Shown here: in pieces, positions 1-64,000 of the stretch
How the letters are laid out: each line of letters opens with the position of its first letter
How positions within the stretch are numbered: the first letter of the stretch is position 1
Assembly: GCA_947589675.1 (NCBI GenBank)
Contig: CANQCI010000001.1
Location: 7,156-71,155, forward strand
Length of the DNA stretch: 64,000 nucleotides
Direction of reading: 5' to 3'
Source: an uncultured Bacilli bacterium
GTDB taxonomy: Bacteria > Bacillota_I > Bacilli_A > RF39 > UBA660
Program-made: the position numbers and the translations under genes
Notes under the pieces: generated by a model
The model's database searches: none
The model's input: only the letters and a program-made list of their open reading frames with translations
What the model was told of the DNA's origin: nothing

Positions 1-39
1 AAACGAAAGAATTAGTTTTAAATCTAGGAGAAGATAATC

Positions 40-1410
40 ATGAATAATGCAAGATATGATAGTATGCAAAACTTTCTAGATTTAATTAAAAAGTTTGCCA
101 TTAGCAATCCTAATAGGGATATAGATGATAAATTTATATATTCTAATTTAATTAAATATAATATTAATGCTAGTCAAATGGGAGAAGCAAAAATTAATCA
201 GCATTTTCCAATAATTACTAATTACTTTAAAGGGAATAATAAGGTTAATTATTGTATGAGTCAAAATGGTTATTATTTAGTTTTAAAAAATGGTAACTTA
301 AATGGCAATGAAATAAAATTATATGTTCCTCTTGATTATAATCATATATTAAATGGGGCAGTTATTATTACGGATTATATGGCAAAAAACGGCATAGAAT
401 TTCAAGCTAAGTTAGCAAAAGTAATTCGTAATGATGATTTTATTATTCAAGTTAATACCATTAAAGATGCAAATGAAATTATTAAATTTATATATAATAA
501 TGATTATATAAAAGAGGGATTATTAAGAGAAAATCCATTTTTGCCAAGTATAAATGGTGTAGGCTTAACGATGGATAATGATTATTCTTTTAACCGAATT
601 TTGAGTGAATCATTAAGTGATTATATTCGCCAGTTGAAAAATCAAAATAGAGTAGAAAGTGGTAATGTTCGAGAATTTAATGCCTTTTTAGCTAATTTGG
701 CTCACAATGAACAAAATTTAGATAAGAAAGATATTTATAATTTACTTACGAAAACAACTGATGCTAATTTTTCAGCGAATATGTTAAGTAATTTTATTAA
801 AGATAAAATAGTGGATAAGTATGATAATTTAAATCAAAGAATAACAGAACCAGAGTATTATTTAGACCGGGCTTTAATAGTAACAAACCAAACGTATCCC
901 AATACCGTCAAAGGAGCATTAATAAAATATATAAGTGGGGATCCTTCCTATATTGCCGATGATGGATATGCTAGACAAGGTTTATTAAAATATGTAAAGA
1001 GTGAAGATGTTGTTAATCTTATGCGGCAAAAATTAAAGCAAGTTAATTATACGGGCTCTAACGATATTGGCAACTTAATTGATAAGTATTTAAGCCTGGT
1101 GATTGTAACAAGACATGAAAAATCAGTTTATGAATTATTTCATATGCTCCAAAATGCGTATCTTAATACCCAAGAAGTATATGATACACTTCAAGCTAAT
1201 TATGCTTTAAGAAGGCTAATTGATGAAAATAATTCGATGGGATTTACCAATCGATATAATGACCGAGATATACTAAATAGATATGTATTAGGTAAAAATA
1301 TCAAAAATATAATTTTAACCGGAATATCTTATGATAGAACGATTGATTATAATAATACTAATGCATTTGTTAGTTTATTTGCTGAATATCTTAATGGCCG
1401 AAAATTTTAA
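40..1410 (+). CDS. hypothetical protein (456 aa), function unknown
   Basis: Long ORF with an AGGAG-like RBS upstream and no recognisable catalytic motif. It ends 10 bp before ung. Confidence 0.45.
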   Translation: MNNARYDSMQNFLDLIKKFAISNPNRDIDDKFIYSNLIKYNINASQMGEAKINQHFPIITNYFKGNNKVNYCMSQNGYYLVLKNGNLNGNEIKLYVPLDYNHILNGAVIITDYMAKNGIEFQAKLAKVIRNDDFIIQVNTIKDANEIIKFIYNNDYIKEGLLRENPFLPSINGVGLTMDNDYSFNRILSESLSDYIRQLKNQNRVESGNVREFNAFLANLAHNEQNLDKKDIYNLLTKTTDANFSANMLSNFIKDKIVDKYDNLNQRITEPEYYLDRALIVTNQTYPNTVKGALIKYISGDPSYIADDGYARQGLLKYVKSEDVVNLMRQKLKQVNYTGSNDIGNLIDKYLSLVIVTRHEKSVYELFHMLQNAYLNTQEVYDTLQANYALRRLIDENNSMGFTNRYNDRDILNRYVLGKNIKNIILTGISYDRTIDYNNTNAFVSLFAEYLNGRKF

Positions 1411-1467
1411 TACTTCTTTATGAAGTATTTTTTCTGTGGTAAAATATTTTGGGAAAAGAGGTATATT

Positions 1468-2127
1468 ATGATTGGAAATGATTGGGATGAAAAATTAAAA
1501 ATTATCTGGGAAAGTAAAGGATTTCAAAAATTTTATGAAAAGATTATGCATGAGTACGATTTAAAAACGATTTATCCTCCAAAAGATTATATATTTAATG
1601 CTTTAAAGTTGACTAGTTTTGCTGATACAAAAGTGGTAATTATGGGTCAAGATCCCTACCATGGAGAAAATGAAGCCCATGGACTTTCTTTTTCGGTGCA
1701 AAAGGGAGTAAAAATACCGCCTTCATTACAAAATATCTATAAGGAATTATATGATGACTTAAAAATACCACCTAAAGAAGATGGCGATTTAACTGGCTGG
1801 GCAAAGGAGGGGGTTTTGCTTCTTAACTCAGTCTTAACGGTGGAAAAGGATAAAGCAGCAAGTCATCGTAATTTAGGTTGGGAATTATTAACTGATTATA
1901 TTATCAAAATATTAAATACGAAAGAAGAACCAGTAGTATTTATCTTATGGGGAAAATTTGCTAAAGAAAAAGCTAAATATATAACTAATCCGCATCATTA
2001 CATTATTATTTCACCTCATCCTTCGCCTTTATCAGCATATTCGGGCTTTTTTGGTAGTCGTCCTTTTTCCAAAGCCAATGAATTTTTAAAGAAAAATAAA
2101 ATGACCCCGATTGATTGGTCATTATAA
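1468..2127 (+). CDS. ung: uracil-DNA glycosylase (family 1 UDG)
   Basis: Motifs VVIMGQDPYHGENEAHGLSFSV, LLLNSVLTV and HPSPLSA. The preferred start is ATG 1468 after a GAGG RBS; the ORF track opens at 1420. Confidence 0.9.
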   Translation: MIGNDWDEKLKIIWESKGFQKFYEKIMHEYDLKTIYPPKDYIFNALKLTSFADTKVVIMGQDPYHGENEAHGLSFSVQKGVKIPPSLQNIYKELYDDLKIPPKEDGDLTGWAKEGVLLLNSVLTVEKDKAASHRNLGWELLTDYIIKILNTKEEPVVFILWGKFAKEKAKYITNPHHYIIISPHPSPLSAYSGFFGSRPFSKANEFLKKNKMTPIDWSL

Positions 2128-2673
2128 TTTAAAATCATCGATAACAGCATCTTGCATATTTTTGCCATCAAAGAAAGGTTTAATTTTATACCGATGAATT
2201 TTGGCAATAAGGTTTGTAGGAAATTTGCGAATAACTTTATTTAAATCAGCTGTATTGCGGTTATAATAGTTTTTACAAGATACAAGTTTTTCATCAATGC
2301 CTTTTATTTCTTTTAATATTTTATTAAAGTCTTTATTATCTAACTCGGTAAAATCATTTTTAACTTCCCAAATTATATTCATGGCTTCGGTAAGTTTCCG
2401 ATCTAATTCGTAATTACTAATTCTTTTTTCTTTTAAATCAATATAATCTTTCAGATAATCTTTTTTAGTCACTACTTTTTTAATCATGCCATTCGCTTTA
2501 GCTATGGCATCATATTTTTGCCGGAGTGATTCATCTATAATTCCTTCAGCTTTATCAATTTTTAGCTTAAAGGTAATAATGTTATTGTAAGTTATTACAT
2601 AAAAGATGGCAATAATTCCCACAATAATTATTAGAAGTAGAATGATATTCCATAGACTCATATTATTCACCAA
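2122..2673 (-). CDS. LemA family membrane protein (probable)
   Basis: N-terminal TM helix followed by a YNNIITFK...AEGIIDESLRQKYD stretch typical of LemA (~185 aa). Confidence 0.5.
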   Translation of the reverse strand: MVNNMSLWNIILLLIIIVGIIAIFYVITYNNIITFKLKIDKAEGIIDESLRQKYDAIAKANGMIKKVVTKKDYLKDYIDLKEKRISNYELDRKLTEAMNIIWEVKNDFTELDNKDFNKILKEIKGIDEKLVSCKNYYNRNTADLNKVIRKFPTNLIAKIHRYKIKPFFDGKNMQDAVIDDFKL

Positions 2674-2700
2674 TTATATTATAACGCAAATGGGAAAAAC

Positions 2701-2729
2701 TTGTAAAGCCTATGGTATTATGTTAGAAT
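2701..2729 (+). promoter_or_regulatory. sigma-A-like promoter upstream of the first fem gene
   Basis: TTGTAA, then a 17-nt spacer, then TAGAAT. This places the TSS after the TTG 2731 of the ORF track, which supports ATG 2746 as the start. Confidence 0.4.
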
Positions 2730-2745
2730 TTTGATAGGTGATAAG

Positions 2746-3960
2746 ATGCGATTTGTTGAAAATGTAGAAAAAAAAAGATATCAAGAATTTAGTAATAATC
2801 ACCCTAAATCTCATTTTTTGCAAAGTTATGAATGGGGCGAATTTTGTCGGCTAGCTAAGGGTCAAATTCCTCATTATGTTGGCATGGAAGATGAAGAAAC
2901 ACTTGTTGCTACGGCATTATTACTGGAAAAAAAGACTCCTCTTGGTTATAGTTATGTTTATGCACCACGGGGTTTTTTAATTGACTATACTAATCAAGAA
3001 TATGTCAAACAATTTACAACTTATTTAAAAAAGTATATGCAAGAGCATAAAATTATTTATATAAAAATCGATCCTGATTTAAAATATCAAGATATCGATG
3101 ACGAGGCTAAGCCTATTCCTGATGGATTTAATAATTATGCGTTATATGATTATATGTTAAGCTTAGGCTATATCCATAAGGGATTTTATAAATTATATGA
3201 TGGCAATCAACCCCGTTATACATTTCGAATTGATTTAAAAAAGGATTTTCAAGATGTAGAAAGGAGGTTTTCAAAAACTTTTTTAAAGTCAATAAAACGT
3301 AGTCAGGCTTATAATATCGAAATAGATAATAAGGTTGATGTAAAAACGTTTTATGAATTATTAAAAAATAATAGTGCTAAAGATGGTTTTCTAGCCCGTG
3401 ATTTAAATTATTATGAAAAATTTTGTCAGACTATGGAGGATAATATTAAGTTTTTTAATGCTCGAATTAGACCCCAAGAATTGTTAAAAAAGATTGAAAA
3501 AGAAATAGACGAAATTACGGAATTAATTCCTAAGTCACCTAAAAAAGCTCCAGATTTACAAAATAAATTAAATAGATTAAAAAAGGAACAAGAAGAATTT
3601 CAAAAAATTGAAGAAAAGGAAGTAGTTGTTTGTTCGTTAATTTGTACTTATACCCAAAATAGAGCTTGGAGTTTTTATATTGGGAGTAATGAACTAGCTA
3701 ATTTAACTTTTGCGGTTTCTTTATGTTATTATGAAGCTATCAAAGATGCTCATCAACAACAAAAAGATTTTTTTGATTTGTTTGGAGTTGTCGGAGATCC
3801 CCATACTACCTATAAAAATTTAGCTCGTATTTATGATTTTAAACGGAAATTTGGTGATGAATATATTGAATTTATGGGAGAATTTGATTTAGTTAATAAA
3901 CCATTTTTATATAAAATATTACCGTTTTTATTAAAGATTTATCGGAAAATTAGGGGGTAG
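2746..3960 (+). CDS. FemAB-family peptidoglycan interpeptide-bridge aminoacyltransferase (paralogue 1)
   Basis: FLQSYEWGEF ... YAPRGF motifs and a central coiled-coil insert typical of FemABX/MurM enzymes. Confidence 0.8.
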   Translation: MRFVENVEKKRYQEFSNNHPKSHFLQSYEWGEFCRLAKGQIPHYVGMEDEETLVATALLLEKKTPLGYSYVYAPRGFLIDYTNQEYVKQFTTYLKKYMQEHKIIYIKIDPDLKYQDIDDEAKPIPDGFNNYALYDYMLSLGYIHKGFYKLYDGNQPRYTFRIDLKKDFQDVERRFSKTFLKSIKRSQAYNIEIDNKVDVKTFYELLKNNSAKDGFLARDLNYYEKFCQTMEDNIKFFNARIRPQELLKKIEKEIDEITELIPKSPKKAPDLQNKLNRLKKEQEEFQKIEEKEVVVCSLICTYTQNRAWSFYIGSNELANLTFAVSLCYYEAIKDAHQQQKDFFDLFGVVGDPHTTYKNLARIYDFKRKFGDEYIEFMGEFDLVNKPFLYKILPFLLKIYRKIRG

Positions 3961-3963
3961 GGT

Positions 3964-5223
3964 ATGGAATTAAAAAATATTAAAGAAAATGAATATTTAA
4001 AGTTTGCTTTAAATCATAAAGATATATCTATTTATCAGTTACCAGCTTGGGGCAAGTTAAAAGAACAAACTGGTTGGAAAACCCATTTATTAGGTTTATA
4101 TGCTGATAATAAATTAATTGGCGTGACAATGCTTTTGCAAAAAGTAACCCCGATTAAATTAAGTTTATTTTATGCTCCGCGGGGGTTTTTAATTCCTTTG
4201 GATAATTACAATATATTTGCGGAATTTACTGAACTTCTTAAAAAATATCTAAAAAAGTATAAAGGTTTTATGGTCAAAGTTGATCCTAATGTCATTTATT
4301 CTTTAAGTGATGAAAATAATGAGAATAAAAAAATAATAGGGAAGCAAGTTTATGATAATTTTATAAAACTTAAGTATCGGCATTTAGGTTTTACCCTAAA
4401 TTTTGAAACTATGCAACCTCGGTATTTGTGTCGTTTTAAATTGGGTAGTGATTATAATGAAACTTGCCAAGGATTTGCTAAATCAACTCGTAAAAATATT
4501 ATTAAAACAGAAAATATGGGCGTTAGAACGAGATTAATTAACGATGAGGAAATAGATTTATTTGTGTCGCTTTTACAAGAAACCGGGCGGTTAAAAAATT
4601 TTATTGTTCGCCCCGCGAGTTATTATCAAAGAATGTATGATTTAATGAAAGATTATTTAAAATTATATTTAACTTATATTGATCTTAATATATATCATGA
4701 ATATTTAACGAAAGAGATAGAAATAACGAAAAAAGAATTAGCAAATATTGAAAAACAAATGACTAGTAATAATGTAGGGAATAAATTAAAAACAGCTCAC
4801 AAAAACTATAATGAACATTTAACAAAACTAACTAAAGATTTAGAAATTGCTCAAAATTTACGAAAAAGTCATGATAAAATATATATTGGAGCCTTAATGA
4901 GTATTTTTATCGGTGAAGAGGGAATTACTTTTATGTCAGGAACTAATAATCAATATAAAAGTTTTAATCCCAAGTATTCTTTTTATAATGAACATATTAA
5001 AGAATGTTTTAAAGAGGGAAAGAAATATTGTAACTTTTACGGCATTTCTGGGGATATGAATCCTCATGGAGAGTATTATTCGATTTATGAAATTAAAAAA
5101 GGATTTAGACCTGAGATTGTCGAATTAATTGGGGAATTTGATTTAATAACAAATCGATTTGGTTACTATTTATATAAAGTAGCCCTTAAGGGATATAAAT
5201 TTTTAAAAAAATTCAAGCATTGA
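3964..5223 (+). CDS. FemAB-family aminoacyltransferase (paralogue 2)
   Basis: YQLPAWGKLK ... FYAPRGF motif and a coiled-coil insert. It starts 4 bp after paralogue 1. Confidence 0.8.
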   Translation: MELKNIKENEYLKFALNHKDISIYQLPAWGKLKEQTGWKTHLLGLYADNKLIGVTMLLQKVTPIKLSLFYAPRGFLIPLDNYNIFAEFTELLKKYLKKYKGFMVKVDPNVIYSLSDENNENKKIIGKQVYDNFIKLKYRHLGFTLNFETMQPRYLCRFKLGSDYNETCQGFAKSTRKNIIKTENMGVRTRLINDEEIDLFVSLLQETGRLKNFIVRPASYYQRMYDLMKDYLKLYLTYIDLNIYHEYLTKEIEITKKELANIEKQMTSNNVGNKLKTAHKNYNEHLTKLTKDLEIAQNLRKSHDKIYIGALMSIFIGEEGITFMSGTNNQYKSFNPKYSFYNEHIKECFKEGKKYCNFYGISGDMNPHGEYYSIYEIKKGFRPEIVELIGEFDLITNRFGYYLYKVALKGYKFLKKFKH

Positions 5224-5235
5224 AGGTGAAGAAAA

Positions 5236-6903
5236 GTGAAAATGAAAAAAAATTCCTTTGTTGAGGGAACAATTATTGCCACCTTAGCAATAGTGTTTAC
5301 AAAAATATTAGGTATGCTTTATGTAATACCTTTTTATGCGATAATTGGTTCCGCGGGTAGTTCGTTATATAGTTATGCTTATAATATATATGTAATATTT
5401 TTAAATATTTCATCCGCAGGGATACCGGTTGCTATGAGTAAATTAGTTAGTGAATTTGATACCAAGAAAATGAAAGAAGCCAAGGTTCGAAGTTTAAAAT
5501 TAGGTACCATAATTATTGCGGTTATTTCCATAATTTGTTTTTTAATTTTATTTATTTTTGCTCGGCAAGTGGCTGTTTTGATTGTGGGCGACTTATCTGG
5601 TGGTAATTCTTTAGATTCTATTGCGTTAGTTTTAAGAGTTGTATCTTTTTCAGTTTTACTAATCCCTTTTTTAAGTGTTACCAAAGGATATTTACAAGGT
5701 CATAAATTTATTACTCCAACTTCAACGAGTCAAATGATTGAACAAGTTGTCCGGATTGCTGTTATTTTAATTGGGAGTTATATTGCCATTAAAATATTAA
5801 AGAAAAAAGTGGCAATAGGTGTTGCAGTTGCTGTTTCGGGAGCCTTTTTTGGAGGCTTAGCCGCCTTTATATATATTTTGCGAAAGATAAACCAAAATAA
5901 AGAAAAATTAGATTTAGACAGAGAACTAAAACCAGATAAAATTAGTAATAAAGAAATTTTAAAAAAGATTTTAGCTTATGCTATCCCTTTTATCATTATT
6001 AATGTAACCGTTAATTTCTTTAATATTGTCGATATGTCTTTAATTATTCGGACACTTGGAAAAATGGGTTTTAGTGGGAGTGATGCGGAATTTGTAGCTA
6101 GTGCGATGACTACTTGGGGATATAAATTAAATATGATTGTTAATGCAATTGCAACTGGCTTAACAATTAGTTTAATTCCGAATATTGTCGCCGCGAATGT
6201 TGCCCATGAGCATAAAAAAGTAAATAATATTTTAAATAAAGCTTTTCAAATTGTTTTATTTATTAGTACTCCCGCAGCAATTGGTTTATCATTTTTAGCT
6301 CCGTCAGTTTGGAACATTTTTTATGGAGCTAGTACGTTAGGCCCTATCATTTTTAAAGTCAGTATTTTAACGGCAATCATGTGTAATGTTTATTTAATAG
6401 CTTTACAAACCGCTCAAAGTTTAAATGAATATAAAACAGTTTATGCCGCAGTAATTTTTGGTTTTTCCATGAATGCTATTTTTGATGTTCCATTTATGTA
6501 TCTTTGCAGGGCAACCGGCTTACCCCCTTATTATGGAGCGACATTTGCTACCATGTTAGGATATGTTGTAGCTATTGGGATAATTTTAATAAAACTAAAA
6601 CAAAATAAAGAAATAAATTATTTACCAACTCTTAAAGCTGGTGCCAAAATATTTTTGTCAGTTGCCGTAATGGTGGTTTTATTAAGCTTATTAAAATTAG
6701 TAATTCCAATTTCCAATGCTACCAAGATTTCTTCGATAATTTATGTAGCCATTTATGCGATAGTGGGAGCTTTAATTTATTTTGGTTTAACATATAAAAT
6801 GGGCTTAGTGGATAGTATTTTAGGTAAAAGAAGATTAACGCAACTTTTGAATCGCTTAACATTTGGTTTAGTGAAAGTAAGAGGCGAAAAAGATGACGAT
6901 TAA
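5236..6903 (+). CDS. MOP-superfamily polytopic flippase (MurJ/SpoVB-like polysaccharide biosynthesis protein)
   Basis: 555 aa with roughly 14 TM segments. The N-terminus ...AIIGSAGSSLYSYAYNIYVIFLNISSAGIPVAMSKLVSE is typical of MurJ/SpoVB. It sits between fem paralogues. Confidence 0.6.
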   Translation: MKMKKNSFVEGTIIATLAIVFTKILGMLYVIPFYAIIGSAGSSLYSYAYNIYVIFLNISSAGIPVAMSKLVSEFDTKKMKEAKVRSLKLGTIIIAVISIICFLILFIFARQVAVLIVGDLSGGNSLDSIALVLRVVSFSVLLIPFLSVTKGYLQGHKFITPTSTSQMIEQVVRIAVILIGSYIAIKILKKKVAIGVAVAVSGAFFGGLAAFIYILRKINQNKEKLDLDRELKPDKISNKEILKKILAYAIPFIIINVTVNFFNIVDMSLIIRTLGKMGFSGSDAEFVASAMTTWGYKLNMIVNAIATGLTISLIPNIVAANVAHEHKKVNNILNKAFQIVLFISTPAAIGLSFLAPSVWNIFYGASTLGPIIFKVSILTAIMCNVYLIALQTAQSLNEYKTVYAAVIFGFSMNAIFDVPFMYLCRATGLPPYYGATFATMLGYVVAIGIILIKLKQNKEINYLPTLKAGAKIFLSVAVMVVLLSLLKLVIPISNATKISSIIYVAIYAIVGALIYFGLTYKMGLVDSILGKRRLTQLLNRLTFGLVKVRGEKDDD

Positions 6904-8107
6904 AAAAATTTCCAGTGAATTATATGAAGATTTTGTTAATAGGAGTTCTTTAGCTAGTTTTTATCAAAGTAAAGAATGGTTAGAAGAAAAAAAACTTGAG
7001 GGTAAAGATGGTGAATTAGTAGGTTTATATAAAGAAAATAAATTAATAGGTGTATCATTAATATTATATTTACAAGTTTTAAAAAAATATAAGTTTGCTT
7101 ATGCCTCCCGTGGTTTTATATATGATTATCAAGATATTAAAGATTTTAAAAAATCTTTACAAGATTATTTTCAGGATGTCGTTTTCATCCGAATTGATCC
7201 CCCCATCATATTAGCTAAATATGACCATGATTTAAAACGGGTAGAAGATACCCAGTCTTTGCAAATTATCAATGATTTAAAAAAACATGGTTTTCTTCAT
7301 TTCGGATTTAACATGGGAGCTGAAACTATGCAATTTCGCTTTATTCATCGACTTGTTTTAAAGGATAGCTTTGATGCCCAAATGACCGAAATGAGTAAAA
7401 GTACACGGAAAAATATGGAAATTGCTGAAAGTAAAGGAGTTAAAGCTAAAACTGTTGATATTACCGAAATAGATGAAGTAATGCGACTTTTTAATAAGAC
7501 AATAGAAAGAAAAAAAATTAAAGGTTTTTCCAAAACATTTTATAAAAATTTATGTGAAGTTTATCAAGATAATGTAAAAATGTATATTATATATATAGAT
7601 AAAGCGGAATATTTAACTAATTTAGACCAAAAAATTAAGGATGCGAAAGATAAGTTAGCTACGGTAGAAAAAAAGATGACTCATGATAATATAGGTAATA
7701 AGTTAAAAACGGCCGTTGAACAAGCAAAACAGGCGATTCAAAAATATCAAGCAGAATTAACTAAGGCAAAAAATTTAGCCGATTATACTAATATTGGAGC
7801 CATGCTTACTATAACCAAATATAATGAAGTTGTTTCTTTAACGAGTGGTATGGATAATGATTATCGGGAGTTTTGCCCTAAATATGTGATGTATCCCGCA
7901 ATGATTAAAGATGCTATTGATAATCATTTAACCTATGTTAATTTTTTGGGAGTTAAAGATATTTTAAATCCGCATAATCCCGATTATGGCGTTTATGAAG
8001 TTAAAAGAGGTTTTGGTGGAGAAACAATTGAATATATTGGCGAATTTGATTTACCAATTAAACCAGTTCTTTATAAAATGTATCAAATCAAAAGAAAAAT
8101 AAAATAG
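6893..8107 (+). CDS. FemAB-family aminoacyltransferase (paralogue 3)
   Basis: YQSKEWLEEK ... YASRGF motif with a coiled-coil insert. It overlaps the end of the flippase gene by 11 nt. Confidence 0.8.
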   Translation: MTIKKISSELYEDFVNRSSLASFYQSKEWLEEKKLEGKDGELVGLYKENKLIGVSLILYLQVLKKYKFAYASRGFIYDYQDIKDFKKSLQDYFQDVVFIRIDPPIILAKYDHDLKRVEDTQSLQIINDLKKHGFLHFGFNMGAETMQFRFIHRLVLKDSFDAQMTEMSKSTRKNMEIAESKGVKAKTVDITEIDEVMRLFNKTIERKKIKGFSKTFYKNLCEVYQDNVKMYIIYIDKAEYLTNLDQKIKDAKDKLATVEKKMTHDNIGNKLKTAVEQAKQAIQKYQAELTKAKNLADYTNIGAMLTITKYNEVVSLTSGMDNDYREFCPKYVMYPAMIKDAIDNHLTYVNFLGVKDILNPHNPDYGVYEVKRGFGGETIEYIGEFDLPIKPVLYKMYQIKRKIK

Positions 8108-8221
8108 TAAATAAAAAATTATCTAAAACATATTTATTAAGTTTTTTCCATTGGCGATGGTATGATAAATATAGAGAATTTAATATTAAAGTAATATACT
8201 ATAAAAGGTGGGAGATTAAAT

Positions 8222-8911
8222 ATGAAAAGTATAATACAAATTGAAACAGCAGATAAAAAATATATTGGTAAAGATGAAGAAGTTTTAGCATTAACTAATA
8301 TTAATCTTAATTTTGAATTAGGAAAATTTTATGTTATCATCGGACACAGTGGTTCTGGAAAATCAACACTTTTAAATATTATCGCTTTTATAGAAAGACT
8401 AACAAGTGGAAATTATTATTTTAATGATAAAAACGTAGAAGACTTAACAAAAGATGAATTGACCAAAATAAGAATGGAGAATATTGGCTACATTTTTCAA
8501 AATTTTAACTTAGACCCAAATTTAACAGCAATTGAAAATGTAATGTTACCAATGCTTATAAATAGGCAAATTAAAAAAAGTGAAAGAAAGGAAAAAGCAA
8601 AAAAATTGCTTGAGCTTGTTAATATGCAACACCGAGTTAAGCATTTTCCTAAAGCTTTGTCAGGTGGAGAACAACAAAGAGTAAGCATTGCTCGAGCCTT
8701 AGCTAATAATCCTAATATAATAATTGCCGATGAACCAACTGGCAATTTAGATAAAAAAAATGAAAAAGTTATTTTGGAAATTTTAAAGGATTTAAGTAAT
8801 CAAGGTAAATGTGTTATCGTAGCAACTCATAGTAGTGAAATAGAAAAATATGCTGATAATTTAATACAACTAGAAGAAGGAAAAGTAGTGAAAAATGAAT
8901 ATACAAGATAA
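8222..8911 (+). CDS. ABC transporter ATP-binding protein
   Basis: Walker A GHSGSGKST, ABC signature LSGGEQQRVSIARAL, Walker B IIIADEPTGNLD. Confidence 0.85.
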   Translation: MKSIIQIETADKKYIGKDEEVLALTNINLNFELGKFYVIIGHSGSGKSTLLNIIAFIERLTSGNYYFNDKNVEDLTKDELTKIRMENIGYIFQNFNLDPNLTAIENVMLPMLINRQIKKSERKEKAKKLLELVNMQHRVKHFPKALSGGEQQRVSIARALANNPNIIIADEPTGNLDKKNEKVILEILKDLSNQGKCVIVATHSSEIEKYADNLIQLEEGKVVKNEYTR

Positions 8912-10130
8912 CTTTTTTTTAGTAAAAAAACACTTTTTAAATGTTAATAATATTATAACAATGATAGTATTAATTCTTATCAACATTATTATATTTAGTT
9001 CATTAACAGTTATTGCATTTTATTTTTCATTTAAAAGCAATTATCAAAATGATGTACTTAATAGAACATTAATTGTATATAATGAAAATAATTCTGATAA
9101 TAAAATAATTAATAATATTAATAATGTAGAATTAGTAGAAAATGTAAAATATTTAAATGATATTTATCGTGATGCAAAATTATTTGATACTAAAACTTTA
9201 AAGGGAGAAATAATATTACATACCTTAATAGATAAGAACGATGTATCGATTGTTTATGGAAGAAATATAGAAAAATCTGGTGAAGTAATTTGTCCTCAAA
9301 ATTTTTATCCTCATTATTTTTATGCTAATGATGAAGCTCAAAATACTAAAATATATAAATCCCTTTATGTAAATGGCAGTGATTATATTGGCAAAAGTTT
9401 TAAAGTAAATTCAAAAAATTCAGATTATGATAATCAGGATTTTGAATTTAAAATAGTAGGAACTTATAAACCGTTATATTCTAGTTCGACTATAAACACA
9501 TGCTATTTATCAAAAAAAGATTATGATTTAATTTCAGCTAAAAATCTTGGCGAAATTACATCTACATTAGTTGATGGTACAACAGAAGTAGAAACTGTTG
9601 AATGGAAAGATTTATTTGTTAGAGTAAATAATTATAATAACGTGGAAAATGTAAAAAAGGATATAGAATTATTAGGATATAAAGTATCATATGCTCAAAG
9701 TTATGATAATGATATGGTAAACATTATTTTATATATTCCGATTTTTATAGTATTAATAGTGATAATAATTAGTTTTTGTTTATTATATAATTTTATAAAA
9801 AAGAAAGTAAAAAAAAGATATAATTACTATGGACTTTTAACAGCAATAGGCTTTAAAAATAAAGATATCAAGAAAATGGAAATAAGTGAAAATAGTGTAA
9901 TGTATATTTTTAGCTTTTTATTAAGTTTTATTATATATTTTGTTATATATCATATATTGATTAATGGGTTATTTGCTGAAATAATTTTTTCAAATTATAT
10001 TATAAAAATTCCTGGAGCATTTATTTTGTTAGTTATGATACTTTATTTAAGTTTAATTATAATTGAAACAAATTTATGCATAGACAGGACGTTGCAAAAG
10101 GATATTAGAATATCTTTAGGAGAAAATTAA
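8895..10130 (+). CDS. FtsX-like ABC permease (MacB-type topology)
   Basis: N-terminal TM helix, a large extracytoplasmic domain, and C-terminal TM helices carrying the FtsX-family motif YGLLTAIGFKNKDI. Extremely AT-rich. Confidence 0.55.
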   Translation: MNIQDNFFLVKKHFLNVNNIITMIVLILINIIIFSSLTVIAFYFSFKSNYQNDVLNRTLIVYNENNSDNKIINNINNVELVENVKYLNDIYRDAKLFDTKTLKGEIILHTLIDKNDVSIVYGRNIEKSGEVICPQNFYPHYFYANDEAQNTKIYKSLYVNGSDYIGKSFKVNSKNSDYDNQDFEFKIVGTYKPLYSSSTINTCYLSKKDYDLISAKNLGEITSTLVDGTTEVETVEWKDLFVRVNNYNNVENVKKDIELLGYKVSYAQSYDNDMVNIILYIPIFIVLIVIIISFCLLYNFIKKKVKKRYNYYGLLTAIGFKNKDIKKMEISENSVMYIFSFLLSFIIYFVIYHILINGLFAEIIFSNYIIKIPGAFILLVMILYLSLIIIETNLCIDRTLQKDIRISLGEN

Positions 10131-10131
10131 T

Positions 10132-10974
10132 ATGATTTTGAAAAGTTTTTATAGAAAATCGACAACTAAAAATTTTTTTGCAATATTAGTATTAATTTTT
10201 ACTTTTTTTGCAATACTAATCTTTTCAAATAAAGAATATATACTAAAAGTAAATAAACAATATAAAAATTCAGCATTAATTTTAGAAGATATTGATGAAA
10301 AAGAATATGAAAAAATAATAAATATCTCCGGAATAATAGAAACTGTTGAGGGAATTAAGGGAGTTATAGGTACTAGAACAGTAATGATAAAAATGGAAGA
10401 CTCAGTAGATATAAAAAATGATAACTTTTTAGTTCCAAGTTCCTTACAAGAAATTATTAATCAAAATGAGGTATATGCAATAATTATTGACAAAGAAACT
10501 GTGAAATTAACCGCTCAGGAATATTACAATCAAGATACTAGTGGGGAAGATATTATTAAAGTTAATAAAGCTACTTATCAAAAATTAACTAAAATTGTTA
10601 ATAAAAGGATTTATTTTTTATTTTTGGACAATTGGTTATTAAAAGATACGATTGCCAATAAAATTAAATCAAATATTTCAGTTGAACCAATAATTTTTGA
10701 ACATTGTGAGGGAAATAATTGTAATTTTAATGATGTAATATTAATGTTTACAATATTTAAAATATTAGCTATTGCAATCTTTTTAATTATCTTTGTTTTA
10801 TCAGTGGTAAACTTAGTAAATGAAGATAAAGAAATTAATAAACTGTACAAATATTTAGGTTTTAAATCTACTCAAATTTATTTTATTCTGATAAAAAAAA
10901 TTGGTTCCTTGTTAATTTTTACTATAATAGCTGGCATAATAATTGCTCTAATTATAAGTTTCATTTTCATTTAA
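10132..10974 (+). CDS. FtsX-like permease, short/truncated second subunit
   Basis: N-terminal TM helix, an extracellular segment, and a C-terminal YKYLGFKSTQI FtsX-like motif with only 1-2 following TM helices. Confidence 0.4.
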   Translation: MILKSFYRKSTTKNFFAILVLIFTFFAILIFSNKEYILKVNKQYKNSALILEDIDEKEYEKIINISGIIETVEGIKGVIGTRTVMIKMEDSVDIKNDNFLVPSSLQEIINQNEVYAIIIDKETVKLTAQEYYNQDTSGEDIIKVNKATYQKLTKIVNKRIYFLFLDNWLLKDTIANKIKSNISVEPIIFEHCEGNNCNFNDVILMFTIFKILAIAIFLIIFVLSVVNLVNEDKEINKLYKYLGFKSTQIYFILIKKIGSLLIFTIIAGIIIALIISFIFI

Positions 10975-11051
10975 AAATACTAAATTAGTGTTCTTGAAAT
11001 AATTTTATTAGATTAACAGGAGTTTATAAGTTTCACAAAAAAATTTAAAAT

Positions 11052-11078
11052 AAGCATATGATTAATGCTTTTTTTTTG
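11052..11078 (+). terminator. rho-independent terminator after the ABC/FtsX-like operon
   Basis: AAGCAT-atgatta-ATGCTT stem-loop followed by T9. Confidence 0.4.
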
Positions 11079-11104
11079 TTATAATGTATTATACTGGAGG
11101 TAGC

Positions 11105-11854
11105 ATGAAACTAATTGAATTAAAAAAGGTTAGTAAAACATATCCAAATGGGGTTACAGCCTTAGCGGATATATCCGTGCCGATTAACAAAGGCGAATTT
11201 GTGTTTGTTATTGGGGCAAGTGGTTGTGGTAAATCCACATTTGTAAAATTATTATATCGAGAGGAAAAACCAACAACAGGCACAGTTACGATAGGCGGCT
11301 TGAATGTTGGCAAAATAAAAAACGGTAAAGTATATAAATTGCGGCGAAAATTAGGCATTGTATTTCAAGATTACGAAATTAAATTATTAACAAAATTAAC
11401 GGTTTATGAAAATGTTGCTTTTGCTCTTGAATGTGTCGGAATGACTGGTAAGGAAATTCGTCCGAAGGTTATGAAAGCCTTGGAAAGAGTCGGATTGAAA
11501 GATAAAGTACGGAGTTTTCCTAATGAACTATCTGGGGGGGAAAAGCAACGGGTTTGTATTGCAAGAGCAATTGTTAATGACCCCAAAATTTTGATTTGTG
11601 ATGAACCAACCGGAAATCTTGACCCTGAAACTAGTCAAGATATTATGCGAGTAATTGAAAATATCAATAATGAATTAGGAACCACAATTATTATGGCAAC
11701 TCATGATTTGCAAATAGTTGACCGGATGAAGAAAAGAGTGTTGATAATTCAAAAGGGTGTTCTTACTGATGATATTCCACCTGGGCAATATAAAGCACCA
11801 AAAAAAGAAAAAGGAGAAATTAAGAAAGATGAAAGCAGTAAGGATATTTGTTAG
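11105..11854 (+). CDS. ftsE: cell-division ABC ATPase FtsE
   Basis: MKLIELKKVSKTYPNG... with GASGCGKST, LSGGEKQRVCIARAI and ILICDEPTGNLD. GGAGG RBS before ATG 11105. Confidence 0.85.
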   Translation: MKLIELKKVSKTYPNGVTALADISVPINKGEFVFVIGASGCGKSTFVKLLYREEKPTTGTVTIGGLNVGKIKNGKVYKLRRKLGIVFQDYEIKLLTKLTVYENVAFALECVGMTGKEIRPKVMKALERVGLKDKVRSFPNELSGGEKQRVCIARAIVNDPKILICDEPTGNLDPETSQDIMRVIENINNELGTTIIMATHDLQIVDRMKKRVLIIQKGVLTDDIPPGQYKAPKKEKGEIKKDESSKDIC

Positions 11855-12722
11855 AAGTGTTAGAGATGCTCTGAAAAGTTCGATTCGGAATTTTAGTTTA
11901 AGTTTTGCTTCGATTATGTGTACAACAGTAACTTTAATTCTGGTCGCAGTGGCAATTGTTTGTGCGGCTAATGTCGAAAAAGCAACAAAGTCCATCGAAG
12001 ATGAAATGAGTATCGTGGTTTATTTAAATCAAAATGTTACGGAAGAGCAAATCAAAAATGTAGAAATTGATATTAAATCCCGAAGTATGGTAACAGATGT
12101 TATATTTAAAAGTAAAGACGAATGGAAAATGGAACTGGCTAAATACTCTACTACTTTTGAAACAGCTTTTAACTTTATTGGCGAAAATCCCTTAATGGAT
12201 TCCTTTACTGTTAAAGTTGATGACATCAAAAAATTAAGTGATACAGCTAAATATATCGAAACAATTGATGGTGTTGAAACTGTTAAATATGGGGAAGAAA
12301 TGGTCGAAACAATAATTACAATCTTTGATGTTTTACAAAAAGTAGTATTAGTAATTGTTGTTTGTTTATTAGTGGTAACCGCTTTCTTAATTACTAACAC
12401 AATTAAACTTACGATTTTAAATCGTCAAAGTGAAATTCAAATTATGCGTTTAGTTGGGGCTAATAATGCCACGATTAAATTACCATTTATTATTGAAGGT
12501 TTAATTATCGGAATAATTGGTTCCATAATTCCAATATGTGTTACTATTTATGGTTATGTAATTTTATATTCTCGCTTAGAAGGACATTTATTTACAAATA
12601 TGCTTCAACTAATAAAGCCATATAATTTTGTTTTTGCAGTTTCGTTTGCTTTAGTAATAATTGGTGGTTTAGTGGGGATGTATGGAAGTTTAAGAGCTGT
12701 TAAGAAACATTTGAAAATATAA
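11829..12722 (+). CDS. ftsX: cell-division permease-like protein FtsX
   Basis: MKAVRIFVRSVRDALKSSIRNF N-terminus, an extracellular domain, and four C-terminal TM helices. It directly follows ftsE. Confidence 0.75.
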   Translation: MKAVRIFVRSVRDALKSSIRNFSLSFASIMCTTVTLILVAVAIVCAANVEKATKSIEDEMSIVVYLNQNVTEEQIKNVEIDIKSRSMVTDVIFKSKDEWKMELAKYSTTFETAFNFIGENPLMDSFTVKVDDIKKLSDTAKYIETIDGVETVKYGEEMVETIITIFDVLQKVVLVIVVCLLVVTAFLITNTIKLTILNRQSEIQIMRLVGANNATIKLPFIIEGLIIGIIGSIIPICVTIYGYVILYSRLEGHLFTNMLQLIKPYNFVFAVSFALVIIGGLVGMYGSLRAVKKHLKI

Positions 12723-12768
12723 AGGAAGTGATTATATAAAAAGATTTGTTTGTTTATTAATAAGTATC

Positions 12769-14052
12769 TTGGCTTTAAATATTTTTTGGACACCTCTGGT
12801 AGTTAATGCTTCATCTGAGCCGAACACCATTGCCGAGTATAAGAAAGCTTTAGATGAATTAAAAGCCAAGAAAAATAAAGTTGATAATGAAAAAAAATTA
12901 ACCCAACAGGAAATTCAAGCCAAAAATAATGCCATTAATAATGCTCATAAGCAAATTGAAGAAAGTGAAGCCAAAATCACTGAGGCTAAAAATGATATAA
13001 CCGCTAATGAGGCAAAAATTAAAGAATATGAAACCCAAACTAAGGAATTAATGAGTTTTTATCAAGTTATGGATGGGGAAAATATTTATTTAAAATTTAT
13101 TGCAGATGCTTCAAGTATGACGGATATGATTATGCGAGCTGATGCCATAAGTAAAATAACGGGATATAATCAAACTAAATTAGAAGAATTAGATAAATTA
13201 ATTGGTGATTTACAACAAAAGCAAGTAGATTTAAAAAATTATGAAAAAGAATTAAATAATAATATTACAGAATTTGAAAAGAAGATTGATGAACTAGATT
13301 CTAATTTATTAGCTTTTGATGAAGACCGAGTTAGTATTGATGAAGATATTGAAATGGTTACGCAAAAGTTAAAATATTTACAAAGTTTAGGTTGCGGAGA
13401 TAATGAAACATTACAAACTTGCCAAGATAACAATTTTAAAAAACAACATAACTGTAATTTAAATGAATCAATGGATGCTTGTTACAAAAAAATAGAAGCG
13501 GAAAGCAAGAAAAATAGTGGTAGTAGTAAAGATTATATTCCGTATGCTGTTGCTAATACAACCTTTTATAAACCAGTTTCTAAAGGTCGAATTTCCAGTG
13601 ATTTTGGTTACCGAAGTGTCAGTGGGCAATCAAGCAATCACTCTGGTATTGATATAGCTCTTACGGAAGGAACTCCTGTTTATTCCATGATTAATGGTGT
13701 TGTTTCCATTATTACTCGCAAATCAAGTTGTGGTGGTAATAAAGTTTATGTAGAAGGAACTGTTAATGGGCAAAAATACACCGTAGTATATCTTCACTTA
13801 TTATCAATAGATTCTAACATTAAAGTAGGAACTTATGTTACCTATAATACCATTTTAGGTAAATCGGGTGGTGGTTCTACCGCCAAAAGAAATGGTGGTT
13901 ATGATACTTGTACAACCGGAGCCCATTTACATGTGTCAGTTTCTAAAGGTTATTATGTAAATGATGCCAAATATCGGGCAAATTTAATTCGTCCACCAGG
14001 GTTTCCCAAAAAAGGTGCTTGGTTTTATTCAAGAACACAATGGTTTGATTAA
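12769..14052 (+). CDS. secreted coiled-coil M23/LytM peptidase (EnvC/PcsB-like FtsEX partner)
   Basis: Signal-peptide-like ...LALNIFWTPLVVNASS, a ~200-aa coiled coil, and a C-terminal M23 motif HSGIDIALTEGTPVYSMINGVV. The annotated start is TTG; the signal-peptide N-region extends upstream, possibly to ATA 12736. Confidence 0.8.
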   Translation: MALNIFWTPLVVNASSEPNTIAEYKKALDELKAKKNKVDNEKKLTQQEIQAKNNAINNAHKQIEESEAKITEAKNDITANEAKIKEYETQTKELMSFYQVMDGENIYLKFIADASSMTDMIMRADAISKITGYNQTKLEELDKLIGDLQQKQVDLKNYEKELNNNITEFEKKIDELDSNLLAFDEDRVSIDEDIEMVTQKLKYLQSLGCGDNETLQTCQDNNFKKQHNCNLNESMDACYKKIEAESKKNSGSSKDYIPYAVANTTFYKPVSKGRISSDFGYRSVSGQSSNHSGIDIALTEGTPVYSMINGVVSIITRKSSCGGNKVYVEGTVNGQKYTVVYLHLLSIDSNIKVGTYVTYNTILGKSGGGSTAKRNGGYDTCTTGAHLHVSVSKGYYVNDAKYRANLIRPPGFPKKGAWFYSRTQWFD

Positions 14053-14095
14053 TTTCAAACCATTTTAATTGACTTAAAAACATAATTTTGATAAA

Positions 14096-14608
14096 TTGAT
14101 AACGGTGAAAAAAATGCAAGTGGAAAAAATTGTTGTTGGTGAACTTCAAGCAAACTGTTACATAATAACTTATAAAAATGAAAGTATTATTATCGATCCT
14201 GGTGCCGAGCCTGAAAAGATTATTGCTTCCGCCCAAGGCAAGAATATTGTAGGGATTTTAATAACTCATAATCATTTTGACCATGTCGGGGCTTTAGAAG
14301 AAATAAAGGAATATTTTCATGTTCCTGTTATTAATCATTTTGCTGATTTACAAATTATTTCGACTCCTGGTCATACCAGTGATTCAAAAACATTTTATTT
14401 CCCGGGAAATAATTTGATGTTCACCGGAGATTTTATTTTTAAAAATACGATAGGGCGAATGGACTTACCAACAGGGAGTATAATTGATATGCAAAAAAGC
14501 TTGGCTATGATTAAAAGTTATCCTCCGAAAACGATAATTTATCCTGGACATGGTGCCAAGACAGTATTAGGTGATGAAATTCCCAACTTTTATTATTACT
14601 TAAAATAA
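14096..14608 (+). CDS. small MBL-fold metallo-hydrolase
   Basis: HxHxDH motif ITHNHFDHVGA and later HTSDS...GD...PGHG. Confidence 0.6.
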   Translation: MITVKKMQVEKIVVGELQANCYIITYKNESIIIDPGAEPEKIIASAQGKNIVGILITHNHFDHVGALEEIKEYFHVPVINHFADLQIISTPGHTSDSKTFYFPGNNLMFTGDFIFKNTIGRMDLPTGSIIDMQKSLAMIKSYPPKTIIYPGHGAKTVLGDEIPNFYYYLK

Positions 14609-14632
14609 ACGATGCAAAAGATCGTTTATTTT
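14607..14632. terminator. bidirectional rho-independent terminator
   Basis: AAACGAT-gcaaaag-ATCGTTT followed by a T-run. It lies between convergent genes. Confidence 0.45.
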
Positions 14633-14990
14633 AATAAGTTTTTTCCGAGTATGCATGACTATAAATAATTGGTTCCATAAATTCAACGTAATTAAGATAA
14701 ATAATTCGGATTAAATACCAAGTACCACTAACATTGTCTTTAATAATTAAATGGTCTTTTCCCGCTTCTTCGATTATGCCCTCATAAACCTTATTTTGCC
14801 AAGCCGAACTATCAGGATAGGAAACATAGGCTTTGACTTTATGTCCCTTGTTTAATCGCAAAATGTTTTCAATATAGCTTTGTTCTTGGGGAATATTTAA
14901 TTCTGTAACGGACATATTACCTGGTGGCGTTTGATAGTTATTAGCTGGGAAAGTGGGATTTTGATAATAATTACCGTTCAATATTTTCAC
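14631..14990 (-). CDS. spore coat protein GerQ-like (probable)
   Basis: Q/N/Y/P-rich N-terminus and a C-terminal ENILRLNKGHKVKAY...AGKDHLIIKD...GTWYLIRIIYLNYVEF resembling the Spore_GerQ domain. Confidence 0.5.
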   Translation of the reverse strand: MKILNGNYYQNPTFPANNYQTPPGNMSVTELNIPQEQSYIENILRLNKGHKVKAYVSYPDSSAWQNKVYEGIIEEAGKDHLIIKDNVSGTWYLIRIIYLNYVEFMEPIIYSHAYSEKTY

Positions 14991-15075
14991 CTACCTCATT
15001 AAAATATATGTTATAAAAGATAATTAATTGCTAAAAAAAAATATTTGATTTATAATGATAATAGGGTAGGTGGCT

Positions 15076-15951
15076 ATGATGGAACAAAATTCGGTGAAAT
15101 ATCTTGTCGTAACCGGCGTTTCCTTTGTTCTCGGGGTCGTGTTATTAGCTTTATGTTATAACTTATTTTTGTTGCCCAATGATTTAGTAGTCTCGGGAAT
15201 GAGTGGTTTAGGTATTGCTTTAGAAGATTTATGTCATATAAATGCCACAGCTTTTATTTATATTGCTAATATAATTTTATTATTTGTTAGTTTTATTTTC
15301 TTGGGGTATGAAAAAACCAAAAATACAATCATTGGCTCCTTGTTATATCCGATAATGATAACTTTTACCGCTCCGATAGCCCAATATATTTTAAAAAATT
15401 ATCCGATAACTGATACATTGGTTTTAACCTTATTTGCGAGCTTACTTTATGGGATAAGTAATGGACTTATTTATAAATGTGGCTATACAACTGGTGGTAA
15501 TGATGTTTTAATGCAATTATTGAATAAATATTTTAAAATTCCGGAAAGTAAAGCTTTAGCCATCGTAAATCTTTTAGTAATTATTTTGGGAGCAATAACT
15601 TTTGGCTATATGAAAGGAATTTATTCATTATTTATTTTACTTTTATCAACATTTTTTATTGATAAAATAATGTTAGGTATTGCTGATAGTAAATTATTTT
15701 ATATATATACGAAAGAAGAAAAAAAGATTAAAAAATTAATATTAAATGAAATAAAATCAGGCTTTACTATTTTACCTACAAAAGGGGGATATTCCCACAA
15801 TAATGGTAGTCTAATTATGTGTGTTGTACCTAATCGTTATTATTATATTTTAAAAGAAAAAATATTGGAGATTGACCCTGATGCTTTTTTTATTGTGGAT
15901 ACTTGTTATGAAGTAAATGGGGGAGTCGTTCAAAAAAAATCGCTTTTATAG
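15076..15951 (+). CDS. YitT-family membrane protein (DUF161/DUF2179)
   Basis: YLVVTGVSFVLGVVLLALCYNLFLLPNDLVVSGMSGLGIALE with a C-terminal DUF2179-like tail. Confidence 0.7.
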   Translation: MMEQNSVKYLVVTGVSFVLGVVLLALCYNLFLLPNDLVVSGMSGLGIALEDLCHINATAFIYIANIILLFVSFIFLGYEKTKNTIIGSLLYPIMITFTAPIAQYILKNYPITDTLVLTLFASLLYGISNGLIYKCGYTTGGNDVLMQLLNKYFKIPESKALAIVNLLVIILGAITFGYMKGIYSLFILLLSTFFIDKIMLGIADSKLFYIYTKEEKKIKKLILNEIKSGFTILPTKGGYSHNNGSLIMCVVPNRYYYILKEKILEIDPDAFFIVDTCYEVNGGVVQKKSLL

Positions 15952-15958
15952 ATTAATT

Positions 15959-15986
15959 AAAGGACATGAAGGTTGTCCTTTTTTCG
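15959..15986 (+). terminator. rho-independent terminator
   Basis: AAGGACA-tgaaggt-TGTCCTT followed by TTTTT. Confidence 0.4.
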
Positions 15987-16046
15987 TAGCAAAAATTAAC
16001 ATAATTATTCATTTTTTAATTAGCTTGTGATAAAATCAAATTAGTG

Positions 16047-17006
16047 ATGGATATGAAAAAGATAGTTATATTTGGTGGGGGTTCAGGATTATCCCAATTA
16101 CTAAAAGGATTAAAATTATTTCCAGTCGAAATTACCGCGGTAGTTACGGTAGCTGATAATGGACAAAGTACAGGACGGTTACGCAAAGAATTAAAAATTC
16201 CCGCAGTTGGTGATATTACCAAAGTTATGTTAGCAATGGCTGATATTGATAATAATATTATTGATTTAATGAACTATCGTTTTACCAAATCAAAAACCAT
16301 TGGCAATCATTCTATTAAAAATTTGCTATTAACTGCTTTGCTTGATTTAAATGGGAGTTTTGATGAAGCTATTCCAGTTTTAGGGAAAATGTTAAATTTA
16401 AAAGGCACAGTTTTACCCCTTACCGAGGATAATGTTGATTTAGTGGGGATAACTAGTGATAATAAAAAAATATATGGCGAAGAAGAAATTACTCAATGTG
16501 CTAGTAAAATAACAGATTTAAAATATAATAAGGAGATTCGTGTTAATCCCAAAATTTATCAAGCTTTAGATGAATGCGATTTAATTATTTTTGCTTCGGG
16601 AAGTCTACTTACAAGTATTATTCCTCATTTAATAGATCAAAATTTGGCAGCGAAAATTAGACAATCTAAAGCTCCGAAGATGTATATTTGTAATTTATTT
16701 ACCCAACCTGGGGAAACTGATGATTTTACAGTAGCTGACCATTTAGATTTATTAGAAAGTTATTTAGGGAAAGATAGTATAGATGTTATTATTGCTAATA
16801 ATACTGTTATGAGTAGTAAACTGGCTAGTAAATATGCTGTTGAAGAACAAAAAGACCCTGTGTTATTAGATATGAATGAATTAGAAAATCGGCATGTACT
16901 AGTCATAAGTGACCGGTTATTTATGATTGAAGATAATATGTACCGGCATGATTCTTTAAAAACCGCTTATTTAATATTTTCTTATTTAATGGAAGGTAAA
17001 AAATAA
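16047..17006 (+). CDS. yvcK: gluconeogenesis factor / YvcK (UPF0052, CofD-like)
   Basis: KIVIFGGGSGLSQLLKGLK glycine-rich N-terminus and ...ADNGQSTGRLR. Confidence 0.8.
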   Translation: MDMKKIVIFGGGSGLSQLLKGLKLFPVEITAVVTVADNGQSTGRLRKELKIPAVGDITKVMLAMADIDNNIIDLMNYRFTKSKTIGNHSIKNLLLTALLDLNGSFDEAIPVLGKMLNLKGTVLPLTEDNVDLVGITSDNKKIYGEEEITQCASKITDLKYNKEIRVNPKIYQALDECDLIIFASGSLLTSIIPHLIDQNLAAKIRQSKAPKMYICNLFTQPGETDDFTVADHLDLLESYLGKDSIDVIIANNTVMSSKLASKYAVEEQKDPVLLDMNELENRHVLVISDRLFMIEDNMYRHDSLKTAYLIFSYLMEGKK

Positions 17007-17914
17007 TGACTTTTACCACTAGTCTTAAAGAAGAAATAGCTAATTTAGATTTTAATACTTTAGAAGATAGTTATGAATTAATAGCTTTCTTAAATTGTGT
17101 AGCAAAAATAAATAATAATGAAATTATTATTACGTTTGAAAATGCTAAGGTAGCTAGAAGAATATATAAGCAAATTAAAGAAATATATCATGTGAGTCCG
17201 AAGATAACAGTGCGAATCCAAAAAAGATTTAAAGTTAAACAAATATATATTTTAAGTATTACTGATAAAGTTAATTTAATCAAAGATTCGATTAGTGTTG
17301 GTACCAAAATTGAAGTAGCATCCCTAGTTTCTGATGAAGAAAAGATTGCCTTTATCCGTGGGTGTTTTTTAGCAGTTGGTAATGTATCTAATCCTAGTAC
17401 AAGTGGTTATCATTTAGAATTTATTTTTAAAAAAGAACGGCTAGCCAAACAAGTATTATCTCTTTTACAATATTTTAATCTAAGTGCAAAGTTAATTAAA
17501 AGAGGTTACCGGACTATTTTATATATCAAAGCTGCGGATGATATTAGTATTATGATTCGGATGTTTAAGGCAACTTCTTCGTTATTTTATTTTGAAGATA
17601 TTCGGATATATCGAGATCATAAGAATATGGTAAATCGGTTAAATAATTGCGAAATAGCTAATCAAGAAAAAACCATTAAAGCTGGGTTAGAACAGCTGGA
17701 TAAAATAAAGTTATTAAAAGATCATGATTTATTTGATTTATTAGATGATAAAACACAATTAGTGGCTGAATATCGTGAAAAAAATCCTGATTTATCTTAT
17801 CAAGAACTAGCTGATGTAATAAGCCAGGAAACTAATTACCAAATTGGGAAATCGGGGATTAATCATCATTTTATTAAAATTAATAATTTATTAAAAAAAT
17901 ATGAAAAGAGGTAG
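17006..17914 (+). CDS. whiA: DNA-binding protein WhiA
   Basis: MTFTTSLKEEIANL... with a LAGLIDADG-like middle and C-terminal HTH. It follows yvcK as in Bacillus. Confidence 0.85.
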   Translation: MTFTTSLKEEIANLDFNTLEDSYELIAFLNCVAKINNNEIIITFENAKVARRIYKQIKEIYHVSPKITVRIQKRFKVKQIYILSITDKVNLIKDSISVGTKIEVASLVSDEEKIAFIRGCFLAVGNVSNPSTSGYHLEFIFKKERLAKQVLSLLQYFNLSAKLIKRGYRTILYIKAADDISIMIRMFKATSSLFYFEDIRIYRDHKNMVNRLNNCEIANQEKTIKAGLEQLDKIKLLKDHDLFDLLDDKTQLVAEYREKNPDLSYQELADVISQETNYQIGKSGINHHFIKINNLLKKYEKR

Positions 17915-17917
17915 AAT

Positions 17918-18421
17918 ATGAAAGTTAAATTAGCAGCCCCTTTAGAAGAGGATAGTATAGTCGATGGTGAAGGATTGCGTTGTGTGGTGTGGTTTCAAGG
18001 TTGTCCTCACAATTGTTTAGGTTGCCACAATCCTGAAACTCATGATATAAATAAGGGAATAGAAGTAGATTTAGAAGATGTCTTAGAGCAAATCCGAAAA
18101 TTAGAATTTCAAAATGGACTAACTTTATCAGGCGGAGATCCTTTTATGCAACCTGAGGCAGCCTCAGAAATTGCCAAATATGCTCATGAACTTGGTTTAA
18201 ATGTTTGGAGTTATACGGGATATTTGTATGAGGATATTTTAAAAGATGAAAAAATGACTGAGCTTTTAAAAAATATTGATGTCTTAATTGATGGTCCATT
18301 TGTATTGCAAGAAAAAAGTTTAGCTTGTAAGTTTCGAGGAAGTACTAATCAAAGAGTGATTGATGTAAAAAAGAGTTTAGAAAGTGGTAGAGTGATAAAT
18401 TATTATGAAGATGGAAGATAA
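17918..18421 (+). CDS. nrdG: anaerobic ribonucleoside-triphosphate reductase activating protein (radical SAM)
   Basis: GEGLRCVVWFQGCPHNCLGCHNPETH (CX3CX2C), LSGGDP, WSYTGY, IDGPF, FRGSTNQRVI. Confidence 0.8.
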   Translation: MKVKLAAPLEEDSIVDGEGLRCVVWFQGCPHNCLGCHNPETHDINKGIEVDLEDVLEQIRKLEFQNGLTLSGGDPFMQPEAASEIAKYAHELGLNVWSYTGYLYEDILKDEKMTELLKNIDVLIDGPFVLQEKSLACKFRGSTNQRVIDVKKSLESGRVINYYEDGR

Positions 18422-18881
18422 TGTAAATTATTGTATTATCAGTAATAAAATTGATGCAAATCTTTTAAATAATTTAGAAGAATATAATATTATTAATGAT
18501 GATAAAACTTATGAAGAATTACTAAAAATAATTGCTAATTATGTTAATAAGAAAATAGTATTTAATGATATCTTAAGAAAGTTTCGGATTAGAGAACAAA
18601 AAACAATTATGGAATTATTGAAATTAAGAAATGTTAATTTTATAAATATAACTAGTGATATTGAAGAAGCATTATATGCCGATTATTTATATGTTTTAGA
18701 CCAAGATGTATTAGTGATGGAAGGAAAGACTTCGGTGGTTTTAAAGGAAGAAAAGATTCTCAAAAGGATTGGTTATGGTCTACCTTTTGCTACTGACTTA
18801 GCTACTCAATTAATTATATATAATGTTTTAGATAAGCCTTATTATGATTTAGAAAGTTTGGTGCATGATTTATGGATTTAA
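18405..18881 (+). CDS. hypothetical protein (158 aa)
   Basis: ORF with no recognisable motif. It overlaps the end of nrdG by 17 nt. Confidence 0.35.
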   Translation: MKMEDNVNYCIISNKIDANLLNNLEEYNIINDDKTYEELLKIIANYVNKKIVFNDILRKFRIREQKTIMELLKLRNVNFINITSDIEEALYADYLYVLDQDVLVMEGKTSVVLKEEKILKRIGYGLPFATDLATQLIIYNVLDKPYYDLESLVHDLWI

Positions 18882-19429
18882 CCACTTTAGAAGGAAATAT
18901 TATTGGTGTTATAAGTGATGAATTTAAAAAAGAAGATTTTGAAGATAAAACTGTGGCTGAAATAATAGGGAATAAAGTAAATCAAGCTTTGCAAATGGTT
19001 AATTTAGATTCATTAGTTAAGAATAAAAAATTTCAAGAATTAAGTAGTAGTGATAAAAGTAAAGTTATTTTAGCTAGTAAATTACATCAAAAAGTTATTA
19101 TATTATATGATTTTACGAAGGGATTAAATCAAAAAGATTTAGCTTTTTATAAAAGATTATTTAAAAAAATAATTTCGTATAATAAAAAAATAGTTTTAGT
19201 TAGTAAAGATGCTCGCTTATTTATTAATAATGTGGATAAAATATATGTTATCAACAATCAACAAATAATTTATGAGACTGATAGTATTTTTGATAAAAAA
19301 ATTTATGAAATTATTGATGCTCCAGGGATAGTTAATTTTTTTTATCAATGTGAGAATATGGGGATTCATTTAGATGAATATACCGACATTAATGAATTAA
19401 TTAAAGCTATTTATCGGATTAAGACATGA
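18872..19429 (+). CDS. hypothetical protein (185 aa)
   Basis: ORF translationally coupled to truA. It occupies the position where the ecfA/ecfT genes sit in Bacillus, but no Walker motifs are visible. Confidence 0.35.
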   Translation: MDLTTLEGNIIGVISDEFKKEDFEDKTVAEIIGNKVNQALQMVNLDSLVKNKKFQELSSSDKSKVILASKLHQKVIILYDFTKGLNQKDLAFYKRLFKKIISYNKKIVLVSKDARLFINNVDKIYVINNQQIIYETDSIFDKKIYEIIDAPGIVNFFYQCENMGIHLDEYTDINELIKAIYRIKT

Positions 19430-20142
19430 GATATTTTATGGTATTTAGTTATGATGGTAGTAAGTTTCATGGTTTTGAACGACAAAAGGATGTTAAAAGT
19501 GTTCAAAAAACAATTGAAGATGGATTAAGTTTATATTTGCATACCAAGATAGTTATTAAAGCATCAGGGCGAACCGATGCCCTAGTTCATGCCCTAAGAC
19601 AATGTGCTCACTTTGACTATGACCAAAAATTGCCTCATGATTTAAAAGCTAAACTGAATGAATTATTTCAACAGGAAATTATAATTAAAAAAATAAAAAG
19701 AGTTGCTGATGATTTTCATGCTCGTTTTAATGTTGTAGCCAAAACTTATCGCTATATTATGAATACTAAACCTAATGAGAAAACATCGGTTTACTACCAA
19801 AATATTTATTATCCATTAGATATAAATAAAATGCGGGAAGCTAGTAAGATATTGTTGGGTAAACATGATTTCCGTAATTTTGTTAGTGGTAAAAGAGATA
19901 ACTATGAAACTATTATTTATAAAATAACTATTAAAAAGAAGCGTAACTTAATTATTTTTGAGTTTATTGGAGCTGGTTTTTACCGGTATATGGTTCGCCA
20001 CTTAGTTGGAGCATTATATGATGTGGGACGAGGAAAGGTAGAAAAAGAAACTATAAAAAAGATGGTAGATAATCCCGATATTTCTAAAAATCTTACGGTT
20101 ATGCCCGCGAATGGTCTTTATTTAGTAAATGTAAAATATTAG
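19426..20142 (+). CDS. truA: tRNA pseudouridine(38-40) synthase TruA
   Basis: FSYDGSKFHGFERQ ... SGRTDALVHA catalytic Asp motif. Confidence 0.85.
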   Translation: MRYFMVFSYDGSKFHGFERQKDVKSVQKTIEDGLSLYLHTKIVIKASGRTDALVHALRQCAHFDYDQKLPHDLKAKLNELFQQEIIIKKIKRVADDFHARFNVVAKTYRYIMNTKPNEKTSVYYQNIYYPLDINKMREASKILLGKHDFRNFVSGKRDNYETIIYKITIKKKRNLIIFEFIGAGFYRYMVRHLVGALYDVGRGKVEKETIKKMVDNPDISKNLTVMPANGLYLVNVKY

Positions 20143-20174
20143 TATAAAATAAGTTATAATTATTAATAATAATT

Positions 20175-20891
20175 ATGGTGATTAAATTGATTAATCTAAA
20201 TGAAATAATAACAATTATTGAACGTTCGTTACTTGCTTTATTAACTTTATTTATCATTACCAAGATGTTAGGTAAAAAACAAATTTCCCAATTAACTGTT
20301 TATGATTATGTAGTGAGTATTTCGATTGGAAGTATTGCTGCAGATTCGATTATTTCCCTAGATGAACACATGGTAAATGGCTTATTAGCTATTATAATTT
20401 TTGGAGTAGTTGCTTTAGCAATTTCATATATTTCGATTAAAAGTGCCACCTTAAATAATATAATTAATGGTAAGCCAACGGTTCTGATGGAAAATGGCGA
20501 ATTTAATTTTCCTAATTTACGGCAAACCAAAATTCCCATTTATAAATTTTTAGAAGAAAGTCGTCTTAATGGCTATTACGATTTAAATATGATAAATTAT
20601 GCTATTTTAGAAACAAATGGACGAATAAGTTTTTTACCAAAAGAAGAATATCAAGAAATCAATCCCAAAGATTTAAAACGTGATTTAAAAACCAAGCTTA
20701 ATAAACAAACCTATAGCATTGAACTAGTCATTGATGGTGTTGTGCAAAAAGAAAATTTAAAAGATTTAGGTAAAGATGAAGAATGGTTAAAAAGTGAATT
20801 AAAGAAACAAAAAGTAACTAATGTTGACCAAATTTTATTATTAACTATTGATCAAAATGATAAATTAAAATTATATAAAGAATTAATTTAA
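20175..20891 (+). CDS. DUF421 (YetF-like) membrane protein
   Basis: LTLFIITKMLGKKQISQLTVYDYVVSISIGSIAA plus a C-terminal YetF-type domain. Confidence 0.7.
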   Translation: MVIKLINLNEIITIIERSLLALLTLFIITKMLGKKQISQLTVYDYVVSISIGSIAADSIISLDEHMVNGLLAIIIFGVVALAISYISIKSATLNNIINGKPTVLMENGEFNFPNLRQTKIPIYKFLEESRLNGYYDLNMINYAILETNGRISFLPKEEYQEINPKDLKRDLKTKLNKQTYSIELVIDGVVQKENLKDLGKDEEWLKSELKKQKVTNVDQILLLTIDQNDKLKLYKELI

Positions 20892-20959
20892 GTTAGTTCT
20901 TTTTTTAAACTATCTTTTCGTTTTAAAAAAAGTATTGTATAATTAACTTACAATCGAGA

Positions 20960-23440
20960 ATGAAAAGAGGAATTGATGTGAATATAAGTAAAACGTTTGA
21001 AAAAATTGCTAATCCTTTAAATATGGAAAGTCTAAATAAACTTATTAAAATTTATGCAACATCTTTTAGTGAGGAGCAATTATTAGACCAATTTTGGCAA
21101 ATCAATAGTCTTAATATTAAAGATGAACTAATAACAGTTCCAAGTGATTTTGCCATTTTTATGTTTAATCTTTGGCACCAAAGTGTTTTAGAAATGACTA
21201 ATACTGAATATGAAAAAAAGTACCAAGAAGGAATATTACAACCCGATTTTATTCAAATGCGAGAATGTCTGAAAGGCATTGCTAAAGTTAATACGAACGA
21301 ACAATTAATTGAAGCTATTACCCAAATAGATAAGATGTGTCCTTATACGTTAGCTAAATATGGTTGGGATAGTTATCAAAAAGAAATAAATTGGCAACAT
21401 ATTAGCAAACACAAAATTCATTTAGGTTCAGATAAGTATCCATTTGCTCGGCATACATTTTATATTAATGTTTTAAAAAGTGAAGATTTATTTTTGTTAA
21501 GTAAAGAATTAATTAATAAATATGAACAAGCTAAAATAAATTACTATTTTAAAATTAATTTAAGAAATCAAGATAATTCTTTGGTGATATATGTTAATGA
21601 TGAATGCCTACCTAAGAATATAAAAATTTTTAAAGCAATAAAAAAAGAAAATCCTGATTTAATAAAAAGAATAGGGCAACCACCAATTTTAACTGGCAAA
21701 ATTAATAATTGGCTTGGTTATATGGCTATTACAAATAAACTTGGAAAAACACCTATTTTAGAATTTATTGTTAATAATCTAATTGTTCCAACCTTTGATA
21801 AATATACCCGAACTTGGATTTATAATAATCGTTATTTACAAATTAAATCAGCTGATAAATCCTATACTTTAGAAGACTTTATTACTTTAAAAGCAACAGA
21901 TGTTTTAATTGATATTTTAAGACAACAAATTAAAAAAATAGAAAATAAAGGAAATGGTATTAAAGTTATTGATGAACTTGGGTATACACGTGAAGATTTA
22001 AATTCCACCTTTTTTAGAGAAAATATTTTTAATATTATAAAACAAAATATGGATACGATGTTAGCTCTTGCTTCCCAAGGAAATATGGCAATCGAACCAG
22101 TGCTAATGAAAGTTCGGAATGAAAAAATAATCTGTTTTAAAAAAGAATATTTAGAAAATATTTTAAAACCTTTTGCTTTAAAAATAGTAAGTTATGATAG
22201 CAATTATTTAGTTAATATAAATAATAGTATTTTAGATAAAGTGGAAGAATTTGATATATCTAAAAATAATATTTGTTTTAATTGTGATACTTTAGAAAGA
22301 TTAAAAGTAATTAGTGCTAAAGACTCAAGACTTGAGTTAGCGGGGAATAATTTAGAAAGAGAATCATATCGAAATTTAATGGAAAGAATTAGTGGTTTAG
22401 GTGAACTTAAAGATGTTATCAAAGACCAAGAATTACTTAAATCAATCATTGCTTATAATGGTGATAGGCGGTTATTTAGAGCTTTAATCGAGGTTATCAA
22501 TGATGGCTTAAGTAAAGGTATAATTACAGATGATGATTTAGAGTTATTTACGAATGGTTTTGTTGTTAATGCTTTAATTAATTTAGATGAAACCCTAAGT
22601 AAGTTCAGTAATCGTGTTCCTTATCCAGATGAAATGACTGATAAATTAAATTATTTATCATTAATCAAAAGTGCCAAAGCTTATGCCTCTTCCTTTACGG
22701 AGCCAATATTTATTCAGGCTTTTAGTAATCATCAAGATAAGTATTTGGCATGGGTAAAAAATAAAAATATCCCTTTAAGAGGTTTTGCGACTGTCGTAAA
22801 TAAATTAATTAATCAAAAACAAATTGAAGCGGCTAAAGAATATATAAATAGTATGGCTTGTGTTCCCAATTTAAATTACGAAGAAGATAATTCTCAAAAA
22901 GCTAATATTTTTATCTTAACTAACAATGGCAACACTAGTTATCAAGAAATGTTAGATCAATTAAATAGTTATGGTACTATTAAAGATATTCTAAGAAGTT
23001 CTGATTTTGTTAAAGCAATTATCGCTTATAATGGTGATGGTAAATTTTTTCAAGTATTTATTGATTTAATTAATAAGGGATTACAAAAATCAGAAATAAT
23101 GCCTTGGGATTTACAAGTATTCACTACGGGAAAAGTAGCTGATGCCATTGTTAATATTGAAGAAACCTGTTTAGTATATGGCAAAAGAAAAAGTTATGCT
23201 CAGGAAATGCCGGAAAAGTTAAGCTATTTGGCTTATATTAAAGATGCCGAAGCTTTTGCCGCCAGTTTTACGCATCCTAAAGTTATTCAAGAATTGATTA
23301 ATAATTATAATATCTATTTAGACAGCTGGGCTAATAATATTGAAATCCCTGTTGGAGGTTATGCGGCTTTTATTAAAGAATTATTGAATAATAATGCAAT
23401 TGAAATAGTCCAAAGATATTTAAAAAAATTAACAATATAA
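20960..23440 (+). CDS. large hypothetical protein (826 aa) with a tandemly duplicated ~125-aa C-terminal domain
   Basis: Two repeats share ...IIAYNGD..F...I..IN.GL......D.L..FT.G.V..A..N..ET......R..Y..EM..KL.YL..IK.A.A.A.SFT.P. The start may instead be GTG 20978, which has an AAGAGGAA RBS. Confidence 0.5.
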   Translation: MKRGIDVNISKTFEKIANPLNMESLNKLIKIYATSFSEEQLLDQFWQINSLNIKDELITVPSDFAIFMFNLWHQSVLEMTNTEYEKKYQEGILQPDFIQMRECLKGIAKVNTNEQLIEAITQIDKMCPYTLAKYGWDSYQKEINWQHISKHKIHLGSDKYPFARHTFYINVLKSEDLFLLSKELINKYEQAKINYYFKINLRNQDNSLVIYVNDECLPKNIKIFKAIKKENPDLIKRIGQPPILTGKINNWLGYMAITNKLGKTPILEFIVNNLIVPTFDKYTRTWIYNNRYLQIKSADKSYTLEDFITLKATDVLIDILRQQIKKIENKGNGIKVIDELGYTREDLNSTFFRENIFNIIKQNMDTMLALASQGNMAIEPVLMKVRNEKIICFKKEYLENILKPFALKIVSYDSNYLVNINNSILDKVEEFDISKNNICFNCDTLERLKVISAKDSRLELAGNNLERESYRNLMERISGLGELKDVIKDQELLKSIIAYNGDRRLFRALIEVINDGLSKGIITDDDLELFTNGFVVNALINLDETLSKFSNRVPYPDEMTDKLNYLSLIKSAKAYASSFTEPIFIQAFSNHQDKYLAWVKNKNIPLRGFATVVNKLINQKQIEAAKEYINSMACVPNLNYEEDNSQKANIFILTNNGNTSYQEMLDQLNSYGTIKDILRSSDFVKAIIAYNGDGKFFQVFIDLINKGLQKSEIMPWDLQVFTTGKVADAIVNIEETCLVYGKRKSYAQEMPEKLSYLAYIKDAEAFAASFTHPKVIQELINNYNIYLDSWANNIEIPVGGYAAFIKELLNNNAIEIVQRYLKKLTI

Positions 23441-23455
23441 TTAGTGAGATAAATT

Positions 23456-24223
23456 ATGATTTATACTTTTATTAATAACATTGGTTCATATCTTACTGAG
23501 ATATTTACTCTTTTTTCTATAAAAACATGTCTAAATTTTATAACTACGTTAATTTTTCTTTTTTCCATATTTAGCTTAATTTATTCTTTATATAGTACAA
23601 ATCCTAATTGCAAAAATTTGCTAAAGGTAAATATAGTTTATATATTATATTCGCTTTTAAGTACTTTTTTCTTCCCCCTTATTTTATCATTAGATATGGG
23701 GGTAGATGCTATTTTATTATATTTAATGACTTTTATTTCTGTTATATGTTATATAATATCTATTATAATTTTAGCTAAAAAACACAAAAAAGTGGAAGCC
23801 AATTCGTCTCCTAAAACACTTAAAGCAATAATATTTGTTTTAATCCTATTACCAATTATATTGTTTACAGGTAGTTATTTAAAAGAACAATATTTAATAA
23901 AAAATAGTGATATTGTTTTAGTTTATTATTCGAGGGGAAATGGAGGATTAGGTGATGGTGGTAATTATGCTTATGCAATTAATGAAAAGTATTGTGAGGA
24001 AATAAGCTTAGGAATTACCATTGATGGCTATGATTTAAAAAAATTTTTACCCAAAAAGGCTATAGAAACTACGGATACAGGTAATATTAAAAACTATAAT
24101 GTAGAGTTAGATGAAGATAGAAAATTTTTAGTATATAAAAATGGCAAATTAATTCATCAAAAAACTAATTTTAAATATTTTAATAATGAATTAAAAAAAG
24201 TTTTTTATATAAATAATAGTTAA
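23456..24223 (+). CDS. hypothetical polytopic membrane protein (255 aa)
   Basis: About 5 TM helices followed by a soluble C-terminal domain. Confidence 0.4.
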   Translation: MIYTFINNIGSYLTEIFTLFSIKTCLNFITTLIFLFSIFSLIYSLYSTNPNCKNLLKVNIVYILYSLLSTFFFPLILSLDMGVDAILLYLMTFISVICYIISIIILAKKHKKVEANSSPKTLKAIIFVLILLPIILFTGSYLKEQYLIKNSDIVLVYYSRGNGGLGDGGNYAYAINEKYCEEISLGITIDGYDLKKFLPKKAIETTDTGNIKNYNVELDEDRKFLVYKNGKLIHQKTNFKYFNNELKKVFYINNS

Positions 24224-24266
24224 ATAAAATTTTTTGTTAAAAAATAATGAATTTAGGTCGATTTTG

Positions 24267-24295
24267 TTTGACTTTTGGGGACTTTTACCCTATAA
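24267..24295 (+). promoter_or_regulatory. consensus sigma-A promoter of the rplM-rpsI operon, followed by an ~80-nt leader
   Basis: TTGACT, then a 17-nt spacer, then TATAAT. The leader before rplM could be an L13-type autoregulatory leader. Confidence 0.5.
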
Positions 24296-24377
24296 TTTTA
24301 ATCGGTACATTTTTTAATTATGAATATTATTTAGTTGTGGGAAGATTAAATAGTAAACGTAATGGAAGGAATTTAAT

Positions 24378-24809
24378 ATGAAAACATTTATGCAAACAAA
24401 GGAAAACATTGAAAGAAAATGGTATGTTATTGATGCTGAAGGAAAAACTTTGGGACGTTTAGCTACGAAAGCTGCTCATATCTTACGTGGGAAACATAAA
24501 CCAATTTATACACCTCACGTTGATTGTGGAGATTACATCATAGTTATCAATGCTGATAAAGTAAAATTAACTGGTAATAAACTAGAAGATAAAAAATACT
24601 ATAATCATAGTGGATATCCAGGTGGCTTAAGAGAAAGAAATGCTAAAGAAATGCTTCAAAATTATCCAGAAGAAATGGTCGAAAGAGCAATAAAAGGAAT
24701 GCTTCCTCATAATAGATTAGGAAGAGCTATGGGTAAAAAATTATTTGTTTATAGGGGCAGTGATCATAAGCATGCTGCACAAAAGCCTATAAATTTGGAT
24801 ATTGATTAG
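24378..24809 (+). CDS. rplM: 50S ribosomal protein L13
   Basis: [49 protein letters not shown]. Confidence 0.95.
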
Positions 24810-24817
24810 GAGGAAAC

Positions 24818-25234
24818 ATGAGTAAACAAGTATGGACTGCAACAGGCAGAAGAAAAAGTTCAGTGGCTCAAGTTAGAATGACTGGCGGAACTGGTAATAT
24901 TGTAGTAAACGGAGTAGATGTAGAAGAATATATGCCATATGCAACATTAGTTATGGATTTAAAACAACCACTTGTTGCTACTAATAACGAAAATCGTTTT
25001 GATATTGACATTACAGTTAAAGGTGGCGGTTTTTCTGGACAAACAGGTGCTATACGGTTAGGTATTACGAGAGCTTTATTAAAATTTGATGCTAATACTG
25101 ATCAAAGTCGTGAAGACAGTTACCGACATATTCTTAAAAATGAAGGATTTATTACTCGGGATCCAAGAGTTAAAGAAAGAAAGAAATATGGTCTTAAAAA
25201 AGCTCGTCGGGCTCCACAATTCTCTAAACGTTAA
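24818..25234 (+). CDS. rpsI: 30S ribosomal protein S9
   Basis: GTGRRKSSVAQVRM ... C-terminal KKARRAPQFSKR. Confidence 0.95.
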   Translation: MSKQVWTATGRRKSSVAQVRMTGGTGNIVVNGVDVEEYMPYATLVMDLKQPLVATNNENRFDIDITVKGGGFSGQTGAIRLGITRALLKFDANTDQSREDSYRHILKNEGFITRDPRVKERKKYGLKKARRAPQFSKR

Positions 25235-25245
25235 TTTCAATGTTG

Positions 25246-25270
25246 TAAAAGCCTTAGGGCTTTTTTTTAG
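25246..25270 (+). terminator. rho-independent terminator after rpsI
   Basis: AAAGCC-ttag-GGCTTT followed by T8. Confidence 0.5.
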
Positions 25271-25332
25271 TGTTTTGCTTTTCTATTATTTTTAGTTTAT
25301 AATAATTTTAAATTGGCAAAGGAGGTAAAAAA

Positions 25333-26211
25333 ATGCGGCTAAGCGAAGATTGGTTAGATTATGAATGTTTAAGTGCTGGTAATGGGGAAAAATTAGAGAG
25401 ATGGGGAAAAGTTATTTTAAGAAGACCAGAACCTCAAGCAATGTGGCCGATTAACAAAAATTCCATTTGGAATAAGGTTGATGGCTGTTATTATCGCTTT
25501 AAAGATGGAGGAGGGCATTGGGAATTTAAAACAAAACTTCCAGAATTTTGGCAAATTAAATACAAGGATTTAACATTTAAAGTGAGTCCAACTAATTTTA
25601 AACATACCGGAATTTTTCCCGAACAAGCTGTGAATTGGGATTTTATGACTGAAAAAATAAAAAGTGCTAAGCGACCAATTAAAGTTTTAAATCTTTTTGC
25701 TTATACTGGAGCGGCAACTATGGCTTGTAGCAAAGCTGGGGCTTCGTTAGTAGTCCACGTTGATGCGGCTAAGGGAATGGTAGCATGGGCTAAAGAAAAT
25801 GCTCAATTATGTGGAATTGAAAATAATAAAATAAGATTTTTAGTGGATGATTGTCTAAAATTTGTGGAAAGAGAAATTAGAAGAGGAAATAAGTACGATG
25901 CTATTGTCATGGATCCACCATCTTATGGACGAGGACCTAATAAAGAATTATGGAAGTTAGAAAATAATTTAGAAGATTTAGTAAAAAAATGTTGTGAACT
26001 TTTGAGTGATGAACCGTTATTTTTTTTAATTAATGCTTATACCACAGGAATTTCTAGTACGGTTTTATATAATATTTTAACTCTTACCGTCCAAAAAAGA
26101 TATAAGGGCGTTGTTGACCACGGGGAAATAGGCTTACCAATTAAAGAAAATAATCTTGTGTTGCCTTGTGGTATTTATGGTAGATGGCAAAATGATAAAA
26201 ATATTATATGA
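25333..26211 (+). CDS. class I SAM-dependent (rRNA) methyltransferase, RlmI/YbaJ-like without a PUA domain
   Basis: VLNLFAYTGAATMACSKAGA SAM-binding motif and DAIVMDPPSY motif IV. Its position after rpsI matches Bacillus ybaJ. Confidence 0.7.
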   Translation: MRLSEDWLDYECLSAGNGEKLERWGKVILRRPEPQAMWPINKNSIWNKVDGCYYRFKDGGGHWEFKTKLPEFWQIKYKDLTFKVSPTNFKHTGIFPEQAVNWDFMTEKIKSAKRPIKVLNLFAYTGAATMACSKAGASLVVHVDAAKGMVAWAKENAQLCGIENNKIRFLVDDCLKFVEREIRRGNKYDAIVMDPPSYGRGPNKELWKLENNLEDLVKKCCELLSDEPLFFLINAYTTGISSTVLYNILTLTVQKRYKGVVDHGEIGLPIKENNLVLPCGIYGRWQNDKNII

Positions 26212-26842
26212 AGATAATCATTTATTAATAATTGAAAAGCCAGTTAATGTTCCCGTTCAAGAAGATGAAAGTCATGATTTAGATTTATTAACCATTTTAA
26301 AAAAATATTTAAAAGAAAAATATCAAAAGCCAGGAAATGTATATTTAGGTTTAGTACATCGCTTAGACCGTCCGGTTGGTGGGGTAATGGTACTAGCTAA
26401 AACAAGCAAATGTGCCTCTCGTTTGTCCGAACAAATTCGTAATAAAACTTTTCAAAAAGAGTATTATGCAATTCTTGATGGTGATATTAAACCCTCGGAA
26501 GGAGTACTTGAGGATTACTTAGTTAAAGATGCAAAAACTAATATGGTTTCAGTAAATTCTTTAGGAAAATATGCCAAACTTCGTTATAAAAAGAAAAAAG
26601 TTGTTGATAATTTAAGTCTTATCCACATTTTTTTAGAAACAGGGCGGTCTCATCAAATTAGAGTACAATTTGCTTCACGGGGTTATCCTTTATATGGTGA
26701 TATGCGTTATAATCAAAAGGCTAAAGTAGGGATGCAAATTGCTTTATGGGCGACAAAGATAACTTTTGCCCATCCAATAACCAAAGAAATTATTTCTTTT
26801 AGTTGCCCTTATCCTAAGGTAAGTCCATGGAATAAATTTTAA
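26192..26842 (+). CDS. RluA-family pseudouridine synthase
   Basis: LVHRLDRPVGGVMVLAKT catalytic Asp motif. The start is taken at MIKILYEDNHLLIIEKP. Confidence 0.8.
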   Translation: MIKILYEDNHLLIIEKPVNVPVQEDESHDLDLLTILKKYLKEKYQKPGNVYLGLVHRLDRPVGGVMVLAKTSKCASRLSEQIRNKTFQKEYYAILDGDIKPSEGVLEDYLVKDAKTNMVSVNSLGKYAKLRYKKKKVVDNLSLIHIFLETGRSHQIRVQFASRGYPLYGDMRYNQKAKVGMQIALWATKITFAHPITKEIISFSCPYPKVSPWNKF

Positions 26843-26854
26843 GAAAGGAGATTT

Positions 26855-27163
26855 ATGAATAAGATATTATTTACAAAAGAAGATATAAAAGTTAAAGTAG
26901 ATAAAATAAGTTATAAATTAAATTTAGTATTAACTGACGAAGAATTAATTCTTTTAAAAAATGTTAATGAAGAAATAGATTATATGAATTTTTTAGGAGG
27001 AAGAGGCGTTCAGTTTCAAGATAATTTAGAAATAGTATTTCAAGAAAAATTAACTAATTTAAAAATTAAATATAAGGAAGGAATAAATAATATTAAGGTA
27101 ATTAGTTCTAATAATAATTTAGTAATTTATTGTGAAAATTTAAATGAATTTCTAAAGAAATAA
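26855..27163 (+). CDS. hypothetical protein (102 aa)
   Basis: ORF with an RBS AGGAG. It lies where ybaK sits in Bacillus. Confidence 0.4.
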   Translation: MNKILFTKEDIKVKVDKISYKLNLVLTDEELILLKNVNEEIDYMNFLGGRGVQFQDNLEIVFQEKLTNLKIKYKEGINNIKVISSNNNLVIYCENLNEFLKK

Positions 27164-27214
27164 GAGAAATGAATAATAATCACAAAAAAATAAAGGGCTA
27201 ACATATAATTAAAT

Positions 27215-27865
27215 ATGAAATATTATTATATAAAAGTATTTTTATTATTTATAATGGTCTTTTCTTGTTTATTTGTGATTAAAGTAAATGCTTCTCTTCC
27301 TTTAGCTGGGCGGCTTATAATTGTCGATGTTGGGCATGGGGGATTAGACCCTGGCACAGTGTATCAAGATATTTATGAAAAAGATATTAATTTATTAATT
27401 GCAAAAAATTTAGAAATTGAATTAAATAAATTAGGAGCCGGAGTATTGCTTATTCGGGATGGTGATTATGATTTAAGTAGGGGAGTTAAAAATCATCGTA
27501 AAAAAACTGATTTTGATAATCGAATTAAAATAATAAATAATAGTGAAGGAGATATGTATCTGTCCATTCATTTAAATTATTTAGAAAATACGGCTTACTA
27601 TGGAGCTCAAGTTTTTTATAACCAAGAAAATAAAAAGTTAGCTTTGGCAATTCAGGAATATTTAAATGCTAATTTAGATACTAATCGAGAGATTAAAAAA
27701 ATACCTAGTTCAACTTATATGTATCGAAAGTTAAAAATTCCTGGGGTTTTAATAGAATGTGGATTTTTATCTAACCCTCAAGAACGGAAACTTTTAGTAA
27801 CCCCAAAATATCAACAAAAATTAGCTAAAACAATTGCTGATTCAATAGTTCATTATTATTACTAA
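27215..27865 (+). CDS. cwlD: N-acetylmuramoyl-L-alanine amidase (Amidase_3; germination-type CwlD-like)
   Basis: Signal/TM N-terminus, then RLIIVDVGHGGLDPG ... SIHLN ... GVLIECGFLSNPQE. Synteny: rplM-rpsI-ybaJ-ybaK-cwlD. Confidence 0.75.
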   Translation: MKYYYIKVFLLFIMVFSCLFVIKVNASLPLAGRLIIVDVGHGGLDPGTVYQDIYEKDINLLIAKNLEIELNKLGAGVLLIRDGDYDLSRGVKNHRKKTDFDNRIKIINNSEGDMYLSIHLNYLENTAYYGAQVFYNQENKKLALAIQEYLNANLDTNREIKKIPSSTYMYRKLKIPGVLIECGFLSNPQERKLLVTPKYQQKLAKTIADSIVHYYY

Positions 27866-27976
27866 ATAATGCTAAATTCACAATTTTTTCACGAACTTTT
27901 GACAATAAAGACATTTTATAATTATATATTAATTACGAGATTTGTGATATAATGTTTTCAAAAAGGTGGACTTAGT

Positions 27977-28906
27977 GTGAAAACAAAAACTTTTAAAACA
28001 TTAGATGAACAAATTGAAATCTTAATAGAAAAAGGCTTAGTTATTGATGATATCGAAGAAGCTAAGACAATTCTATTAAGGGAAAACTATTTCTTTATCA
28101 ATGGCTATCGCCATCTATTTATGCAACCAGATTCGAATAGATTTATTGAAGGTACTAATTTTCGAGAACTTCATGCTATGTTTTATTTTGATCGTCAGCT
28201 AAGAAATATTATTTTTAAACATATTTTAATATTTGAAAATAATTTAAAAAGTATATTAGCTTATGTAATGAGTAAAAATCATGGTTTTAAAGAAAATAAT
28301 TATTTAAATACAAATAATTTTGTAAGAGATTCAAGGAAAATTAGACAAATTAATGATTTGATTCGCAAAATGAAAAGGCAGATTAGCGTTAATGGTAAAC
28401 AACATACAGCAACAGCACACTACTTAAATAATTATGGCTACATTCCTCTTTGGGTTGTGGTTAAAGTCTTATCCTTTGGGATAGTGGGTGAATTATATAC
28501 AGTACTCCAGTATCAAGATCAAAAAGAAATAGCCGATGTATTTGCAATTGATATTTATAGTATGGTAGAATATTTACCAATCCTAGCTAATTATCGGAAT
28601 TTATGTGCTCACGAAGATATTTGTTATATTAATAAAACTCAGAAATTTATTGAAGATACTAAATATCATCGACTTTTAAATATTCCTAAGGATAGTGATG
28701 GAGAATTTATCTTTGGTAAAAACGATTTATTTGCATTAGTAATTATTTTCAAATTTGTTTTAAGTAAGGAGAATTTCAATGCTTTCTTAGATGAAGTAAG
28801 TTATGAAATAGATTATTTAAGTGGACGGTTAAAAACTATTACGATTAATAATGTTTTAGAAGAAATGGGATTTCCAGAAAATTATAAAAATATAGAGAGG
28901 GTATGA
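27977..28906 (+). CDS. Abi_2-family abortive-infection protein (AbiD/AbiF-like)
   Basis: The N-terminus ...TLDEQIEILIEKGLVIDDIEEAKTILLRENYFFINGYRH matches the characteristic Abi_2 opening. GTG start with an AAAGGTGGA RBS. Confidence 0.8.
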   Translation: MKTKTFKTLDEQIEILIEKGLVIDDIEEAKTILLRENYFFINGYRHLFMQPDSNRFIEGTNFRELHAMFYFDRQLRNIIFKHILIFENNLKSILAYVMSKNHGFKENNYLNTNNFVRDSRKIRQINDLIRKMKRQISVNGKQHTATAHYLNNYGYIPLWVVVKVLSFGIVGELYTVLQYQDQKEIADVFAIDIYSMVEYLPILANYRNLCAHEDICYINKTQKFIEDTKYHRLLNIPKDSDGEFIFGKNDLFALVIIFKFVLSKENFNAFLDEVSYEIDYLSGRLKTITINNVLEEMGFPENYKNIERV

Positions 28907-30030
28907 AAATGGAAAACAATGATTATGGAACAAAAAGGGAAGTTACTAGTTTTGGAAAGTATATAATAATATTTTTTATTGGTTGCTTAGTTATGTATTT
29001 AATTGTTTATATGTTTCCAATGACAGTTACTGAGGAAGTAACAAAAGTAAAAAAGGATGTAACGGTGACCGAAACAGGAATTGCTGATGCTGTTGAAAAA
29101 GTATATGATGCCGTGGTGGTTGTATCGACTTATAAAGATAGTAGATATGCCGCTTCGGGTTCTGGTTTTGTCTATGCTAAAGATAAAAATACTTATCATA
29201 TCTTAACTAATTATCATGTAATTGAAGGTGGAGATAAAGTTACAGTTACATTTACCGATGGTGATGTGGTAGAAACTAAGATAAGTGGTTATGATGAATA
29301 TGCGGATATTGCAGTTTTAACTGTAACAAGTGATAAAGAACTTGCTGTTGCCGAAATTGGTAGCAGTGAAGATGCCAGAGTTGGAGATACCGCCTTTGCG
29401 GTTGGAGCTCCTTTGGATAGTGTTTATTCGTGGACAGTTTCCCGGGGTATTTTATCCGGAAAGGACAGAATGGTAGAAGTTTCAATTGGAAATAGTTCCA
29501 CAAGTGATTATGTAATGAAAGTTCTTCAAACAGATGCTTCTATTAACTCTGGTAACAGTGGTGGCCCACTTTGTAATTCCAATGGACAAATAATTGGTAT
29601 TACTTCCTTAAAACTTGTTAGTAGTGGAGTTGAAGGAATGGGTTTTGCAATTCCTATTGAATCAGCGATTACGAAAGCTAATCAAATTTTAGATGGCAAA
29701 GTAATTGAACAACCTTTTTTAGGCGTATCAATGTATGATTTATCCCAAGCTTACTATACACCTCAATATTATCGAATCATTCAAGAATCTGGTCTTTCTA
29801 GTGGGGTTATTGTTACTGATGTTGAAAAAGATAGCCCAGCTGATAAAGGCGGACTTGAAGCTGGTGATATTATAATTAAATTAGGTGATGATGAAGTAAG
29901 TAGTATAGCTTATTTAAGATATTATTTATTCCAATATAGTGTTGGTGATAAAGTAAAAGTTACAGTTAACCGTGAAGGTAAAGAAAAAACTGTTGAAATT
30001 ACTTTAGGTTCCAAAAAACAAACTAGTTAG
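28903..30030 (+). CDS. htrA: HtrA/DegP-family serine protease with a PDZ domain
   Basis: N-terminal TM helix; catalytic triad context TNYHVIEGG ... DIAVL ... GNSGGPL; C-terminal PDZ (GVIVTDVEKDSPADKGGLEAGDIII). Confidence 0.85.
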   Translation: MKMENNDYGTKREVTSFGKYIIIFFIGCLVMYLIVYMFPMTVTEEVTKVKKDVTVTETGIADAVEKVYDAVVVVSTYKDSRYAASGSGFVYAKDKNTYHILTNYHVIEGGDKVTVTFTDGDVVETKISGYDEYADIAVLTVTSDKELAVAEIGSSEDARVGDTAFAVGAPLDSVYSWTVSRGILSGKDRMVEVSIGNSSTSDYVMKVLQTDASINSGNSGGPLCNSNGQIIGITSLKLVSSGVEGMGFAIPIESAITKANQILDGKVIEQPFLGVSMYDLSQAYYTPQYYRIIQESGLSSGVIVTDVEKDSPADKGGLEAGDIIIKLGDDEVSSIAYLRYYLFQYSVGDKVKVTVNREGKEKTVEITLGSKKQTS

Positions 30031-30115
30031 AAATTAAGCCTCGTTCTTTAAAAGGAATGAGGTTTATTTAAATTAAATTTTGTTTTTATGATATAATTAA
30101 GTTGGTGATAGATAT

Positions 30116-30724
30116 ATGGTCTGGAAAAGAATTGGGGCGTATTTTATTGATATTTTATTTGTGATGTTATTAATTGAAATGCTTGCCCAAATTAGATTTT
30201 TAAATCCTAGTTTTGATAAATATTTAGATGTTTCAAATGAATATAACGAAGCCTTAATGGATAGTTATGAAAATGATAAAAACATTAGTATTATGAATGA
30301 TGAAAAGCTTGGTAATTTATTTTATAAAATTCAAAGGTATAGCATAAGTAATACCGTGGCTGAGATTGTCGTATTCTTACTTTATTTTGGCGTTTTCCAA
30401 TGGTGGAATAACGGGCAAACTTTAGGAAAAAAATTATTTAAATTAAAAATAGTAAACAATAAAGAAAAGAAAGTTAATTTAGGTATCCTGTTACTTCGAA
30501 CAATATTTATTTATAGTTTATATTTAGAACTTATTTTTATAATTTTGTTATTTTATTTAAAGCCTTTAACTTATGTTCATGTTTATTATACAATTGGGGC
30601 TTTTTCCTCCGCAATAATGTATTTATGTTTATTATTTATTATTTTAAGAAAAGATTACCTTGGTTTACATGATTTACTTTTTAAAACTAAGGTTATAATG
30701 GAAAAAGATAGTATTCAAGCTTAA
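30116..30724 (+). CDS. RDD-family membrane protein
   Basis: MVWKRIGAYFIDILFVMLL ... multi-TM, with an R...DD spacing pattern. Confidence 0.55.
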   Translation: MVWKRIGAYFIDILFVMLLIEMLAQIRFLNPSFDKYLDVSNEYNEALMDSYENDKNISIMNDEKLGNLFYKIQRYSISNTVAEIVVFLLYFGVFQWWNNGQTLGKKLFKLKIVNNKEKKVNLGILLLRTIFIYSLYLELIFIILLFYLKPLTYVHVYYTIGAFSSAIMYLCLLFIILRKDYLGLHDLLFKTKVIMEKDSIQA

Positions 30725-31284
30725 ATACTATCTTTTTTAAGTCCTCGACCTTTTCCTAAAATTTCCATAGGTATTTTAGGAACGGTTGTATAATCATCTA
30801 TCCAAATATTATAGTTTTCTTTTAACATATTAACCATATTAATGTAAGTGTCAATAGCTTTTTCATATTCTTTAGTTTTAATATACTGATAACTTGGAAT
30901 TAAAAAATTATGGAAAAGAAATGATGCTTTTTGTTTGGCATCTGTGTCATTTTCTAATACAGCACTTATCTGTGGTCCAACAATATCATACTCATATAAA
31001 ATAGGTAAATATTGAGCGTTAACTTTTAGATAAGTATCTCGGAAATTTCTTAATGTATTTAAAAGCTCACAATCATCACTATAGCCCAATATATTACAAA
31101 CAATGGTCGTAATGTAACAGCCAGCTCGTTCATAGCCCTTATAATAATTATTTTTAGTATCCTTTTTGAAATAAGAACAAGCATCATCACTTCGATAGCG
31201 ATATCCTTTTAAAACATTGCATCTGTATCTTCCAAAAAAGTCACTGTCTTCCCGACTTAAGTGGTCACAGTCTTCACATTTCAT
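30721..31284 (-). CDS. hypothetical Cys-rich protein (187 aa)
   Basis: Seven Cys in the first 75 residues (CEDCDH...C...C...C...C...C) followed by a helical C-terminal domain. No family was recognised. Confidence 0.4.
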   Translation of the reverse strand: MKCEDCDHLSREDSDFFGRYRCNVLKGYRYRSDDACSYFKKDTKNNYYKGYERAGCYITTIVCNILGYSDDCELLNTLRNFRDTYLKVNAQYLPILYEYDIVGPQISAVLENDTDAKQKASFLFHNFLIPSYQYIKTKEYEKAIDTYINMVNMLKENYNIWIDDYTTVPKIPMEILGKGRGLKKDSI

Positions 31285-31449
31285 TAAATTTATCCCCCTT
31301 TTTTTGATAGTTTTATATTATACAATAAAAATTATTTTTGTCAAATAGCAGAATTTTAGCATAATTTAGCAGAGTTTAGTTATTTTGATAAAAAAATTGT
31401 TTTTTTATTAGTAATATATGGTAAAATAGATTTTAAGGAAGTGAAAGAT

Positions 31450-32406
31450 ATGGCAATAAAAAAAGAAGAAATTACCTTAAAAAATACGAAGCAAGAAATA
31501 TTAGATGCTTTAAATGAAGCTTTGGAAAGAGAAAAGACTAATGCCCAAATAAAGTCTAACCCCGAACAAGAAGAAACAGTACGCAAAGCTCAAGTTGCTG
31601 TTGCAGAAACCAAGAAGAATGTGGAAGCTAATATTTTTTCGGCGGAGTTAATTAATAAATTTAATAATTTAGAATTAGCTATCAAGACCGAAGAAGAAAA
31701 ATTAAAAAACTTATATGATATAGATAAAGAATTATTAAATTTAACCCTTATTATGAACACGGGAAAAGATACTTTATTAGAATTTGAAAAAAATAATGAA
31801 ATTCAAAAACAAAAATTAAATGAACAAATAAAGTTATTAGAAGATGAATATAAGAAGAAAGTTGAAGATTTAGAAAAAGAATATCAATTAAAAAGTGCTT
31901 CTTTAAAAACGGAACGAGAAAGAGAAATTGAAGAATATAATTATAAAACTAAAAGAGAACGGGAATTAGCTAATAATGAATGGGAAGATGAAAAGAAAGT
32001 TAGAGAAAATAATTTAAAAATAAAAGAAGAAGAAACCAAGAAATTATTAGATGAAGCTCAAGAAAAAGCTAAGTATTTAGCTGATTTAGAAAAACAAGTA
32101 GCTAACTTTTCCAAAGATTTGGAAAATGAATATACCAAAGGGAAAGATGATGCTAGGGCAGTATTAGAAAAAGAACATAATTATGAAATTGAAATGCTAA
32201 AAAAAGATTTTCAAAGTATTATTGACCGGCAAAAAGACAAAATTGATTCTTTAAATGAAGAATTAAAAAAAGCTAATGATATCAATAATTCTTTACAAGA
32301 AAAGATGGATAAAGCCTATGTTGAATTAAAAGAATTAGCTACAAAAACAGTCGAAGCTAATGGTGGTTTAAAAATTATAAGTAATAATCAACCAGATAAT
32401 AAGTAA
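31450..32406 (+). CDS. E/K-rich coiled-coil protein
   Basis: Charged heptad-like repeats throughout. AAGGAAG RBS before ATG 31450; the ORF track opens at GTG 31441. Confidence 0.5.
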   Translation: MAIKKEEITLKNTKQEILDALNEALEREKTNAQIKSNPEQEETVRKAQVAVAETKKNVEANIFSAELINKFNNLELAIKTEEEKLKNLYDIDKELLNLTLIMNTGKDTLLEFEKNNEIQKQKLNEQIKLLEDEYKKKVEDLEKEYQLKSASLKTEREREIEEYNYKTKRERELANNEWEDEKKVRENNLKIKEEETKKLLDEAQEKAKYLADLEKQVANFSKDLENEYTKGKDDARAVLEKEHNYEIEMLKKDFQSIIDRQKDKIDSLNEELKKANDINNSLQEKMDKAYVELKELATKTVEANGGLKIISNNQPDNK

Positions 32407-32537
32407 TATTTTAAGAAGTTGCTTGAATATATTCAACGCTTCTTTTTTTATTTTAAGTTGCTTGCCTAATTCTTAATCTTGCTTTATAATTTAGGTACTG
32501 AAGGGATTTGACGTAATATAACTTTTGGAGGATTATT

Positions 32538-33191
32538 ATGAAAGTTTTAAAAGAACCAGGGGCAAATAATAAAAGATTTAATAAAGTTAATTTATTTAAA
32601 GTTATTAAATGGCCACTTATGATTTTAATATTAGTATTAGTTTTTTGGTCTGGCACTAAATTATCTGAAAAATTTGAACATGATGAAAAAGCTCTTAGTT
32701 ATGGTTTTAAAGACATGGGTTTTCTTATAACGCAAGAATGGTATGGTTGTATTTTAGAAGATAGTAAAGTTGATCGAAGTTTCTTTGATTTATTTACCAT
32801 CCCTTTAACGGAAAGTAGACAAATATTTAGTATTGATTTTGAAGTTTTTGCAGGAGTTGAATTTGAAGATATCAATTATACTATTGATCATAAAAAGAAA
32901 GAAATTAATGTTTCCCTCCCACATGCGATAATTCAAAATACTTCCCCAGTAGCTGATTCAATGAAAGTCTATCTTGATTCAGAAAGTTGGTTTTCCCGAA
33001 TAGATTTAGAAAGTAATGAAAAAGCTCGCCAATCTATGCAAAAAAATGCGGAACAATTAGCTCTTGATTCGGGCATTTTGGAAAAAGCAGAAAATAATGC
33101 GGAAAAACTAATTACTAATATGATAAAAGGCAATGGCGAATGTGCGAAAAATGCCTGTATAGATTATAATTTTGAATTTAATTATGAATAG
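32538..33191 (+). CDS. DUF4230-like membrane-anchored protein (probable)
   Basis: N-terminal TM helix and a ...FAGVEFEDINYTIDHKKKEINVSLPHAIIQN pattern reminiscent of DUF4230. Confidence 0.4.
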   Translation: MKVLKEPGANNKRFNKVNLFKVIKWPLMILILVLVFWSGTKLSEKFEHDEKALSYGFKDMGFLITQEWYGCILEDSKVDRSFFDLFTIPLTESRQIFSIDFEVFAGVEFEDINYTIDHKKKEINVSLPHAIIQNTSPVADSMKVYLDSESWFSRIDLESNEKARQSMQKNAEQLALDSGILEKAENNAEKLITNMIKGNGECAKNACIDYNFEFNYE

Positions 33192-33296
33192 GTGATAGGA
33201 TGAAAGATGGAAATATTATATTTAAAATAATTGGGGTAATACTTATCTTAATAGTTATACTTTATATTATTTTAATGTTAACTAAATAGGTGAGTT

Positions 33297-33998
33297 ATGA
33301 ATAATAGTGAAAGATTTGAAAAAATATTTATCGATTTTGAAGTAGAAACTAAAAAGAAATTATCTAATAAAGAATTACCGTTAGAAAAGTGTATAACTAT
33401 TTTAAAAGATAAACGTTATAATCCTTATTTTCGGGAGTATGATTTTATTGAGTTTTGCCGTACTATTAGAAATATTAAATTTCATAGTAATGATGATATA
33501 TATTTTTATCTAACGGATGAAACTATTAAGAAGCTAGAGGATATATTAGAAGAAGTTAGGCATCCTTTTACGGTCTTAAGTAAGAGTGTTAGAGATAATA
33601 TATATAAAGCGACCTTGAGTTCTAGTGTTAAAGAAGTAATGCAAGAAATGAATAAACATAATTATACGCACATTCCTATTTATGATGATAAGAACCATAA
33701 ATTAATGGGGATATTTAGTGAATATTCTTTATATGAATATATTTTAAATAATGAAATGGTTTTAATAGATAATAAAACTAATTTTGCCCAAATTATCGAT
33801 TATATTAAAGTAGATAAAGTTAAGGAAAGAGTTCTTTTTGAAGCAAGAAATGCTTTATATGATGATGTTGTTAATAAATTTATTAAAAAATATAAAGAAA
33901 AAAATAAGTTAGAATGTATAATGATTACTGAAAATGGTAAGGATGATGAAAAAGTAATAGGGATTCTTACCATATGGGATATTATAGGAAAAATGTAA
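33297..33998 (+). CDS. CBS-domain protein
   Basis: Two CBS-like segments (VKEVMQEMNKHNYTHIPIYDDKNHKLMGIFSEYSL ; ...ECIMITENGKDDEKVIGILTIWDII). Confidence 0.5.
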   Translation: MNNSERFEKIFIDFEVETKKKLSNKELPLEKCITILKDKRYNPYFREYDFIEFCRTIRNIKFHSNDDIYFYLTDETIKKLEDILEEVRHPFTVLSKSVRDNIYKATLSSSVKEVMQEMNKHNYTHIPIYDDKNHKLMGIFSEYSLYEYILNNEMVLIDNKTNFAQIIDYIKVDKVKERVLFEARNALYDDVVNKFIKKYKEKNKLECIMITENGKDDEKVIGILTIWDIIGKM

Positions 33999-34021
33999 TT
34001 ATAGGAAGAGAGATGTAGAAA

Positions 34022-34462
34022 ATGGCTGATGATTATAAAAAATATGAAGAAGATGTTAAAAAAATAACTAAGAAAAATGAAAGGTATTTAAAGGCTTTTG
34101 AAAACTGGCTTGTAGATAAAAATTTAAGTGAGAAAACTATCAGAAACCATGTCGAAAATGCTGATTTGTATATTAATAATTATTTAACTTATTATGATGC
34201 CAATAAAATGGAAGAGGGAACATCGATGGTATATTCTTTTTTGGATGATTGGTTTATAAGAAAGTGTTTATGGTCATCTGTTGCTTCTATTAAAGCAACT
34301 GCGGCAAGTATTAAAAAGTTTTATCAATGTATGTGTGAACTTGGGTTTGTTAAAAAAGATGATTACGATATGTTATGCCATGTAATTAAAGAAAATATGG
34401 ACGTTTTCATAGATTCATATGAGGAATTTTATGGTGATGATGAAGACGACTTTTGGTTTTGA
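34022..34462 (+). CDS. hypothetical protein with an acidic C-terminus (146 aa)
   Basis: ORF with an RBS. No motif recognised. Confidence 0.4.
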   Translation: MADDYKKYEEDVKKITKKNERYLKAFENWLVDKNLSEKTIRNHVENADLYINNYLTYYDANKMEEGTSMVYSFLDDWFIRKCLWSSVASIKATAASIKKFYQCMCELGFVKKDDYDMLCHVIKENMDVFIDSYEEFYGDDEDDFWF

Positions 34463-34487
34463 TAAATGATAGAAAGGTGGGTTTAAT

Positions 34488-35411
34488 TTGATTTATATAA
34501 CTGGGGATACCCATAGGGATTTTCAAAGATTATATAATAATCCTTTTAAAAAAGATGATATGTTAATTATTCTTGGTGATGCAGGTATTAATTATTATTT
34601 AAATGAAGATGATAGGAAAGTTAAAGACCAATTAAACAAGTTAAATATAAAACTTTTTTGTATCCAAGGAAATCATGAAGAAAGACCAGAAAATATTGCA
34701 ACATATAAAGAAAAAGATATGTTTGGAGGAAAAGTATTTGTTGAAGATGATTATCCTAATTTAATTTTTGCCAAAAATGGTGAGATGTATAATTTGGATG
34801 GGCAAAGTGTCTTAGTTATTGGCGGGGCTTATTCGATTGATAAAAATTATCGCTTAATGTATGGTTATGAATGGTTTAAAGATGAACAATTAAGTGAAGA
34901 TGAGAAAGAATTTATTTTAAATAAATATGCGGGGAAGCATGTGGATATTATTTTATCGCACACTTGTCCTCGGAAGTATGAGCCAACTGAGGTATTTATG
35001 AGCGGGGTTGATCAAACCAAAGTTGATAAAAGTATGGAAGATTTTTTAGATAAAGTAGAAGAAAATATTGATTATAATAAATGGTACTGTGGGCATTATC
35101 ATACCGAAAAACAAATTGCGAAAATTGAGTTTATGTTTGGGAGAATTAAAGTATTTAATAAAGATGAGTTTTATCCCAAATATGCTGAAAATGGTTATGA
35201 AATTATCAGGGACTATTGTCATCAAGAAGATGTTATGGCAAAAGACGTTATTTGTTGTCCGGTGTGTAAGTCCCAAAATATAGTTATTCAAAAAGGCAAT
35301 GGTTTTAAAATTAATGGAGCTGATTATATTGCTTTAATTTGTCATGATTGTCAGAAGATTTATGGCTTTAGTGATGTTAAATATTATCCTAGTTGTCCTA
35401 AAGAATTATAA
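34488..35411 (+). CDS. calcineurin-like metallophosphoesterase with C-terminal zinc-ribbons
   Basis: IYITGDTHRD, LIILGDAGINYY and IQGNHEE motifs; C-terminal CCPVCKS...CHDCQK. TTG start. Confidence 0.7.
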   Translation: MIYITGDTHRDFQRLYNNPFKKDDMLIILGDAGINYYLNEDDRKVKDQLNKLNIKLFCIQGNHEERPENIATYKEKDMFGGKVFVEDDYPNLIFAKNGEMYNLDGQSVLVIGGAYSIDKNYRLMYGYEWFKDEQLSEDEKEFILNKYAGKHVDIILSHTCPRKYEPTEVFMSGVDQTKVDKSMEDFLDKVEENIDYNKWYCGHYHTEKQIAKIEFMFGRIKVFNKDEFYPKYAENGYEIIRDYCHQEDVMAKDVICCPVCKSQNIVIQKGNGFKINGADYIALICHDCQKIYGFSDVKYYPSCPKEL

Positions 35412-35421
35412 GAGGTAAAAT

Positions 35422-35777
35422 ATGAAATATGAAAAATATTTAATAAAAAAGGAAAAGTTGATTTATTGTCTTCATTACAAGCACTAGATAAAAAATTACT
35501 TAAAGAAAAATTAGAAGAATATGATGTTAGGGATATAAATGAATTAAAAGATTTTATTTTAGAAGATTTTGAATTTTGTTTAGATTCATCTAAAGGTGAT
35601 ATAATGACAAGACTCTATTTTGAAAGATTATTAGACCATGAAAATTCTGAATGGATGTCCGCATATGGGGATGATATTGAGAATCTTAACGTTTTTATTT
35701 ATGAGAATGGAGATTATATTTCTTACTATATTCCCACAGAGATTAAGAAAATAACGAAAAAAATATTAGGATTATAA
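35422..35777 (+). pseudogene. small protein gene interrupted by a frameshift in an A6 homopolymer; paralogue of the N-terminal domain of the 37175-38530 protein
   Basis: ATG 35422 reads MKYEKYLIKKEK, then the frame is lost. Frame 0 from 35451 reads ...VDLLSSLQALDKK.... Together these align with MDYDKYVVKSDKEDLLSSLKALDK at 37175. The ORF track starts at TTG 35466. Confidence 0.45.
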
Positions 35778-35921
35778 CTAAAAATAAGACTGAGTATAAA
35801 GAAAAATTGTATTTACTCTTAGAATTAAGAATTTTGAAATTTAAAAATTATCAAGTATTTACCTAAAATAGTAACTATGATATAATAGGACAAATATTTA
35901 TAAATATATAAAGGAAATATT

Positions 35922-36923
35922 ATGAAGAAGTTTTTAGAAAATTATAAATTTACAGATTGTTTTGAGAGTAATATACTTTCTCGTGGGGAAAGATATTACC
36001 AAGAAAATAGAATTTTAGATATATGGTATCAAGATAATAATGTTTATGCTTATGTTGATGGTTCCCAAATTTATAAAATTGGCTTAAAAATTATTGATGG
36101 GGAAATCAATGACTGCTATTGTTCTTGCCCTTATTCAGAACATGGCGAATATATGTGCAAACACCTTGCCGCTGTTTTATATTATCTAGCTGAAAATATG
36201 ATTCCCGAATTGGAAATGGATAATAAAAATAATAAAAGAGTAGATAATGAATCTATGAAACTCAATAAAATTTTTGATGATATGCAATATGAACTAGATA
36301 CAATAAGTGATAGTGATGGTTTTGTAAATTATTATAATGGTAAATATTTTGTAGATTTAATAGAAAATATTTCAGATAAAATAGAAAGTTTTATTGAAGC
36401 AGAAAACTATAATGATGCCTTTTTATTAATAAAACATACTTATTATTTTATAAAAGATACAAGCATGGATGGTTCGAATGGCGAATATCAGGATTCATTT
36501 CGCAAATTGAGTGAGGCAGCTAGCCAATTATTATATGAAGAAAATTATTATCAAAATTATTTAGAATGGGCAAATGATGTTGCTGAGAATGATGATTTAG
36601 ATGATTTTTCTGATGCTCCTTTGTATGCTTTTATTCTTTATGTTCATGATAAAAGTTCTGCTCAAAAAGTAGTTGAAATTTTAGATAATTGTTCTCTATC
36701 ATATGGTATTTTTATTAATAATGTAATAGATCGCATATTATTAGTTCATGATTATATTGGTACAGACGAAGCTATAAAATTATGTTATCAAAATATTGAT
36801 ACTTTTAGAGTAAAAGATAAGTTAATTGAATATTTAGAAGAAGAAAATAGAATAGATGAAATGATAAAACTACAAAAAGATGATATAAAAAATTCTCCAC
36901 ATAATAAGGCGGATTATGATTAA
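35922..36923 (+). CDS. SWIM zinc-finger domain protein
   Basis: CYCSCPYSEHGEYMCKHLAAVLYYL matches the CxCxnCxH SWIM signature. Confidence 0.65.
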   Translation: MKKFLENYKFTDCFESNILSRGERYYQENRILDIWYQDNNVYAYVDGSQIYKIGLKIIDGEINDCYCSCPYSEHGEYMCKHLAAVLYYLAENMIPELEMDNKNNKRVDNESMKLNKIFDDMQYELDTISDSDGFVNYYNGKYFVDLIENISDKIESFIEAENYNDAFLLIKHTYYFIKDTSMDGSNGEYQDSFRKLSEAASQLLYEENYYQNYLEWANDVAENDDLDDFSDAPLYAFILYVHDKSSAQKVVEILDNCSLSYGIFINNVIDRILLVHDYIGTDEAIKLCYQNIDTFRVKDKLIEYLEEENRIDEMIKLQKDDIKNSPHNKADYD

Positions 36924-37174
36924 ATAATTAACTTATATTAAGAAAATAATATGTCTGATGAAAAAGAAGAAATACTATCTGAGGTTATAATAGAAAACAA
37001 TGATTATATGTCTGAATAGTGATTTAATATCCCAAACAAAGTCTAATATTTATTGTAAAAGACTTTTTAAAGAAGAAATAATGAAAGTTTTAAATAATGA
37101 AAATAAAGTGAAGTTTGCTAATTTAATTAGTAATAAAAGGGTAAAAATAATAAACTGAAAGTAAGGAAGTAAAT

Positions 37175-38530
37175 ATGGATTATGATAAATATGTAGTAAA
37201 AAGTGATAAAGAAGATTTATTATCTTCATTAAAAGCTTTAGATAAAACAATAATTAAGGAAAAGTTAAAAGAATATGAAGTTGATAACATATATAAATTA
37301 AAAGATGCTATTTTAAATAAGTTTGAATTATGGGCAAATTCCTCAAAAGACAATATTTTTGCAAAATTGTATTTTAAAAGATTAATGGAATATGAAAATT
37401 ATCATTGGACTTCGACATTTGGTGATGAAGTAGAATTACTTTTTGTTTTTCTTTATGATGATGATCATTCATACTATGTTCCAACTGAGATAAAAGAAAT
37501 AATTAATAAGGTATTTAAAATTGAACAAGTTGAAGAGTATTGGGAAGAACAAAATTTAATGTTAAATCTTGATGAAATGCAAGTTAAAGATTTAAAGGAA
37601 ATGGGCAAGTTTTTACAAATTGATAAATTAAGCAATAAGTCTAAAATAGAACTTTGTATGATAATATATCGTGCTCTTACTAATCAAGATAAATTAACAG
37701 ATTTAATTGGAAGATTTACCACTAAAGAATTTGATTTGCTAAAATTGTTAATGAAAAATTGTGGAAGAGTTGAAGTTGATGGAGATAGAGAGGAACAAAA
37801 TTTTTTGTGTGAATCAGGATTAGGGCTATTACTTAAAGAAGTTGATGGAGATAGATACTATTTTTGTATATTTAAGGCTAGTTATGATGTTATTAAAAAA
37901 ATAGATTTAGAATCTCTTCAAAAAAAAGTAGAGGATAATACCAAGTTATATGATTTAGTTAGAGCTATGGTTGAATTATATGGAGTAGTTTCTAAAGAAG
38001 ATGTGGAATATTGCTATAATTTTTATTATGGTAATGGAAATAATTTAGATGTTCCTTTTGATTTTTTATTACCTCATAACAGAGATGATAATATATGTAT
38101 ATTATCTAAAAAAGATAATTTATATTTTATTCATAAAGACTTAAATGAAGAATCATTAGATATCATAAACAATATTATAGAAAAACATGAGTATATAAAC
38201 AGAAAACCAATTAAATTAAAAGATTTATTAAAATATTCTAATGATGATTATTATGAAAGAACAGAAGCTAAGAATAAATTAAAGAAATATTTAAAAAAGC
38301 AAAATATAAAACCAGAAATTATTGAAATAATTATTAAGATACTTTCTCGTATATATAGAATGAGTGATAGAAGTGAAATTGAAGATTCAGTTAAAGTGCT
38401 TCATGATTTTAGAGTAGAAGTAAATAAAAAAAATATTCAAGAAATCATCGGTTATTTAACAGAAATATATGATAATACTAGAGTATGGGAAAATAATGGC
38501 TGGACATTTAATGAGATGAAAAATAGTTAA
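37175..38530 (+). CDS. hypothetical protein (451 aa) with an N-terminal ~100-aa module shared with the 35422-35777 gene
   Basis: N-terminal LLSSLKALDK..IKEKL.EY..D.I..LKD ... YYVPTEIKEI aligns with the upstream small gene. The remainder is unrecognised. Confidence 0.5.
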   Translation: MDYDKYVVKSDKEDLLSSLKALDKTIIKEKLKEYEVDNIYKLKDAILNKFELWANSSKDNIFAKLYFKRLMEYENYHWTSTFGDEVELLFVFLYDDDHSYYVPTEIKEIINKVFKIEQVEEYWEEQNLMLNLDEMQVKDLKEMGKFLQIDKLSNKSKIELCMIIYRALTNQDKLTDLIGRFTTKEFDLLKLLMKNCGRVEVDGDREEQNFLCESGLGLLLKEVDGDRYYFCIFKASYDVIKKIDLESLQKKVEDNTKLYDLVRAMVELYGVVSKEDVEYCYNFYYGNGNNLDVPFDFLLPHNRDDNICILSKKDNLYFIHKDLNEESLDIINNIIEKHEYINRKPIKLKDLLKYSNDDYYERTEAKNKLKKYLKKQNIKPEIIEIIIKILSRIYRMSDRSEIEDSVKVLHDFRVEVNKKNIQEIIGYLTEIYDNTRVWENNGWTFNEMKNS

Positions 38531-38552
38531 AAAATTAATAATAAATTATATA

Positions 38553-38590
38553 AAAAACAACCTATAATTCATAATTGGTTGTTTTTATTA
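38553..38590. terminator. bidirectional rho-independent terminator between convergent operons
   Basis: AAAAAACAACC-tataattcataatt-GGTTGTTTTT. Confidence 0.45.
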
Positions 38591-38592
38591 AT

Positions 38593-41451
38593 TTAAATAT
38601 CTAGTTTTTCATATCTTGAGTAGTTGTTATCTGTTACCCAAATATTTACAGGACAATTATGGTGTTCTTTTAAATATTTTATATAATCAGCAATAGTATA
38701 TGTATCTAGCCATTCTTGATTATAGTTATTGGCTGGATTTTTTTCGTTAATTTTTTCTAAATTTTCTTTAAATTTTTTATAAGAATAAATGGTGGCTTTT
38801 TTATTATCTTTTGAAACTGCATAAAATACTTTCTTATCTAAAATATTGGTATCTTTAATTTCCTTGAAGATATTTGTAACTAAATTTTTGTTTTCTGGTT
38901 TACTATACCCGCAGATAATATCATAGCTTATGGCAAAATCACTCCCTAATTTTTGAGCTAAATCTTCGATATCTATGTCGTATTCTTTTTTAATTCCGTA
39001 GTATTTTAAAATTTCATAACGATTTTTGACAATCTCAGCAAATTCGTTTTTAAAATAGTGATTTTTGTCTAAACCATTTGCCATATCTAATAAATGTTTA
39101 TGAATACCATTGGTTCCCCCGATAACACCATCATCAATTTTTAATTCAATAAATTTAACTTTTTTATGTTCAAAATCAATAAATATATTATCAATACGTC
39201 CTTTTTTATTTTCCCGACTTCTTCCATTTTCAGGTATTGTTTCATCTTGGTTGTTTTCTTCATCAATTTCTTGTTCACTTTCTTTTTTTAAGTCTTTATT
39301 TGAAGCATAGAAAGTAAATTCCATTTCAAAAGGTATATCATTTTTCGTAAAAGGAGAAAGGGAAGCTTGAGCCATATCTTTTCTTCCTATTTTTGTTGCC
39401 ATTTTGGAAACTAAAGTTTGTTGAAAACTTTTTTCGCTATCAGTTCGAGTTTTAGCAAAGTCATTATCATAGTTACCTGCAAGTCCGGCGTAAATTTCAG
39501 CTCTTCTGGTCATAATATCCATTAAAGTATCAAAAGAAGTGCTATAATCAAATGCCGTTTCTTTTAGTCTAAAATTTACTTGTAAAGATTGAAAACCAGT
39601 TGGTTCTTTTGTTTTTAGATACTCATCATTTTCTTTTTTTAATTTAAAACCAGTTTGGGTATAACAAAGTAATTTTAATTTAAAAGCTTTTTCTAAATCA
39701 ATACTTTCTTCTTTGTTTATTGTTAAACAATAGCCTTTAGCTTCACCTTTATTTCTTGGGAAATATTCTGTAAAGTCATCGATTGGGACAATTGCTTGCA
39801 AATTTTCTTTAATTCGTTGGGCATTTTTTAGTTTATCTACTCCTTTTTCACTTGTTGAAAAAGGTAATTTAAATTTATTACTGGCATATTCTAATTTAAA
39901 ACCAATTGTCTTTAATGATTCATAATCATCGTTTACTTTTTGGTATGGTTTAATTTCGGTTATTTTATTTGCACAGGCTAACTCCATTAAATCATCGGCG
40001 TTGGTGTAATTAGGCAAGAACAATGAAACATTTAATATAATAGCCCCATTATAAAAATCAAATAATTTTACTCCTTTATAATAAACTTTAACTTCTGGCT
40101 TTTCTTTGGTGCCCCTGATTCTTAAACATATGTTATTTTTATCTTTTGATGGATTATAAAAATAATTAAAAAAATGGGTTGCTTTTTCTTTATTATCCAT
40201 GCTTACTTCGACATCTTCATTTTCTTTAACTAATATTACATTATCAAGGACATTTACTAGTTCTTCTGGTTTAGTTGTATGAATGGGAATAACTTTTTGA
40301 GCCTTTAGACTATTAAGTAAAGCAATTGTTTGGCGATCAGCATGACCTGATGTATGTAAATCAACAATCTCCTTGATGCCATATTTTTTAATTTCGTCTA
40401 AAAAGTTTTGCATATCTTCCTTTTCTTTATAACCACTCCACATAGAATAAATTAGACAGGCATTTGTAATATATCCTTTGGAAGCAAGCTTTTGAATTGC
40501 TTCTAACATGGAAGCTTTTATTAGAAAACAATATTTTTTATTTTGATAAGCCTTTTGTTTTGCACATCTACGAAGATTATTCACATACTTTTGTTTAAAT
40601 TCTAAACTCTTTCTTAAATATTTGGAAATTACCCATACATATACATCGTCATTATCATATGGATTAGGAATAGTAGCATCTTTTAAACGAACAGCTAAAT
40701 TGGCTGTAAACAAATCTTCAATAAAAGTTTTTCCTGTCGTTTTAGTGACTTGATAAAAACCTTTTAAACGATCGATATTAGTGGATGATTGTAAGATAAA
40801 AACTTGATCATACTTCTTAAAATATTCCTTAGCTCTGATCATTAAATGTTCTTCCGTTTCGTTGACAACTTCTGGGCGACTTAAGGAAGTCCCCTCAGTT
40901 ATAAGCATATCTACATGACCAATGGCTTTTAAGGTGGGCTTGAAATCCTTACCATTTAAACCATTATTACGAAAGTCGCCAGTATGAAGGATTCTTTTGC
41001 CATCCGCTTCGATTAAAATCATGGCGGAGTGATAAGCGGAATGATCGACAAAGTAGGGGGTAATTCGCATATCTTTAATTGTAATAGTTTTATTAAAAGG
41101 CATATCTAAGGTATTAAAACGGATACTTTTGGAGGTAAAAACTGATAATAATGTATATATTTTTTTCGAAATATCTTCAACATAAACCGGAATATCATCT
41201 AATATATAGTGAATTAAACCAATATGATCCCCATGACTATGGGTGATAAAGACCGCATCATACGTTTTATCCCCAGTTGTTAAACCATCAATCTTCGGAT
41301 TTTTGATTCTTTTTGTGGCATTATCATCCGGTAAATCTTCCCCAAAATCAATAATAATTCGTGTTCCTTGATTACTGGTAATTTCGGTAATACAACCACC
41401 AATTTGGTTGGTACCTTTTAAAATTCTAACTTTCATTTTTACATCTCCCAT
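38593..41451 (-). CDS. large two-nuclease-domain protein: N-terminal MBL/beta-CASP (RNase J-like) plus C-terminal PD-(D/E)xK-like domain
   Basis: N-terminus: FITHSHGDHIG (HxHxDH) ... later HTSGHA (beta-CASP motif C-like). C-terminus: GRIDNIFIDFEHKKVKFIELKID (D...ExK). The start may be the second ATG (41436), which has a GGAGA RBS. Confidence 0.55.
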   Translation of the reverse strand: MGDVKMKVRILKGTNQIGGCITEITSNQGTRIIIDFGEDLPDDNATKRIKNPKIDGLTTGDKTYDAVFITHSHGDHIGLIHYILDDIPVYVEDISKKIYTLLSVFTSKSIRFNTLDMPFNKTITIKDMRITPYFVDHSAYHSAMILIEADGKRILHTGDFRNNGLNGKDFKPTLKAIGHVDMLITEGTSLSRPEVVNETEEHLMIRAKEYFKKYDQVFILQSSTNIDRLKGFYQVTKTTGKTFIEDLFTANLAVRLKDATIPNPYDNDDVYVWVISKYLRKSLEFKQKYVNNLRRCAKQKAYQNKKYCFLIKASMLEAIQKLASKGYITNACLIYSMWSGYKEKEDMQNFLDEIKKYGIKEIVDLHTSGHADRQTIALLNSLKAQKVIPIHTTKPEELVNVLDNVILVKENEDVEVSMDNKEKATHFFNYFYNPSKDKNNICLRIRGTKEKPEVKVYYKGVKLFDFYNGAIILNVSLFLPNYTNADDLMELACANKITEIKPYQKVNDDYESLKTIGFKLEYASNKFKLPFSTSEKGVDKLKNAQRIKENLQAIVPIDDFTEYFPRNKGEAKGYCLTINKEESIDLEKAFKLKLLCYTQTGFKLKKENDEYLKTKEPTGFQSLQVNFRLKETAFDYSTSFDTLMDIMTRRAEIYAGLAGNYDNDFAKTRTDSEKSFQQTLVSKMATKIGRKDMAQASLSPFTKNDIPFEMEFTFYASNKDLKKESEQEIDEENNQDETIPENGRSRENKKGRIDNIFIDFEHKKVKFIELKIDDGVIGGTNGIHKHLLDMANGLDKNHYFKNEFAEIVKNRYEILKYYGIKKEYDIDIEDLAQKLGSDFAISYDIICGYSKPENKNLVTNIFKEIKDTNILDKKVFYAVSKDNKKATIYSYKKFKENLEKINEKNPANNYNQEWLDTYTIADYIKYLKEHHNCPVNIWVTDNNYSRYEKLDI

Positions 41452-41457
41452 TCTTTT

Positions 41458-42504
41458 TTAATGAATAATATACCAAGCATTTCTTTTAAAATCATAGCCG
41501 ATATTTTTATAAATTTTATTATAATCATGCATATAACGTTCGACACTTCTAAGGGTAAGCGAAAACTTTTTAGCAATTTCCTTAGTCGTAACTATATCCT
41601 TCTTTTTTAAATAAAGATGGATTTTTTCTAAAGATGCTTTTTTGTTTTTGGATAGTTTTATTTTTTTACTATTTAAAAGATATTTATAATAAAGTTCAAG
41701 GATAGAGTCATCATCAGGATATTCTTGATTAACGAAATAAATATTACTATATTTTAAATGATAAAAATTTAGCTTTTTTTCATCCTCGGTAAGTATATAG
41801 ACAAATTGAAAGTGATTAAATAGTTTACGATATTTTTTATCGATTTCCATAATCTCTTTTAAGGGTAACTTATCTTCGCCGATAATCAGTAGAAACCCTT
41901 GTTTCCTTTTTAAATCTTCCAGTTTATCAACTTTCTTTATATACGGAAAATGGAAATGATTTTCCTTAGTAAATTCATCTAGTTCTCTTTTATCGATTAA
42001 AGAATAATATAGGGAACCACAAAGATAAACGTTTCGTGACATTTGGGCTAAATCACTATCTTTAGGATAAATTTCAAATACTTTTAAAGGATAAGATTGT
42101 GCATCAATTTCCTGTAGTAATTCTTGTTGTCTTCTCAAAATATAAAAATATTCAGTCTTTTCATAATCACAAACTATTTTTAAAACTTTAGGTTCAATTT
42201 TTAAAAAAATAATAAAATCACAATCAACAATTTGGGTACTAAATAAAGGCTTTCCTTTTTCAATTTTGATTTGTTCTTCCATTCTTTTTCGTTCATTATC
42301 TGTTACATACCATTTTTCAATTGCCCCAAATTCTTTAATTAGTAATTCATCTAAGACATGATTATAAAGTTTTCCCATAGCCATAAATTGATAAATCTTT
42401 TGGATGGAAGTTTCACTGGCTGATAATACTAAAACTTTTTTATCTTGATTTTCTAAAAGAATTTTTTTTAACCGATTTAACTTTTCATTCATATTTTTCT
42501 CCAA
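41458..42504 (-). CDS. hypothetical protein with a C-terminal helix-turn-helix
   Basis: C-terminal ...DIVTTKEIAKKFSLTLRSVERYMHDY is HTH-like. It lies 6 bp upstream of the 952-aa gene. Confidence 0.45.
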   Translation of the reverse strand: MEKNMNEKLNRLKKILLENQDKKVLVLSASETSIQKIYQFMAMGKLYNHVLDELLIKEFGAIEKWYVTDNERKRMEEQIKIEKGKPLFSTQIVDCDFIIFLKIEPKVLKIVCDYEKTEYFYILRRQQELLQEIDAQSYPLKVFEIYPKDSDLAQMSRNVYLCGSLYYSLIDKRELDEFTKENHFHFPYIKKVDKLEDLKRKQGFLLIIGEDKLPLKEIMEIDKKYRKLFNHFQFVYILTEDEKKLNFYHLKYSNIYFVNQEYPDDDSILELYYKYLLNSKKIKLSKNKKASLEKIHLYLKKKDIVTTKEIAKKFSLTLRSVERYMHDYNKIYKNIGYDFKRNAWYIIH

Positions 42505-42556
42505 AGAAACATCTGTTACTATATATTTATTATAGCATGTCTTGATAATAATGAGG

Positions 42557-43129
42557 TTAAAAATTTTTCATAGTTAAATGATTAATAGAACTTACTTGCC
42601 AATTGGTGAAATTATATTTTTTAAATCCTTTTTCATTCATAAATAAGATAATTTGGGCATTATATCTTTTACTATATTTTTCAATGGTATTTTTTAGACA
42701 TTTAAAACTTTTGGTAGTATTTTTTAATAAATCTTCTAAACTATCAATAATAATCATTTGATATTCATTATCAAAATCAAAGATAATATCAACCCAGTCT
42801 TGTTCGGGAAATACTTTAGAACTACTAATAACTATATTAGCATGTCTAACTTTTTCTAAAGCTAAAATAAAATCTTGGACATTTATTTTTTGTTCTTTTA
42901 AAGCATTGGTTTTAGCTCCCACGGGAAACATATAGCTTTCTATTACTTGAAAATTAATTTTCGAAAGATGCGAGATTAAACGATTAACGTAATAGGAAGT
43001 ACGTAACAAAAAAGATTGCATATAAATAGTTTTTTGTTCTTTGATACCATATAAATCGAGAATATTAATAAGGAGAGGAATCCTTTCTTTAGGATTCCTG
43101 CTATAAATTAAAGATATACGTTCATTCAT
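42557..43129 (-). CDS. hypothetical protein (190 aa)
   Basis: ORF overlapping the upstream gene by 4 nt (ATGA). No motif recognised. Confidence 0.4.
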   Translation of the reverse strand: MNERISLIYSRNPKERIPLLINILDLYGIKEQKTIYMQSFLLRTSYYVNRLISHLSKINFQVIESYMFPVGAKTNALKEQKINVQDFILALEKVRHANIVISSSKVFPEQDWVDIIFDFDNEYQMIIIDSLEDLLKNTTKSFKCLKNTIEKYSKRYNAQIILFMNEKGFKKYNFTNWQVSSINHLTMKNF

Positions 43130-43890
43130 AGCTCATCATCAATTTTCAACACCTTATCTGTTTTTGAATCTAACTCAATCAAAAAAGTTTGCTCAAATAA
43201 ATTAAGGCTAACTGTTAATGATTCTTTATTAACATTTGATACTTTCCCCACCATATCTTTAAAAGCACCATTTAATATTTGCACTTTATCATCTTTCTTA
43301 ATATCTTCAAAAGCTGTGAACTCTTTTGGAATTTCTTCTTTCTTAGTGATTGTTCTTTCTTTAAGATAAGGTCGTAAATCAAATGGTTGGGGTTTTACTT
43401 CTGGGACATCTAATCCATAAAAATATTTATTGATACAAAATATTTCAAAATCTCTTGTTTGATTGGCTAGGGCTACATCATAATCATAAAATTCGAAGAC
43501 ATAATCAATATATTCATCAAGTCCTTCCATGTTTTTGTTTGCTCTTAATGCCTTACATTGGGTAATGATATCTTCATTTTCCTTGAGTAAATCATTTAAT
43601 TCATCGGGGTTATAATGATATTTTTTTGAGTAACTAGCCATCGGCAATTTTGGTAAGGGGGCTTTTACTTTGGCAACTTCTAGTCCATAAAAGTACTTCA
43701 CAATACAATATAAGATATATTTAAATTCCAAATCGTCCTCATGATGCATTGCCATATAAATTAATCGGTTAATATATTGTCTTACTCCTTTCTTCCGATA
43801 ATTCTTTTTTAATTCAAGCATTTGTTCAATAATGTTATCTTTTGACCTAATGATGTTGGCTACCTCCTTCGTTGCTCTAATAGAATACAT
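43126..43890 (-). CDS. KOW-domain protein with an internal tandem repeat (NusG-paralogue-like C-terminus)
   Basis: The C-terminal KDDKVQILNGAFKDMVGKVSNVNKESLTVSLNLFEQTFLIELD matches the NusG KOW pattern. Two internal repeats, KYFYGLEVAKVKAPLPKLP and KYFYGLDVPEVKPQPFDLRP. No obvious NGN domain. Confidence 0.5.
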   Translation of the reverse strand: MYSIRATKEVANIIRSKDNIIEQMLELKKNYRKKGVRQYINRLIYMAMHHEDDLEFKYILYCIVKYFYGLEVAKVKAPLPKLPMASYSKKYHYNPDELNDLLKENEDIITQCKALRANKNMEGLDEYIDYVFEFYDYDVALANQTRDFEIFCINKYFYGLDVPEVKPQPFDLRPYLKERTITKKEEIPKEFTAFEDIKKDDKVQILNGAFKDMVGKVSNVNKESLTVSLNLFEQTFLIELDSKTDKVLKIDDEL

Positions 43891-44151
43891 GTCTATTTTC
43901 TCCTTTCTTAAGAAACATTATAGCATAGCATTTTTATATTTCTTTTAAACGACAATTTTATTTTGCATATTTTGCCTAATTTATAGATATTAAGTGAAAA
44001 ATTTGTAATTGTAAAAATTAGAAAATTTGCTAATTATTATTTATAGAATATCATAATGTAAATAAAATGATAAATTTTAATATATTTTGTATAATTAGCT
44101 TTTAGTTATGATACAATATTTTTAAATAAAATAATGATAGGAGATTAACTT

Positions 44152-44394
44152 ATGGATAATGAAAACATGAATAATAAAATAATTATTAATGGAATAGAAT
44201 ATGAAATTGTAGCTTATTTAAAAAATGAGAATGGAAATTACTTAGTTTATACAGATGGAAAAATATTAGAAAGTAATAATGTTGCTCTTTATGTAAATTT
44301 AGTAGTTATAGAAAATGGTGAATTTAAATTAGAAAGTATTGATGATACAGAAGTTTCCAATGTTATTGAATTATTGAAAGAGAGGTTAAAATAA
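44152..44394 (+). CDS. small DUF1292-like protein (80 aa)
   Basis: IEYEIVAYLKNENGNYLVYTDG ... VIENGEFKLESIDDTE..VIELLKE pattern. Paralogue of 61384-61632. Confidence 0.4.
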   Translation: MDNENMNNKIIINGIEYEIVAYLKNENGNYLVYTDGKILESNNVALYVNLVVIENGEFKLESIDDTEVSNVIELLKERLK

Positions 44395-45713
44395 TGATTA
44401 TATCATCTAGATTGGTAGAATTAATGAATTATAAAGATTTTTTAGAATATGAAATTAGACTTCGAGAAACTATTAGACCTTTTGATTTTGTGTATTTAAA
44501 CGGCAGGGCTAATAAGACATTAGGAACATTAAAAGCTGCTTTAGTTGAGATGGAAAATATTTTAGTTAATATTGAACAAATCACTAAATTAAGTAATATG
44601 TTAAATGATGTAAAAAAAATAAAACCTTTACAACAAGAATTAGAACAAAATAGGAAAGCTAAAGAAGCTGTTAAAAATATTGATACTATTAGTAATGATG
44701 TAAGGAAAGATTTAAACGGGTTACAAGAACAATTTTTTACTCAACTACAATATTGTTATGACTTGAAAAATAAAGTTGCTCAACAAATTGTTGATTATGA
44801 AGAAAGAAAAAACTATGATAAAAAAACTGAAGAGTTTGCTTCTTTAGCTCGCAATTCTTTAGTAAATAAAGGAAGGGTTCCTTTTCAACAAGAAACCTTG
44901 CTGCAAGATGCAAATGAAAAAGTAAAAGAACATGATGAAAAAGCAACTACAATAGATAAAGATTATGCCTTTTTAAGTAGTCACGAAAATACTTTAGATA
45001 GAGCTCTAAATGCTTTGGAGGATATTTTAAAAACTCCAGCTACTTTTTCGGAAAGACAAAATGTTGGGTTACAAACTAAAATTAAAAAGGAAGTAGCCAA
45101 CATAAAAAAAGCCTTACCACCTAAAGTTATTTTGGTTTCAAAAGAGTCATTGAGTAAATTAAGAGAATCTGATCAATTAACCAATGATTTAAGATTTATT
45201 CAAGCTTTATTACAAAATCCCCCAACTTTAGTCAATAGAAGTTATTGGGAATATAATGCTCGAATAGATAAAATTAGAAATTTATTAGATCAAGCTTTAC
45301 AATTTGAAGAAAAAAGAAAATCTAATATTGAACAAGAACGCAATACAATAGCCAAAAAAGAAAAGTTTGCTACCGATGCGGTTAATAAATATGCTAATAT
45401 TTTAAATGATAATCAAATAACTCAACAATCGCAAATTCATATTGAAAATGGTCAATTTGATTTACAAGCTGAAAATGAAAGATTAAAATTGGCACGTGAT
45501 GAAGCCTATAGAAATGGTGATTACGAAAAAGCTCGAAGTATTCAAGAAACCATATCTGCTAACGAAAAAACTATCGCGGGAATAATGAGTAAAAGTGCTG
45601 TTACCACATTACCTTTAGAGTATACGGATATGAAACAAAAATTAAAGAATATGAGTTTTTTATATCAAAATGATGATTCGCAAACTTTATCAAATGAAGG
45701 AAGACCGAGATAA
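44394..45713 (+). CDS. hypothetical coiled-coil protein (439 aa)
   Basis: Helical and coiled-coil throughout. Translationally coupled to its flanking small genes (TAATG overlaps). Confidence 0.45.
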   Translation: MIISSRLVELMNYKDFLEYEIRLRETIRPFDFVYLNGRANKTLGTLKAALVEMENILVNIEQITKLSNMLNDVKKIKPLQQELEQNRKAKEAVKNIDTISNDVRKDLNGLQEQFFTQLQYCYDLKNKVAQQIVDYEERKNYDKKTEEFASLARNSLVNKGRVPFQQETLLQDANEKVKEHDEKATTIDKDYAFLSSHENTLDRALNALEDILKTPATFSERQNVGLQTKIKKEVANIKKALPPKVILVSKESLSKLRESDQLTNDLRFIQALLQNPPTLVNRSYWEYNARIDKIRNLLDQALQFEEKRKSNIEQERNTIAKKEKFATDAVNKYANILNDNQITQQSQIHIENGQFDLQAENERLKLARDEAYRNGDYEKARSIQETISANEKTIAGIMSKSAVTTLPLEYTDMKQKLKNMSFLYQNDDSQTLSNEGRPR

Positions 45714-46000
45714 TGTCCCAAAAACAAGATGTATTTAATTCTTTTATGGATGAGTTTGTTAAACTAGACATAAGTCAAAAGAACCACGAAATAATTGAAA
45801 AACAAAAATTAATAATAGCTTTTTTATTTAAGTATGCTACGGAACATGGAATAAAATATGAATCTATAAAAAGTAAAGAAATTAATGATATTATGGAAAA
45901 TAAGGGAACTAATGAAGACTATTTAGAGGCTATGATGGTTTATACTCATAATATTGAAGAATTAATTGGACTTATTTTAAATCGAGGAAATTATAAATAA
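45713..46000 (+). CDS. small helical protein (95 aa), paralogue of 61089-61382
   Basis: EAMMVYTHNIEELIGLIL aligns with EAVFVYINAIKELIGNYV in the 61089 ORF. Confidence 0.4.
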   Translation: MSQKQDVFNSFMDEFVKLDISQKNHEIIEKQKLIIAFLFKYATEHGIKYESIKSKEINDIMENKGTNEDYLEAMMVYTHNIEELIGLILNRGNYK

Positions 46001-46036
46001 AAACAACCTATCATATGCGAAGATGGTTGTTTTTGT
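45999..46036 (+). terminator. rho-independent terminator
   Basis: AAACAACC-tatcatatgcgaagat-GGTTGTTTTTGTT. Confidence 0.4.
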
Positions 46037-46245
46037 TCTTTCGTTACAGTTCAGTCAGATAAATACAGGGATTGAGGGACATTTTTAGTATAAAAATAAT
46101 GTTTTTTAGCAAAAATTCAGTCAATATTTATAATTTTTGCTCTAAAAAGAGAATTTGATACTTTATTAAAAATATCTATTATTCCCATTAATTACAATGG
46201 TTTATTTATATTTTTAATTCCTTGACTGAACTGTAACGTTCTTTC
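46036..46245. mobile_element. MITE-like element / IS footprint: 16-bp perfect terminal inverted repeats flanked by a 7-bp direct repeat
   Basis: TTCTTTC[CGTTACAGTTCAGTCA ...165 bp... TGACTGAACTGTAACG]TTCTTTC. The interior is non-coding and holds a nested IR GCAAAAATT/AATTTTTGC. Confidence 0.45.
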
Positions 46246-46333
46246 ATTTGAATAGGTGAATAAGTATTTAAAATGAATTTAATTTATGATATATTATGTT
46301 TAGCAAAGATTTATTTAGAAAGGACAATAATAT

Positions 46334-47413
46334 ATGAAAAAAGATACTTATGTAAATTATATAAAATATACTTTAAGCACCTATAATAAAGCAAATAAGA
46401 GAGAATTAATAAAGTTATATAAAGATGCTAATTTAGTAAAGGAAAAAAATGCTTATCCAACTATATTTGATGATGATTTAGTGGATATAGATTATACTAA
46501 TATGGATAATACTATTATTGATTGTATAAAAAAGCATGATGAGGCAATTGAAATATATGAAAAATATCAATTTACAAAAGCATATAAATATGCCGTTTTA
46601 TTTAAATGTTCTGATTTTGAAAAATTGTTATTAAAAATAGATGAAATCGCTGAATATGAATATAATAATACCAATGTAAAACTATTTGATGAATTACAGC
46701 AGCCCACTAAAATAATATATAATAATGACAGTATATTATTGTTTAATAAAAAGTTTGAAGCTGTACACCCTCAAACTGGGGAAGAATTATTATTACATTA
46801 TCCATTATTAGCCATAGTTCACAAAGAAAGTAAACTTGTTGAATTTAGATTTGATACAATAAAAAGGCTGTTTACTGATGGAGATAGAGACCAAAATATA
46901 TATGTGAAATTGATTGATGAATTAATAAATTATTTTAAAACAACGTTCGACAGTGATTTGTTGGCTATTAATTTAGATTTTATGATTGAAATAACAAAGG
47001 AGGAATCTAATAAAAATATTAAATTATTATCGCAATACATGTTTTTAAAAGATGGTGGTAAAGCCCAATTAACAGTGGGCAATAATGAAGAATATGTGTT
47101 ACCAATTATAGGAGAATTAAAAAACATAATCAATGAATTAAGAGAAGAACTAGACAAAAATGTCAAAATTAAAGACGCTTTAGAACAGTTTGTATATGAA
47201 AAAGAAGAAACGACAGATTATCCTTGGATTGAAGTTTTATTTTTGGATGAAGAGGGAATAAAAACTAGAAATAATCATGTAAAATTTACATTTAACTATA
47301 TGAACAGAAATTATTGCTTAATAACATATTATTATAATGATACATTAATTGAAATGGAGAGGATGAATAATGTCACAAGATTTATTGGAAAAAATATTGA
47401 AAGACAAAATTGA
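46334..47413 (+). CDS. hypothetical protein (359 aa)
   Basis: First gene of a tightly overlapping three-gene operon. No motif recognised. Confidence 0.45.
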   Translation: MKKDTYVNYIKYTLSTYNKANKRELIKLYKDANLVKEKNAYPTIFDDDLVDIDYTNMDNTIIDCIKKHDEAIEIYEKYQFTKAYKYAVLFKCSDFEKLLLKIDEIAEYEYNNTNVKLFDELQQPTKIIYNNDSILLFNKKFEAVHPQTGEELLLHYPLLAIVHKESKLVEFRFDTIKRLFTDGDRDQNIYVKLIDELINYFKTTFDSDLLAINLDFMIEITKEESNKNIKLLSQYMFLKDGGKAQLTVGNNEEYVLPIIGELKNIINELREELDKNVKIKDALEQFVYEKEETTDYPWIEVLFLDEEGIKTRNNHVKFTFNYMNRNYCLITYYYNDTLIEMERMNNVTRFIGKNIERQN

Positions 47414-47714
47414 TTTAAATCTTGATGAAGCGATAAAATTTTTAATGAAATTTAAAAAAAATGAATATATTTATCCAAGTACAATTAAAAGAAATTTAAA
47501 GATAGATGATAAAAAAGTTTATGAGGTATTAACACTATTGGAAAATGCTGGTATTATAAAAATGTATTATGAATTTTTTTGCTACAATTGTAATAATTCA
47601 AAAGGTTTGTATACCTATTTTAATGAATTAAACGATGAATTAGTTTGTGATTATTGTGAGAATAAACTAAATAGTAATGATAATATTAAAATAGTGTATA
47701 AGGTGATTAAATAA
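47370..47714 (+). CDS. small winged-helix plus C4 zinc-ribbon protein (114 aa)
   Basis: ...KVYEVLTLLENAGIIKMYYEFFCYNCNNS...CDYCENKL. Overlaps the upstream gene by 44 nt. Confidence 0.45.
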   Translation: MSQDLLEKILKDKIDLNLDEAIKFLMKFKKNEYIYPSTIKRNLKIDDKKVYEVLTLLENAGIIKMYYEFFCYNCNNSKGLYTYFNELNDELVCDYCENKLNSNDNIKIVYKVIK

Positions 47715-47716
47715 GC

Positions 47717-48412
47717 ATGAATGATATAGATAGTATAACAACGGCGTTTAAAAATTTGGGTAATGAAATATCTTATAAAAAAATATGCGAATTTACCGAT
47801 AATCAAAGAAAAGAATATAAAATTCTTTTAGCTAATTTAGAAAAAGTAAATTCAACAAAACAATCATCAAGCGAAAAAGGAAAGGCACTTGAAGATATTG
47901 CTTCATTTGTTTTAAAAACAAGCAATATTTTTGATGTGTATCAGAATATATTGACTTCAACAAATGAATTAGACCAATTAGTTAGAACTAATAATAAAGG
48001 TAAAATTTTATTTTCGAATGGGATAATTGATAAAAGACTAAAAAGTTTTATATGTGAATGTAAAAATCATAAAGAAAAAATTTCTGTAACTTATGTTGGT
48101 AAGATATGCAGTTTATTATCTACAACAAAAAATAAAATTTGTATTTTATTTTCTTACTATGGAGTTTCTGGTAAAGAATGGAAAGATTCTGTTGGATTAA
48201 TAAAAAAGTTTTATTTGTCAAAAGAAAATGAAGAAGATAGATATTGTATAATAGATTTTAATATAAAAGATTTTATAAGTATAGAAAAAGGTAACAATAT
48301 TCTTCAAATTATAGAAGATAAAATTTTGGCTTTACAAAATGATACTAATTACATATATTTGTTAAGTCCACATGAATCGGAAAAGAAAGTATTAGAATTA
48401 CAAGAAATATAA
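47717..48412 (+). CDS. restriction-endonuclease-fold (Mrr_cat-like, PD-(D/E)xK) protein
   Basis: GKALEDIASFVL ... TNELDQLVR ... FICECKN ... ILFSYYGVSGKEW fits the Mrr catalytic-domain pattern (E...D...ExK). Confidence 0.5.
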   Translation: MNDIDSITTAFKNLGNEISYKKICEFTDNQRKEYKILLANLEKVNSTKQSSSEKGKALEDIASFVLKTSNIFDVYQNILTSTNELDQLVRTNNKGKILFSNGIIDKRLKSFICECKNHKEKISVTYVGKICSLLSTTKNKICILFSYYGVSGKEWKDSVGLIKKFYLSKENEEDRYCIIDFNIKDFISIEKGNNILQIIEDKILALQNDTNYIYLLSPHESEKKVLELQEI

Positions 48413-48506
48413 TCGGATATATTTCTTTTTTTATTGACTGAAATATTTTTCTTCCCTTATAAGCCAAAATATGTTAAGATAGAAAAATTAAAAAGGGGGA
48501 AAACTG

Positions 48507-49970
48507 GTGAAAATTTATGATAAGCTAATAAATAGAATTAGTGAAACAAAATATTTAAATGCCGAAAATTCCTATCGCTATCGACCCATTATGCGGGTAT
48601 TTTATAATCATTATATTAAGTTAGAATATTGGCTTTATAAAGAAGATATTTATAATGAATTAAAAGATAATGCCATATTTAGTGAGTATACTTTAGATGA
48701 TTGCGAACGAGATTTAGATATATTAACTGAATGGTTAAGTTTAACAAGACTTCAAGATACCAAAAATGCTTTATCACTTCCAGAATTTAAAAATAAAAAA
48801 TTTCGTTATCAAATGACTGAGTATGCTACCGAGATTGAAAGATTAGTCATATCTTTAGAAGAATTGGAAATCAAGGCTTCTTCATTGGAACCTAAATTGT
48901 TTGATCGCTTAAAAGATACAATTGCTAAATTAGAAAATACTATTTCTTTAAGTCCTGATGAAGTTAACGAAATATGGAATGATTTAAATGATAATTTTAC
49001 AAAACTAAATGAAAGTTATCAAGATTTCTTAAAGAAATTTAATGAACCTAAAACTGAGGAGTTATTTCAAGGAGAAGCATTTTTAAAATATAAAACGGAA
49101 ATAATAAGTTATTTAAGAAATTTTATTCAAAGTTATCAACAAAATATAAATAAGATAAAATATAGTATAAACAAAATTGATGAAGAAATAAAATTAGATT
49201 TTATCAATAAATTAGTAAGATATAATGAACAAAATCCCTTATTAAATCAAAATTTTGATTTTGGTTATTTTAAAGAATTAAATTTTGATAAACTAACTAA
49301 TATTTTGAAATGGTTTGTTAGTAATGATTCTACCTTAAGTGAAGGTCAAAAATTAATGGATACAACCGATAATATTATTGTTTCTCTTACCAAGTATGCC
49401 AATTCTTTAATTGAACTGCGAGGGAATATGACTAGCCGCAAGGAGGAATATAAACATCTTTGTCAACAATTTGATAAAATAAGTAACATGGATGAAGCTC
49501 ATAGACTTGCTGCGGTTATCTTAGGTATAAGTAATGTTAGACATTTTTTAGGAAATTCTAATATTACGACTGATACAATTGTAAATACTTATGATAATCC
49601 ACCTCTGGAAATAATTTTATCATCAAGAACCAAAAAACGAAAAGAAAAGATTGATTTAAAACCTATTGAAGATAAAACGCTGGCGAAAAGAAAAATTTTA
49701 GAGGAATATCGTTTAGAGCAAGAAAAAAATAAAGAAATATTAAAGAGTTTGATAAAGAATAAAAAAATAATTTTAGAAAATGAGAGACAATTAACGAAAA
49801 TTGAACGCCGGTATATTCAAAAATTATTAGCATCATCGCTAACACATAAAGAAACGGAATTTGGGCTAAGTTATAAAATCAAGAAAAAAGAGGGAACATG
49901 TAAAATAGTATCGGAGGATGGAATATTTTATATGCCAAGTTTAGATATAGAATTTATGGGGGATATATGA
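48507..49970 (+). CDS. jetA: Wadjet JetA (TIGR02677/DUF3375 family, kleisin-like)
   Basis: The N-terminal NAENSYRYRPIMRVFY motif is characteristic of TIGR02677. 487 aa. GTG start after an AAGGGGGAAAA RBS. Confidence 0.75.
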   Translation: MKIYDKLINRISETKYLNAENSYRYRPIMRVFYNHYIKLEYWLYKEDIYNELKDNAIFSEYTLDDCERDLDILTEWLSLTRLQDTKNALSLPEFKNKKFRYQMTEYATEIERLVISLEELEIKASSLEPKLFDRLKDTIAKLENTISLSPDEVNEIWNDLNDNFTKLNESYQDFLKKFNEPKTEELFQGEAFLKYKTEIISYLRNFIQSYQQNINKIKYSINKIDEEIKLDFINKLVRYNEQNPLLNQNFDFGYFKELNFDKLTNILKWFVSNDSTLSEGQKLMDTTDNIIVSLTKYANSLIELRGNMTSRKEEYKHLCQQFDKISNMDEAHRLAAVILGISNVRHFLGNSNITTDTIVNTYDNPPLEIILSSRTKKRKEKIDLKPIEDKTLAKRKILEEYRLEQEKNKEILKSLIKNKKIILENERQLTKIERRYIQKLLASSLTHKETEFGLSYKIKKKEGTCKIVSEDGIFYMPSLDIEFMGDI

Positions 49971-51136
49971 TAGATAAACATACAAAAGAATTAGAATATT
50001 TATTAAATAATTTTTGGTGTCTTAAAGATCAAAATCCTAGCTTATATTGGGAAATAAAAAATAATTTAGATTATTATAAAGACTTTGTCCAAACGAAATT
50101 AGGAAGTGTGCTTATTGTTAACGATCGTTTAATAAAATTAGAAAAGATTCCCACTATTCCTAAGGCTTATATGGGAATTAATGCTTTTGGGCAACCTTTA
50201 GAATATGTTCTTTTATTTCTTATTTTATTATTTTTAGAAGATAAACCAAAATCTAAACAATTTATTCTTTCTAATTTAATTGATTTTATTGATAATACGG
50301 CAAGAGGATTAGAGCTTGATCATTTACCGGATTGGAATATATATCAACATCGGAAATGTTTAGTTAATGTGATGCATCATTTGGAAGATATGGGGATTAT
50401 TAAGGTAGTTGACGAAATCTATAATTTTTCGGAGGATAAACAGGCTGAGGGGTTATATGAATCAACTGGGATATCAAATTATTATATTCGCAGATTTCAA
50501 AATAATATTTTAAATTATGAAACAATTGAAGATTATTTAAATGATGAATATACTAAGTATACCGATAAGGATATAAAAAGAATGAAAATTTATCGAAATT
50601 TATTATATTCACTCGTTATTTATCCAGAAGAGTTAACGGAGTTTGAATGGGATTACTTACGCAAATTTCGGGGAACTATAAGTAATGAATTAAGTAAATA
50701 TACGGATGGGGAATTAGAAATCACTAAAAATATGGCATTACTTTTATTTCCTATGGAAGGACGTCAAAGTTATGATTTTCCTAATTCTAAAGCTATATGT
50801 GATATTATTTTATTAATTAATAATTATCTTTTAGAATTAGTAGATAAAGGGGAATTACAATTAAATCAACAAGAAATAATTGTTATATCAGAAGAATATT
50901 TCAAAAGAATTATTAAAGAAGTTAGAAATGAATCAGGTTTATATTTTAGTAAATATTATAAAGATTTATCTTTTACTAGTTTTTATCAAGATATAGTAGA
51001 ATGTATGCAGGAATATGATTTTCTGAAAATAAATGATTTAGAAGTTAAAATATATCCTATGGTTTCAAAATTAATTGGGTATATACCGCAAGATCCTTTA
51101 CAACAATTAGATTTATTTGGGGGTAATTATGAATAG
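49967..51136 (+). CDS. jetB: Wadjet JetB (TIGR02678-like)
   Basis: 389 aa. Its start overlaps the jetA stop (ATGA) and it lies between jetA and jetC. The assignment rests on position and size. Confidence 0.6.
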   Translation: MIDKHTKELEYLLNNFWCLKDQNPSLYWEIKNNLDYYKDFVQTKLGSVLIVNDRLIKLEKIPTIPKAYMGINAFGQPLEYVLLFLILLFLEDKPKSKQFILSNLIDFIDNTARGLELDHLPDWNIYQHRKCLVNVMHHLEDMGIIKVVDEIYNFSEDKQAEGLYESTGISNYYIRRFQNNILNYETIEDYLNDEYTKYTDKDIKRMKIYRNLLYSLVIYPEELTEFEWDYLRKFRGTISNELSKYTDGELEITKNMALLLFPMEGRQSYDFPNSKAICDIILLINNYLLELVDKGELQLNQQEIIVISEEYFKRIIKEVRNESGLYFSKYYKDLSFTSFYQDIVECMQEYDFLKINDLEVKIYPMVSKLIGYIPQDPLQQLDLFGGNYE

Positions 51137-54100
51137 ATATAAAGTAACAAAAATTGGTTTATTAAATTTTTGGTTATATGATGAAGAAGAATATGATTTT
51201 TATGGAGGAAAGTTAATTTTAAGAGGAGCAAATGGCAGTGGAAAGTCTGTTACCATGCAATCTTTTATTCCTTTGATTTTAGATGGCAATAAAAGTCCTG
51301 AGCGATTAGATCCATTTGGTTCTAAAGAACGAAAAATTGAGGATTATGTTTTAGGAATTGATGATTATTTACAAAAAGAAGAATCGACAGCTTATTTATA
51401 CATGGAAACTTATAATTCTTCTTTAAATAAATATTTAACGATTGGTTTAGGTTTTCGAGGCAGAAAAGGTCGTCCTGTGGAATCTTGGGGTTTTGCCCTA
51501 AAAGATGGTGCCCGAATAGGACATGATTTTTATTTATATAAAGACCCTGTTAATAAGATTCCTATTAGCAAAAATGAATTAAAAAGTCGGCTAGGAACCA
51601 TAAATGAATTTTGGGATAATATGAAAGATTATAAAGCTATGGTTAATCGGCTTCTTTTTGGTTTTCCTAATTTAGATGCCTATGACGAGTTTATTAAACT
51701 TCTTTTACAATTACGAAGTAATAAATTATCAAAAGATTTTAAACCAACTAATTTAATTAATGTTTTAAATTCTGTGCTACAGCCTTTAACAGAAGAAGAT
51801 TTACGCCCTTTAGCCGAGGCTATTGAACAAATGAATAAAACCAAAATAGACATTGAGTTATTAGAAAAAAGTCAAAAATCAGTGCATGATTTTTTGAAAG
51901 TATATAATAATTATAATGAATCTATTCTTTTAGATAAAACTCGTCGTTATAAAGAAGTTCAAGATTTTTATAATAATTTATTGAATGATATAAAGATAAA
52001 AAATAACTTTTTAAAAGAATGTTCTACTAATTTAGAAAATAATAAAAAACGTTTTAATAAAGTTATCGAGGATATCGAGGTTAATAAAGAGAAGAAAGAA
52101 CAATTAGATGATAGTGATTTAAAACAAAAAATTGAATCATTAGCATCTTTAGAAGACAATATTAAAAATCTGGCAAATAAAATCGAGGAATTAGAGCAAA
52201 AAAATGATACTTTGCAACAAGATAAGTTAGCTTTAAATAATAAAATTTCCACAAGTGAAGATGAAATATATAAATTAAGAAAAGAAATAAAAGAAGTTTT
52301 AATTGATTTAAAAGATTTAAGTAATGATGCTTATAGTGGAAAATTAGTTAATTATGTGGAAATGCTTGAAAATGATTTATTTAGTGTTTCAATAGATGAT
52401 TTATTAATTTCTTTAAAAAACTATAAGGAAAAAGTAACTAAGGTTTTAAAACTATTAGAAGAGGAAAATGATATTAATTTAGAAAGTGAAAAGCAAAGAA
52501 TTGAATTTGCCAAATTAACTCAAGAATATCAAGAATTAGAAAAACAAATTATGTTAGCTCAAAAGAATTTGACCGAGGCTATAATGGCATGGCAAGAAGA
52601 TTTTATTAATAAGGAACATAACAATAATTATTTAAAATTAACCGATTATGTTAAAAAGCAAATTTTGGAATTAATGAATGATTATACCAAGGCAAATTTT
52701 GAAAAAGTTGTAAATATTTATAAAGATTATGCTCAAGATTTAATAAATGGCGTTATCAAAGAAAATTTAATATTGCAAAATAAAATAGATTCAAAGAAGT
52801 TAGAATTAAGCACTTTAGAAGAGGAATATCATAAATTAGAAAATCAAGATGATTTAGAAATTCCCTCTTTAAATAAAGATATTGCTGAAATTTTAAAGAA
52901 TAACAAAATAGAAAATATTCCTTTATATAAATGTTTAGAATTTAAAAATAATATTTCTGATACGGAAAAGAATAATATTGAATCTTTATTACTAGATTTA
53001 AATATTTTAAATGCTTTAGTTATTAAACCAGAAGACATAGACAAATTAGATAATATTAAAACGCCAATTATTTATTTAACTAAATCAACAAAGAAAAAAG
53101 ATAATATCTTAAAATATTTTAATATTGTAATTCCCAATGGTTCTTCTATTAAAGAAAGTTATTTAAAAGAAATTTTAGAATCTATTAGTATCAATCCCGA
53201 TGACCTGGTGGCAATTGATCCTAAGGGGAAAGCCAAAATGGATATGCTTAATTTTCTTCCTGATTATACTTATAAACAAAAGTTTATTGGCTTTTTAAAA
53301 AGATTAGAATTAAAAAAGAAACAATTAGCCGAATTACAAGAAAAAATTACCTTAAATAAGGAAGAAATTAATAATATCAATAGTTTAATTGTTAGTAATG
53401 AAAATAAAATAGAAATTTTAAGAAAAGAACAAAATAATATCCCAAATAATGATTTTATAAAAGGAATAGAGAATAATATTGAAGATTTAAAACGTAATTT
53501 AAATTGGACAGATAAAAAACAAAAAGAAGTTGAAGAAAGTTTAAAAATAATAGATAATAATTTGAAAAAAGTTAAAACCGAAATTATGAATAATAAGGAA
53601 GGTTTAGTAATTCCTTTAAATATTGTTACTTATCAACAAACTTTAACTGTTTTAAATAATATTAATGAAATTGTGCAAAGTTTTCATGTTACATTAAAAT
53701 CTTTAGATAATAAATTAGAAATTCAAAAAAGTTATCAAGAACGCTTAGAAGATGTTACGAATAATATTGAATATTCTTTAGATGAACAACGAGAAAAAAA
53801 TAAAGAATTACAAGTAATTAAAGCGAAAAAAGCTACGATTGAAGAGATATTAGAAACTAAAGAATTTAAGGAACAAAAAAATCAACTTTTAGAAATTGAA
53901 AAAAACTTACATGATTTAACCTTAGAAAAAGATAGTTTAATTAAGGATATTGCTAAATTAGAAAATGAACTTGAACATCAACAAGAAAAAATAAATGAAT
54001 TAAATAATTTAAAAGAAAAAAAGGAAAAAGAAGCTAATGCTTATCAAGATATATTTTTAAGAGAATATAAATTAGGTTATGTTTATCAAGAAGATATTAC

Positions 54101-55205
54101 GAATATAAGTGATACTGTTAAAAGAATTATAAATGCGGGTAAAGATAAAAAAGAAATTGATTTAAATTCGTTAGCAAATAGTTTTTTTACAGCTTATAAT
54201 AAATATTCTTTAGAATTAAATGATTATTATTTTCAAATAATTACTATCTTTGAGGATTATGAAATAGAAGATAAAAATATAGCGAAAATTTATCAAGAAA
54301 ATAAAAGAATAGATATAACAACCTTGTATCAAGGAATAAAATTAAATATCTTTGAATTAAAAGAAAAAATAGATAATGATATTTTAGCCAATAAAGATTT
54401 AATTAATGAACAAGATAGACGGTTGTTTGAAGAAATATTATTAAATACGGTTGGGGAAAAAATAAGAAATAAAATTAATGATTCTAATGAATGGATTAAA
54501 AAAATAAATGATATTATTGCGGAGATGCAAAAAGAAAGTGCCCTTAGTTTTAAATTAGTTTGGAAAAGCATTAATGCCGAAAGTGAAGATGAGATTGATA
54601 CCAAAGAATTAGTGCGAATCTTAAAAATGGATCCCCATATGTTAAAAGAAGTTGATGCCGAAAAATTAACTAATCATTTTCGCAGTAAAATTAAAAAAGC
54701 CGAAGAGTTATATCAAGATTCATATGCTTCTTTTACCAAAATTATTGAAGAAATTTTAGATTATCGTTCGTGGTTTACTTTTCAATTATGTTATCAAAGA
54801 AAAGGAAATGAATTTAAAGAATTAACTGATAAAACCTTTGCTAAGTTTAGTGGGGGTGAAAGAGCGAAGAGTATGTATATTCCTTTGTTTGCCAGTGTAT
54901 ATGCTAAGTTATTTATGGCTAGGAGTGATTCTTTAAGATTAATTGCTTTAGATGAAGCTTTTGCGGGAGTAGATGAAGAAAATATTCGGGAAATGTTTGG
55001 TATTTTAAAAAAATTAGATTTAGATTTTATTATCAATTCCCAAGTTTTATGGGGCGATTATGATACAATTGACGATTTATCTATGTGTGAATTAATAAAG
55101 CCTCCCAATTCTTTAGCAGTTTCTGTTGAAAGATATCGCTGGAATGGTAAATATAAAGAAATAATTGTTGATAGAAAAAAATATAATGAGGAACATAATG
55201 CATAG
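51129..55205 (+). CDS. jetC: Wadjet JetC, SMC-like ABC ATPase (TIGR02680 family)
   Basis: N-terminal Walker A GANGSGKSVTMQS, ~900 aa of coiled coil, then a C-terminal signature/Walker B ...FSGGERAKSMYIPLFA ... LIALDEAFAGVDEEN. ~1358 aa. Confidence 0.85.
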   Translation: MNRYKVTKIGLLNFWLYDEEEYDFYGGKLILRGANGSGKSVTMQSFIPLILDGNKSPERLDPFGSKERKIEDYVLGIDDYLQKEESTAYLYMETYNSSLNKYLTIGLGFRGRKGRPVESWGFALKDGARIGHDFYLYKDPVNKIPISKNELKSRLGTINEFWDNMKDYKAMVNRLLFGFPNLDAYDEFIKLLLQLRSNKLSKDFKPTNLINVLNSVLQPLTEEDLRPLAEAIEQMNKTKIDIELLEKSQKSVHDFLKVYNNYNESILLDKTRRYKEVQDFYNNLLNDIKIKNNFLKECSTNLENNKKRFNKVIEDIEVNKEKKEQLDDSDLKQKIESLASLEDNIKNLANKIEELEQKNDTLQQDKLALNNKISTSEDEIYKLRKEIKEVLIDLKDLSNDAYSGKLVNYVEMLENDLFSVSIDDLLISLKNYKEKVTKVLKLLEEENDINLESEKQRIEFAKLTQEYQELEKQIMLAQKNLTEAIMAWQEDFINKEHNNNYLKLTDYVKKQILELMNDYTKANFEKVVNIYKDYAQDLINGVIKENLILQNKIDSKKLELSTLEEEYHKLENQDDLEIPSLNKDIAEILKNNKIENIPLYKCLEFKNNISDTEKNNIESLLLDLNILNALVIKPEDIDKLDNIKTPIIYLTKSTKKKDNILKYFNIVIPNGSSIKESYLKEILESISINPDDLVAIDPKGKAKMDMLNFLPDYTYKQKFIGFLKRLELKKKQLAELQEKITLNKEEINNINSLIVSNENKIEILRKEQNNIPNNDFIKGIENNIEDLKRNLNWTDKKQKEVEESLKIIDNNLKKVKTEIMNNKEGLVIPLNIVTYQQTLTVLNNINEIVQSFHVTLKSLDNKLEIQKSYQERLEDVTNNIEYSLDEQREKNKELQVIKAKKATIEEILETKEFKEQKNQLLEIEKNLHDLTLEKDSLIKDIAKLENELEHQQEKINELNNLKEKKEKEANAYQDIFLREYKLGYVYQEDITNISDTVKRIINAGKDKKEIDLNSLANSFFTAYNKYSLELNDYYFQIITIFEDYEIEDKNIAKIYQENKRIDITTLYQGIKLNIFELKEKIDNDILANKDLINEQDRRLFEEILLNTVGEKIRNKINDSNEWIKKINDIIAEMQKESALSFKLVWKSINAESEDEIDTKELVRILKMDPHMLKEVDAEKLTNHFRSKIKKAEELYQDSYASFTKIIEEILDYRSWFTFQLCYQRKGNEFKELTDKTFAKFSGGERAKSMYIPLFASVYAKLFMARSDSLRLIALDEAFAGVDEENIREMFGILKKLDLDFIINSQVLWGDYDTIDDLSMCELIKPPNSLAVSVERYRWNGKYKEIIVDRKKYNEEHNA

Positions 55206-56430
55206 TTATACCAAATATTTTAAAGAACAAATCGGTTTTAAAAGATTTATGGAAGCTTTATATCAAAAATATCTTTCTTTAGGTAAAATAACCGGAAAAA
55301 TATCTTTAGAAAGACTTACCAAGGAAGAAGCTCATGTTTTATCGAAACTTTTTGGCTATAATTATCAAGAAGCAACGGATTTTAAAATTAGTGTTTTAAC
55401 TTTTACTAAAGTTATGGCAGCCTCTAAATATGAAGATTTTGATTTAAATACTTTAGTCGAAGAATATTTAGGGGTTAAATTAGTTTCTAAAAAAGAAACA
55501 AAAGAAAAAGAAAGAGAAGAAGAAAGGGCATTTTACCAAAATATATTAGACGAAAGTAAAGCTAGTAAATGGTTATTAAATGTAATTGAAACCAAAGAAA
55601 ATCCTTATTCTTCTCTGCATAAAAGATATTTAAAAGAAAAAGAGTTATTGAAAAAGGAGTTAGTAAATGTATTAGCTTTACTAAATAACTTACCGAAAGA
55701 AAGAACTTTAATTTCGATTTATGCTGCCAACATTACCATGGATCCTCATTATTTAGATTTAGATAATAATCATTGTCTGTTGTTTTTCTCCGGCTTAGCT
55801 TATTTTAGTCACTGTTCTTATCCTTTAACTAGGGAAGATAAAATAAAATTATTATCTTTAAATAATATAGAAATAGATAATTTATCTAATTTTGTCATAA
55901 CGTATAATTTGCATACTAATAGAGAATATTTAAATAACTTTTATCAAACAAAAGAACCTGTTATTTTGAATATTCAAAATATTTTAAATATTGATTATAT
56001 AGAGGGAATAAATCAAAAAATAATAATTGTGGAAAACCCGTCAATATTAAATGAAATTATAGCACGAAAGATGAATGTAAGTGTTATAGTTTCTGGGGGA
56101 TTTGCCAATACAGCTGTTTATTTACTTTTAGATAAAATCAATAATAATCAATTATTTTATAATGGGGATTTTGATCCCGAAGGATTACTTATTGCTCAAA
56201 AATTAAAAGAAAAATATCCTAATTTACAATTATTTTGTTATCAAAAAGAAGATTATGAAGCATCATTTTCCAAAAATGAAATTAGTAATGCGAGAATTAA
56301 TAAATTAAAAGGTATAAAAGAAAAAGATTTAATGGTTATAAGTAATTTAATTAAAACTAAAAAGAATGTTGCTTATCAAGAAAATAATAAAGAAAGAATT
56401 ATGGAATTTATTAAAAAATTATATTGGTAA
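55198..56430 (+). CDS. jetD: Wadjet JetD (TIGR02679; C-terminal Toprim-like DUF2220)
   Basis: C-terminal IIVENPSILNEI ... VIVSGGFANTAVYLLLDKI ... FYNGDFDPEGLLIAQKL matches the Toprim DxD core. The start is taken at ATG 55198 with a GAGGAA RBS; the ORF track opens at TTG 55165. Confidence 0.75.
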   Translation: MHSYTKYFKEQIGFKRFMEALYQKYLSLGKITGKISLERLTKEEAHVLSKLFGYNYQEATDFKISVLTFTKVMAASKYEDFDLNTLVEEYLGVKLVSKKETKEKEREEERAFYQNILDESKASKWLLNVIETKENPYSSLHKRYLKEKELLKKELVNVLALLNNLPKERTLISIYAANITMDPHYLDLDNNHCLLFFSGLAYFSHCSYPLTREDKIKLLSLNNIEIDNLSNFVITYNLHTNREYLNNFYQTKEPVILNIQNILNIDYIEGINQKIIIVENPSILNEIIARKMNVSVIVSGGFANTAVYLLLDKINNNQLFYNGDFDPEGLLIAQKLKEKYPNLQLFCYQKEDYEASFSKNEISNARINKLKGIKEKDLMVISNLIKTKKNVAYQENNKERIMEFIKKLYW

Positions 56431-56447
56431 GATTGATAAAATACTAT

Positions 56448-56490
56448 GGCTATCAACCAGTACTACCATTGGAATTGATAGCCTTTTTTT
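56448..56490 (+). terminator. rho-independent terminator after jetD
   Basis: GGCTATCAA-18 nt-TTGATAGCC followed by T7. Confidence 0.5.
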
Positions 56491-56877
56491 AATTATAACT
56501 TAAGTGATTTTGGAAATAAATAAAATTAAGAAACAATAACAAAATAATATTATAGTAATGCTGGTGTTATTGTTAGCAAGAGGTACTTATTTAGGATTTG
56601 CCCAATATTTTGTTGATAATTTGAAATATTATCCAATGAATATTCTATAAATAAAGATGAGTATTTAGTAAATATATTTGAAATATCTAGTTTTGATTTT
56701 GAATTTGAAATTTTAGATAATAATTTGTTAGAATATTTAAAAAGTAAACAAAATGTTGTATTATAAGCGTAAATAAATAATTTTTAATGTTGATTATTTA
56801 TTTAGGATTTATTATGTATTATATATAATAATCCACAAGTAATATGTTATAATGAATATAGTATAGTAGGTGATTAG

Positions 56878-57714
56878 GTGAATAAGAAAAAAGAAGAAAT
56901 AACTAGAAAAGATTTAAAAAAAGATTTTTTAAAACAATCGATAATCAGAATAGATTATGATTATATGTTCGATGAATATATAGAAGAAACTATGAAAAAA
57001 ATTGATGATTTTTTGGGTGATAAAGGATATACTATAAAAAATAATTTTATGTCTAAATTTGGGCTAAAAGTAGATATTGATAAGTTGAATGATGACGTAA
57101 ACACTAATATAATGGATACCATAAATGTAGAATCAGACAAAAGAGAGAAGTTTTTTTCGTTTGTTAATGAGAACAAAAATATAAGGATTGATATTACTCG
57201 AGAATATTCGGCTATTACTGTCGAATACGTTGAACATATTCATTTTGATGAGATTTATGATATTTTTAATGAGATAGTTAAGGAATTACGAAATGCAAGA
57301 AGAAATCTGCAAATTAAAAGATTAGGATTAAGGAAAATTAATATTTTTATGATGAAAGATATTTCTAAAATAAATAATTTTTTTGAAGAAAATACTTTCA
57401 ATTACTCTGATAAAAATCTATCATCATATCAATTTATTGGTAAGAACTCTTTAGTTAATTATAAATGTGGGGATTATCTTGTAAATCAAATAGCAAATAT
57501 TGCCCAAGGATATTTGCAAACAGATGATTCTTCTCAACTTTTGTATCAATTAGTACTTGATTTTGATATTTATATTGAAAATCTTACCAATCAAGAAATA
57601 TTAAAAGATATGAATGATAAACTGTTTGAAATATATAAAAATTCTTTGACAGAAAGTTTTTTAAATGAATTATTAATTGAAAATTTTAATAATGAGGAGA
57701 TTTTTAAATTATGA
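56878..57714 (+). CDS. hypothetical protein (278 aa)
   Basis: GTG start with a GGTGA RBS. First gene of a three-gene operon. No motif recognised. Confidence 0.45.
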   Translation: MNKKKEEITRKDLKKDFLKQSIIRIDYDYMFDEYIEETMKKIDDFLGDKGYTIKNNFMSKFGLKVDIDKLNDDVNTNIMDTINVESDKREKFFSFVNENKNIRIDITREYSAITVEYVEHIHFDEIYDIFNEIVKELRNARRNLQIKRLGLRKINIFMMKDISKINNFFEENTFNYSDKNLSSYQFIGKNSLVNYKCGDYLVNQIANIAQGYLQTDDSSQLLYQLVLDFDIYIENLTNQEILKDMNDKLFEIYKNSLTESFLNELLIENFNNEEIFKL

Positions 57715-57920
57715 TTTTTACAATGAATAATGCCGGAGTAACGACAAATGAAATTTATAATAAAACGAAAATAGTTCTTTCACAATCTGTGAATAATTCT
57801 AATTATAATTCTAAAATAAATAGTAAAGTTTTTAAACCGGTAACAAGTATTTCATTTTCCTTAAGTTCATCAAACAAAAATGTTAACTATAAAAAGGTAA
57901 AACAAACTAAAAATGGATAA
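57711..57920 (+). CDS. small low-complexity S/N-rich ORF (69 aa), uncertain
   Basis: Overlaps both neighbours (ATGA at each end). It may be a real linker gene or an artefact. Confidence 0.25.
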   Translation: MIFTMNNAGVTTNEIYNKTKIVLSQSVNNSNYNSKINSKVFKPVTSISFSLSSSNKNVNYKKVKQTKNG

Positions 57921-58923
57921 TAGTTTTTTTCTCAAAAATAATTTAATAGTACGTATATATACAGTAGGATTTAATCCAGAAGGGGAATCAATCTTATTTA
58001 CAATAAATGATGGTGATTACATTTTATTTTCGGGATTAATTGATTGCTTCATTCCTGAAAGTAATTATTTATTAAAATTATTTGTTGATTTAAAAATAAA
58101 GAAATTGAATTACTTGTGTATAACTCATCCAGATTTTGATCACTGTATTGGCATTCAAAATATTATTGCAAAAATAGATAAAAATACGAAAATAGTGGTA
58201 CCTAGTAAAATATTTGACTTTATGGATCAATATGATTCACGAGTTAAGGAATCTTTAGAAGTTTTAAGAAAATTATTAAGCATGAACTCAAATAATAAAA
58301 GAAAACCAATTTTTAATACAGTAAGTGATAATTGTGATGTAGTTGATAATTGGAATTTTATTGATAGCCGAGGTAAGATTAGCGAGCTTAAAATTAAGAC
58401 TATCACACCCATCGCAAATATTATTGAACGATATGCATACAAGCAATCTATGCAAGATATTAAAATTGAACATAACTATTTTTCAATCATTAACCTTATT
58501 CAAATTGGTGATGTTAAAATATTATTAACTGGTGATGCAATGAACGATAGCATAAAGGAAGCGTTTAATAATCTTACAAAATTTGGAAGTGAGTTTTTTA
58601 ATTCTAAAATAGATTTTGTAAAAATACCCCACCATACTTCTATTGGTTCAAATTTATTATTGAGTAAAATAAAAGAAAATGAAAAAGGAATTGGGGTTTC
58701 GGTAACAACTGTTTTTAAAAGTAGTAATTTGCCAAACTATGCTTTATTTACAGATTATAATGCTTATTCTGATATTTCTTTTTGTACCTGTTCGGAAAAA
58801 TCAGAAATAGGGAAAAAAGGTATAGTATTATATGAAGCCGATATTACTAGTTCCCAAAAAAGAGTATATCTTGCTGGTGCTGCAGTAAATTTTAAAAATT
58901 ATAAAATGGAAATTATCCATTAA
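57913..58923 (+). CDS. MBL-fold metallo-hydrolase (336 aa)
   Basis: CITHPDFDHCIGI (HxDxDH variant) and later LLTGDA ... KIPHHTS. Confidence 0.55.
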   Translation: MDNSFFLKNNLIVRIYTVGFNPEGESILFTINDGDYILFSGLIDCFIPESNYLLKLFVDLKIKKLNYLCITHPDFDHCIGIQNIIAKIDKNTKIVVPSKIFDFMDQYDSRVKESLEVLRKLLSMNSNNKRKPIFNTVSDNCDVVDNWNFIDSRGKISELKIKTITPIANIIERYAYKQSMQDIKIEHNYFSIINLIQIGDVKILLTGDAMNDSIKEAFNNLTKFGSEFFNSKIDFVKIPHHTSIGSNLLLSKIKENEKGIGVSVTTVFKSSNLPNYALFTDYNAYSDISFCTCSEKSEIGKKGIVLYEADITSSQKRVYLAGAAVNFKNYKMEIIH

Positions 58924-59023
58924 TGTATATGAATTATTACTGTATCAACCCATTATTAAATATAGTCTTTTAATTTACTTTTGATGTTGTTGATGTTATA
59001 CTTTATTTATAGTAGGTGATAAG

Positions 59024-59293
59024 ATGGAAGATAGCGATTTAAAACAATTAGAACAACAAGAAGATATGGTTATAGGTAATTTTGAAATTCCTATCGATAA
59101 AATGACTACAATATCTTTAACTGAAAAAGAAGTAAAACAGGCAAATGCAGCAAAACAAAGATATGATAAAATGGCTGTTGTTCGTGATCAAATGGGAAAA
59201 ACAGCTAAAACTAGTTCTTTGTTATTTGGCTATAATAAAAAAGGAATAAAACTTGCTGATGGTGATTATATAAGTGCCCCAGAATTATCCTAA
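59024..59293 (+). CDS. N-terminal fragment of an interrupted gene (89 aa); an in-frame TAA separates it from 59426-61108
   Basis: Same reading frame as the downstream ORF. The 44 intervening codons are stop-free and protein-like. Confidence 0.4.
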   Translation: MEDSDLKQLEQQEDMVIGNFEIPIDKMTTISLTEKEVKQANAAKQRYDKMAVVRDQMGKTAKTSSLLFGYNKKGIKLADGDYISAPELS

Positions 59294-59425
59294 GCTATTA
59301 TAGAAGCTGTTGCTAATTTAAAAGAAGGTACTAAGGTTGTAAGTCGTAAAGGAAAAACACTTAATCCTGATGATTTATTAGCAACAGTAAAAGAAGCTGC
59401 TGGTGCTATTATTGTAACCGAAAAA

Positions 59426-61108
59426 ATGCCGAATGGTAATCAATATCGTTGGAGTGTTAAAGGAGCCGAAAGTGGACCTACTGTTAGTAAAGGTATTGCA
59501 ATGGTAGGTAATAAAATAGCATTAAAAAACGGCGATTATTTAAGTGCTGATGAAATACTTAAAGCTTTAAGTGATTATGTTATTGTGGAGAAAAAGGATA
59601 AACCAATCCCGCCCATCCCGCCAATTCCTCAACCGCCGTCAGTACCGCCAACACCGCCAGTACCTCCGGTGCCACCAGAACCTCCAGTGTCCATAGAGCC
59701 GCCGGAACCAACAGTCAATACTGTACATACTGTGCGAGTTGTTCGTAAGTATAGAAACCGTTTGTCTGCATGGTTAGCAACTCTTGCTGTTTCATTATTT
59801 TTAATTAGTGGAGTGGGAAAAGCGAGTAGCAAGTCAACTATTGACGTTCCCAAAAATGTAACAGATGAACTAGTACAAATAGTTACAAGTGAAAATTTGG
59901 ACTACGATATTAATAAGATAGACTATGAAGGATTAACTTCTGAGCAAGCTATATTAAAGCAAGTGTTATCACATATGAATATGGGAGATTATGCAAAAGT
60001 AGAAGATGGCGATGTTTTAACAACAATGGGGGACTTAACTGGAACTGCTAAAGAAATGGGTAAAGAGTTTGCTCTAGAAGGAAAACAAGCTGGGGATTAT
60101 GCTATCACAGGTATAGCTGTTGTTCATGATGGTAAAGTAATTGATTATATTGAATCATTTAATTTAGAAGATACCTCAACAAATCTAGGCGATTATGTAA
60201 TGAATGTTTGTAATAAACATGGTTTATCTTTTGGTGATATAAAATTAAATGTTCATATGGGTAGTAATACAGAGGTTACACGTTTAGGTTGGATAGATGG
60301 ATCAGCAATTTTTGAAAATCCCGAATTAACCGAACAAGCTATGCAAGAGATTGTAAATAAAGGATCATCTTATCAAGGAACTATTGAAGATTTTAAAGGG
60401 AATTTTATTACGTTAGATAATGGTGCTACAATTAATATTAGGGATAATATGGGTAATTTATTACAATCGGGTACGCATGTTATTGGTAGTGATGGTGGAG
60501 AATACATTATATCGGATTTATCGATAGAGCAAAAAAGAGATAATAATCCTGAGGCAACTCATCCAATTATGCCGGAAGAAGAAATGTCTGAGAGTACGAA
60601 AATTACTTGGCGTATTCAAGACTGTAAAGTGGCGGTTGCCATTGCCCCTTTAGTGGGAGCTTTAGCTGCATCAGTTGCAACGAAAAAGAAAAATGATGAA
60701 GAAAATAAAAATCCCCAATTTTATAAATTTGAAGATGAACCAGAATATAAAAAATTTCGTGATGATTTTATTCGTAATGGTGAAGAGTATCGTAAAAAGT
60801 CTAGCTTTGGCAAAATGGTAAAACGGATTTTCTATCGTAAAGAAACAGATGTTATGCAAAATCTTACTGAGGAACAAGTACGTGAGTTATATAAAATTAT
60901 ACATAGTTTAAATACTAGTGATTATCATTATCAAAGTACGGATCATATAATAATGCGTGATGGATATATCATCGCCGAAAAAGTTGATGGTACTATTATT
61001 GATATAACGGATACAGTTATGCCATATATAGCTAATATAGGATCAATTAATAGGGTAGATGCAGAAGGTCGATTAGAAGGGGAAGAAGATGGAACTAAAC
61101 ACAGATAA
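59426..61108 (+). CDS. Pro-rich, single-TM surface/secreted-type protein (560 aa, possibly 694 aa with the upstream fragment)
   Basis: PIPPIPPIPQPPSVPPTPPVPPVPPEPPV, then TM LATLAVSLFLISGV, then a large extracytoplasmic domain. The N-terminal motif KIALKNGDYLSADEI repeats the KLADGDYISAPEL of the upstream fragment. Confidence 0.5.
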   Translation: MPNGNQYRWSVKGAESGPTVSKGIAMVGNKIALKNGDYLSADEILKALSDYVIVEKKDKPIPPIPPIPQPPSVPPTPPVPPVPPEPPVSIEPPEPTVNTVHTVRVVRKYRNRLSAWLATLAVSLFLISGVGKASSKSTIDVPKNVTDELVQIVTSENLDYDINKIDYEGLTSEQAILKQVLSHMNMGDYAKVEDGDVLTTMGDLTGTAKEMGKEFALEGKQAGDYAITGIAVVHDGKVIDYIESFNLEDTSTNLGDYVMNVCNKHGLSFGDIKLNVHMGSNTEVTRLGWIDGSAIFENPELTEQAMQEIVNKGSSYQGTIEDFKGNFITLDNGATINIRDNMGNLLQSGTHVIGSDGGEYIISDLSIEQKRDNNPEATHPIMPEEEMSESTKITWRIQDCKVAVAIAPLVGALAASVATKKKNDEENKNPQFYKFEDEPEYKKFRDDFIRNGEEYRKKSSFGKMVKRIFYRKETDVMQNLTEEQVRELYKIIHSLNTSDYHYQSTDHIIMRDGYIIAEKVDGTIIDITDTVMPYIANIGSINRVDAEGRLEGEEDGTKHR

Positions 61109-61382
61109 AGAATTTGATATGTATGTAGAATCATATAAGAAATTGCCTTTAATTGAAAAAAAGAAAATAATTGAAAAAGAATTTAAAGAAATAATAAGTA
61201 CTTTTTATGGTTTAATTAATTGTCATAATGTTAATCCTAAAGTATTATTTAATCGAGAAATATTAGATTTAAACAAAGAAGAGTTTACTGAGGATGATTT
61301 TGCTGAAGCTGTCTTTGTATACATAAATGCAATTAAAGAATTAATTGGTAATTATGTTGACATTGTTGAAAGGAATGAATAA
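61089..61382 (+). CDS. small helical protein (97 aa), paralogue of 45713-46000
   Basis: The C-terminal ...AEAVFVYINAIKELIGNYV aligns with the 45713 ORF. Confidence 0.4.
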   Translation: MELNTDKEFDMYVESYKKLPLIEKKKIIEKEFKEIISTFYGLINCHNVNPKVLFNREILDLNKEEFTEDDFAEAVFVYINAIKELIGNYVDIVERNE

Positions 61383-61383
61383 T

Positions 61384-61632
61384 ATGGAGAAATTACAATT
61401 TGGAGAAACAGCTGTCTTAGAAGATGGTAAAGAATATGTTTGCTTTTGTGAACTAGAAGATAATGGTAATAGTTATGTTTATTTAGTAACAGCTAGTAAG
61501 CCTGTGGAAGTATGTTTTGCCAAGCAAAGATTAGAAAATGATAATCTTGTATTAGATTTGGTTTCTAATCAAAATGAAAAAGAGCATCTTTTAGCCTTAT
61601 TCCAAGAAAAGATGGGAAGTTATATTGGTTAA
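61384..61632 (+). CDS. small DUF1292-like protein (83 aa), paralogue of 44152-44394
   Basis: LEDGKEYVCFCELEDNGNSYVYLVTASKPVEV ... EKEHLLALFQE. AAAGGAA RBS before ATG 61384. Confidence 0.4.
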   Translation: MEKLQFGETAVLEDGKEYVCFCELEDNGNSYVYLVTASKPVEVCFAKQRLENDNLVLDLVSNQNEKEHLLALFQEKMGSYIG

Positions 61633-61887
61633 TATATATTTGTAAAATAAAAAATGATATTCAAAAGAAATGAGTATCAGTTTTTTTATGGAATAAAATA
61701 TCTCATTAATAATACTTTATTTATTATAAAATACATAACCTTTTATGGTTAATTCTTGGGTACTGATTTTTTTTCTTTGTCTAAATTTTGGGGTACAGTT
61801 CATAAAAGAAATTTTAATATTTTAAAGTATTAATTATAAAAGTATGATACAATGATATTATCAATGATTTATTAGGAGTTATGCATT

Positions 61888-62940
61888 ATGAAAGTATTGT
61901 TAAATGTAACCTTGGGTGAAATTGCAAATAAAATTAATAGACAAATTGAAGTAGATGAAAATATAAGTTTAAGAGACTTATGTGAATATATAATTGTTTC
62001 TATGAATGGAAGTAAAATTCCTATTTATGAATTTGTAGATGGTAATATTACATATAATCCTTATTTTATTGAAGAGACTAATAGGGATAAATATATCGAT
62101 AAAATTTTATTTAAAGATTTACATTTAAAAAAAGATAAACAATTTACTTTAGAATATAATTTTGATAAAAATTATTATTTTGAAATAGTAGTTGATGATA
62201 TTTATGAATCACAAGATAAATCAGAATTTAAAGTAATATCTGGAAAAGGCTATGGAATAATAGATAATAAATCGCTATATGATTTAATGGCAATATTTAA
62301 GTATTCAGAAGATAGATTACTAAAAACTGAAAAAGAATATTTAAAAAAAACATTTGATTGTGATGAATGTAATAATAATATAACTAATTATATAGCTGAT
62401 AGAAAAGAAATGTTTTTACCTAAAAGATTTGTTTTTAATGTTTCCCTATATGGTTTTGAAAAAGAAATTAAAAGAAAAATTATTGTAGATAATGATATAT
62501 CAATTAGTGATTTTTGTAAATGTGTGATTGTCGCAATGAATGGTGATTTATCACATTTATATGGGATTAAAATGGGGAAAGAATATTTAAATGAATGGTA
62601 TGATGATTTAGGATTATTTTACCTTAATTTAAAAGAAAAACAAAAATTAAAAATTATTTATGATTGGGGTGATAATTGGTTATTTAATTTAACATTAAGT
62701 AAGATAATCCCAATCGATGATTATGGCGATGAGGATTTTCAAGTAATATCTGGCAAAGGCTATGGAATAATTGATGATGCTGGAGGAGTATGGAGACTTC
62801 GAGATATATTTGATGGTACAGATACTAGTTGGGGTATTTACGATATTAATGATTTTGATTTAAATGAATGCAATGAAAATATAAGAAAATATGCCGTAAG
62901 AAGTAGTATAAAATACAATAGAATAAATCCATCTAATTAA
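61888..62940 (+). CDS. hypothetical protein built from two tandem copies of a ~170-aa domain (possibly pRiA4b ORF3-like)
   Basis: The repeat units share ...I.VD.NIS..D.C..I.V.MNG ... and F[KQ]VISGKGYGIID. Confidence 0.45.
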   Translation: MKVLLNVTLGEIANKINRQIEVDENISLRDLCEYIIVSMNGSKIPIYEFVDGNITYNPYFIEETNRDKYIDKILFKDLHLKKDKQFTLEYNFDKNYYFEIVVDDIYESQDKSEFKVISGKGYGIIDNKSLYDLMAIFKYSEDRLLKTEKEYLKKTFDCDECNNNITNYIADRKEMFLPKRFVFNVSLYGFEKEIKRKIIVDNDISISDFCKCVIVAMNGDLSHLYGIKMGKEYLNEWYDDLGLFYLNLKEKQKLKIIYDWGDNWLFNLTLSKIIPIDDYGDEDFQVISGKGYGIIDDAGGVWRLRDIFDGTDTSWGIYDINDFDLNECNENIRKYAVRSSIKYNRINPSN

Positions 62941-62963
62941 GTTTGATAAACTAAATATAAATT

Positions 62964-63389
62964 ATGAAAGTGAGTGAAGTTAAAATGAAAGTAAATTTAG
63001 ATAATGTTATAAGTATGTTAGAATTAGTGAATATTGCAGATGCCCTAGCATATTTCAATAAAAAAACAAAGAGATTTAGTCATATAAGTAAATACTCAGA
63101 TATGACTGACGATGAAAAAGCAAAGATGTTGGAGAATTGTATAGAACTTCCTACTAAAAAGGATATTGATGAAGAACATGGTATGGTGGAAGACTTTATA
63201 AAGGGGATAAAAGATGTTGAGCTTTATAATCAATTACAAGCTACCCTTAATGAGCAGGAGGCTTTTAGAAGATTCAAAACCACATGTATTAATTTAGGGA
63301 TATTTGGAGATTGGTATGGGTTTAGAGAAAAAAAGTATAAAGAAATTGCCATCGAATGGTGTAATAAAAATAATATTAAATTTGCATAG
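62964..63389 (+). CDS. UPF0158-family protein
   Basis: ...EQEAFRRFKTTCINLGIFGDWYGFREKKYKEIAIEWCNKNNIKF matches the conserved C-terminal signature of UPF0158. Confidence 0.5.
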   Translation: MKVSEVKMKVNLDNVISMLELVNIADALAYFNKKTKRFSHISKYSDMTDDEKAKMLENCIELPTKKDIDEEHGMVEDFIKGIKDVELYNQLQATLNEQEAFRRFKTTCINLGIFGDWYGFREKKYKEIAIEWCNKNNIKFA

Positions 63390-63439
63390 GGGTTTTTAAA
63401 ATAAAGAAATATTAACCTTTAGAATTTTTAGGAGATGTT

Positions 63440-64000
63440 ATGTATAACGAAGATTTATATGATTTATTAGATGAATTATGGGATAAAAGTTCAAAAGAAA
63501 AAATTAAAGAATTTTTATTTAGGATAATTGAAAAATTATCAGATAAGCAAAACAAGGAAGTAATAGAACTTATTAACGAGGTCTTTAAAGATGAAATAAA
63601 GACTATTAATTTAGGGGATTTAGATCAAATAATCGAGGAGATTGAAGAGCAGTTTGATTTAATTGATGGTGGTATATTGCAATTTCATGGTGAAGCTGAT
63701 GATTACTTTTATGATGATTATGAACTTAGCTATGATGATCCAGAAAATATCAGTGGTACAATCTTAAATGCTTATAACTTAGCTTCTATTTTAATTGCCA
63801 AAAAGGATTATAGGAATGCTAAAAGACTTCTTGATTTAATTGTTTTTACTAATTATTCTATTTTAGAAGATGATACAGATGATATTTTGGATTATGAAAT
63901 AGATGACATTGAATCTTATGGATTAGTTGATATAGATTTAAATAAAATATGTTTAACTTTATTATTTATTACTATATTAATTGGTGATAATAAATTTGAA
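63440..64000 (+). CDS. hypothetical acidic protein, 3' end outside the window
   Basis: ATG 63440 after a GGAGATG RBS. The reading frame stays open to the window edge. Confidence 0.4.
   Translation, partial: MYNEDLYDLLDELWDKSSKEKIKEFLFRIIEKLSDKQNKEVIELINEVFKDEIKTINLGDLDQIIEEIEEQFDLIDGGILQFHGEADDYFYDDYELSYDDPENISGTILNAYNLASILIAKKDYRNAKRLLDLIVFTNYSILEDDTDDILDYEIDDIESYGLVDIDLNKICLTLLFITILIGDNKFE

Follow-up and report, generated by a model that had tools for sequence, protein, structure and literature searches.

A probable decaying accessory-gene patch with a SWIM-family pseudogene and one intact gene of a rare protein family in a gut Bacilli genome

Background

The kinases HipM, HipI and HipJ have putative antitoxins encoded downstream of them in kinase-first order (hipMP, hipIN and hipJS; PMC8262856). 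The protein family at the centre of this study, which we refer to by its 451-aa member, resembles these loci in that its genes are found directly downstream of a HipA_C kinase gene, with a short gap, in 11 of 31 species-level loci that were gathered through the family itself. However, the partner in these loci is a protein of ~463 aa without similarity to HipS, HipB, HIRAN or resolvase, and the family pairs equally often with DUF6429. Moreover, neither a HipA-like gene nor a DUF6429 gene is detected by tblastn or HMM in the 64-kb window, that is, the whole stretch of 64,000 nucleotides of DNA that was analysed, so the member described here is not adjacent to a kinase.

A second point of comparison is a bacterial SWIM subfamily of ~518 aa (SWIM-518), which carries no annotation beyond 'SWIM zinc finger family protein'. 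Distant relatives under the same annotation are located on Bacillus and haloarchaeal plasmids, and the context of one of them on a Bacillus thuringiensis plasmid consists of just recombinases and transposases. Polyimmunity loci are known from polymorphic toxin systems, and the gene arrays described below bear some likeness to them. Literature searches for UPF0158, PRiA4_ORF3, MM3350, DUF6904, DUF6429 and pRiA4b found no functional study.

Results and discussion

Features of the region

The region lies in the low-GC (~26%) genome of an uncultured gut Bacilli bacterium. The initial annotation described a cluster of three genes in which a SWIM zinc-finger protein is flanked by two proteins sharing an N-terminal module. 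We favour, with a probability of roughly 0.6, the reading that this is a decaying accessory-gene patch in a variable island, which retains an orphan, putative partner of a kinase module. The patch holds the relic of a module gene (psi-module), a SWIM-family pseudogene and one intact 451-aa gene. The features discussed below are as follows; the guild to which some of them belong is a set of recurrently associated families.

34022..34462, + strand: 146-aa protein with an integrase SAM-like (core-binding) domain and nothing else in it
34488..35411, + strand: neighbouring gene, metallophosphoesterase with a C-terminal zinc ribbon
35422..35777, + strand: disrupted module gene (psi-module), frames differ; the module HMM matches 35442-35771
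35445..35709 and 37199-37463, + strand: DNA direct repeat corresponding to the duplicated module (72% identity, 265 nt)
35922..37137, + strand: SWIM-family pseudogene (tblastn, HMM, frame translations, blastn against L008)
37175..38530, + strand: 451-aa protein, family F0, the only intact gene of the trio
61888-62940, + strand: tandem-PRiA4_ORF3 protein, 350 aa, in a second guild patch (61888..63389)
62964-63389, + strand: UPF0158 protein, 141 aa, after the tandem-PRiA4_ORF3 gene in the second patch
63638-63979: start of a gene related to a 240-aa protein of L008, after the UPF0158 gene of the second patch

As for the island context, Abi_2 is found upstream and positions 48507-56430 hold a Wadjet-type system; Wadjet also adjoins the 451-aa family in two other loci (L019 and L051). 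Non-coding RNAs and tRNAs in the gaps were considered and ruled out.

The SWIM-family gene

The middle gene had been described as a 333-aa SWIM protein. Its finger is genuine. The ORF at 35922-36923 carries C67-x-C69-x9-C79-x-H81 (CxCx9CxH), it matches Pfam PF04434 with 35.5 bits against a cut-off of 19.6 (E=6.9e-9), and C67, C69, C79 and H81 are invariant across the family alignment. However, the protein is not intact, and the 333 aa represent a truncated relic of a family whose members have 515-537 aa and are 57-66% identical to the ORF over its first 333 residues. In-frame stops are present at 36921 and 36939 while homology runs on to 37007, approximately 117 codons (~351 nt) are missing at 37008-37020, and for its final ~39 codons (37021-37137) the reading moves to the +1 frame. 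With P0075 as the query, tblastn places residues 1-362 at 35922-37007 and residues 480-518 at 37021-37137, and the family HMM covers positions 1-334 and 481-518 of 518. The lesions are borne out by translating the separate frames and by a blastn comparison with L008. A full-length SWIM-518 protein would be uninterrupted over 515-537 aa and include the conserved C-terminal region of ~185 residues; the window copy shares their N-terminal CxCx9CxH finger but is a pseudogene lacking about a third of the protein.

UPF0158 is the usual partner of the SWIM family, located 10 nt upstream of the family gene in five of nine distinct contexts. No UPF0158 gene immediately precedes the window copy, and the nearest one, at 62964, is ~26 kb away. 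The PADLOC candidate PDC-S62 (566 positions) is matched only at positions 8-105, which correspond to the SWIM region, rather than over its full profile; the same positions are matched by the window ORF and by the full-length homologue P0076.

The small module gene

The small gene could not be upheld as originally drawn. The interval 35422-35777 has a length of 356 nt, not divisible by three, and its ATG at 35422 belongs to frame 1, whereas the module is encoded in another frame. The module ORF is 35466-35777 and specifies 103 aa when counted from an internal TTG. Joining both frames requires that one base be put back into the run ATAAAAAAGG (35443-35452), which has undergone a 1-nt deletion in its A6-GG stretch (35445-35452) at codon 10-11. 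At this site intact homologues have ATAAAAAAAGG or ATAAAAAAGGG (A7GG or A6GGG). With the base restored the product consists of 118 aa beginning MKYEKYLIKKGKVDLLSSL, and the intact homologues start MKYEKYLIKKGK.

Each of the eight closest relatives of psi-module, with 64-71% identity, is the N-terminus of a full-length protein of ~463 aa, while its identity to the module of the adjacent 451-aa gene is 53%. A neighbour-joining tree computed on only ~120 residues also places it among the full-length genes. Because of this grouping with N-termini of full-length genes, psi-module probably descends from a second full-length gene that has lost its 3' part (the C-part).

It is possible, though unlikely, that the small ORF is instead a functional stand-alone module gene, translated either from the TTG at 35466 or, as a 118-aa product, by -1 slippage. 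The family has many stand-alone module proteins with 117-139 aa, the end of the ORF coincides exactly with the domain boundary, and a Shine-Dalgarno-like AGGAA is located ~10 nt 5' of the TTG. As in dnaX-type sites, the zero frame of psi-module contains the heptamer A AAA AAG, the slip site of dnaX, and a -1 shift there gives back the ancestral sequence. In contrast to such sites, the heptamer arose by the 1-nt deletion, is followed by no stimulatory structure (z=0.52) and is absent from the homologues; since these are in frame, the slip site is not conserved. A programmed -1 ribosomal frameshift was rejected for these reasons. Further arguments against function are that the 103-aa form is missing its N-terminal 15 residues, conserved D14, L15 and L16 among them, and that the sequence groups with full-length genes rather than with stand-alone lineages. 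The 103-aa module ORF and the 333-aa SWIM product could nevertheless still be made.

The shared module

The similarity between the two flanking proteins is well supported, with ORF 35466-35777 aligning to residues 16-116 of the 451-aa protein at 50% identity and 75% positives (E=4e-31). A recent tandem duplication was considered and rejected, since the module copies share 53% identity with one another but 64-71% with genes of other genomes. These identities show the copies to be diverged homologues from separate lineages, and we find no evidence that they are functionally paired. A second module copy is seen only in the window, each of 31 genome and 17 metagenome loci having a single one; recurrent two-module loci, as homotypic adaptor pairing would predict, are thus not observed.

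The module is ~118 residues in length. We considered whether it might be a common generic domain. It is not: it occurs in 84 clusters among 1.84 billion representatives, and belongs to a rare family of gut Bacilli proteins that is so far undescribed. When the three proteins were scanned, neither the module nor the C-part was recognised by a Pfam, NCBIfam, PHROG or PADLOC model. A single weak hit linked the module to the Ocr DNA mimic (PF08684) with 14.5 bits, below the cut-off of 25 (E=0.052), and the fold of the module matches nothing among PDB solved structures or viral structures. The proposed modular reuse is borne out, and extended, by the family as a whole. The module is found as a stand-alone protein, N- or C-terminal to the C-part, and fused to PRiA4_ORF3 (P0073, P0180) or to SEC-C-tailed proteins (P0072, P0248). 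A split form consisting of 125-aa and 346-aa genes is present in L008.

The 451-aa protein

In the 451-aa protein the module takes up residues 1-117, and a disordered linker (118-124) connects it to the C-part (~125-451). The protein keeps the invariant columns of its family. The C-part is predicted to contain winged-helix-like units, and its C-terminal motif NNxRxWxNNGWTPxE is conserved. None of 73 homologues has a Pfam domain, and no Pfam HTH match is found in the protein itself. The family is unmatched in phage, plasmid and IMG/VR collections, and profile searches with both families against PDB sequences returned only low-complexity noise.

The AF2 model (pLDDT 88.1) has a secondary structure compatible with a winged helix. 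Foldseek hits to MarR, SarS, F93 and ScpB extend over stretches of 60-110 residues (E 0.2-2, probabilities up to 0.96), and the weak matches also include MAGE-type winged helices. None of the fold matches is significant (best PDB E=0.036, best viral E=0.38), so a winged helix or DNA binding is weakly suggested. We infer that the family comprises cytoplasmic partner proteins that probably bind nucleic acids.

The second half of the C-part, including a WxNxGxT motif, is homologous to the region of P0278 that lies between PRiA4_ORF3 and SEC-C. This homology and the module fusions to both types connect the family with PRiA4_ORF3 (PF07929) and SEC-C proteins. However, no PRiA4_ORF3 domain and no SEC-C motif are present in the 451-aa protein itself.

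Gene neighbourhoods

Besides the kinase, several families recur next to the 451-aa family at the 31 loci. DUF6429 adjoins it in 10 and UPF0158, often following, in nine; PRiA4 is near it in five and adjoins it in at least six loci. The gaps are ~10-100 nt and the genes are on the same strand. A SWIM gene lies within 10 kb in only two of the 31, one of which is a fragment. The expectation that the three families would be neighbours elsewhere is satisfied by exactly one other genome (L008/L037), but with a PRiA4_ORF3 gene between them.

At the level of families, the module and the C-part are members of a small, lineage-restricted, mix-and-match guild. Its further members are PRiA4_ORF3, the SEC-C tail, UPF0158, DUF6429, the stand-alone integrase SAM-like domain, SWIM-518 and the HipA-like kinase, and they are linked by fusions, splits, one domain-order permutation and tight same-strand adjacency. 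The 146-aa protein upstream of psi-module belongs to this guild. Genes encoding only the integrase SAM-like domain are found directly upstream of 346-aa C-part-alone genes in three other genomes (L038-L040). Metallophosphoesterase-like genes likewise recur in guild arrays (L007, L060).

Arrays of this kind might also be immunity or antitoxin-type, 'polyimmunity-like' arrays formed by the module, the C-part, PRiA4_ORF3, UPF0158, DUF6429, DUF6904 and SWIM, in which case the window would hold an orphan array. The arrays are indeed same-strand runs of small, acidic, cytoplasmic proteins that are promiscuously fused among themselves, and in L048 a stand-alone module comes after a 256-aa protein whose N-terminus is WXG-like and which weakly matches a glucosaminidase. 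However, L048 is a single occurrence, most loci have no recognisable polymorphic toxin beside the families, and none of the guild families was found as an immunity family in the searchable literature. We regard this explanation as quite improbable.

A HipA-like kinase as the putative partner

The upstream kinase (~397 aa) has hits to Pfam HipA_C and to PDC-M03A, a candidate defence component in PADLOC. No conserved gene, and specifically no conserved HTH gene, is found upstream of it. In one locus (L016) the kinase is disrupted and the partner gene is intact. The converse, an intact kinase with a broken partner, was not seen among the loci examined, a statement biased by the fact that the 451-aa family itself served to collect the loci. 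The family occurs with DUF6429 about as often as with the kinase, and hence is no dedicated antitoxin.

In the decaying-patch reading, the 451-aa family would normally share its operon with a HipA-like Ser/Thr kinase or, alternatively, DUF6429, and in many cases with UPF0158 as well. By analogy, it may act as a regulator, antitoxin-like neutraliser or sensor of a kinase-based toxin or abortive-infection module. The protein would use the module as an exchangeable domain for docking to other proteins, and the gene in the window an orphan that has outlived its partners.

A more far-reaching proposal, which we offer only tentatively, is that the module is a new exchangeable docking domain and that HipA-like kinase, module plus C-part, and UPF0158 constitute, in this order, an undescribed kinase-based system of three components in gut Bacilli, of the toxin-antitoxin or abortive-infection type. 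Alternative partners would be DUF6429, PRiA4_ORF3, SWIM-518 and the stand-alone integrase SAM-like domain, and the window would contain one orphan component of such a system and two relics.

Unlikely readings: an interacting trio or sequencing errors

The cluster was originally suggested to be an interacting set. On that view the shared module would join the small module protein, the SWIM protein and the 451-aa protein into one functional system whose members bind each other. The module is a real, mobile domain, and in L008 SWIM, PRiA4, module, C-part and UPF0158 genes occupy a single same-strand array. Against this, two of the three genes in the window are disrupted, no other locus has two modules, and neither the scarcity of SWIM genes near the 451-aa family nor the association of SWIM with UPF0158 fits such a trio. 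The lesions and the missing co-occurrence largely refute this view, and we consider it very unlikely. Since two of three genes are broken and the trio is not conserved, the locus is better described as a decaying island patch than as a working SWIM system.

That all three genes are really intact, with the frameshift and stops being sequencing or assembly errors, is extremely unlikely: the frameshift does fall in a homopolymer run, a classic error site, but the cluster sequence is 100% identical across four independent metagenome assemblies from different runs, so the lesions are not one-off assembly errors, and the SWIM gene has several independent lesions, among them a ~351-nt deletion beyond any base-calling error.

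Conclusions

For the window itself our result is mainly corrective. The 'SWIM cluster' reflects gene decay in a fast-turnover island, and the gene models of the small module gene and the SWIM gene should both be annotated as pseudogenes. Two domains, the module and the C-part, are newly defined and are tied to PRiA4_ORF3, UPF0158, DUF6429, the SEC-C tail and SWIM-518, all families of 'unknown function'. The general impact is modest because the families occur only in gut Bacilli that are uncultured and have small genomes. Nevertheless, the recurrent order of HipA-like kinase, 463-aa protein and UPF0158 provides a testable handle on these families, and the 463-aa protein would add a new type of partner to Hip kinase modules.

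A decaying gene block in a variable island

The window (G+C about 26%) carries the following features.

35466-35777, plus strand: module reading frame, 103 aa
35922-36923, plus strand: SWIM reading frame, 333 aa
37175-38530, plus strand: 451-aa reading frame, intact
38593-43890, minus strand: convergent block of four genes, no PADLOC system match
48507-56430, plus strand: Wadjet-type system of four genes
61888-63389, plus strand: second guild patch (tandem PRiA4_ORF3, then UPF0158)

The first three reading frames form a block that lies downstream of Abi_2, HtrA, RDD, DUF4230 and CBS genes and whose far end abuts the convergent minus-strand operon. A related genome has other cargo behind the same Abi_2/HtrA anchor (restriction-modification genes, Fic, an AAA protein and a recombinase), so the region is a variable island. 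No Rfam family was found in 33000-39500, and no tRNA in the whole window.

The initial annotation read 35422-35777 as one small gene that shares an N-terminal module with the 451-aa protein. The shared module is real: the 103-aa frame is 50% identical to residues 16-116 of the 451-aa protein (E=4e-31), and a repeat common to both copies is visible in the DNA (72% identity across 265 nucleotides). The single reading frame is not, as the ATG at 35422 of this 356-nucleotide interval is out of frame with the module. Translation from this ATG reads MKYEKYLIKKEKL... and meets a stop codon once 21 codons have passed. Putting one base back in ATAAAAAAGG (35443-35452) yields MKYEKYLIKKGKVDLLSSL..., in agreement at every residue with the N-termini of homologues; at the frameshift site these read ATAAAAAAAGG or ATAAAAAAGGG. 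The region is 100% identical across four separate assemblies, and the lesion therefore belongs to the strain.

A recent tandem copy of the neighbouring module is rejected, since, once restored, the 118-aa sequence shares only 53% identity with the module of the adjoining 451-aa gene vs 64-71% with the N-termini of full-length proteins (about 463 aa) in other genomes. Programmed -1 frameshifting was also considered, because a slip at the zero-frame heptamer A_AAA_AAG, a by-product of the deletion, would restore the ancestral protein. However, no structure was found 3' of the heptamer (z=0.52) and the site is not conserved in homologues, so we do not take it to be a programmed site. The small gene probably represents the 5' part of another full-length gene that has otherwise been lost, although stand-alone module genes exist elsewhere.

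The zinc finger of the 333-aa frame, C67-x-C69-x9-C79-x-H81, is genuine (PF04434, 35.5 bits), but this frame is not a whole gene, as had been supposed: nearly all of its 96 homologues, the SWIM-518 family, are 515-537 aa. In tblastn alignments, residues 1-362 of the homologue P0075 map to 35922-37007, crossing two in-frame stops (a TAA at 36921 and another stop at 36939), and residues 480-518 map in a different frame to 37021-37137. Thirteen nucleotides stand in place of about 117 codons. Nucleotide identity to the intact gene of L008, a homologous locus in another genome, is 75% in the body and 92% in the tail. By its sequence, the SWIM gene is a pseudogene.

Thus the two module copies are truly homologous, and the block consists of two pseudogenes and one intact gene. 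We place the probability of these structural and decay conclusions at roughly 0.85.

The four products of the convergent block are 254, 190, 348 and 952 aa long. The 254-aa protein ends in a NusG/KOW-like region, with weak matches to UpxY and NusG; the 190-aa protein is of unknown function; the C-terminal region of the 348-aa protein is HTH/WYL-like; and in the 952-aa protein an N-terminal MBL/beta-CASP (RNase J-like) nuclease is joined to about 500 residues of unknown function. These genes may form an operon that supplies its own antiterminator. The Wadjet genes encode DUF2397 (487 aa), DUF2398 (389 aa), 1362-aa and DUF3323/DUF2399/JetD_C (421 aa) proteins, and the same system adjoins the module family at two other loci (L019, L051). 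The second guild patch, 23 kb from the first, encodes a 350-aa protein with both PRiA4_ORF3 domains and a 141-aa UPF0158 protein (50% identical to the L008 copy), after which a relative of a 240-aa protein of L008 lies at 63638-63979. At 59024-61108 (plus strand), an 89-aa frame and a 560-aa protein have a K-x-(A/N)-(D/G)-GDY-(I/L)-SA motif in common; the latter has a proline-rich stretch, a hydrophobic segment and no Pfam match, and two small frames (97 and 95 aa) separate it from the patch.

The 451-aa protein and its domains

Among 5.8 billion clusters, the 451-aa protein has 73 homologues (E≤1e-3), which lack Pfam domains save for two distant fusion proteins. The family was not found in phage, plasmid or IMG/VR collections. 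AlphaFold models the protein with confidence (pLDDT 88.1). In the model, residues 1-117 form the module, which is helical and includes a small beta-hairpin; residues 118-124 are a disordered linker; and the C-part has repeated helix-helix-helix-strand-strand units and a helical tail, closed by a conserved NNxRxWxNNGWTPxE motif. Foldseek returned no significant match in PDB or BFVD, its weak matches being mostly winged-helix proteins (MarR/RdhR, SarS, ScpB, MAGE, F93), and profile searches against PDB sequences gave nothing. Within the gene, a perfect 18-nucleotide direct repeat, GAAGTTGATGGAGATAGA (37772-37789 and 37838-37855), encodes EVDGDR twice in the first winged-helix-like unit, where the protein departs from the family consensus.

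A module profile built from 21 sequences finds 84 clusters among 1.84 billion representatives, many of them stand-alone proteins of 117-139 aa. The module is N-terminal in proteins of 442-465 aa among the representatives and 451-479 aa among homologues of the 451-aa protein, follows the C-part in permuted proteins (P0174, L041-43, L062), follows PRiA4_ORF3 (P0073, P0180), and is C-terminal to unknown domains of about 190 or 510 aa. In further proteins it is internal, with a SEC-C tail (P0248) or a Cys-rich tail (P0242). Module and C-part are split genes in L008 (125 and 346 aa), several clusters are C-part-only proteins of 346 aa, and the C-part's only remote relative, P0278 (PRiA4_ORF3 and SEC-C), has the tail motif in common. 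This distribution of sequences marks the module as a rare, mobile domain.

Gene neighbourhoods

We counted neighbours at 31 species-level loci of the 451-aa family, all in uncultured gut Bacilli or their allies (MAGs from rabbit, mouse and ruminants; CAG:822, Coprosoma, Coprovivens). A HipA_C kinase of about 397 aa, matching PADLOC candidate PDC-M03A, lies directly upstream in 11 of the 31, with no conserved gene upstream of it across the loci. DUF6429 (about 87 aa) is directly adjacent in 10, UPF0158 adjacent in 9, and PRiA4_ORF3 nearby in 5. A stand-alone integrase SAM-like domain, of which the window gene at 34022-34462 is a homologue, directly precedes C-part-only genes at three loci. In metagenome contigs, stand-alone modules adjoin DUF6904, UPF0158 with PRiA4, AbiEii, or a Wadjet system; the DUF6904 protein (240-244 aa) is directly upstream in four (L056, L057, L060, L061).

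The three genes of the block had been proposed as an interacting set, but the trio is not conserved: SWIM-518 is near the 451-aa family at 2/31 loci (one a fragment), and the module family is near SWIM-518 only in L008 and the window. SWIM-518 instead has UPF0158 10 nucleotides upstream in 5 of 9 distinct contexts, and RhuM is often downstream. UPF0158 (134 aa) and SWIM-518 behave as a two-gene cassette that moves between unrelated flanks (L009-L015, L065-L067), often followed by the RhuM gene and with serine recombinases in the vicinity. The module family, PRiA4_ORF3, and the integrase SAM-like domain paired with the C-part are likewise flanked by UPF0158, which seems to be a small partner shared by several larger proteins. 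These families form a guild whose members are fused, split or adjoining. Pseudogenes are common in it: L016 and L044 hold further decayed copies, the module and C-part gene of L044 (4754-6014) lying in at least four pieces. In L016 (8751-9941) a stop splits the HipA-like kinase and the partner gene is intact.

A possible partner of Hip kinases

Other Hip families have kinase-first operons with putative antitoxins downstream (PMC8262856), an order resembling that of the HipA_C kinase and the 451-aa family. The latter could tentatively be the partner of a HipA-like kinase module, probably binding nucleic acids and acting as a regulator, an antitoxin-like protein or a sensor, with the shared N-terminal module as its exchangeable docking domain. 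We give this reading low odds because the DUF6429 pairing is equally frequent, no fold match is significant, and no HipA-like gene occurs in the 64-kb window, which also has no DUF6429 gene; the window's 451-aa copy would then be an orphan. The initial annotation was correct in its sequence observation but over-read function, and the feature in the window is ordinary island decay. Its modest interest lies in drawing attention to an undescribed domain family and to a possible new partner of Hip kinases.

What the first reader, a model, noticed from the sequence alone, without database searches (positions are those of the whole stretch)
38593..43890. Minus-strand four-gene operon: KOW protein, 190-aa unknown, HTH protein, and a 952-aa dual-nuclease (MBL/beta-CASP plus PD-(D/E)xK-like). 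Candidate undescribed defence system.
Four co-directional genes are packed with overlaps or gaps of at most 52 bp (43126-43890, 42557-43129, 41458-42504, 38593-41451). They sit between terminators inside a region that also carries Abi_2 and Wadjet. The terminal 952-aa protein fuses an RNase J-like MBL/beta-CASP domain (HSHGDH, HTSGHA) to a C-terminal segment with a D...ELK restriction-endonuclease-like motif. That is the architecture of an effector nuclease. The first gene carries a NusG-type KOW domain and an internal duplicated KYFYGL(E/D)V..VK motif, but no NGN domain. The third gene has a C-terminal HTH. I do not recognise this gene set as any named defence system (it is not Hachiman, Gabija, Septu, Lamassu, Zorya, Shedu, Druantia or similar).
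Basis: partly seen in the sequence, partly recalled or inferred. Interest (0 to 1): 0.8.

Follow-up and report, generated by a model that had tools for sequence, protein, structure and literature searches.

The report
Lineage-restricted dual-nuclease operon with KOW partner
Four co-transcribed genes in an uncultured rabbit-gut Bacilli genome encode a two-headed nuclease, a DNA-binding regulator, a NusG-like KOW protein and a dead DnaB-like ATPase; the set is conserved, matches no named system, is the trimmed form of a larger cluster that elsewhere carries a PolC-derived polymerase, and is probably, though not provably, a defence or genome-conflict module.

Summary
They recur together in about 16 loci, all from uncultured rabbit-gut Bacilli MAGs.

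- **D** is a catalytically intact beta-CASP MBL nuclease, EF2904/RNase J-like but not an RNase J orthologue. It is fused to a ~535-aa module whose C-terminal domain has a PD-(D/E)xK fold with invariant E709/E711, D754, E769-x-K771.
- **A** is two ~72-aa repeats plus a NusG-type KOW, with no NGN detected.
- **B** is a DnaB-C/RecA-like domain without Walker motifs.
- **C** is two alpha/beta domains plus a BrxR/CapW-type wHTH.

New here: the operon is a reduced form of an eight-gene cluster, C-A-B-short PolC-like polymerase-E-B2-MBL-PD-(D/E)xK. In that cluster the MBL and PD-(D/E)xK parts are often separate genes, and the polymerase has lost its catalytic aspartates in several lineages.

No PADLOC model matches and no phage or plasmid homologue was found. 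Strain-variable insertions carrying Wadjet and a SWIM-protein pair flank the operon.

A defence function is plausible (about 0.4) but untested. The narrow distribution and the replication-derived parts keep repair and mobile-element-remnant readings alive.

The parts
43126..43890 (-). Gene A, 254 aa. It has two tandem ~72-aa repeats (residues 9-80 = nt 43651-43866; residues 97-169 = nt 43384-43602) followed by a NusG-type KOW domain (residues ~196-246 = nt 43153-43305). It is the first gene of the operon.
   Evidence: ORF. KOW: Pfam 22.1 bits for this sequence; 12 of 16 family members, best 7e-8; family profile against PDB NusG KOW 3.8e-10. Repeat: 31% identity, E 3e-10. No NGN or any other hit for residues 1-180. 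The family has only 16 clusters among 5.8 billion sequences.
42557..43129 (-). Gene B, 190 aa. A degenerate DnaB C-terminal / RecA-type P-loop domain lacking Walker A and without a conserved Walker B acid. Predicted to be a non-catalytic scaffold or adaptor.
   Evidence: ORF. Alignment with five orthologues and two 244-aa paralogues (B2) shows SRNPKER where DnaB has its P-loop, and IIID/IIIN at the Walker B position. Weak recurrent Pfam hits: DnaB_C in 3 of 8 members (best 5.6e-4), AAA in 2 of 8, DEAD in 2 of 8. The PDB profile search gave only a Walker-B-region match to p97 at E 0.68.
41458..42504 (-). Gene C, 348 aa (probable true start ATG at 42492, giving 344 aa). It has an N-terminal alpha/beta domain (~residues 20-165), a second small alpha/beta domain (~185-280, the most conserved part, RKQGF...DKKYRKLF) and a C-terminal winged helix-turn-helix (residues ~286-346 = nt 41467-41649). 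Predicted to be a DNA-binding regulator.
40201..41451 (-). Gene D, N-terminal half (residues 1-417; probable start at Met6, nt 41436). A metallo-beta-lactamase / beta-CASP nuclease domain with all catalytic motifs: D35, H71-x-H73-x-D75-H76, H137, D159, motif A E186, motif B H366/H370, motif C H391.
   Evidence: Pfam Lactamase_B_2 4e-10, RMMBL 20 bits. NCBIfam RNase J models are matched far below their cutoffs. Motif residues are invariant in 119 homologues. The closest solved structure is the hypothetical protein EF2904, PDB 2az4 (3e-17), followed by RNase J (1e-9 to 1e-4). It is a separate 411-426-aa gene in L016, L018, L019, L021, L022, L023, L026-L028 and L030.
38593..40200 (-). Gene D, C-terminal half ('Dc', residues 418-952). 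It has an N-terminal beta-rich/ferredoxin-like region with invariant R446, Y457, G460, K462 (nt ~39472-40200). It then has a PD-(D/E)xK nuclease domain (residues ~672-952, nt 38596-39438) with invariant E709, E711, D754, E769, K771, H786, D789.
43891..43975 (-). Promoter and leader of the operon: a TGCTATAAT extended -10-like element and an AAGGAG ribosome-binding site. This ~85-nt segment is conserved with the sister strain. Upstream of it the two sequences diverge.
   Evidence: Sequence. Alignment with L011. The consensus promoter scan is not enriched over shuffles in this AT-rich DNA, so the promoter assignment is an inference from conservation.
38553..38586 (-). Hairpin followed by a U-run, beginning 7 nt after D's stop codon. 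Candidate intrinsic terminator, possibly bidirectional with the convergent 451-aa gene.
   Evidence: RNA fold dG -12.3 kcal/mol, z -2.1 against shuffles. The simple terminator scan missed it.

Best explanation
The operon is the trimmed version of a lineage-specific, nuclease-centred conflict (defence-type) module.

Shown:
- D carries two intact nuclease active sites: an RNase J/CPSF-type beta-CASP MBL head and a PD-(D/E)xK head behind a beta-rich domain.
- C is a winged-helix DNA-binding protein with two alpha/beta domains.
- A ends in a NusG-type KOW domain.
- B is a DnaB/RecA-like domain with no ATPase motifs.
- The four genes are co-inherited and under purifying selection.
- In relatives the same genes sit with a short PolC-derived polymerase, a B paralogue and an unknown protein E. 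There the two halves of D are separate genes.

Inferred:
- D is the effector. It degrades nucleic acid, with the beta-CASP head acting on RNA or single strands and the PD-(D/E)xK head on DNA.
- C represses or activates the operon from the conserved 85-nt promoter region. Its alpha/beta domains may sense a signal.
- A and B are non-catalytic adaptors that hold D in check or direct it to a target. They derive respectively from a transcription-elongation factor and a replicative-helicase domain.
- The polymerase was part of the ancestral machine but is dispensable. It has lost its catalytic aspartates in four lineages and is deleted in this window.
- The likeliest biological role is restriction of invading DNA, phage or plasmid, in a chromosomal hotspot that also collects Wadjet and other defence genes.
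For: Co-occurrence: A, B, C and D families are found together in about 16 loci at 38-98% identity, with gene order shuffled and D either split or fused.

Selection: dN/dS is 0.08-0.25 for all four genes against the sister strain, like the flanking genes at 0.07-0.16.

Effector:
- All MBL and beta-CASP motifs are invariant.
- The E..E / D / ExK residues are invariant.

Regulator: the wHTH is closest to BrxR/CapW/NiaR/BirA-type domains.

Plasticity typical of conflict systems:
- Fusion and fission of D.
- Loss of the KOW domain in A' forms.
- Loss of B, E and B2 in some loci.
- Loss of the polymerase active site (PDIDINF changed to PNIIINF or PNININY) in L017 and L028-L030.
- The wider MBL family carries variable extra domains such as LRR_5, WG repeats and ankyrin.

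Neighbourhood:
- Relative to the near-identical strain L011, the operon is bracketed by two strain-specific insertions. One carries a SWIM protein that hits PADLOC candidate PDC-S62 at 6e-11. The other carries Wadjet JetABCD plus an MBL that hits DRT/Lamassu-associated models.
- In L017 the cluster lies near McrBC and Fic. In L023 it lies near Fic and a transposase.
- Chromosomal position differs among species.

Not a housekeeping RNase J.
Against: - There is no experimental evidence of any kind. The organisms are uncultured.
- No PADLOC model matches.
- Distribution is extremely narrow. All A-family loci are rabbit-gut 'uncultured Bacilli' MAGs. Dc relatives are unnamed Bacilli metagenome proteins. 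No copies occur in IMG/VR, GenBank phages or PLSDB plasmids. Defence systems usually spread across phyla.
- Between the two closest strains the operon is the conserved anchor and it is the flanks that vary.
- Three loci share the hpf-secA flank, which is compatible with long vertical residence.
- Several components (PolC-like polymerase, DnaB-like domains) are replication or repair parts.
- The roles assigned to A, B and the alpha/beta domains of C are inference only.
- The N-terminal repeats of A have no detectable relatives.
- A distant MBL-family member in a Marinospirillum isolate stands alone among metabolic genes.
Confidence: 0.4

Rival explanations
1. It is a lineage-specific DNA repair, recombination or damage-tolerance module. 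In this reading the ancestral cluster is a small 'mutasome/repairosome'. A PolC-derived polymerase works with inactive RecA/DnaB-like subunits, comparable in logic to ImuA-ImuB-DnaE2. A beta-CASP nuclease (as in SNM1/Artemis) and a PD-(D/E)xK nuclease (as in NucS or SfsA) process the DNA ends, all under a wHTH regulator. The window form would keep only the end-processing part.
For: - A short polymerase with PHP, palm and fingers and an intact PDIDINF motif is present in eight loci.
- B and B2 are DnaB-C/RecA-like proteins without ATPase motifs. This parallels the inactive RecA-like ImuA of known mutasomes, whose diversity is reviewed in PMC12926913.
- Narrow, apparently vertical distribution, purifying selection and the shared secA flank in three species.
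- L026 places the cluster directly beside the housekeeping PolC gene.
Against: - The polymerase is the first part to go. Its catalytic aspartates are lost in four lineages and the gene is absent from the window, L011, L021 and L026. In known mutasomes the polymerase is the point of the system.
- Beta-CASP motif C is His. From established knowledge of the family this is the RNA-type signature of RNase J/CPSF73, not the Val of SNM1/Artemis.
- No Y-family polymerase gene was seen among the called genes of the loci.
- Neither survey of C-family polymerases that I searched by keyword mentions this cluster.
- The position is variable and defence genes lie nearby.
Confidence: 0.25
2. It is a domesticated or decaying replication module of an old integrated mobile element (prophage, satellite or plasmid). 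In this reading C is the former initiator or repressor, B the former helicase or loader, the polymerase the former replicase, and D the former recombination or processing nuclease. The genes now persist as a selfish or partly co-opted remnant.
For: - The parts list reads like a replication module in which most enzymes have been inactivated.
- An integrase N-terminal fragment lies 4 kb from D (34022-34462) and is conserved in L011.
- L023 has a DDE transposase nearby.
- The cluster occupies different chromosomal contexts.
- D's MBL domain hits phrog_392 'metal-dependent hydrolase' at 9e-12, and A's KOW hits a phage antiterminator PHROG at 6e-5.
Against: - No structural, lysis, integrase or conjugation genes accompany the cluster in any locus.
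- No homologue of A or Dc occurs in IMG/VR, GenBank phages or plasmids.
- All four genes are intact and under purifying selection comparable to core genes.
- Both nuclease active sites are strictly conserved. This argues for a maintained function rather than decay.
- No terminal repeats or attachment sites were identified, though they were not searched for exhaustively.
Confidence: 0.17
3. It is an RNA-processing or transcription-termination accessory. In this reading the KOW protein docks the RNase J/CPSF-like beta-CASP nuclease onto RNA polymerase or the ribosome for a housekeeping-like role in RNA turnover. This is a bacterial analogue of Spt5-FttA.
For: - The KOW of A is NusG-type.
- D's MBL domain is RNase J/aCPSF-like with the RMMBL 'RNA specificity' signature and a His at motif C.
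- A direct KOW-to-beta-CASP contact is structurally documented for archaeal Spt5-FttA and for INTS11-Spt5 KOW4 (PMC11616081).
- A plus the MBL gene plus Dc is the minimal recurrent set, as in L021.
Against: - A lacks a detectable NGN domain, the part that binds RNA polymerase.
- A' forms without any KOW still sit next to the MBL gene in L026, L027 and L030.
- A DNA-type PD-(D/E)xK domain, a DNA polymerase and DnaB-like proteins are hard to fit into RNA housekeeping.
- The cluster is absent from nearly all bacteria and varies in position.
Confidence: 0.1

Closest known systems
RNase J / aCPSF1 (FttA) / CPSF73 beta-CASP metallo-beta-lactamase nucleases, and the uncharacterised EF2904 protein (PDB 2az4)
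   Same: D residues 1-417 have the MBL fold motifs 1-4 and beta-CASP motifs A, B and C, with His at motif C, all invariant. Sequence matches are EF2904 at 3e-17 and RNase J at 1e-9. TIGR00649 and RNase J1 models match at 1e-11 to 1e-14.
   Different: The scores are far below the family cutoffs (52.8 against 820; 44 against 400), so it is not an RNase J orthologue. It lacks the RNase J C-terminal domain and the KH domains of FttA. It carries a PD-(D/E)xK module instead. It sits in an operon with KOW, wHTH and DnaB-like proteins.
PD-(D/E)xK nucleases of repair and defence (SfsA, NucS/EndoMS, HamA of Hachiman, the dual-nuclease Upx, Shedu SduA, Cap4/Can2 effectors)
   Different: There is no sequence-level similarity to any of them: no Pfam, PADLOC or PDB sequence hit. 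The N-terminal beta-rich domain is specific to this family. The second nuclease is an MBL/beta-CASP domain, not a second PD-(D/E)xK. No helicase or ATPase partner with intact motifs is present.
Specialised NusG paralogues encoded at the head of the operons they control (UpxY, LoaP, RfaH)
   Same: A has a NusG-type KOW: UpxY 9.8e-6 and NusG 1.6e-5, and PDB NusG KOW 3.8e-10. It is the first or second gene of a long co-directional operon.
   Different: No NGN domain is detectable. Residues 1-180 are instead two unique ~72-aa repeats. Some family members lack the KOW altogether.
BrxR / CapW / DriD-type wHTH regulators of defence and damage-response operons
   Different: The wHTH of C is C-terminal, not N-terminal. 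No WYL or WCX domain is present. The rest of C is two alpha/beta domains with only weak P-loop-like or receiver-like resemblance.
ImuA-ImuB-DnaE2 and related 'mutasome' cassettes
   Same: The larger sister clusters combine a non-replicative C-family polymerase with inactive RecA-fold proteins. This parallels ImuA plus DnaE2 (PMC12926913).
   Different: The polymerase is PolC-derived and truncated (630-734 aa), not DnaE2. No Y-family ImuB-like gene is present. The polymerase is missing from the window and inactivated in several relatives. Two nucleases and a KOW protein have no counterpart in mutasomes.
MBL-containing defence systems (HamMAB, AVAST-associated MBL, DRT 'RTasMBL', Lamassu LmuA variants)
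   Same: They use an MBL-fold hydrolase inside a multi-gene defence operon (PMC13069673). One such MBL, unrelated to D, lies 14 kb away in this window at 57913-58923.
   Different: D does not match those PADLOC models at E <= 0.1. D is of the beta-CASP/RNase J type. The partner genes are entirely different.

Membership tests
RNase J (housekeeping ribonuclease J1/J2) | Whole-protein score above the curated NCBIfam cutoffs (NF047419 820 bits; TIGR00649 400 bits) | tested here: not met
   52.8 and 44 bits. Only ~30% identity to RNase J structures over the first ~240 residues.
Beta-CASP metallo-beta-lactamase nuclease superfamily | MBL motifs 1-4 (D, HxHxDH, H, D) plus beta-CASP motifs A (acidic), B (His) and C (His or Val) | tested here: met
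   D35, H71/H73/D75/H76, H137, D159, E186, H366/H370 and H391 are all present and invariant across 119 homologues. Pfam Lactamase_B_2 scores 40 bits, above its cutoff of 27.
PD-(D/E)xK nuclease superfamily | Restriction-endonuclease-like alpha/beta fold with an acidic residue on one strand followed by an (D/E)xK motif on the next strand | tested here: met
NusG/Spt5 family | An N-terminal NGN domain that binds RNA polymerase, together with a C-terminal KOW domain | tested here: not met
   The KOW is present. No NGN match was found in Pfam, NCBIfam or PDB profile searches; all matches cover only residues ~180-246. No structure of A was predicted, so a very divergent NGN cannot be fully excluded.
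Any defence system modelled in PADLOC-DB v2.0.0 | A significant match of the component proteins to the system's HMMs | tested here: not met
   The best hits are E 0.014 (PDC-M07B, the tail of D) and 0.0049 (the HTH part of the WYL model, C). There are none for A or B. DefenseFinder was not available.
DnaB-family replicative helicase | A RecA-like C-terminal domain with Walker A (GKT/S) and Walker B motifs, plus the N-terminal helicase domain | tested here: not met
   Only weak DnaB_C similarity, in 3 of 8 members with best E 5.6e-4. Walker A is replaced by SRNPKER, the Walker B acid is not conserved, and there is no N-terminal domain.
WYL-domain regulators (BrxR/CapW/PafBC type) | An N-terminal wHTH followed by a WYL ligand-binding domain and a WCX domain | tested here: not met
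   Only the wHTH matches. It is C-terminal in C and no WYL fold is present in the model.
ImuA-ImuB-DnaE2 mutasome | A DnaE2 polymerase, an inactive Y-family ImuB and a RecA-like ImuA in one cassette | tested here: not met
   There is no polymerase gene in the window operon. The sister loci have a PolC-type short polymerase (PDIDINF motif) and no Y-family gene among the called genes.
Wadjet (JetABCD) | JetA (DUF2397), JetB (DUF2398), JetC (SMC-like) and JetD (DUF3323/JetD_C) | tested here: not met
   These four genes lie at 48507-56430 on the other strand. They are inside an insertion that is absent from strain L011, which still has the operon. Wadjet is therefore a neighbour and not part of this system.

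The most novel reading that the evidence does not exclude
It is a transcription- or replication-coupled 'guided' dual nuclease. In this reading the KOW protein A docks the beta-CASP head of D onto an elongating polymerase complex, as Spt5-KOW docks FttA/INTS11. The dead DnaB-like B, and in the full cluster B2 plus the PolC-derived polymerase, act as decoys or sensors of foreign replication machinery. The complex would then cut the nascent RNA with its beta-CASP head and the template DNA with its PD-(D/E)xK head. It would be a bacterial immune or surveillance machine assembled entirely from co-opted transcription and replication parts, and a bacterial counterpart of KOW-dependent beta-CASP termination.
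Probability: 0.1. Interest if true: 0.85.

Novelty: new variant of a known kind. Interest (0 to 1): 0.55.

Why it matters
If the defence reading is right, this adds a nuclease system whose accessory proteins come from a NusG-type KOW factor, a DnaB-type helicase domain and, in its full form, a PolC-derived polymerase. I found that combination in none of the catalogues or papers searched here.

It would also give a first functional context to two uncharacterised families. One is the EF2904-like beta-CASP proteins, which have a solved structure but no known role. The other is a newly delineated family of about 400 clusters of ~500-aa PD-(D/E)xK proteins.

Even if it is a repair module or a domesticated replication module, the short PolC-like polymerases with and without catalytic residues are not mentioned in the two surveys of bacterial C-family polymerases that I searched by keyword. 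The recurrent KOW plus beta-CASP pairing echoes the archaeal and eukaryotic Spt5-FttA/INTS11 arrangement.

The practical limits are the restriction to uncultured rabbit-gut Bacilli and the lack of any experimental handle so far.

Tried and rejected
- **Known-system assignment.** PADLOC, PHROGs, NCBIfam and Pfam scans of the four proteins gave no system-level match.
- **Housekeeping RNase J.** Rejected on NCBIfam cutoffs.
- **Nucleotide similarity to phages or plasmids.** None found.
- **Protein-level searches.** D, Dc and A against phages, plasmids and IMG/VR gave nothing, or only generic MBL hits. The short polymerase from L008 against phages gave only ~30% generic PolIII-alpha matches in unannotated contigs, which was uninformative.
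- **Sequence-profile searches of PDB.** Dc, B, C and E gave nothing significant.
- **Metagenome scan with the Dc alignment.** It returned one weak short contig.
- **Promoter and terminator consensus scan.** Not enriched over shuffles in this 26% GC DNA.
- **Operator-like repeats upstream of A.** Only low-complexity AT-rich matches, which I did not interpret.
- **Conserved D-Metallophos synteny across species.** Considered and dropped. The phosphoesterase matches only L011.
- **AFDB Foldseek.** The library was unavailable.
- **First attempt to trim the Dc alignment.** It failed because the leading Met anchored at column 0. I redid it by hand.
- **Literature searches.** Searches for KOW, beta-CASP or PolIII-alpha in defence contexts found no description of this cluster.
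- **Distant isolate homologue of the MBL domain.** The Marinospirillum protein has no partner genes, so the wider MBL family does not define the system.

Full report
**1. Observation**

- A: 43126-43890, 254 aa.
- B: 42557-43129, 190 aa.
- C: 41458-42504, 348 aa.
- D: 38593-41451, 952 aa.
- A and B overlap by 4 nt. The B-C gap is 52 nt and the C-D gap is 6 nt.

Homologues indicate that C probably starts at its fifth codon (ATG at 42492) and D at its sixth (ATG at 41436).

The window has 22-31% GC with nearly all other genes on the plus strand. It is chromosomal: CofD/YvcK, WhiA and HtrA are present.

**2. What each protein is**

*D, N-terminal half (residues 1-417)*
- It is a metallo-beta-lactamase/beta-CASP nuclease. 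Pfam Lactamase_B_2 gives 4e-10, and RMMBL is just under threshold.
- Every catalytic motif is present and invariant in 119 homologues: D35, H71xH73xD75H76, H137, D159, E186, H366/H370, H391.
- It is not RNase J. The NCBIfam RNase J models score 53 and 44 bits against cutoffs of 820 and 400.
- Its closest solved relative is the uncharacterised stand-alone protein EF2904, PDB 2az4 (3e-17), ahead of RNase J.

*D, C-terminal half ('Dc', residues 418-952)*
- It has no Pfam or PDB sequence match.
- Alignment with relatives shows invariant E709, E711, GRID754, E769-x-K771, H786 and D789.

*A*
- It ends in a NusG-type KOW domain. The family profile matches PDB NusG KOW at 3.8e-10, and Pfam finds KOW in 12 of 16 members.
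- Its first 170 residues are two tandem repeats: residues 9-80 and 97-169, 31% identity, E 3e-10.
- Those repeats have no detectable relatives, and there is no NGN domain.

*B*
- It is a degenerate DnaB-C/RecA-type domain. Weak DnaB_C, AAA and DEAD hits recur across the family.
- Walker A is replaced by SRNPKER and the Walker B acid is not conserved.

*C*
- The model is confident (pLDDT 90). It shows two alpha/beta domains followed by a C-terminal winged helix.
- The winged helix superimposes on NiaR, BirA, PurR, CapW, BrxR and DriD.
- The alpha/beta domains give only weak P-loop-like or receiver-like matches.

**3. Relatives and the larger cluster**

*Family sizes and origin*
- The A family has 16 clusters among 5.8 billion sequences. 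The C family has 39.
- In GTDB representative genomes A occurs in 15 loci. All are 'uncultured Bacilli bacterium, Lapin-xxx' rabbit-gut MAGs. None occurs in IMG/VR.

*Gene content of the loci*
- The full cluster reads C, A, B, a short PolIII-alpha (630-734 aa: PHP, palm and fingers), E (215-230 aa, unknown), B2 (244 aa, a paralogue of B), an MBL gene (~415 aa) and Dc (443-583 aa).
- The MBL and Dc parts are fused in the window, L011, L020 and L024. They are separate genes elsewhere.
- The window and its near-identical sister strain L011 carry the reduced form A-B-C-D.
- Other reductions exist:
  - L021: A-MBL-Dc.
  - L017: A-B-Pol-C.
  - L026, L027, L029 and L030: forms in which A lacks the KOW domain and C is a short form.

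*The polymerase*
- It is PolC-derived, with a PDIDINF motif.
- It has lost the catalytic aspartates in L017 and L028-L030.
- A more distant operon, L002, pairs a C-like short protein, a 459-aa protein with a weak DNA_pol3_alpha hit, and an MBL protein 60% identical to D.

*The Dc family*
- An exhaustive profile search shows Dc is a wider family than first appeared: 394 representatives at E <= 1e-3 and 64 at E <= 1e-30.
- Most are stand-alone proteins of 420-550 aa. Of the ten whose clusters were looked up, nine carry no name; the one named cluster member is annotated as a hypothetical protein from a Bacilli MAG.

**4. Selection and context**
- Against L011 all four genes have dN/dS of 0.08-0.25. 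Flanking genes have 0.07-0.16. The operon is therefore maintained and is not decaying.
- Synteny with L011 shows the operon is bracketed by two strain-specific insertions.
  - 35466-38530 holds a 103-aa ORF, a SWIM protein and a 451-aa ORF.
  - About 44000-59000 holds unknown genes, Wadjet JetABCD and a small MBL.
- The SWIM protein hits PADLOC candidate PDC-S62. The small MBL hits DRT/Lamassu-associated models.
- The last ~85 nt upstream of A are conserved, including a TGCTATAAT element and the ribosome-binding site. Beyond that the strains diverge.
- A hairpin with a U-run follows D's stop codon.
- Across species the cluster sits in different neighbourhoods. Only three loci share the hpf-secA flank and two share a LysR flank. 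One locus lies near McrBC and Fic, another near Fic and a transposase, and another beside PolC.

**5. Interpretation**

*Shown*
- A conserved, selected and modular gene cluster.
- A two-active-site nuclease.
- A wHTH protein.
- A KOW protein without NGN.
- An ATPase-dead DnaB-like protein.

*Inferred*
- D is the effector and C is the transcriptional regulator.
- A and B are adaptors.

*Why I favour a conflict or defence role (about 0.4)*
- The nuclease pair is strictly conserved, while the replication-derived parts are freely lost or inactivated.
- The cluster shows fusion and fission and gene shuffling.
- It lies among strain-variable defence genes.

*What counts against it*
- The very narrow lineage distribution.
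- The absence from phages and plasmids.
- The lack of any PADLOC match.
- The operon is the stable element between the two strains.

*Rivals*
- A repair or mutasome-like module (0.25). The PolC-like polymerase and the RecA-like dead subunits support it. The dispensability of the polymerase and the RNA-type motif C weaken it.
- A domesticated mobile-element replication module (0.17).
- An RNA-processing or termination accessory (0.1). This draws on the documented Spt5-KOW-to-FttA contact (PMC11616081). It is weakened by the missing NGN and by KOW-less A forms that still accompany the MBL gene.

**6. Comparison with what is known, and novelty**
- The parts belong to known superfamilies: beta-CASP MBL, PD-(D/E)xK, KOW, wHTH and RecA-fold.
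- The set fails membership tests for RNase J, NusG, DnaB helicase, WYL regulators, mutasomes and every PADLOC system.
- Keyword searches of two surveys of C-family polymerases and of a recent defence-discovery paper found no mention of it. Further literature searches found nothing.
- I therefore class it as a new variant of a known kind: a multi-gene nuclease module built from a previously undescribed combination of domains.
- Interest is moderate to good at 0.55. It is real, conserved and undescribed. Its function is unproven and it is confined to uncultured organisms.

Noticed in passing
window 35466-38530: A three-gene insertion absent from the near-identical strain L011: a 103-aa ORF, a 333-aa SWIM zinc-finger protein and a 451-aa protein with no family match. 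The N-terminus of the SWIM protein hits PADLOC candidate PDC-S62 at 6e-11. It may be a separate uncharacterised defence pair.
   Followed up: partly
window ~44000-59000: A ~15-kb strain-specific insertion relative to L011. It contains Wadjet JetABCD (48507-56430) and six genes before it. Four of these have no family match (439, 95, 359 and 231 aa), one has a sub-threshold DUF1292 hit (80 aa) and one has weak TrmB-like HTH hits (114 aa). A 278-aa ORF and a 336-aa MBL protein (57913-58923) follow. The MBL hits PADLOC DRT 'RTasMBL' at 1e-15 and an LmuA model at 6.5e-12.
   Followed up: partly
window 27977-28906: An Abi_2 family abortive-infection protein (Pfam 1e-38) lies immediately upstream of an HtrA-like protease. 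It is about 10 kb from the operon, not adjacent to it.
   Followed up: no
window 34022-34462 (and L011 13008-13313): A 146-aa ORF with only weak phage-integrase N-terminal SAM-like matches and no catalytic domain. It is conserved in the sister strain. It may be the relic of an old integration event near the operon.
   Followed up: no
L016, L018-L024 against L017, L028-L030 (sister loci): Short PolC-derived polymerases of 630-734 aa, with PHP, palm and fingers but no exonuclease insert, OB domain or clamp-binding tail. Eight keep the PDIDINF catalytic motif and four have lost both aspartates. Keyword searches of the two surveys of bacterial C-family polymerases found no mention of them.
   Followed up: partly
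L025 9965-10765 (Lapin-026__bin53, same genome as L017): A second, solitary copy of the KOW protein A lies downstream of secA. None of the other cluster genes is present. It is flanked by 567-aa and 169-aa proteins with no family match and by an HD_3 phosphohydrolase.
   Followed up: partly
L016-L024, protein E (e.g. L020 5746-6438): A 215-230-aa protein always sits between the short polymerase and B2. It is 74-91% identical among the full-form loci and has no Pfam or PDB match.
   Followed up: partly
window 20960-23440: An 826-aa ORF with no credible Pfam match lies in an otherwise housekeeping stretch. It is similar in length to SecA but is not SecA.
   Followed up: no

Follow-up and report, generated by a model that had tools for sequence, protein, structure and literature searches.

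The T7SSb LXG loci, in which ~100-aa acidic helical proteins of the Lap or WXG100 type have their genes directly next to that of a larger helical protein, and in which one small partner family accompanies different large proteins, are among the described systems closest in outline to the locus considered here. A second point of reference is provided by DUF1292 (UPF0473; the B. subtilis YrzB type), the canonical genes for which reside in the housekeeping ireB/yrzL-ruvX-yrzB (yrzL-yrrK-yrzB) operon that is conserved across Firmicutes. No function assigned to DUF1292 was found in a literature search. A 64,000-nt stretch of DNA from an uncultured Bacilli bacterium (the window) was found to contain two three-gene modules that resemble the LXG loci in both of these respects and in which DUF1292-like genes sit beside genes for a second small protein, designated h100, and a large protein, as opposed to within the housekeeping operon. 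The modules belong to a previously undescribed operon family from uncultured gut and rumen Bacilli. The initial annotation had regarded them as polymorphic toxin/immunity or secreted-effector loci, a reading that finds no support, given the lack of toxin domains, the conserved C-termini of the large proteins and the lack of T7SS genes nearby. Our preferred reading, to which a probability of about 0.45 is attached, is of an accessory operon family, as opposed to a polymorphic toxin/immunity system, in which the small acidic proteins are subunits that bind a variable large protein or regulate it; the family possibly has a conflict-related role.

Gene organisation and the small proteins

An ORF check returned the modules at their originally annotated coordinates, with the last protein of module 2 being 82 residues in length. 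All six genes lie on the + strand. Module 1 comprises dufA (44152-44394; an 80-aa DUF1292-like protein of pI 4.3), cc439 (44394-45713; a soluble, coiled-coil-rich protein of 439 aa) and an h100 gene (45713-46000; an acidic four-helix protein of 95 aa). Module 2 comprises big694 (59024-61108; a frame of ~694 codons for a two-pass membrane protein, interrupted by a TAA codon), an h100 gene (61089-61382; 97 aa) and dufB (61384-61632; an acidic 82-aa protein, possibly a distant DUF1292 relative). The difference in gene order between the modules was confirmed, and a third order, large-DUF-h100, is present in the related locus L029. Spacing between the genes is minimal: the TAA stop of dufA shares 1 nt with the ATG of cc439, cc439 and the 95-aa h100 gene meet in a TAATG start/stop overlap, the 97-aa h100 gene begins 20 nt before the end of big694, and a 1-nt spacer separates it from dufB. 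To judge from these junctions, h100 is translationally coupled to its partner gene. The small proteins are all acidic (pI 4.3-5.3) and are devoid of transmembrane segments or signal peptides. Scanning and multi-locus alignment revealed a sigma-A-type promoter-like element upstream of module 2 (58974-59002, + strand; TTTACT-N17-TGtTATACT, with an extended -10), and an alignment of this region from six loci with divergent orthologues showed ATG.TATA.TTT and the ribosome binding site AGTAGG to be invariant.

The proposal that the 95- and 97-aa proteins are related was upheld by formal alignment, which identified them as true homologues (BLASTP E 3e-7; hhalign E 1.8e-9, probability 96% over 86 columns). 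Independent HMMs agreed: one built exclusively from module-2-type members of other genomes retrieved the 95-aa ORF from the 174 window ORFs at E 6e-17, while the reverse search retrieved the 97-aa ORF at 8.5e-10, the runner-up matches in both searches having E values above 0.09. The C-terminal motif noticed at the outset, EA..VY...I.EL, corresponds to invariant columns of the h100 alignment. h100 is an unannotated family of acidic four-helix proteins of ~95-105 aa: none of its 172 clusters at 90% identity carries a name or a Pfam family. At 50% identity, 223 clusters were found among 1.84 billion proteins, nearly all of them 85-120 aa in length (a few are longer or fragmentary) with one matched stretch each, and no domain fusions were evident across the 223. 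A pattern scan was positive for 14 of 185,579 species representatives, with 14 loci and hence one per genome, although these genome-wide counts were obtained with one peptide pattern from incomplete MAGs, a further point against the preferred reading. The AF2 model of the 97-aa protein (pLDDT 93) has helices at residues 7-17, 21-44, 56-62 and 68-93. It matched no PDB structure with E below 1 by Foldseek (best E 1.8) and no viral fold, and a profile search of PDB sequences returned nothing relevant.

The relationship between the second pair of small proteins is less secure. Both had been described as DUF1292-like, which holds for DufA as a sub-threshold relative: it aligns essentially end to end with Pfam DUF1292 (PF06949; positions 6-74 of the 75 in the profile) at E 1.7e-4, scoring 22.8 bits where the cut-off is 24, and five of six members of its family match DUF1292 at E ≤ 0.1 (best E 1.6e-5). 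DufA and its orthologues are, in addition, as small and acidic as the YrzB-type proteins and of the same length. For DufB the description is weakly supported, the window copy giving no DUF1292 match at E ≤ 0.1; among eight family members, two match DUF1292 (best E 0.011) and three match DUF7045 (best E 4e-4). DufB orthologues are 76-85 aa in length and share its MEKL/MDKL start. Direct comparison of DufA and DufB by BLASTP revealed no similarity, whereas hhalign gave E 0.0025 at first and 3e-4 (probability 40%) once the alignments had been deepened, and the cross-HMM searches gave E 0.041 (rank 2 of 174) and 0.17 (rank 4 of 174). Pairwise alignment establishes the first pair of small proteins and leaves the kinship of DufA and DufB, as judged by profile comparison, marginal. 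This statistical insecurity is a point against the preferred reading.

Large proteins and architectures in related genomes

The large proteins are, as had been stated, not homologous to each other (hhalign E 0.59). CC439 has no transmembrane segment and no known domain: searches of Pfam, NCBIfam, PHROGs and PADLOC returned nothing significant for it, nor did it match a PDB sequence. Each of its 10 homologues is flanked by DufA and h100. The protein originally given as 560 or 694 aa derives from a single 694-codon frame that is split by an in-frame TAA codon (59291-59293, + strand). The 16 homologues of Big694 are all intact (628-730 aa), and the closest has Gln, within ELSQAII, at the corresponding site, indicating a CAA to TAA nonsense change; TAA serves as an ordinary stop here, terminating 34 of 52 long window ORFs. 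The interrupted frame would represent a pseudogene, a split gene or an assembly error. Contrary to the initial suggestion, Big694 is not an exported protein; it has no signal peptide but instead a predicted two-pass membrane topology, with hydrophobic segments at residues ~246-268 and ~531-554 and basic residues on their cytoplasmic sides. The predicted order is an N-terminal cytoplasmic domain, a Pro-rich linker, the first transmembrane segment, an extracytoplasmic region of ~265 aa, the second transmembrane segment and a C-terminal cytoplasmic region of ~140 aa. Its AF2 model (pLDDT 68) has no fold match in the PDB, nor does its sequence.

The organisation of related loci was surveyed in all fetched loci in which the neighbouring genes were present on the contig. 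In every locus examined with local HMMs, the h100 gene adjoins one of three partner genes, usually overlapping it or lying within a few nucleotides. The partner is a soluble coiled-coil protein of ~450 aa in type I loci (as in module 1), a two-pass membrane protein of ~600-730 aa in type II loci (as in module 2) and a short coiled-coil protein of 120-180 aa in type III loci, the three families being pairwise unrelated (hhalign E 0.59, 0.45 and 0.095). An acidic, DUF1292-like protein of ~80 aa is encoded in all type I and type II loci. The idea of a conserved small partner around unrelated large proteins is accordingly borne out for h100, and extended by the third architecture; a second such partner, the DUF1292-like protein, is probable. 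Linkage within each architecture persists at protein identities down to about 25-30%, and the small proteins co-diverge with their own large partner, with no switching between loci of the same architecture.

Island insertion of module 1

The two modules of the window are not the product of a local duplication. In the closest relative (L040), which is syntenic with the window by blastn at 95% identity, 137 nt occupy the place of a 14.9-kb segment (44021-58966) and module 2 directly follows a KOW-gene cluster. Besides module 1, the segment carries three unknown genes, a type II Wadjet system (48507-56430) and genes for a TIGR04255 protein and an MBL effector-like protein. Module 2 is resident, whereas module 1 arrived with the Wadjet island, which was inserted directly upstream of module 2. 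Inserted islands contain type I triads in two further lineages: in L006 the triad and a large serine recombinase separate genes that are direct neighbours in the window, and in L041-44 the island that holds the triad has gap on one boundary and a 97%-identical copy of the 3' part of gap on the other. A further defence neighbour is a PDC-M03A-like protein in L008.

The six module proteins gave no match at E ≤ 0.01 to PADLOC-DB v2 (5027 models), a library in which the neighbouring Wadjet genes matched strongly, indicating that the search works on this window. The absence of the module proteins from PADLOC defence models and from toxin/antitoxin families is an observation that counts against the preferred reading. 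Big694, h100 and CC439 had no tblastn match in 50,697 phage and 72,556 plasmid records, and no relative was found on IMG/VR contigs.

Interpretation and comparison with known systems

The preferred reading is of small acidic subunits serving a variable large protein. The tight coupling and strict co-occurrence of the genes suggest that the small and large proteins would be produced at a constant ratio and associate in the cytoplasm, a complex proposed from gene order alone; with Big694, contact would be via its N- or C-terminal domain on the cytoplasmic side. The small proteins may then serve the large one as dedicated subunits that stabilise or regulate it, whether as adaptor, chaperone or neutraliser. 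Given their sporadic distribution, mobility and dispensability, the modules are more likely to have an accessory, conflict-type role (defence or addiction) than a housekeeping one, and such a role remains conceivable because module 1 is mobile cargo beside defence genes. A bolder form of the idea, unlikely in our estimation, is that h100, with the DUF1292-like protein, constitutes the regulatory or adaptor core of modular, mobile conflict systems, in which the large protein is held in check or targeted, amounting to a defence or addiction system unlike any catalogued. The interchangeable large protein could in that case be a soluble coiled-coil sensor or effector, a membrane effector or a short coiled coil, and module 1 a functional replacement for the decaying resident module 2, or its competitor.

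Type II loci are frequently encountered among housekeeping genes (SpoVS, SepF/DivIVA, tig and the alaS region), adjoining sepF-divIVA in Candidatus Coprovivens and lying beside spoVS or near tig elsewhere. This context, together with the conserved sigma-A-type promoter with its extended -10, fits a housekeeping envelope role equally well, an observation against the preferred reading. The modules might encode a housekeeping scaffold for the envelope or cell division, comparable to DivIVA, EzrA or GpsB, in which an envelope process is organised by the type II membrane protein or the coiled-coil proteins of types I and III, h100 and the DUF1292-like protein are structural adaptors and the variation in context merely reflects poor synteny; the large extracytoplasmic domain of Big694 and the housekeeping status of canonical DUF1292 genes are in keeping with this. 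However, such a role is improbable for a family that is tiny and patchy (the 223 clusters and 14 species representatives noted above), that sits in inserted islands of three lineages in its type I form, that has three unrelated partner proteins, and whose large gene in module 2 is interrupted by a nonsense codon in the window.

A reading in which the large protein is an exported effector of a T7SS/LXG-like locus, with the small proteins as targeting chaperones or immunity proteins, is very unlikely. It draws on the resemblance of the ~100-aa acidic helical proteins beside a large helical one to WXG100/Lap partners, on the occurrence of the same small partners with unrelated large proteins, and on the mobility of module 1 and its proximity to conflict genes. 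However, the large proteins matched no LXG, WXG or toxin domain at E ≤ 0.1 in Pfam or NCBIfam, and no LXG, WXG100, toxin, immunity or chaperone family was found for any module protein in Pfam, NCBIfam, PHROGs or PADLOC, nor DUF3130/DUF3958 or EsaE at E ≤ 0.1. An N-terminal trafficking domain (LXG, WXG100-like or PT-TG) is absent from CC439, the 560-aa part of Big694 and the intact homologues (hmmscan, E ≤ 0.1). By the initial annotation's own standard, the lack of toxin or immunity signatures causes the toxin reading to fail. Identification of h100 as a WXG100 protein was also rejected: neither window copy contains Trp, and hence a W-x-G motif, and the family has no PF06013 match, four helices and no ESAT-6-like fold. 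Conservation in 50-residue bins is flat or rises towards the C-terminus, from 0.45 to 0.59-0.68 in Big694 and from 0.52 to 0.70 in CC439, such that in neither family is the C-terminus the less conserved end, contrary to the pattern of polymorphic toxins. Likewise, the flanking genes come from one unchanging pair of families within each architecture, as opposed to an immunity gene changing with its toxin, and both termini of the two-pass Big694 are predicted to be cytoplasmic. On the contigs available, annotation of the related loci shows no FtsK/SpoIIIE (EssC), EsxA, EssB, WXG100 or other T7SS genes at distances of up to 6-10 kb, and none was found among the largest window ORFs, a scan that took in a minority of the ORFs at positions 1-38000. 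That the genes are simply unlinked, with meaningless adjacency and modules alike in one small domain family only, would suit the lack of known functions and the marginal DUF1292-like link, but is extremely unlikely given the strict architecture-specific linkage in all fetched loci with neighbours on the contig at identities down to ~25-30%, the overlapping start and stop codons and the movement of the triad as a unit into different islands.

The present value of these data lies in a testable hypothesis of a three-protein complex, offered as a proposal rather than a demonstrated mechanism. Should it hold, h100 would represent a new small-protein family with a confidently predicted, unmatched fold and a portable partner of three unrelated proteins, and the modules would give DUF1292-like proteins a fixed set of genomic partners, the first encountered in this work. 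The data also document a defence-island hotspot in uncultured gut Bacilli, with a module delivered together with Wadjet.

Beyond the outline likeness to T7SSb LXG loci, the modules differ from these in that they resemble WXG100, LXG and Lap proteins neither in sequence nor in fold, in having no W-x-G, no variable C-terminal toxin domain, no variation in immunity genes and no T7SS genes nearby, and in that one partner is an integral membrane protein. By analogy only, h100 also recalls the FliS-FliC and FliT-FliD chaperones, being ~100 aa, acidic and all-helical and encoded directly after a helical or coiled-coil client, which offers a working model of a protein that binds a terminal region of its neighbour; membership of this group was rejected in view of the lack of a PDB fold match (Foldseek best E 1.8), and the loci contain no flagellar or type III genes. 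As with small anti-phage and toxin-antitoxin modules, the modules are compact, translationally coupled units of two to three genes with a sporadic distribution, and like defence-island modules they occur in inserted islands beside Wadjet, an MBL effector-like gene, a serine recombinase and a PDC-M03A-like gene. They depart from known defence and toxin-antitoxin modules in the absence of a PADLOC, toxin or antitoxin match and of a recognisable enzymatic or pore-forming domain, and from defence-island modules in that type II loci often lie among housekeeping genes. If they are true conflict systems, they add an uncatalogued type to those described; if envelope scaffolds, they represent lineage-specific components of cell biology.

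The h100 family and its operons

The two modules are a real, non-chance feature, being members of an undescribed operon family that has a small helical protein in common, namely h100, an acidic four-helix protein of about 100 residues. Module 1 consists of dufA (80 aa, 44152-44394), the coiled-coil gene cc439 (439 aa, 44394-45713) and h100 (95 aa, 45713-46000), joined by TAATG stop/start overlaps at 44394 and 45713. In module 2, big694 (about 694 codons, 59024-61108) overlaps h100 (97 aa, 61089-61382) by 20 nt (61089-61108), and one spacer base at 61383 precedes dufB (82 aa, 61384-61632). All of these reading frames lie where the initial annotation had placed them, and the kinship it suggested between the 95-aa and 97-aa proteins was borne out by pairwise alignment, the two being homologous over their whole length (BLASTP E 3e-7; hhalign E 1.8e-9, probability 96%, 86 columns). 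A non-circular test was conducted with models built from one architecture type and run against all 174 window ORFs. The model derived only from module-2-type (type II) sequences of other genomes retrieved the 95-aa ORF with E 6e-17, and that from the third architecture (type III, below) did so with E 8e-14, while the model from module-1-type (type I) sequences retrieved the 97-aa ORF with E 8.5e-10; no further ORF among the 174 fell under E 0.09.

The h100 family is small and sharply defined. Exhaustive search of 1.84 billion proteins yielded 223 clusters at 50% identity; nearly all matches are 85-120 aa long and align in one stretch only, and no evident domain fusion was present that could serve as a Rosetta-stone clue. 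At 90% identity there are 172 clusters, none with a name or Pfam family; cluster look-up returned no names either. The AlphaFold model (pLDDT 93) comprises four helices and has no significant counterpart in the PDB or the viral structure set, and h100 is considered a new small helical protein. Its best conserved part, NKEILDL…TEDDF.EA..VY…I.EL, runs from a loop through the short third helix into the beginning of the last one. A relationship with IreB/ReoM, the helical neighbour of canonical DUF1292, was rejected, there being no PDB fold match and no Pfam match.

The description of both proteins of about 80 aa as DUF1292-like held up only in part. DufA is a borderline case (22.8 bits against a cut-off of 24), with a sub-threshold but consistent match in five of six family members; dufB is unproven, its family matching DUF1292 in two of eight members and DUF7045 in three of eight. 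Homology between the two proteins is no more than plausible from sequence comparison: BLASTP gave no alignment, cross-HMM searches gave E-values of 0.041 and 0.17, and hhalign with the deepest alignments built gave E 3e-4 with a probability of 40%. DUF7045 was absent from the literature searched, which also assigned no function to DUF1292/YrzB.

The distribution of the family was surveyed by scanning one genome per species for the h100 motif and classifying each ORF in all fetched loci with local HMMs. The dufA-cc439-h100 triad occurs in seven further genomic contexts and the big694-h100-dufB triad in more than 10, with one locus in the changed order big694-dufB-h100. In the type III architecture a short coiled-coil protein of 120-180 aa (ccShort) is followed by h100 without a DUF1292-like gene, with h100-ccShort-h100 as a variant. 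Fourteen species representatives carried one locus each. Genes most closely related to those of the modules come from metagenome-assembled genomes (rabbit, rumen and human gut) bearing the label uncultured Bacilli, and from Candidatus Coprovivens. PDB sequence-profile searches with all five families returned nothing meaningful, and no match at a meaningful level was obtained to PHROGs, NCBIfam or PADLOC models. A phage or plasmid origin was rejected, as no matches lay on plasmid, phage or viral-contig records.

The large partner proteins

As the initial annotation had it, the two large proteins are not homologous (hhalign E 0.59), and hhalign detected no homology among the three types of large partner that might have indicated a common h100-binding domain. 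Their C-terminal ends are alike in being basic or Gly-rich (…GRPR, …GTKHR, …MFR); a shared motif was rejected because these ends are encoded where the next gene has its ribosome-binding site and its overlapping start, a constraint to which the likeness is probably attributable. The protein annotated as 560/694 aa corresponds to a single reading frame interrupted in frame by TAA at 59291-59293. Its homologues are all intact (628-730 aa), and one that is 93% identical has ELSQAII against ELS*AII in the window, indicating a single CAA to TAA change. An alternative genetic code was rejected since TAA terminates 34 of the 52 long ORFs in the window, where TAA, TAG and TGA are all in use as stop codons.

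The label 'exported' proved inaccurate for big694, since the protein has no signal peptide and carries two hydrophobic segments, one at about residues 246-268 with RVVRKYRNR before it and one at about 531-554 with KKKNDEENK after it. The positive-inside rule predicts that both termini are cytoplasmic and that a loop domain of about 265 residues lies outside. The structure of big694 was modelled with moderate quality (pLDDT 68), and the model likewise lacks a PDB match.

Arrival of module 1 within a genomic island

The window has a G+C content of about 26%, at which promoter and terminator scans inside the modules were uninformative, and its first 38 kb hold ordinary chromosomal genes of a Gram-positive bacterium, including those for ribosomal proteins L13 and S9. 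Three tandem FemAB-family paralogues, broken up by a Polysacc_synt/MurJ-type flippase gene, lie at 2731-8107, with FtsX and PcsB-like M23 peptidase genes downstream (8895-14052). An 826-aa ORF at 20960-23440, amid otherwise housekeeping genes, has no Pfam match at E <= 1e-5, and a gene at 27977-28906, adjoining an Amidase_3 gene, encodes an AbiD/Abi_2 abortive-infection-type protein (PADLOC E 4e-55).

Three stretches of the window, 32429-35411, 38592-44020 and 58967-61647, align at 95% nucleotide identity with the L040 contig, that of the closest relative. In L040, module 2 stands directly after, and divergently oriented to, the four minus-strand genes that precede module 1 in the window. From this synteny, 44021-58966 is evidently 14.9 kb of inserted DNA, placed upstream of module 2 in the intergenic region. 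Module 1 occupies its left end and is followed by three unknown genes, then, between the two modules, by a Wadjet system of type II that is complete (JetA2B2C2D2, 48507-56430, with very strong PADLOC and Pfam matches), a TIGR04255-family gene (56878-57714), a 69-aa ORF, and a gene for an MBL-fold protein resembling defence effectors (57913-58923; PADLOC models RTasMBL, LmuA and Avs1a). The stretch 56878-58923 may represent another defence module. Neither flanking repeats nor a recombinase was found for the segment, and its ends bear no convincing att-type direct repeats. As 44021-58966 is absent from L040, the interval from the KOW-gene cluster to module 2 is a hotspot of variable-region or defence-island type; synteny with L040 stops at 61647, so the downstream side of module 2 is variable too. 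A local duplication of module 2 as the source of module 1 was rejected because module 1 arrived within the insertion, the two h100 proteins are only about 30% identical, and the nearest relatives of module 1 proteins (50-70% identical) are from other lineages.

The four-gene cluster (38593-43890, minus strand), kept beside module 2 in L040, encodes a 952-aa MBL/RMMBL nuclease-like protein, a 348-aa HTH protein, a 190-aa protein and a 254-aa protein with a C-terminal KOW/NusG-UpxY-like domain, and has no PADLOC match. A further segment of about 3.2 kb missing from L040 (35412-38591) holds a 103-aa ORF, a SWIM zinc-finger gene (35922-36923) and a gene for a 451-aa protein without family match. 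Downstream of module 2 (61888-63389) lie genes for a PRiA4_ORF3 protein, with the domain in two copies, and a UPF0158 protein.

Module 1-type triads are island cargo in other lineages as well. In L006, the triad shares an insert of about 5.8 kb (6993-12790) with genes for a 711-aa large serine recombinase and a SIMPL protein and with a 47-aa ORF; the insert is flanked by orthologues of two window genes that are parted only by a 102-aa ORF (26855-27163). SIMPL is again found downstream of the triad in L026. In loci L041-L044 the triad lies within a 7.6-kb segment (island 1959-9351, flanks 763-1767 and 9385-10008) that has gap on one side and on the other a duplicate of the last 207 gap codons (97% identical, with 94% nucleotide identity over 671 nt), an arrangement suggestive of integration into the 3' terminus of this gene; the island is present in many human gut samples. 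In L008, a neighbour of the triad matches the candidate defence protein PDC-M03A.

Proposed role and comparison with known systems

The linkage of h100 with its partner is strict and architecture-specific, with reading frames that overlap or abut, the small proteins are uniformly acidic (pI 4.3-5.3) and without export signals, and the triad moves as a unit. The small proteins would be made in fixed proportion to the large partner and would bind it in the cytoplasm, in the case of big694 through the terminal domains predicted to be cytoplasmic; contact is likely to be made by the best conserved part of h100. An accessory, conflict-type role is ranked above a housekeeping role in the envelope, if not by much. 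The accessory role is favoured by the patchy distribution, the single locus per genome in the 14 representatives, carriage in islands, neighbouring defence genes and the nonsense allele of module 2. On the side of the housekeeping role are the genes around type II loci, such as spoVS, sepF-divIVA and tig, and the sigma-A-type promoter with extended -10 that is conserved upstream of these loci. The aligned sequences upstream of module 1 were too divergent to use. The modules provide a clean hypothesis for a portable complex of small subunits and large partner, and also an example of cargo at a defence-island hotspot.

The polymorphic toxin/immunity reading offered by the initial annotation is not supported and fails on every testable defining feature. 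HMM searches of the large proteins revealed neither a trafficking nor a toxin domain, every module protein and the intact homologues gave nothing significant against Pfam, NCBIfam, PHROGs and PADLOC, and no secretion genes lie nearby in the annotated loci or among the large window ORFs scanned. WXG100 membership of h100 is excluded by the lack of Trp and of a Pfam match and by a different helix layout. Resemblance to the small export chaperones FliS/FliT is by analogy only, there being no fold match, and DUF1292, of which dufA is a borderline and dufB an unproven member, is without assigned function in the literature searched. Polymorphic toxin loci would be expected to have variable C-termini and toxin-specific immunity genes, whereas here the C-termini of the large proteins are conserved and the flanking small genes belong to invariant families.

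Follow-up and report, generated by a model that had tools for sequence, protein, structure and literature searches.

A 195-bp element between two gene modules of an uncultured gut Bacilli bacterium is probably one copy of a MITE

A short AT-rich sequence with inverted ends separates two gene modules in a 64,000-nucleotide stretch of DNA (the window) from an uncultured gut Bacilli bacterium. Is this sequence a mobile element, a recombination site, a regulatory structure or a chance inverted repeat? The first-pass annotation of the window described a ~196-bp MITE-like element and leaned towards a non-autonomous IS derivative, with a recombination site and a structured regulatory RNA as further options. 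The element occupies positions 46043-46237; the MITE part of that description holds, and the size is corrected to 195 bp. With a probability of about 0.9, the sequence is one copy of a MITE, a non-autonomous DNA transposon without a gene of its own. The leading idea of the first-pass annotation is supported by recurrence of the terminal inverted repeats (TIRs), by 8-bp duplications that are particular to each copy, and by absence of the element from relatives of the adjoining gene cassette.

The locus is composed of the following features.

45999-46034, plus strand: terminator-like hairpin of the upstream module (AAAAACAACC...GGTTGTTTTT), from a repeat finder and our own reading
46035-46042, no strand: left copy of the target-site duplication GTTCTTTC, identical to 46238-46245; the other 12 loci have other 8-mers
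46043-46057, plus strand: left TIR GTTACAGTTCAGTCA, 15 bp, invariant in all copies found
46043-46063, plus strand: left end of 21 nt, the TIR plus GATAAA, a presumed transposase-binding site (IRL); alignment columns 1-21 are identical
46058-46222, no strand: non-coding interior, 80% AT, including a subfamily-specific nested inverted repeat, from ORF, Rfam and pairing analyses
46221-46237, minus strand: right end, the invariant 16 nt TTGACTGAACTGTAAC (46222-46237) plus the near-invariant C46221, from copy alignments
46238-46245, no strand: right copy of the target-site duplication GTTCTTTC, from the repeat finder and locus comparison
46267-46295, plus strand: cassette promoter, TTTAAA, a 17-nt spacer and a TG-extended TATATT, from a promoter scan and conserved in relatives

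The right TIR proper spans 46223-46237. T46222 adjoins it and belongs to the invariant 16 nt, and the preceding C46221 is replaced by A in one copy only (L006). Perfect TIRs of 16 bp and a 7-bp direct repeat had been proposed at first. The 16-nt arms CGTTACAGTTCAGTCA (46042-46057) and TGACTGAACTGTAACG (46223-46238) are indeed exact reverse complements, and the 64-kb window contains no other match to them, even at 3 mismatches. TTCTTTC likewise stands on both sides, at 46036-46042 and again at 46239-46245, and the repeat finder reports a direct repeat GTTCTTTC(G/A)TT with starts at 46035 and 46238. The left TTCTTTC and the left 16-nt arm have C46042 in common. The actual left junction is gTTCTTTCGTTACAG, and the string TTCTTTC-CGTTACAG given at first counts C46042 twice, with one C in excess. 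Taken alone, the window fits either a 16-nt inverted repeat with overlapping flanks or a 15-nt inverted repeat plus an 8-nt direct repeat. The base outside the 15-mer varies among the 12 other insertions. Thus, the TIR is 15 bp and the duplication is the 8-bp GTTCTTTC, rather than 16 and 7. The empty site of the window locus can be reconstructed as GGTTGTTTTTGTTCTTTCATTTGAATAGGTG.

The interior is without coding capacity, as the first reading had stated: no ORF above 28 aa overlaps the element, the longest being 28 aa. The nested inverted repeat reported within it is present (GCAAAAATT/AATTTTTGC, 46111-46119 and 46132-46140) but is not conserved across the family, being kept only in the subfamily formed by the window copy and the copies of one related genome (contig prefix CANPZX). 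TTCAGTCA, the innermost 8 nt of the left TIR, occurs again at 46116-46123, within a 24-nt direct repeat of 75% identity. This repeat is absent from the other subfamilies and probably reflects chance.

The number of copies was a question raised by the first-pass annotation, and the TIR pair is found at 12 other loci in related genomes and metagenomes. Searching a single representative genome of each GTDB species for the pattern GTTACAGTTCAGTCA-N{150,180}-TGACTGAACTGTAAC yields 11 further elements in 4 MAGs, all titled "uncultured Bacilli bacterium". By contig prefix, CANPZX and CAKPBH contain four copies each, CAKPOS two and JAVWDK one, each on a separate contig. The 21-nt left end, used as a query against metagenomes, adds five contigs (L055-L059), which represent one locus sampled five times. 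Together with the window, these make 13 independent insertion loci, with elements of 189-196 bp.

All 13 loci carry an 8-bp flanking duplication, which is A/T-rich and of different sequence at each. The target-site duplication first noticed in the window therefore has a counterpart at every copy. The two flanks match at 8/8 positions at eight loci, at 7/8 at three and at 6/8 at two. The perfect duplications are GTTCTTTC, AAAAAATT, AAAAATAT, AACAAAAA, GAATAAAG, AAAAATTA, TATAATTT and CTCTTTTT. At this base composition, the chance of a single perfect 8/8 flank match is estimated at ~2e-4. Duplications of fixed length and variable sequence are the signature of transposition via staggered cuts.

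The copies appear to differ in age. The four CANPZX copies are 100% identical and have unrelated flanks with four different perfect duplications, and this identity at unrelated loci indicates recent transposition. The CAKPBH copies are 96-99% identical to each other. Imperfect duplications are commonest in this subfamily, as expected of older insertions. The 64 kb available from the window genome contain one copy only. Metagenome samples with this locus include ERZ27249206, ERZ27249221, ERZ27059539 and ERR10663674-76. All assemblies that are 100% identical at the window locus carry the element, and five contigs from independent assemblies of this locus (L003, L004, L005, L021 and L022) end in or beside it. 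Contig ends of this kind are typical of repeated sequence, which indirectly points to multiple copies in the window's own genome as well.

Conservation of the family is concentrated at its ends. An alignment of every copy in a common orientation shows no variation in the leftmost 21 nt (GTTACAGTTCAGTCAGATAAA) or the rightmost 16 nt (TTGACTGAACTGTAAC). The CANPZX copies share 92% identity with that of the window, and overall identity between the four subfamilies is 57-63%. Once the ends are removed, global alignment of interiors across subfamilies exceeds shuffled sequence by no more than z = 1-4. The left TIR is adjoined internally by GATAAA and the right TIR by AGGAAT or a similar sequence, so that the two ends differ from each other as do the IRL and IRR of an IS. 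The copies show no compensatory change and no conserved internal pairs, which argues that the ends are conserved as sequence, as putative protein-binding sites, and not as RNA structure.

Length is kept at 189-196 bp although the interiors of different subfamilies approach random similarity. This narrow range suggests that the spacing of the ends is constrained by transposition efficiency. An AAGG...ATG motif near the left end of some subfamilies was considered as a possible relic of transposase coding sequence; it is unconserved and its frame is inconsistent, and the idea was set aside as speculative.

All 13 insertions are intergenic, and both orientations relative to the neighbouring genes occur. 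At L008, L014 and L016, the element lies either between convergent genes, a position counted once, or 7-13 nt past a stop codon. Other copies are located between divergent genes or upstream of a gene. The copy in contig L058 closely precedes the promoter of a T-box-led gene and is located 69 nt upstream of the T-box leader (L058 7813-8004). The 324-nt left flank in this contig is duplicated 5 kb apart, at 2207-2530 and 7228-7550. The copy of the flank that lies 5 kb away from the element contains CTCTTTTT once and no element, and represents a paralogous empty site. In L056 and L057, the element abuts the other copy of the 324-nt repeat, and the intervening 5 kb appear to be absent from these two contigs or, alternatively, to have been duplicated in L055, L058 and L059. 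A search for an orthologous empty site of the window locus, via homologues of the flanking genes, found none; identical proteins always occur with the element. A preference for terminators as targets was also considered and rejected, as a hairpin and T-tract adjoin the target at the window locus only.

The window locus lies in a defence island. The first-pass annotation placed the element between a terminator and the next promoter, and this placement agrees with the hairpin at 45999-46034, read by eye, and the promoter at 46267-46295, found by scan. The hairpin has a 16-nt loop and is not called by the consensus terminator scan, so it is a putative terminator. The element probably inserted into the T-rich tail of this hairpin, and the duplication would keep the tail intact. 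The promoter is not contained in the element; it follows the right copy of the target-site duplication at a distance of 22 nt. In relatives of the cassette (L060-L065), whose first protein is 72-87% identical, the promoter is kept, the element is absent and the upstream neighbours are different. The element is therefore not part of the conserved control region of the cassette. The possibility of an intergenic region conserved in relatives, named at the outset as an argument against a MITE, is thus contradicted by the cassette relatives, which do not carry the element.

The cassette consists of three genes (window 46334-48412) encoding proteins of 359, 114 and 231 aa. These proteins have no match in Pfam, NCBIfam or PADLOC, and their PHROGs matches are confined to families of unknown function. 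Homologues of the first protein number 130. In relatives, the cassette lies directly downstream of Wadjet JetD (L060 and L065), whereas here it is directly upstream of JetA. Its neighbours in relatives also include an SNF2/AEP-TOTE helicase, HipA or Mob_Pre. The cassette is a candidate for an uncharacterised defence module or a Wadjet-associated module. Contig L001, from one metagenome sample, has two ORFs of 56 and 158 aa in place of the 231-aa third cassette gene (L001 6486-7176, corresponding to window 47717-48412), although its first cassette gene is 100% identical. The split gene resembles a pseudogene variant within a natural population.

Several other modules surround the locus. A complete Wadjet (JetABCD-like) operon follows the cassette at 48507-56430 and is composed of JetA2 (DUF2397), a DUF2398 protein, a 1362-aa SbcC-like ATPase (JetC) and a DUF3323/DUF2399 JetD_C protein (JetD). 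The upstream three-gene module (44152-46000) encodes proteins of 80 aa (with a sub-threshold DUF1292 match), 439 aa and 95 aa. No family match was obtained for this module, and the homologues found among 5.8 billion proteins number only 9. Besides an identical protein, all relatives of the 439-aa protein share at most 51% identity with it. A four-gene block on the minus strand (38593-43890) encodes a 952-aa metallo-beta-lactamase/RMMBL-fold protein, a 348-aa weakly HTH/WYL-like protein, a 190-aa protein without match and a KOW-motif protein of 254 aa, and may be another defence or regulatory module. A TIGR04255-family protein (56878-57714), a PRiA4_ORF3-like protein (61888-62940) and a 333-aa SWIM zinc finger protein (35922-36923) are of kinds typical of genomic islands.

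The search for a cognate transposase, which the first-pass annotation had suggested, gave a negative result in the window, the related loci, IMG/VR, plasmids and phages. In particular, no autonomous partner with the same TIRs around a transposase gene is present in the window, in ~200 kb of related loci, in IMG/VR or in plasmid and phage records. A search of the related loci for full-length IS elements, defined as TIR-like pairs with at most 5 mismatches, 300-4000 bp apart and with a target-site duplication, returned nothing credible. TIR-like matches in L007 and L012 (3 mismatches) were rejected, as a partner repeat is lacking and their similarity to the element ends does not extend further. 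Among the neighbouring ORFs, Pfam, NCBIfam, PADLOC and PHROGs identify neither a transposase nor a recombinase. IMG/VR contains 2 single matches to the 16-mer and 34 to the 15-mer. These are attributed to chance, since they lie in unrelated, mostly higher-G+C sequence, some of it visibly coding, and the similarity does not extend. When plasmids and phages were searched by blastn with the element and with its leftmost 35 nt, only AT-rich noise was obtained, and a full-text literature search for the 15-mer TIR gave no match.

Explanations other than a MITE have to be weighed against these observations. An inverted repeat of this size can arise in AT-rich intergenic DNA by chance: order-1 Markov simulations give a mean of 0.88 perfect 15-mer inverted-repeat pairs within 400 nt per 64 kb, and the window contains one, that of the element itself. 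The inverted repeat alone is therefore not decisive, and the case rests on the adjoining 8-bp duplication and on recurrence at 12 loci. That this 15-mer pair recurs with equal spacing and 8-bp duplications at those 12 other loci, and that its arms have 40% G+C in a window of ~26% G+C, makes coincidence a negligible possibility. An invertible promoter switch (inverton) would account for inverted repeats on either side of a ~165-bp AT-rich segment that directly precedes a defence-island operon. A recombinase would flip the segment and thereby switch the cassette and the Wadjet operon, and the other copies would form a regulon, much as the same repeats occur at several loci per genome in multi-locus inverton systems. 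Promoter-like matches are present inside the segment, but their number (13, versus 10.2 ± 3.4 expected from shuffled sequence) is unexceptional and they are not conserved between subfamilies. Moreover, a different 8-bp direct duplication lies outside the inverted repeats of each copy, and invertases make none. The element has one orientation in all independent assemblies of the window locus (L001, L002, L004, L005 and L019-L022) and in 5/5 assemblies of the L055-L059 locus. A promoter would serve no purpose at the positions of some copies, which lie between convergent genes or follow a stop codon within a few nt, and no recombinase gene is seen nearby. An inverton is thus very improbable, and the recombination-site option of the first-pass annotation finds no support in the fixed orientation and the variable target-site duplications.

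A conserved cis-regulatory element or structured RNA of the cassette, such as a leader, an sRNA or a DNA-looping operator pair, would suit the position between terminator and promoter, and the element folds at z = -6 relative to shuffled sequence. However, the fold energy comes from the stem formed by the TIRs. With ten representative copies as input, RNAalifold keeps 16 pairs only, none of them covarying, with 0 compensatory pairs and no internal pair. No Rfam match is found in the element (E <= 1), homologous cassettes keep their promoter without the element, and copies recur beside unrelated genes. The structured regulatory RNA proposed as an option at first therefore lacks conserved internal pairs, covariation and an Rfam match, and a regulatory element of either kind is extremely improbable. 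Collectively, the absence of an ORF, an Rfam match, covariation and flipping argues against a structured RNA, an invertible switch and a conserved regulatory site. It is also conceivable, if improbable, that a true MITE has been exapted at the window locus, where it could insulate against read-through, supply an UP-like or bent AT-rich region, or affect expression of the cassette and the Wadjet operon through an outward TTGACT. The element lies 22 nt upstream of the cassette -35, the L058 copy is comparably near the promoter of the T-box-led gene, and an invariant, outward-facing -35-like TTGACT is present at the right end (46222-46227). No -10 is found at usable spacing past TTGACT in either the window or L058, however; orientation and position relative to genes are inconsistent over the 13 loci, and both the terminator and the promoter are intact without a contribution from the element. 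Two arrangements involving TTGACT were examined and discarded: a hybrid promoter, for which the flank has no -10 at 16-18 nt spacing, and a promoter at an end-to-end junction, in which the distance from -35 to -10 would be at least 27 nt.

The MITE reading accommodates these results. The element displays TIRs, variable 8-bp duplications, multiple copies and conservation restricted to the ends, and it gives no coding or RNA-structure signal. Several of the features by which a MITE is recognized are found here: a size within ~50-800 bp without a transposase ORF, conserved TIRs of at least 10-15 bp, target-site duplications of fixed length and variable sequence, and, in relatives, copies at unrelated loci of one genome (4 + 4 + 2 in three MAGs). 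In the proposed mechanism, a transposase encoded elsewhere in the genome would bind both ends, recognizing the 15-bp TIR within the 21-nt left and 17-nt right end, and would pair them. Integration would proceed into A/T-rich intergenic DNA through 8-bp staggered cuts, the repair of which would yield the flanking GTTCTTTC duplication. In the window, the target would have been the T-rich tail that follows the hairpin of the upstream module, with 22 nt left between the insertion and the -35 of the cassette promoter. The transposase is presumably of the DDE type and acts in trans, and movement may be of either the cut-and-paste or the copy-and-paste kind. Most likely, the window insertion is neutral or nearly so and has little or no function at this site.

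MITEs are widespread in prokaryotes and were reported in 56.5% of 183,232 genomes (PMC11602168). They measure 50-800 bp, have TIRs of at least 10-15 bp and target duplications of 2-10 bp, are mostly intergenic and depend on an external transposase (PMC11602168). Like these, the element is short (195 bp), multi-copy and intergenic, with a perfect TIR, a duplication and no transposase ORF, and it has the same TIRs around different interiors in different hosts. Unlike described MITEs, its interiors have diverged almost to randomness, yet the length stays at 189-196 bp.

The closest in style among the insertion sequences found is ISApl4, a member of the IS1016 group of the IS1595 family, which has 14-bp perfect inverted repeats and A/T-rich 8-bp direct repeats and inserts mostly into non-coding DNA (PMC12561309). 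ISApl4 is autonomous, with a length of 712 bp and a 217-aa DDE transposase (PMC12561309). The resemblance is limited to short perfect inverted repeats (14 versus 15 bp) and A/T-rich 8-bp repeats: the ISApl4 inverted repeat GGGGCTGTACTAGA is unrelated to the TIR GTTACAGTTCAGTCA, and no IS1595-type transposase is linked to the element. The IS6 family is characterized by an 8-bp target duplication, ~14-bp perfect inverted repeats and MITEs of 227 and 336 bp (PMC7986276). It therefore shares with the element the 8-bp duplication, short perfect inverted repeats and a MITE form. IS6 elements move by cointegrate formation, and no IS6 transposase is linked to the element. Their ends begin GG... (for example GGTTCTGTTGCAAAGT), unlike the TIR described here. 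An 8-bp duplication is compatible with IS1595, IS6, IS256, ISL3, IS66 and IS1. Known termini of these families are GG... or GTAA..., and the element ends GTTAC... do not match. As the terminal sequences of ISApl4 and IS6 are unlike GTTACAG..., no membership of an IS family is claimed.

Other intergenic repeats offer further parallels. Correia elements of Neisseria and RUP of Streptococcus pneumoniae are bounded by TIRs, measure 100-200 bp and are without coding capacity, and their copies can adjoin promoters and terminators. They duplicate a TA dinucleotide, whereas the element duplicates 8 bp, and their hosts and sequences differ. The invertons of gut bacteria share with the element inverted repeats around a short AT-rich segment, a location upstream of operons and several loci per genome. 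Unlike invertons, the element has variable 8-bp duplications, shows no flipping in the assemblies compared and also occupies non-promoter positions; it neither functions as an inverton nor falls within that class.

The family is thus new within a well-known kind, the MITEs, which are ordinary selfish DNA, and in the scans made it is found only in a few species of uncultured low-G+C gut Bacilli. We regard it as possible, though rather unlikely, that the element is the trace of an undescribed IS family or transposase lineage that is restricted to a small clade of uncultured low-G+C gut Bacilli and persisted there until the interiors were randomised, with 21 + 17 nt at the ends kept unchanged. 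If so, a conserved trans-acting transposase with a strict requirement for the spacing of the ends would be at work, its lineage would not be recognisable from any known IS terminus, and the length would be fixed at ~194 ± 3 bp. The spacing might then correspond to the shortest DNA loop that can be synapsed.

The element has no bearing on long-standing open questions; its significance is local. It explains the assembly breaks at the window locus in these gut Bacilli. Within a defence island, it marks a recent insertion that separates an uncharacterised three-gene module from the cassette that accompanies Wadjet. The 15-bp signature GTTACAGTTCAGTCA can be used to seek the mobilising transposase in complete genomes. 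In addition, conservation of the ends alone, combined with a tightly kept length, is of modest interest for how MITEs persist and what limits their size.
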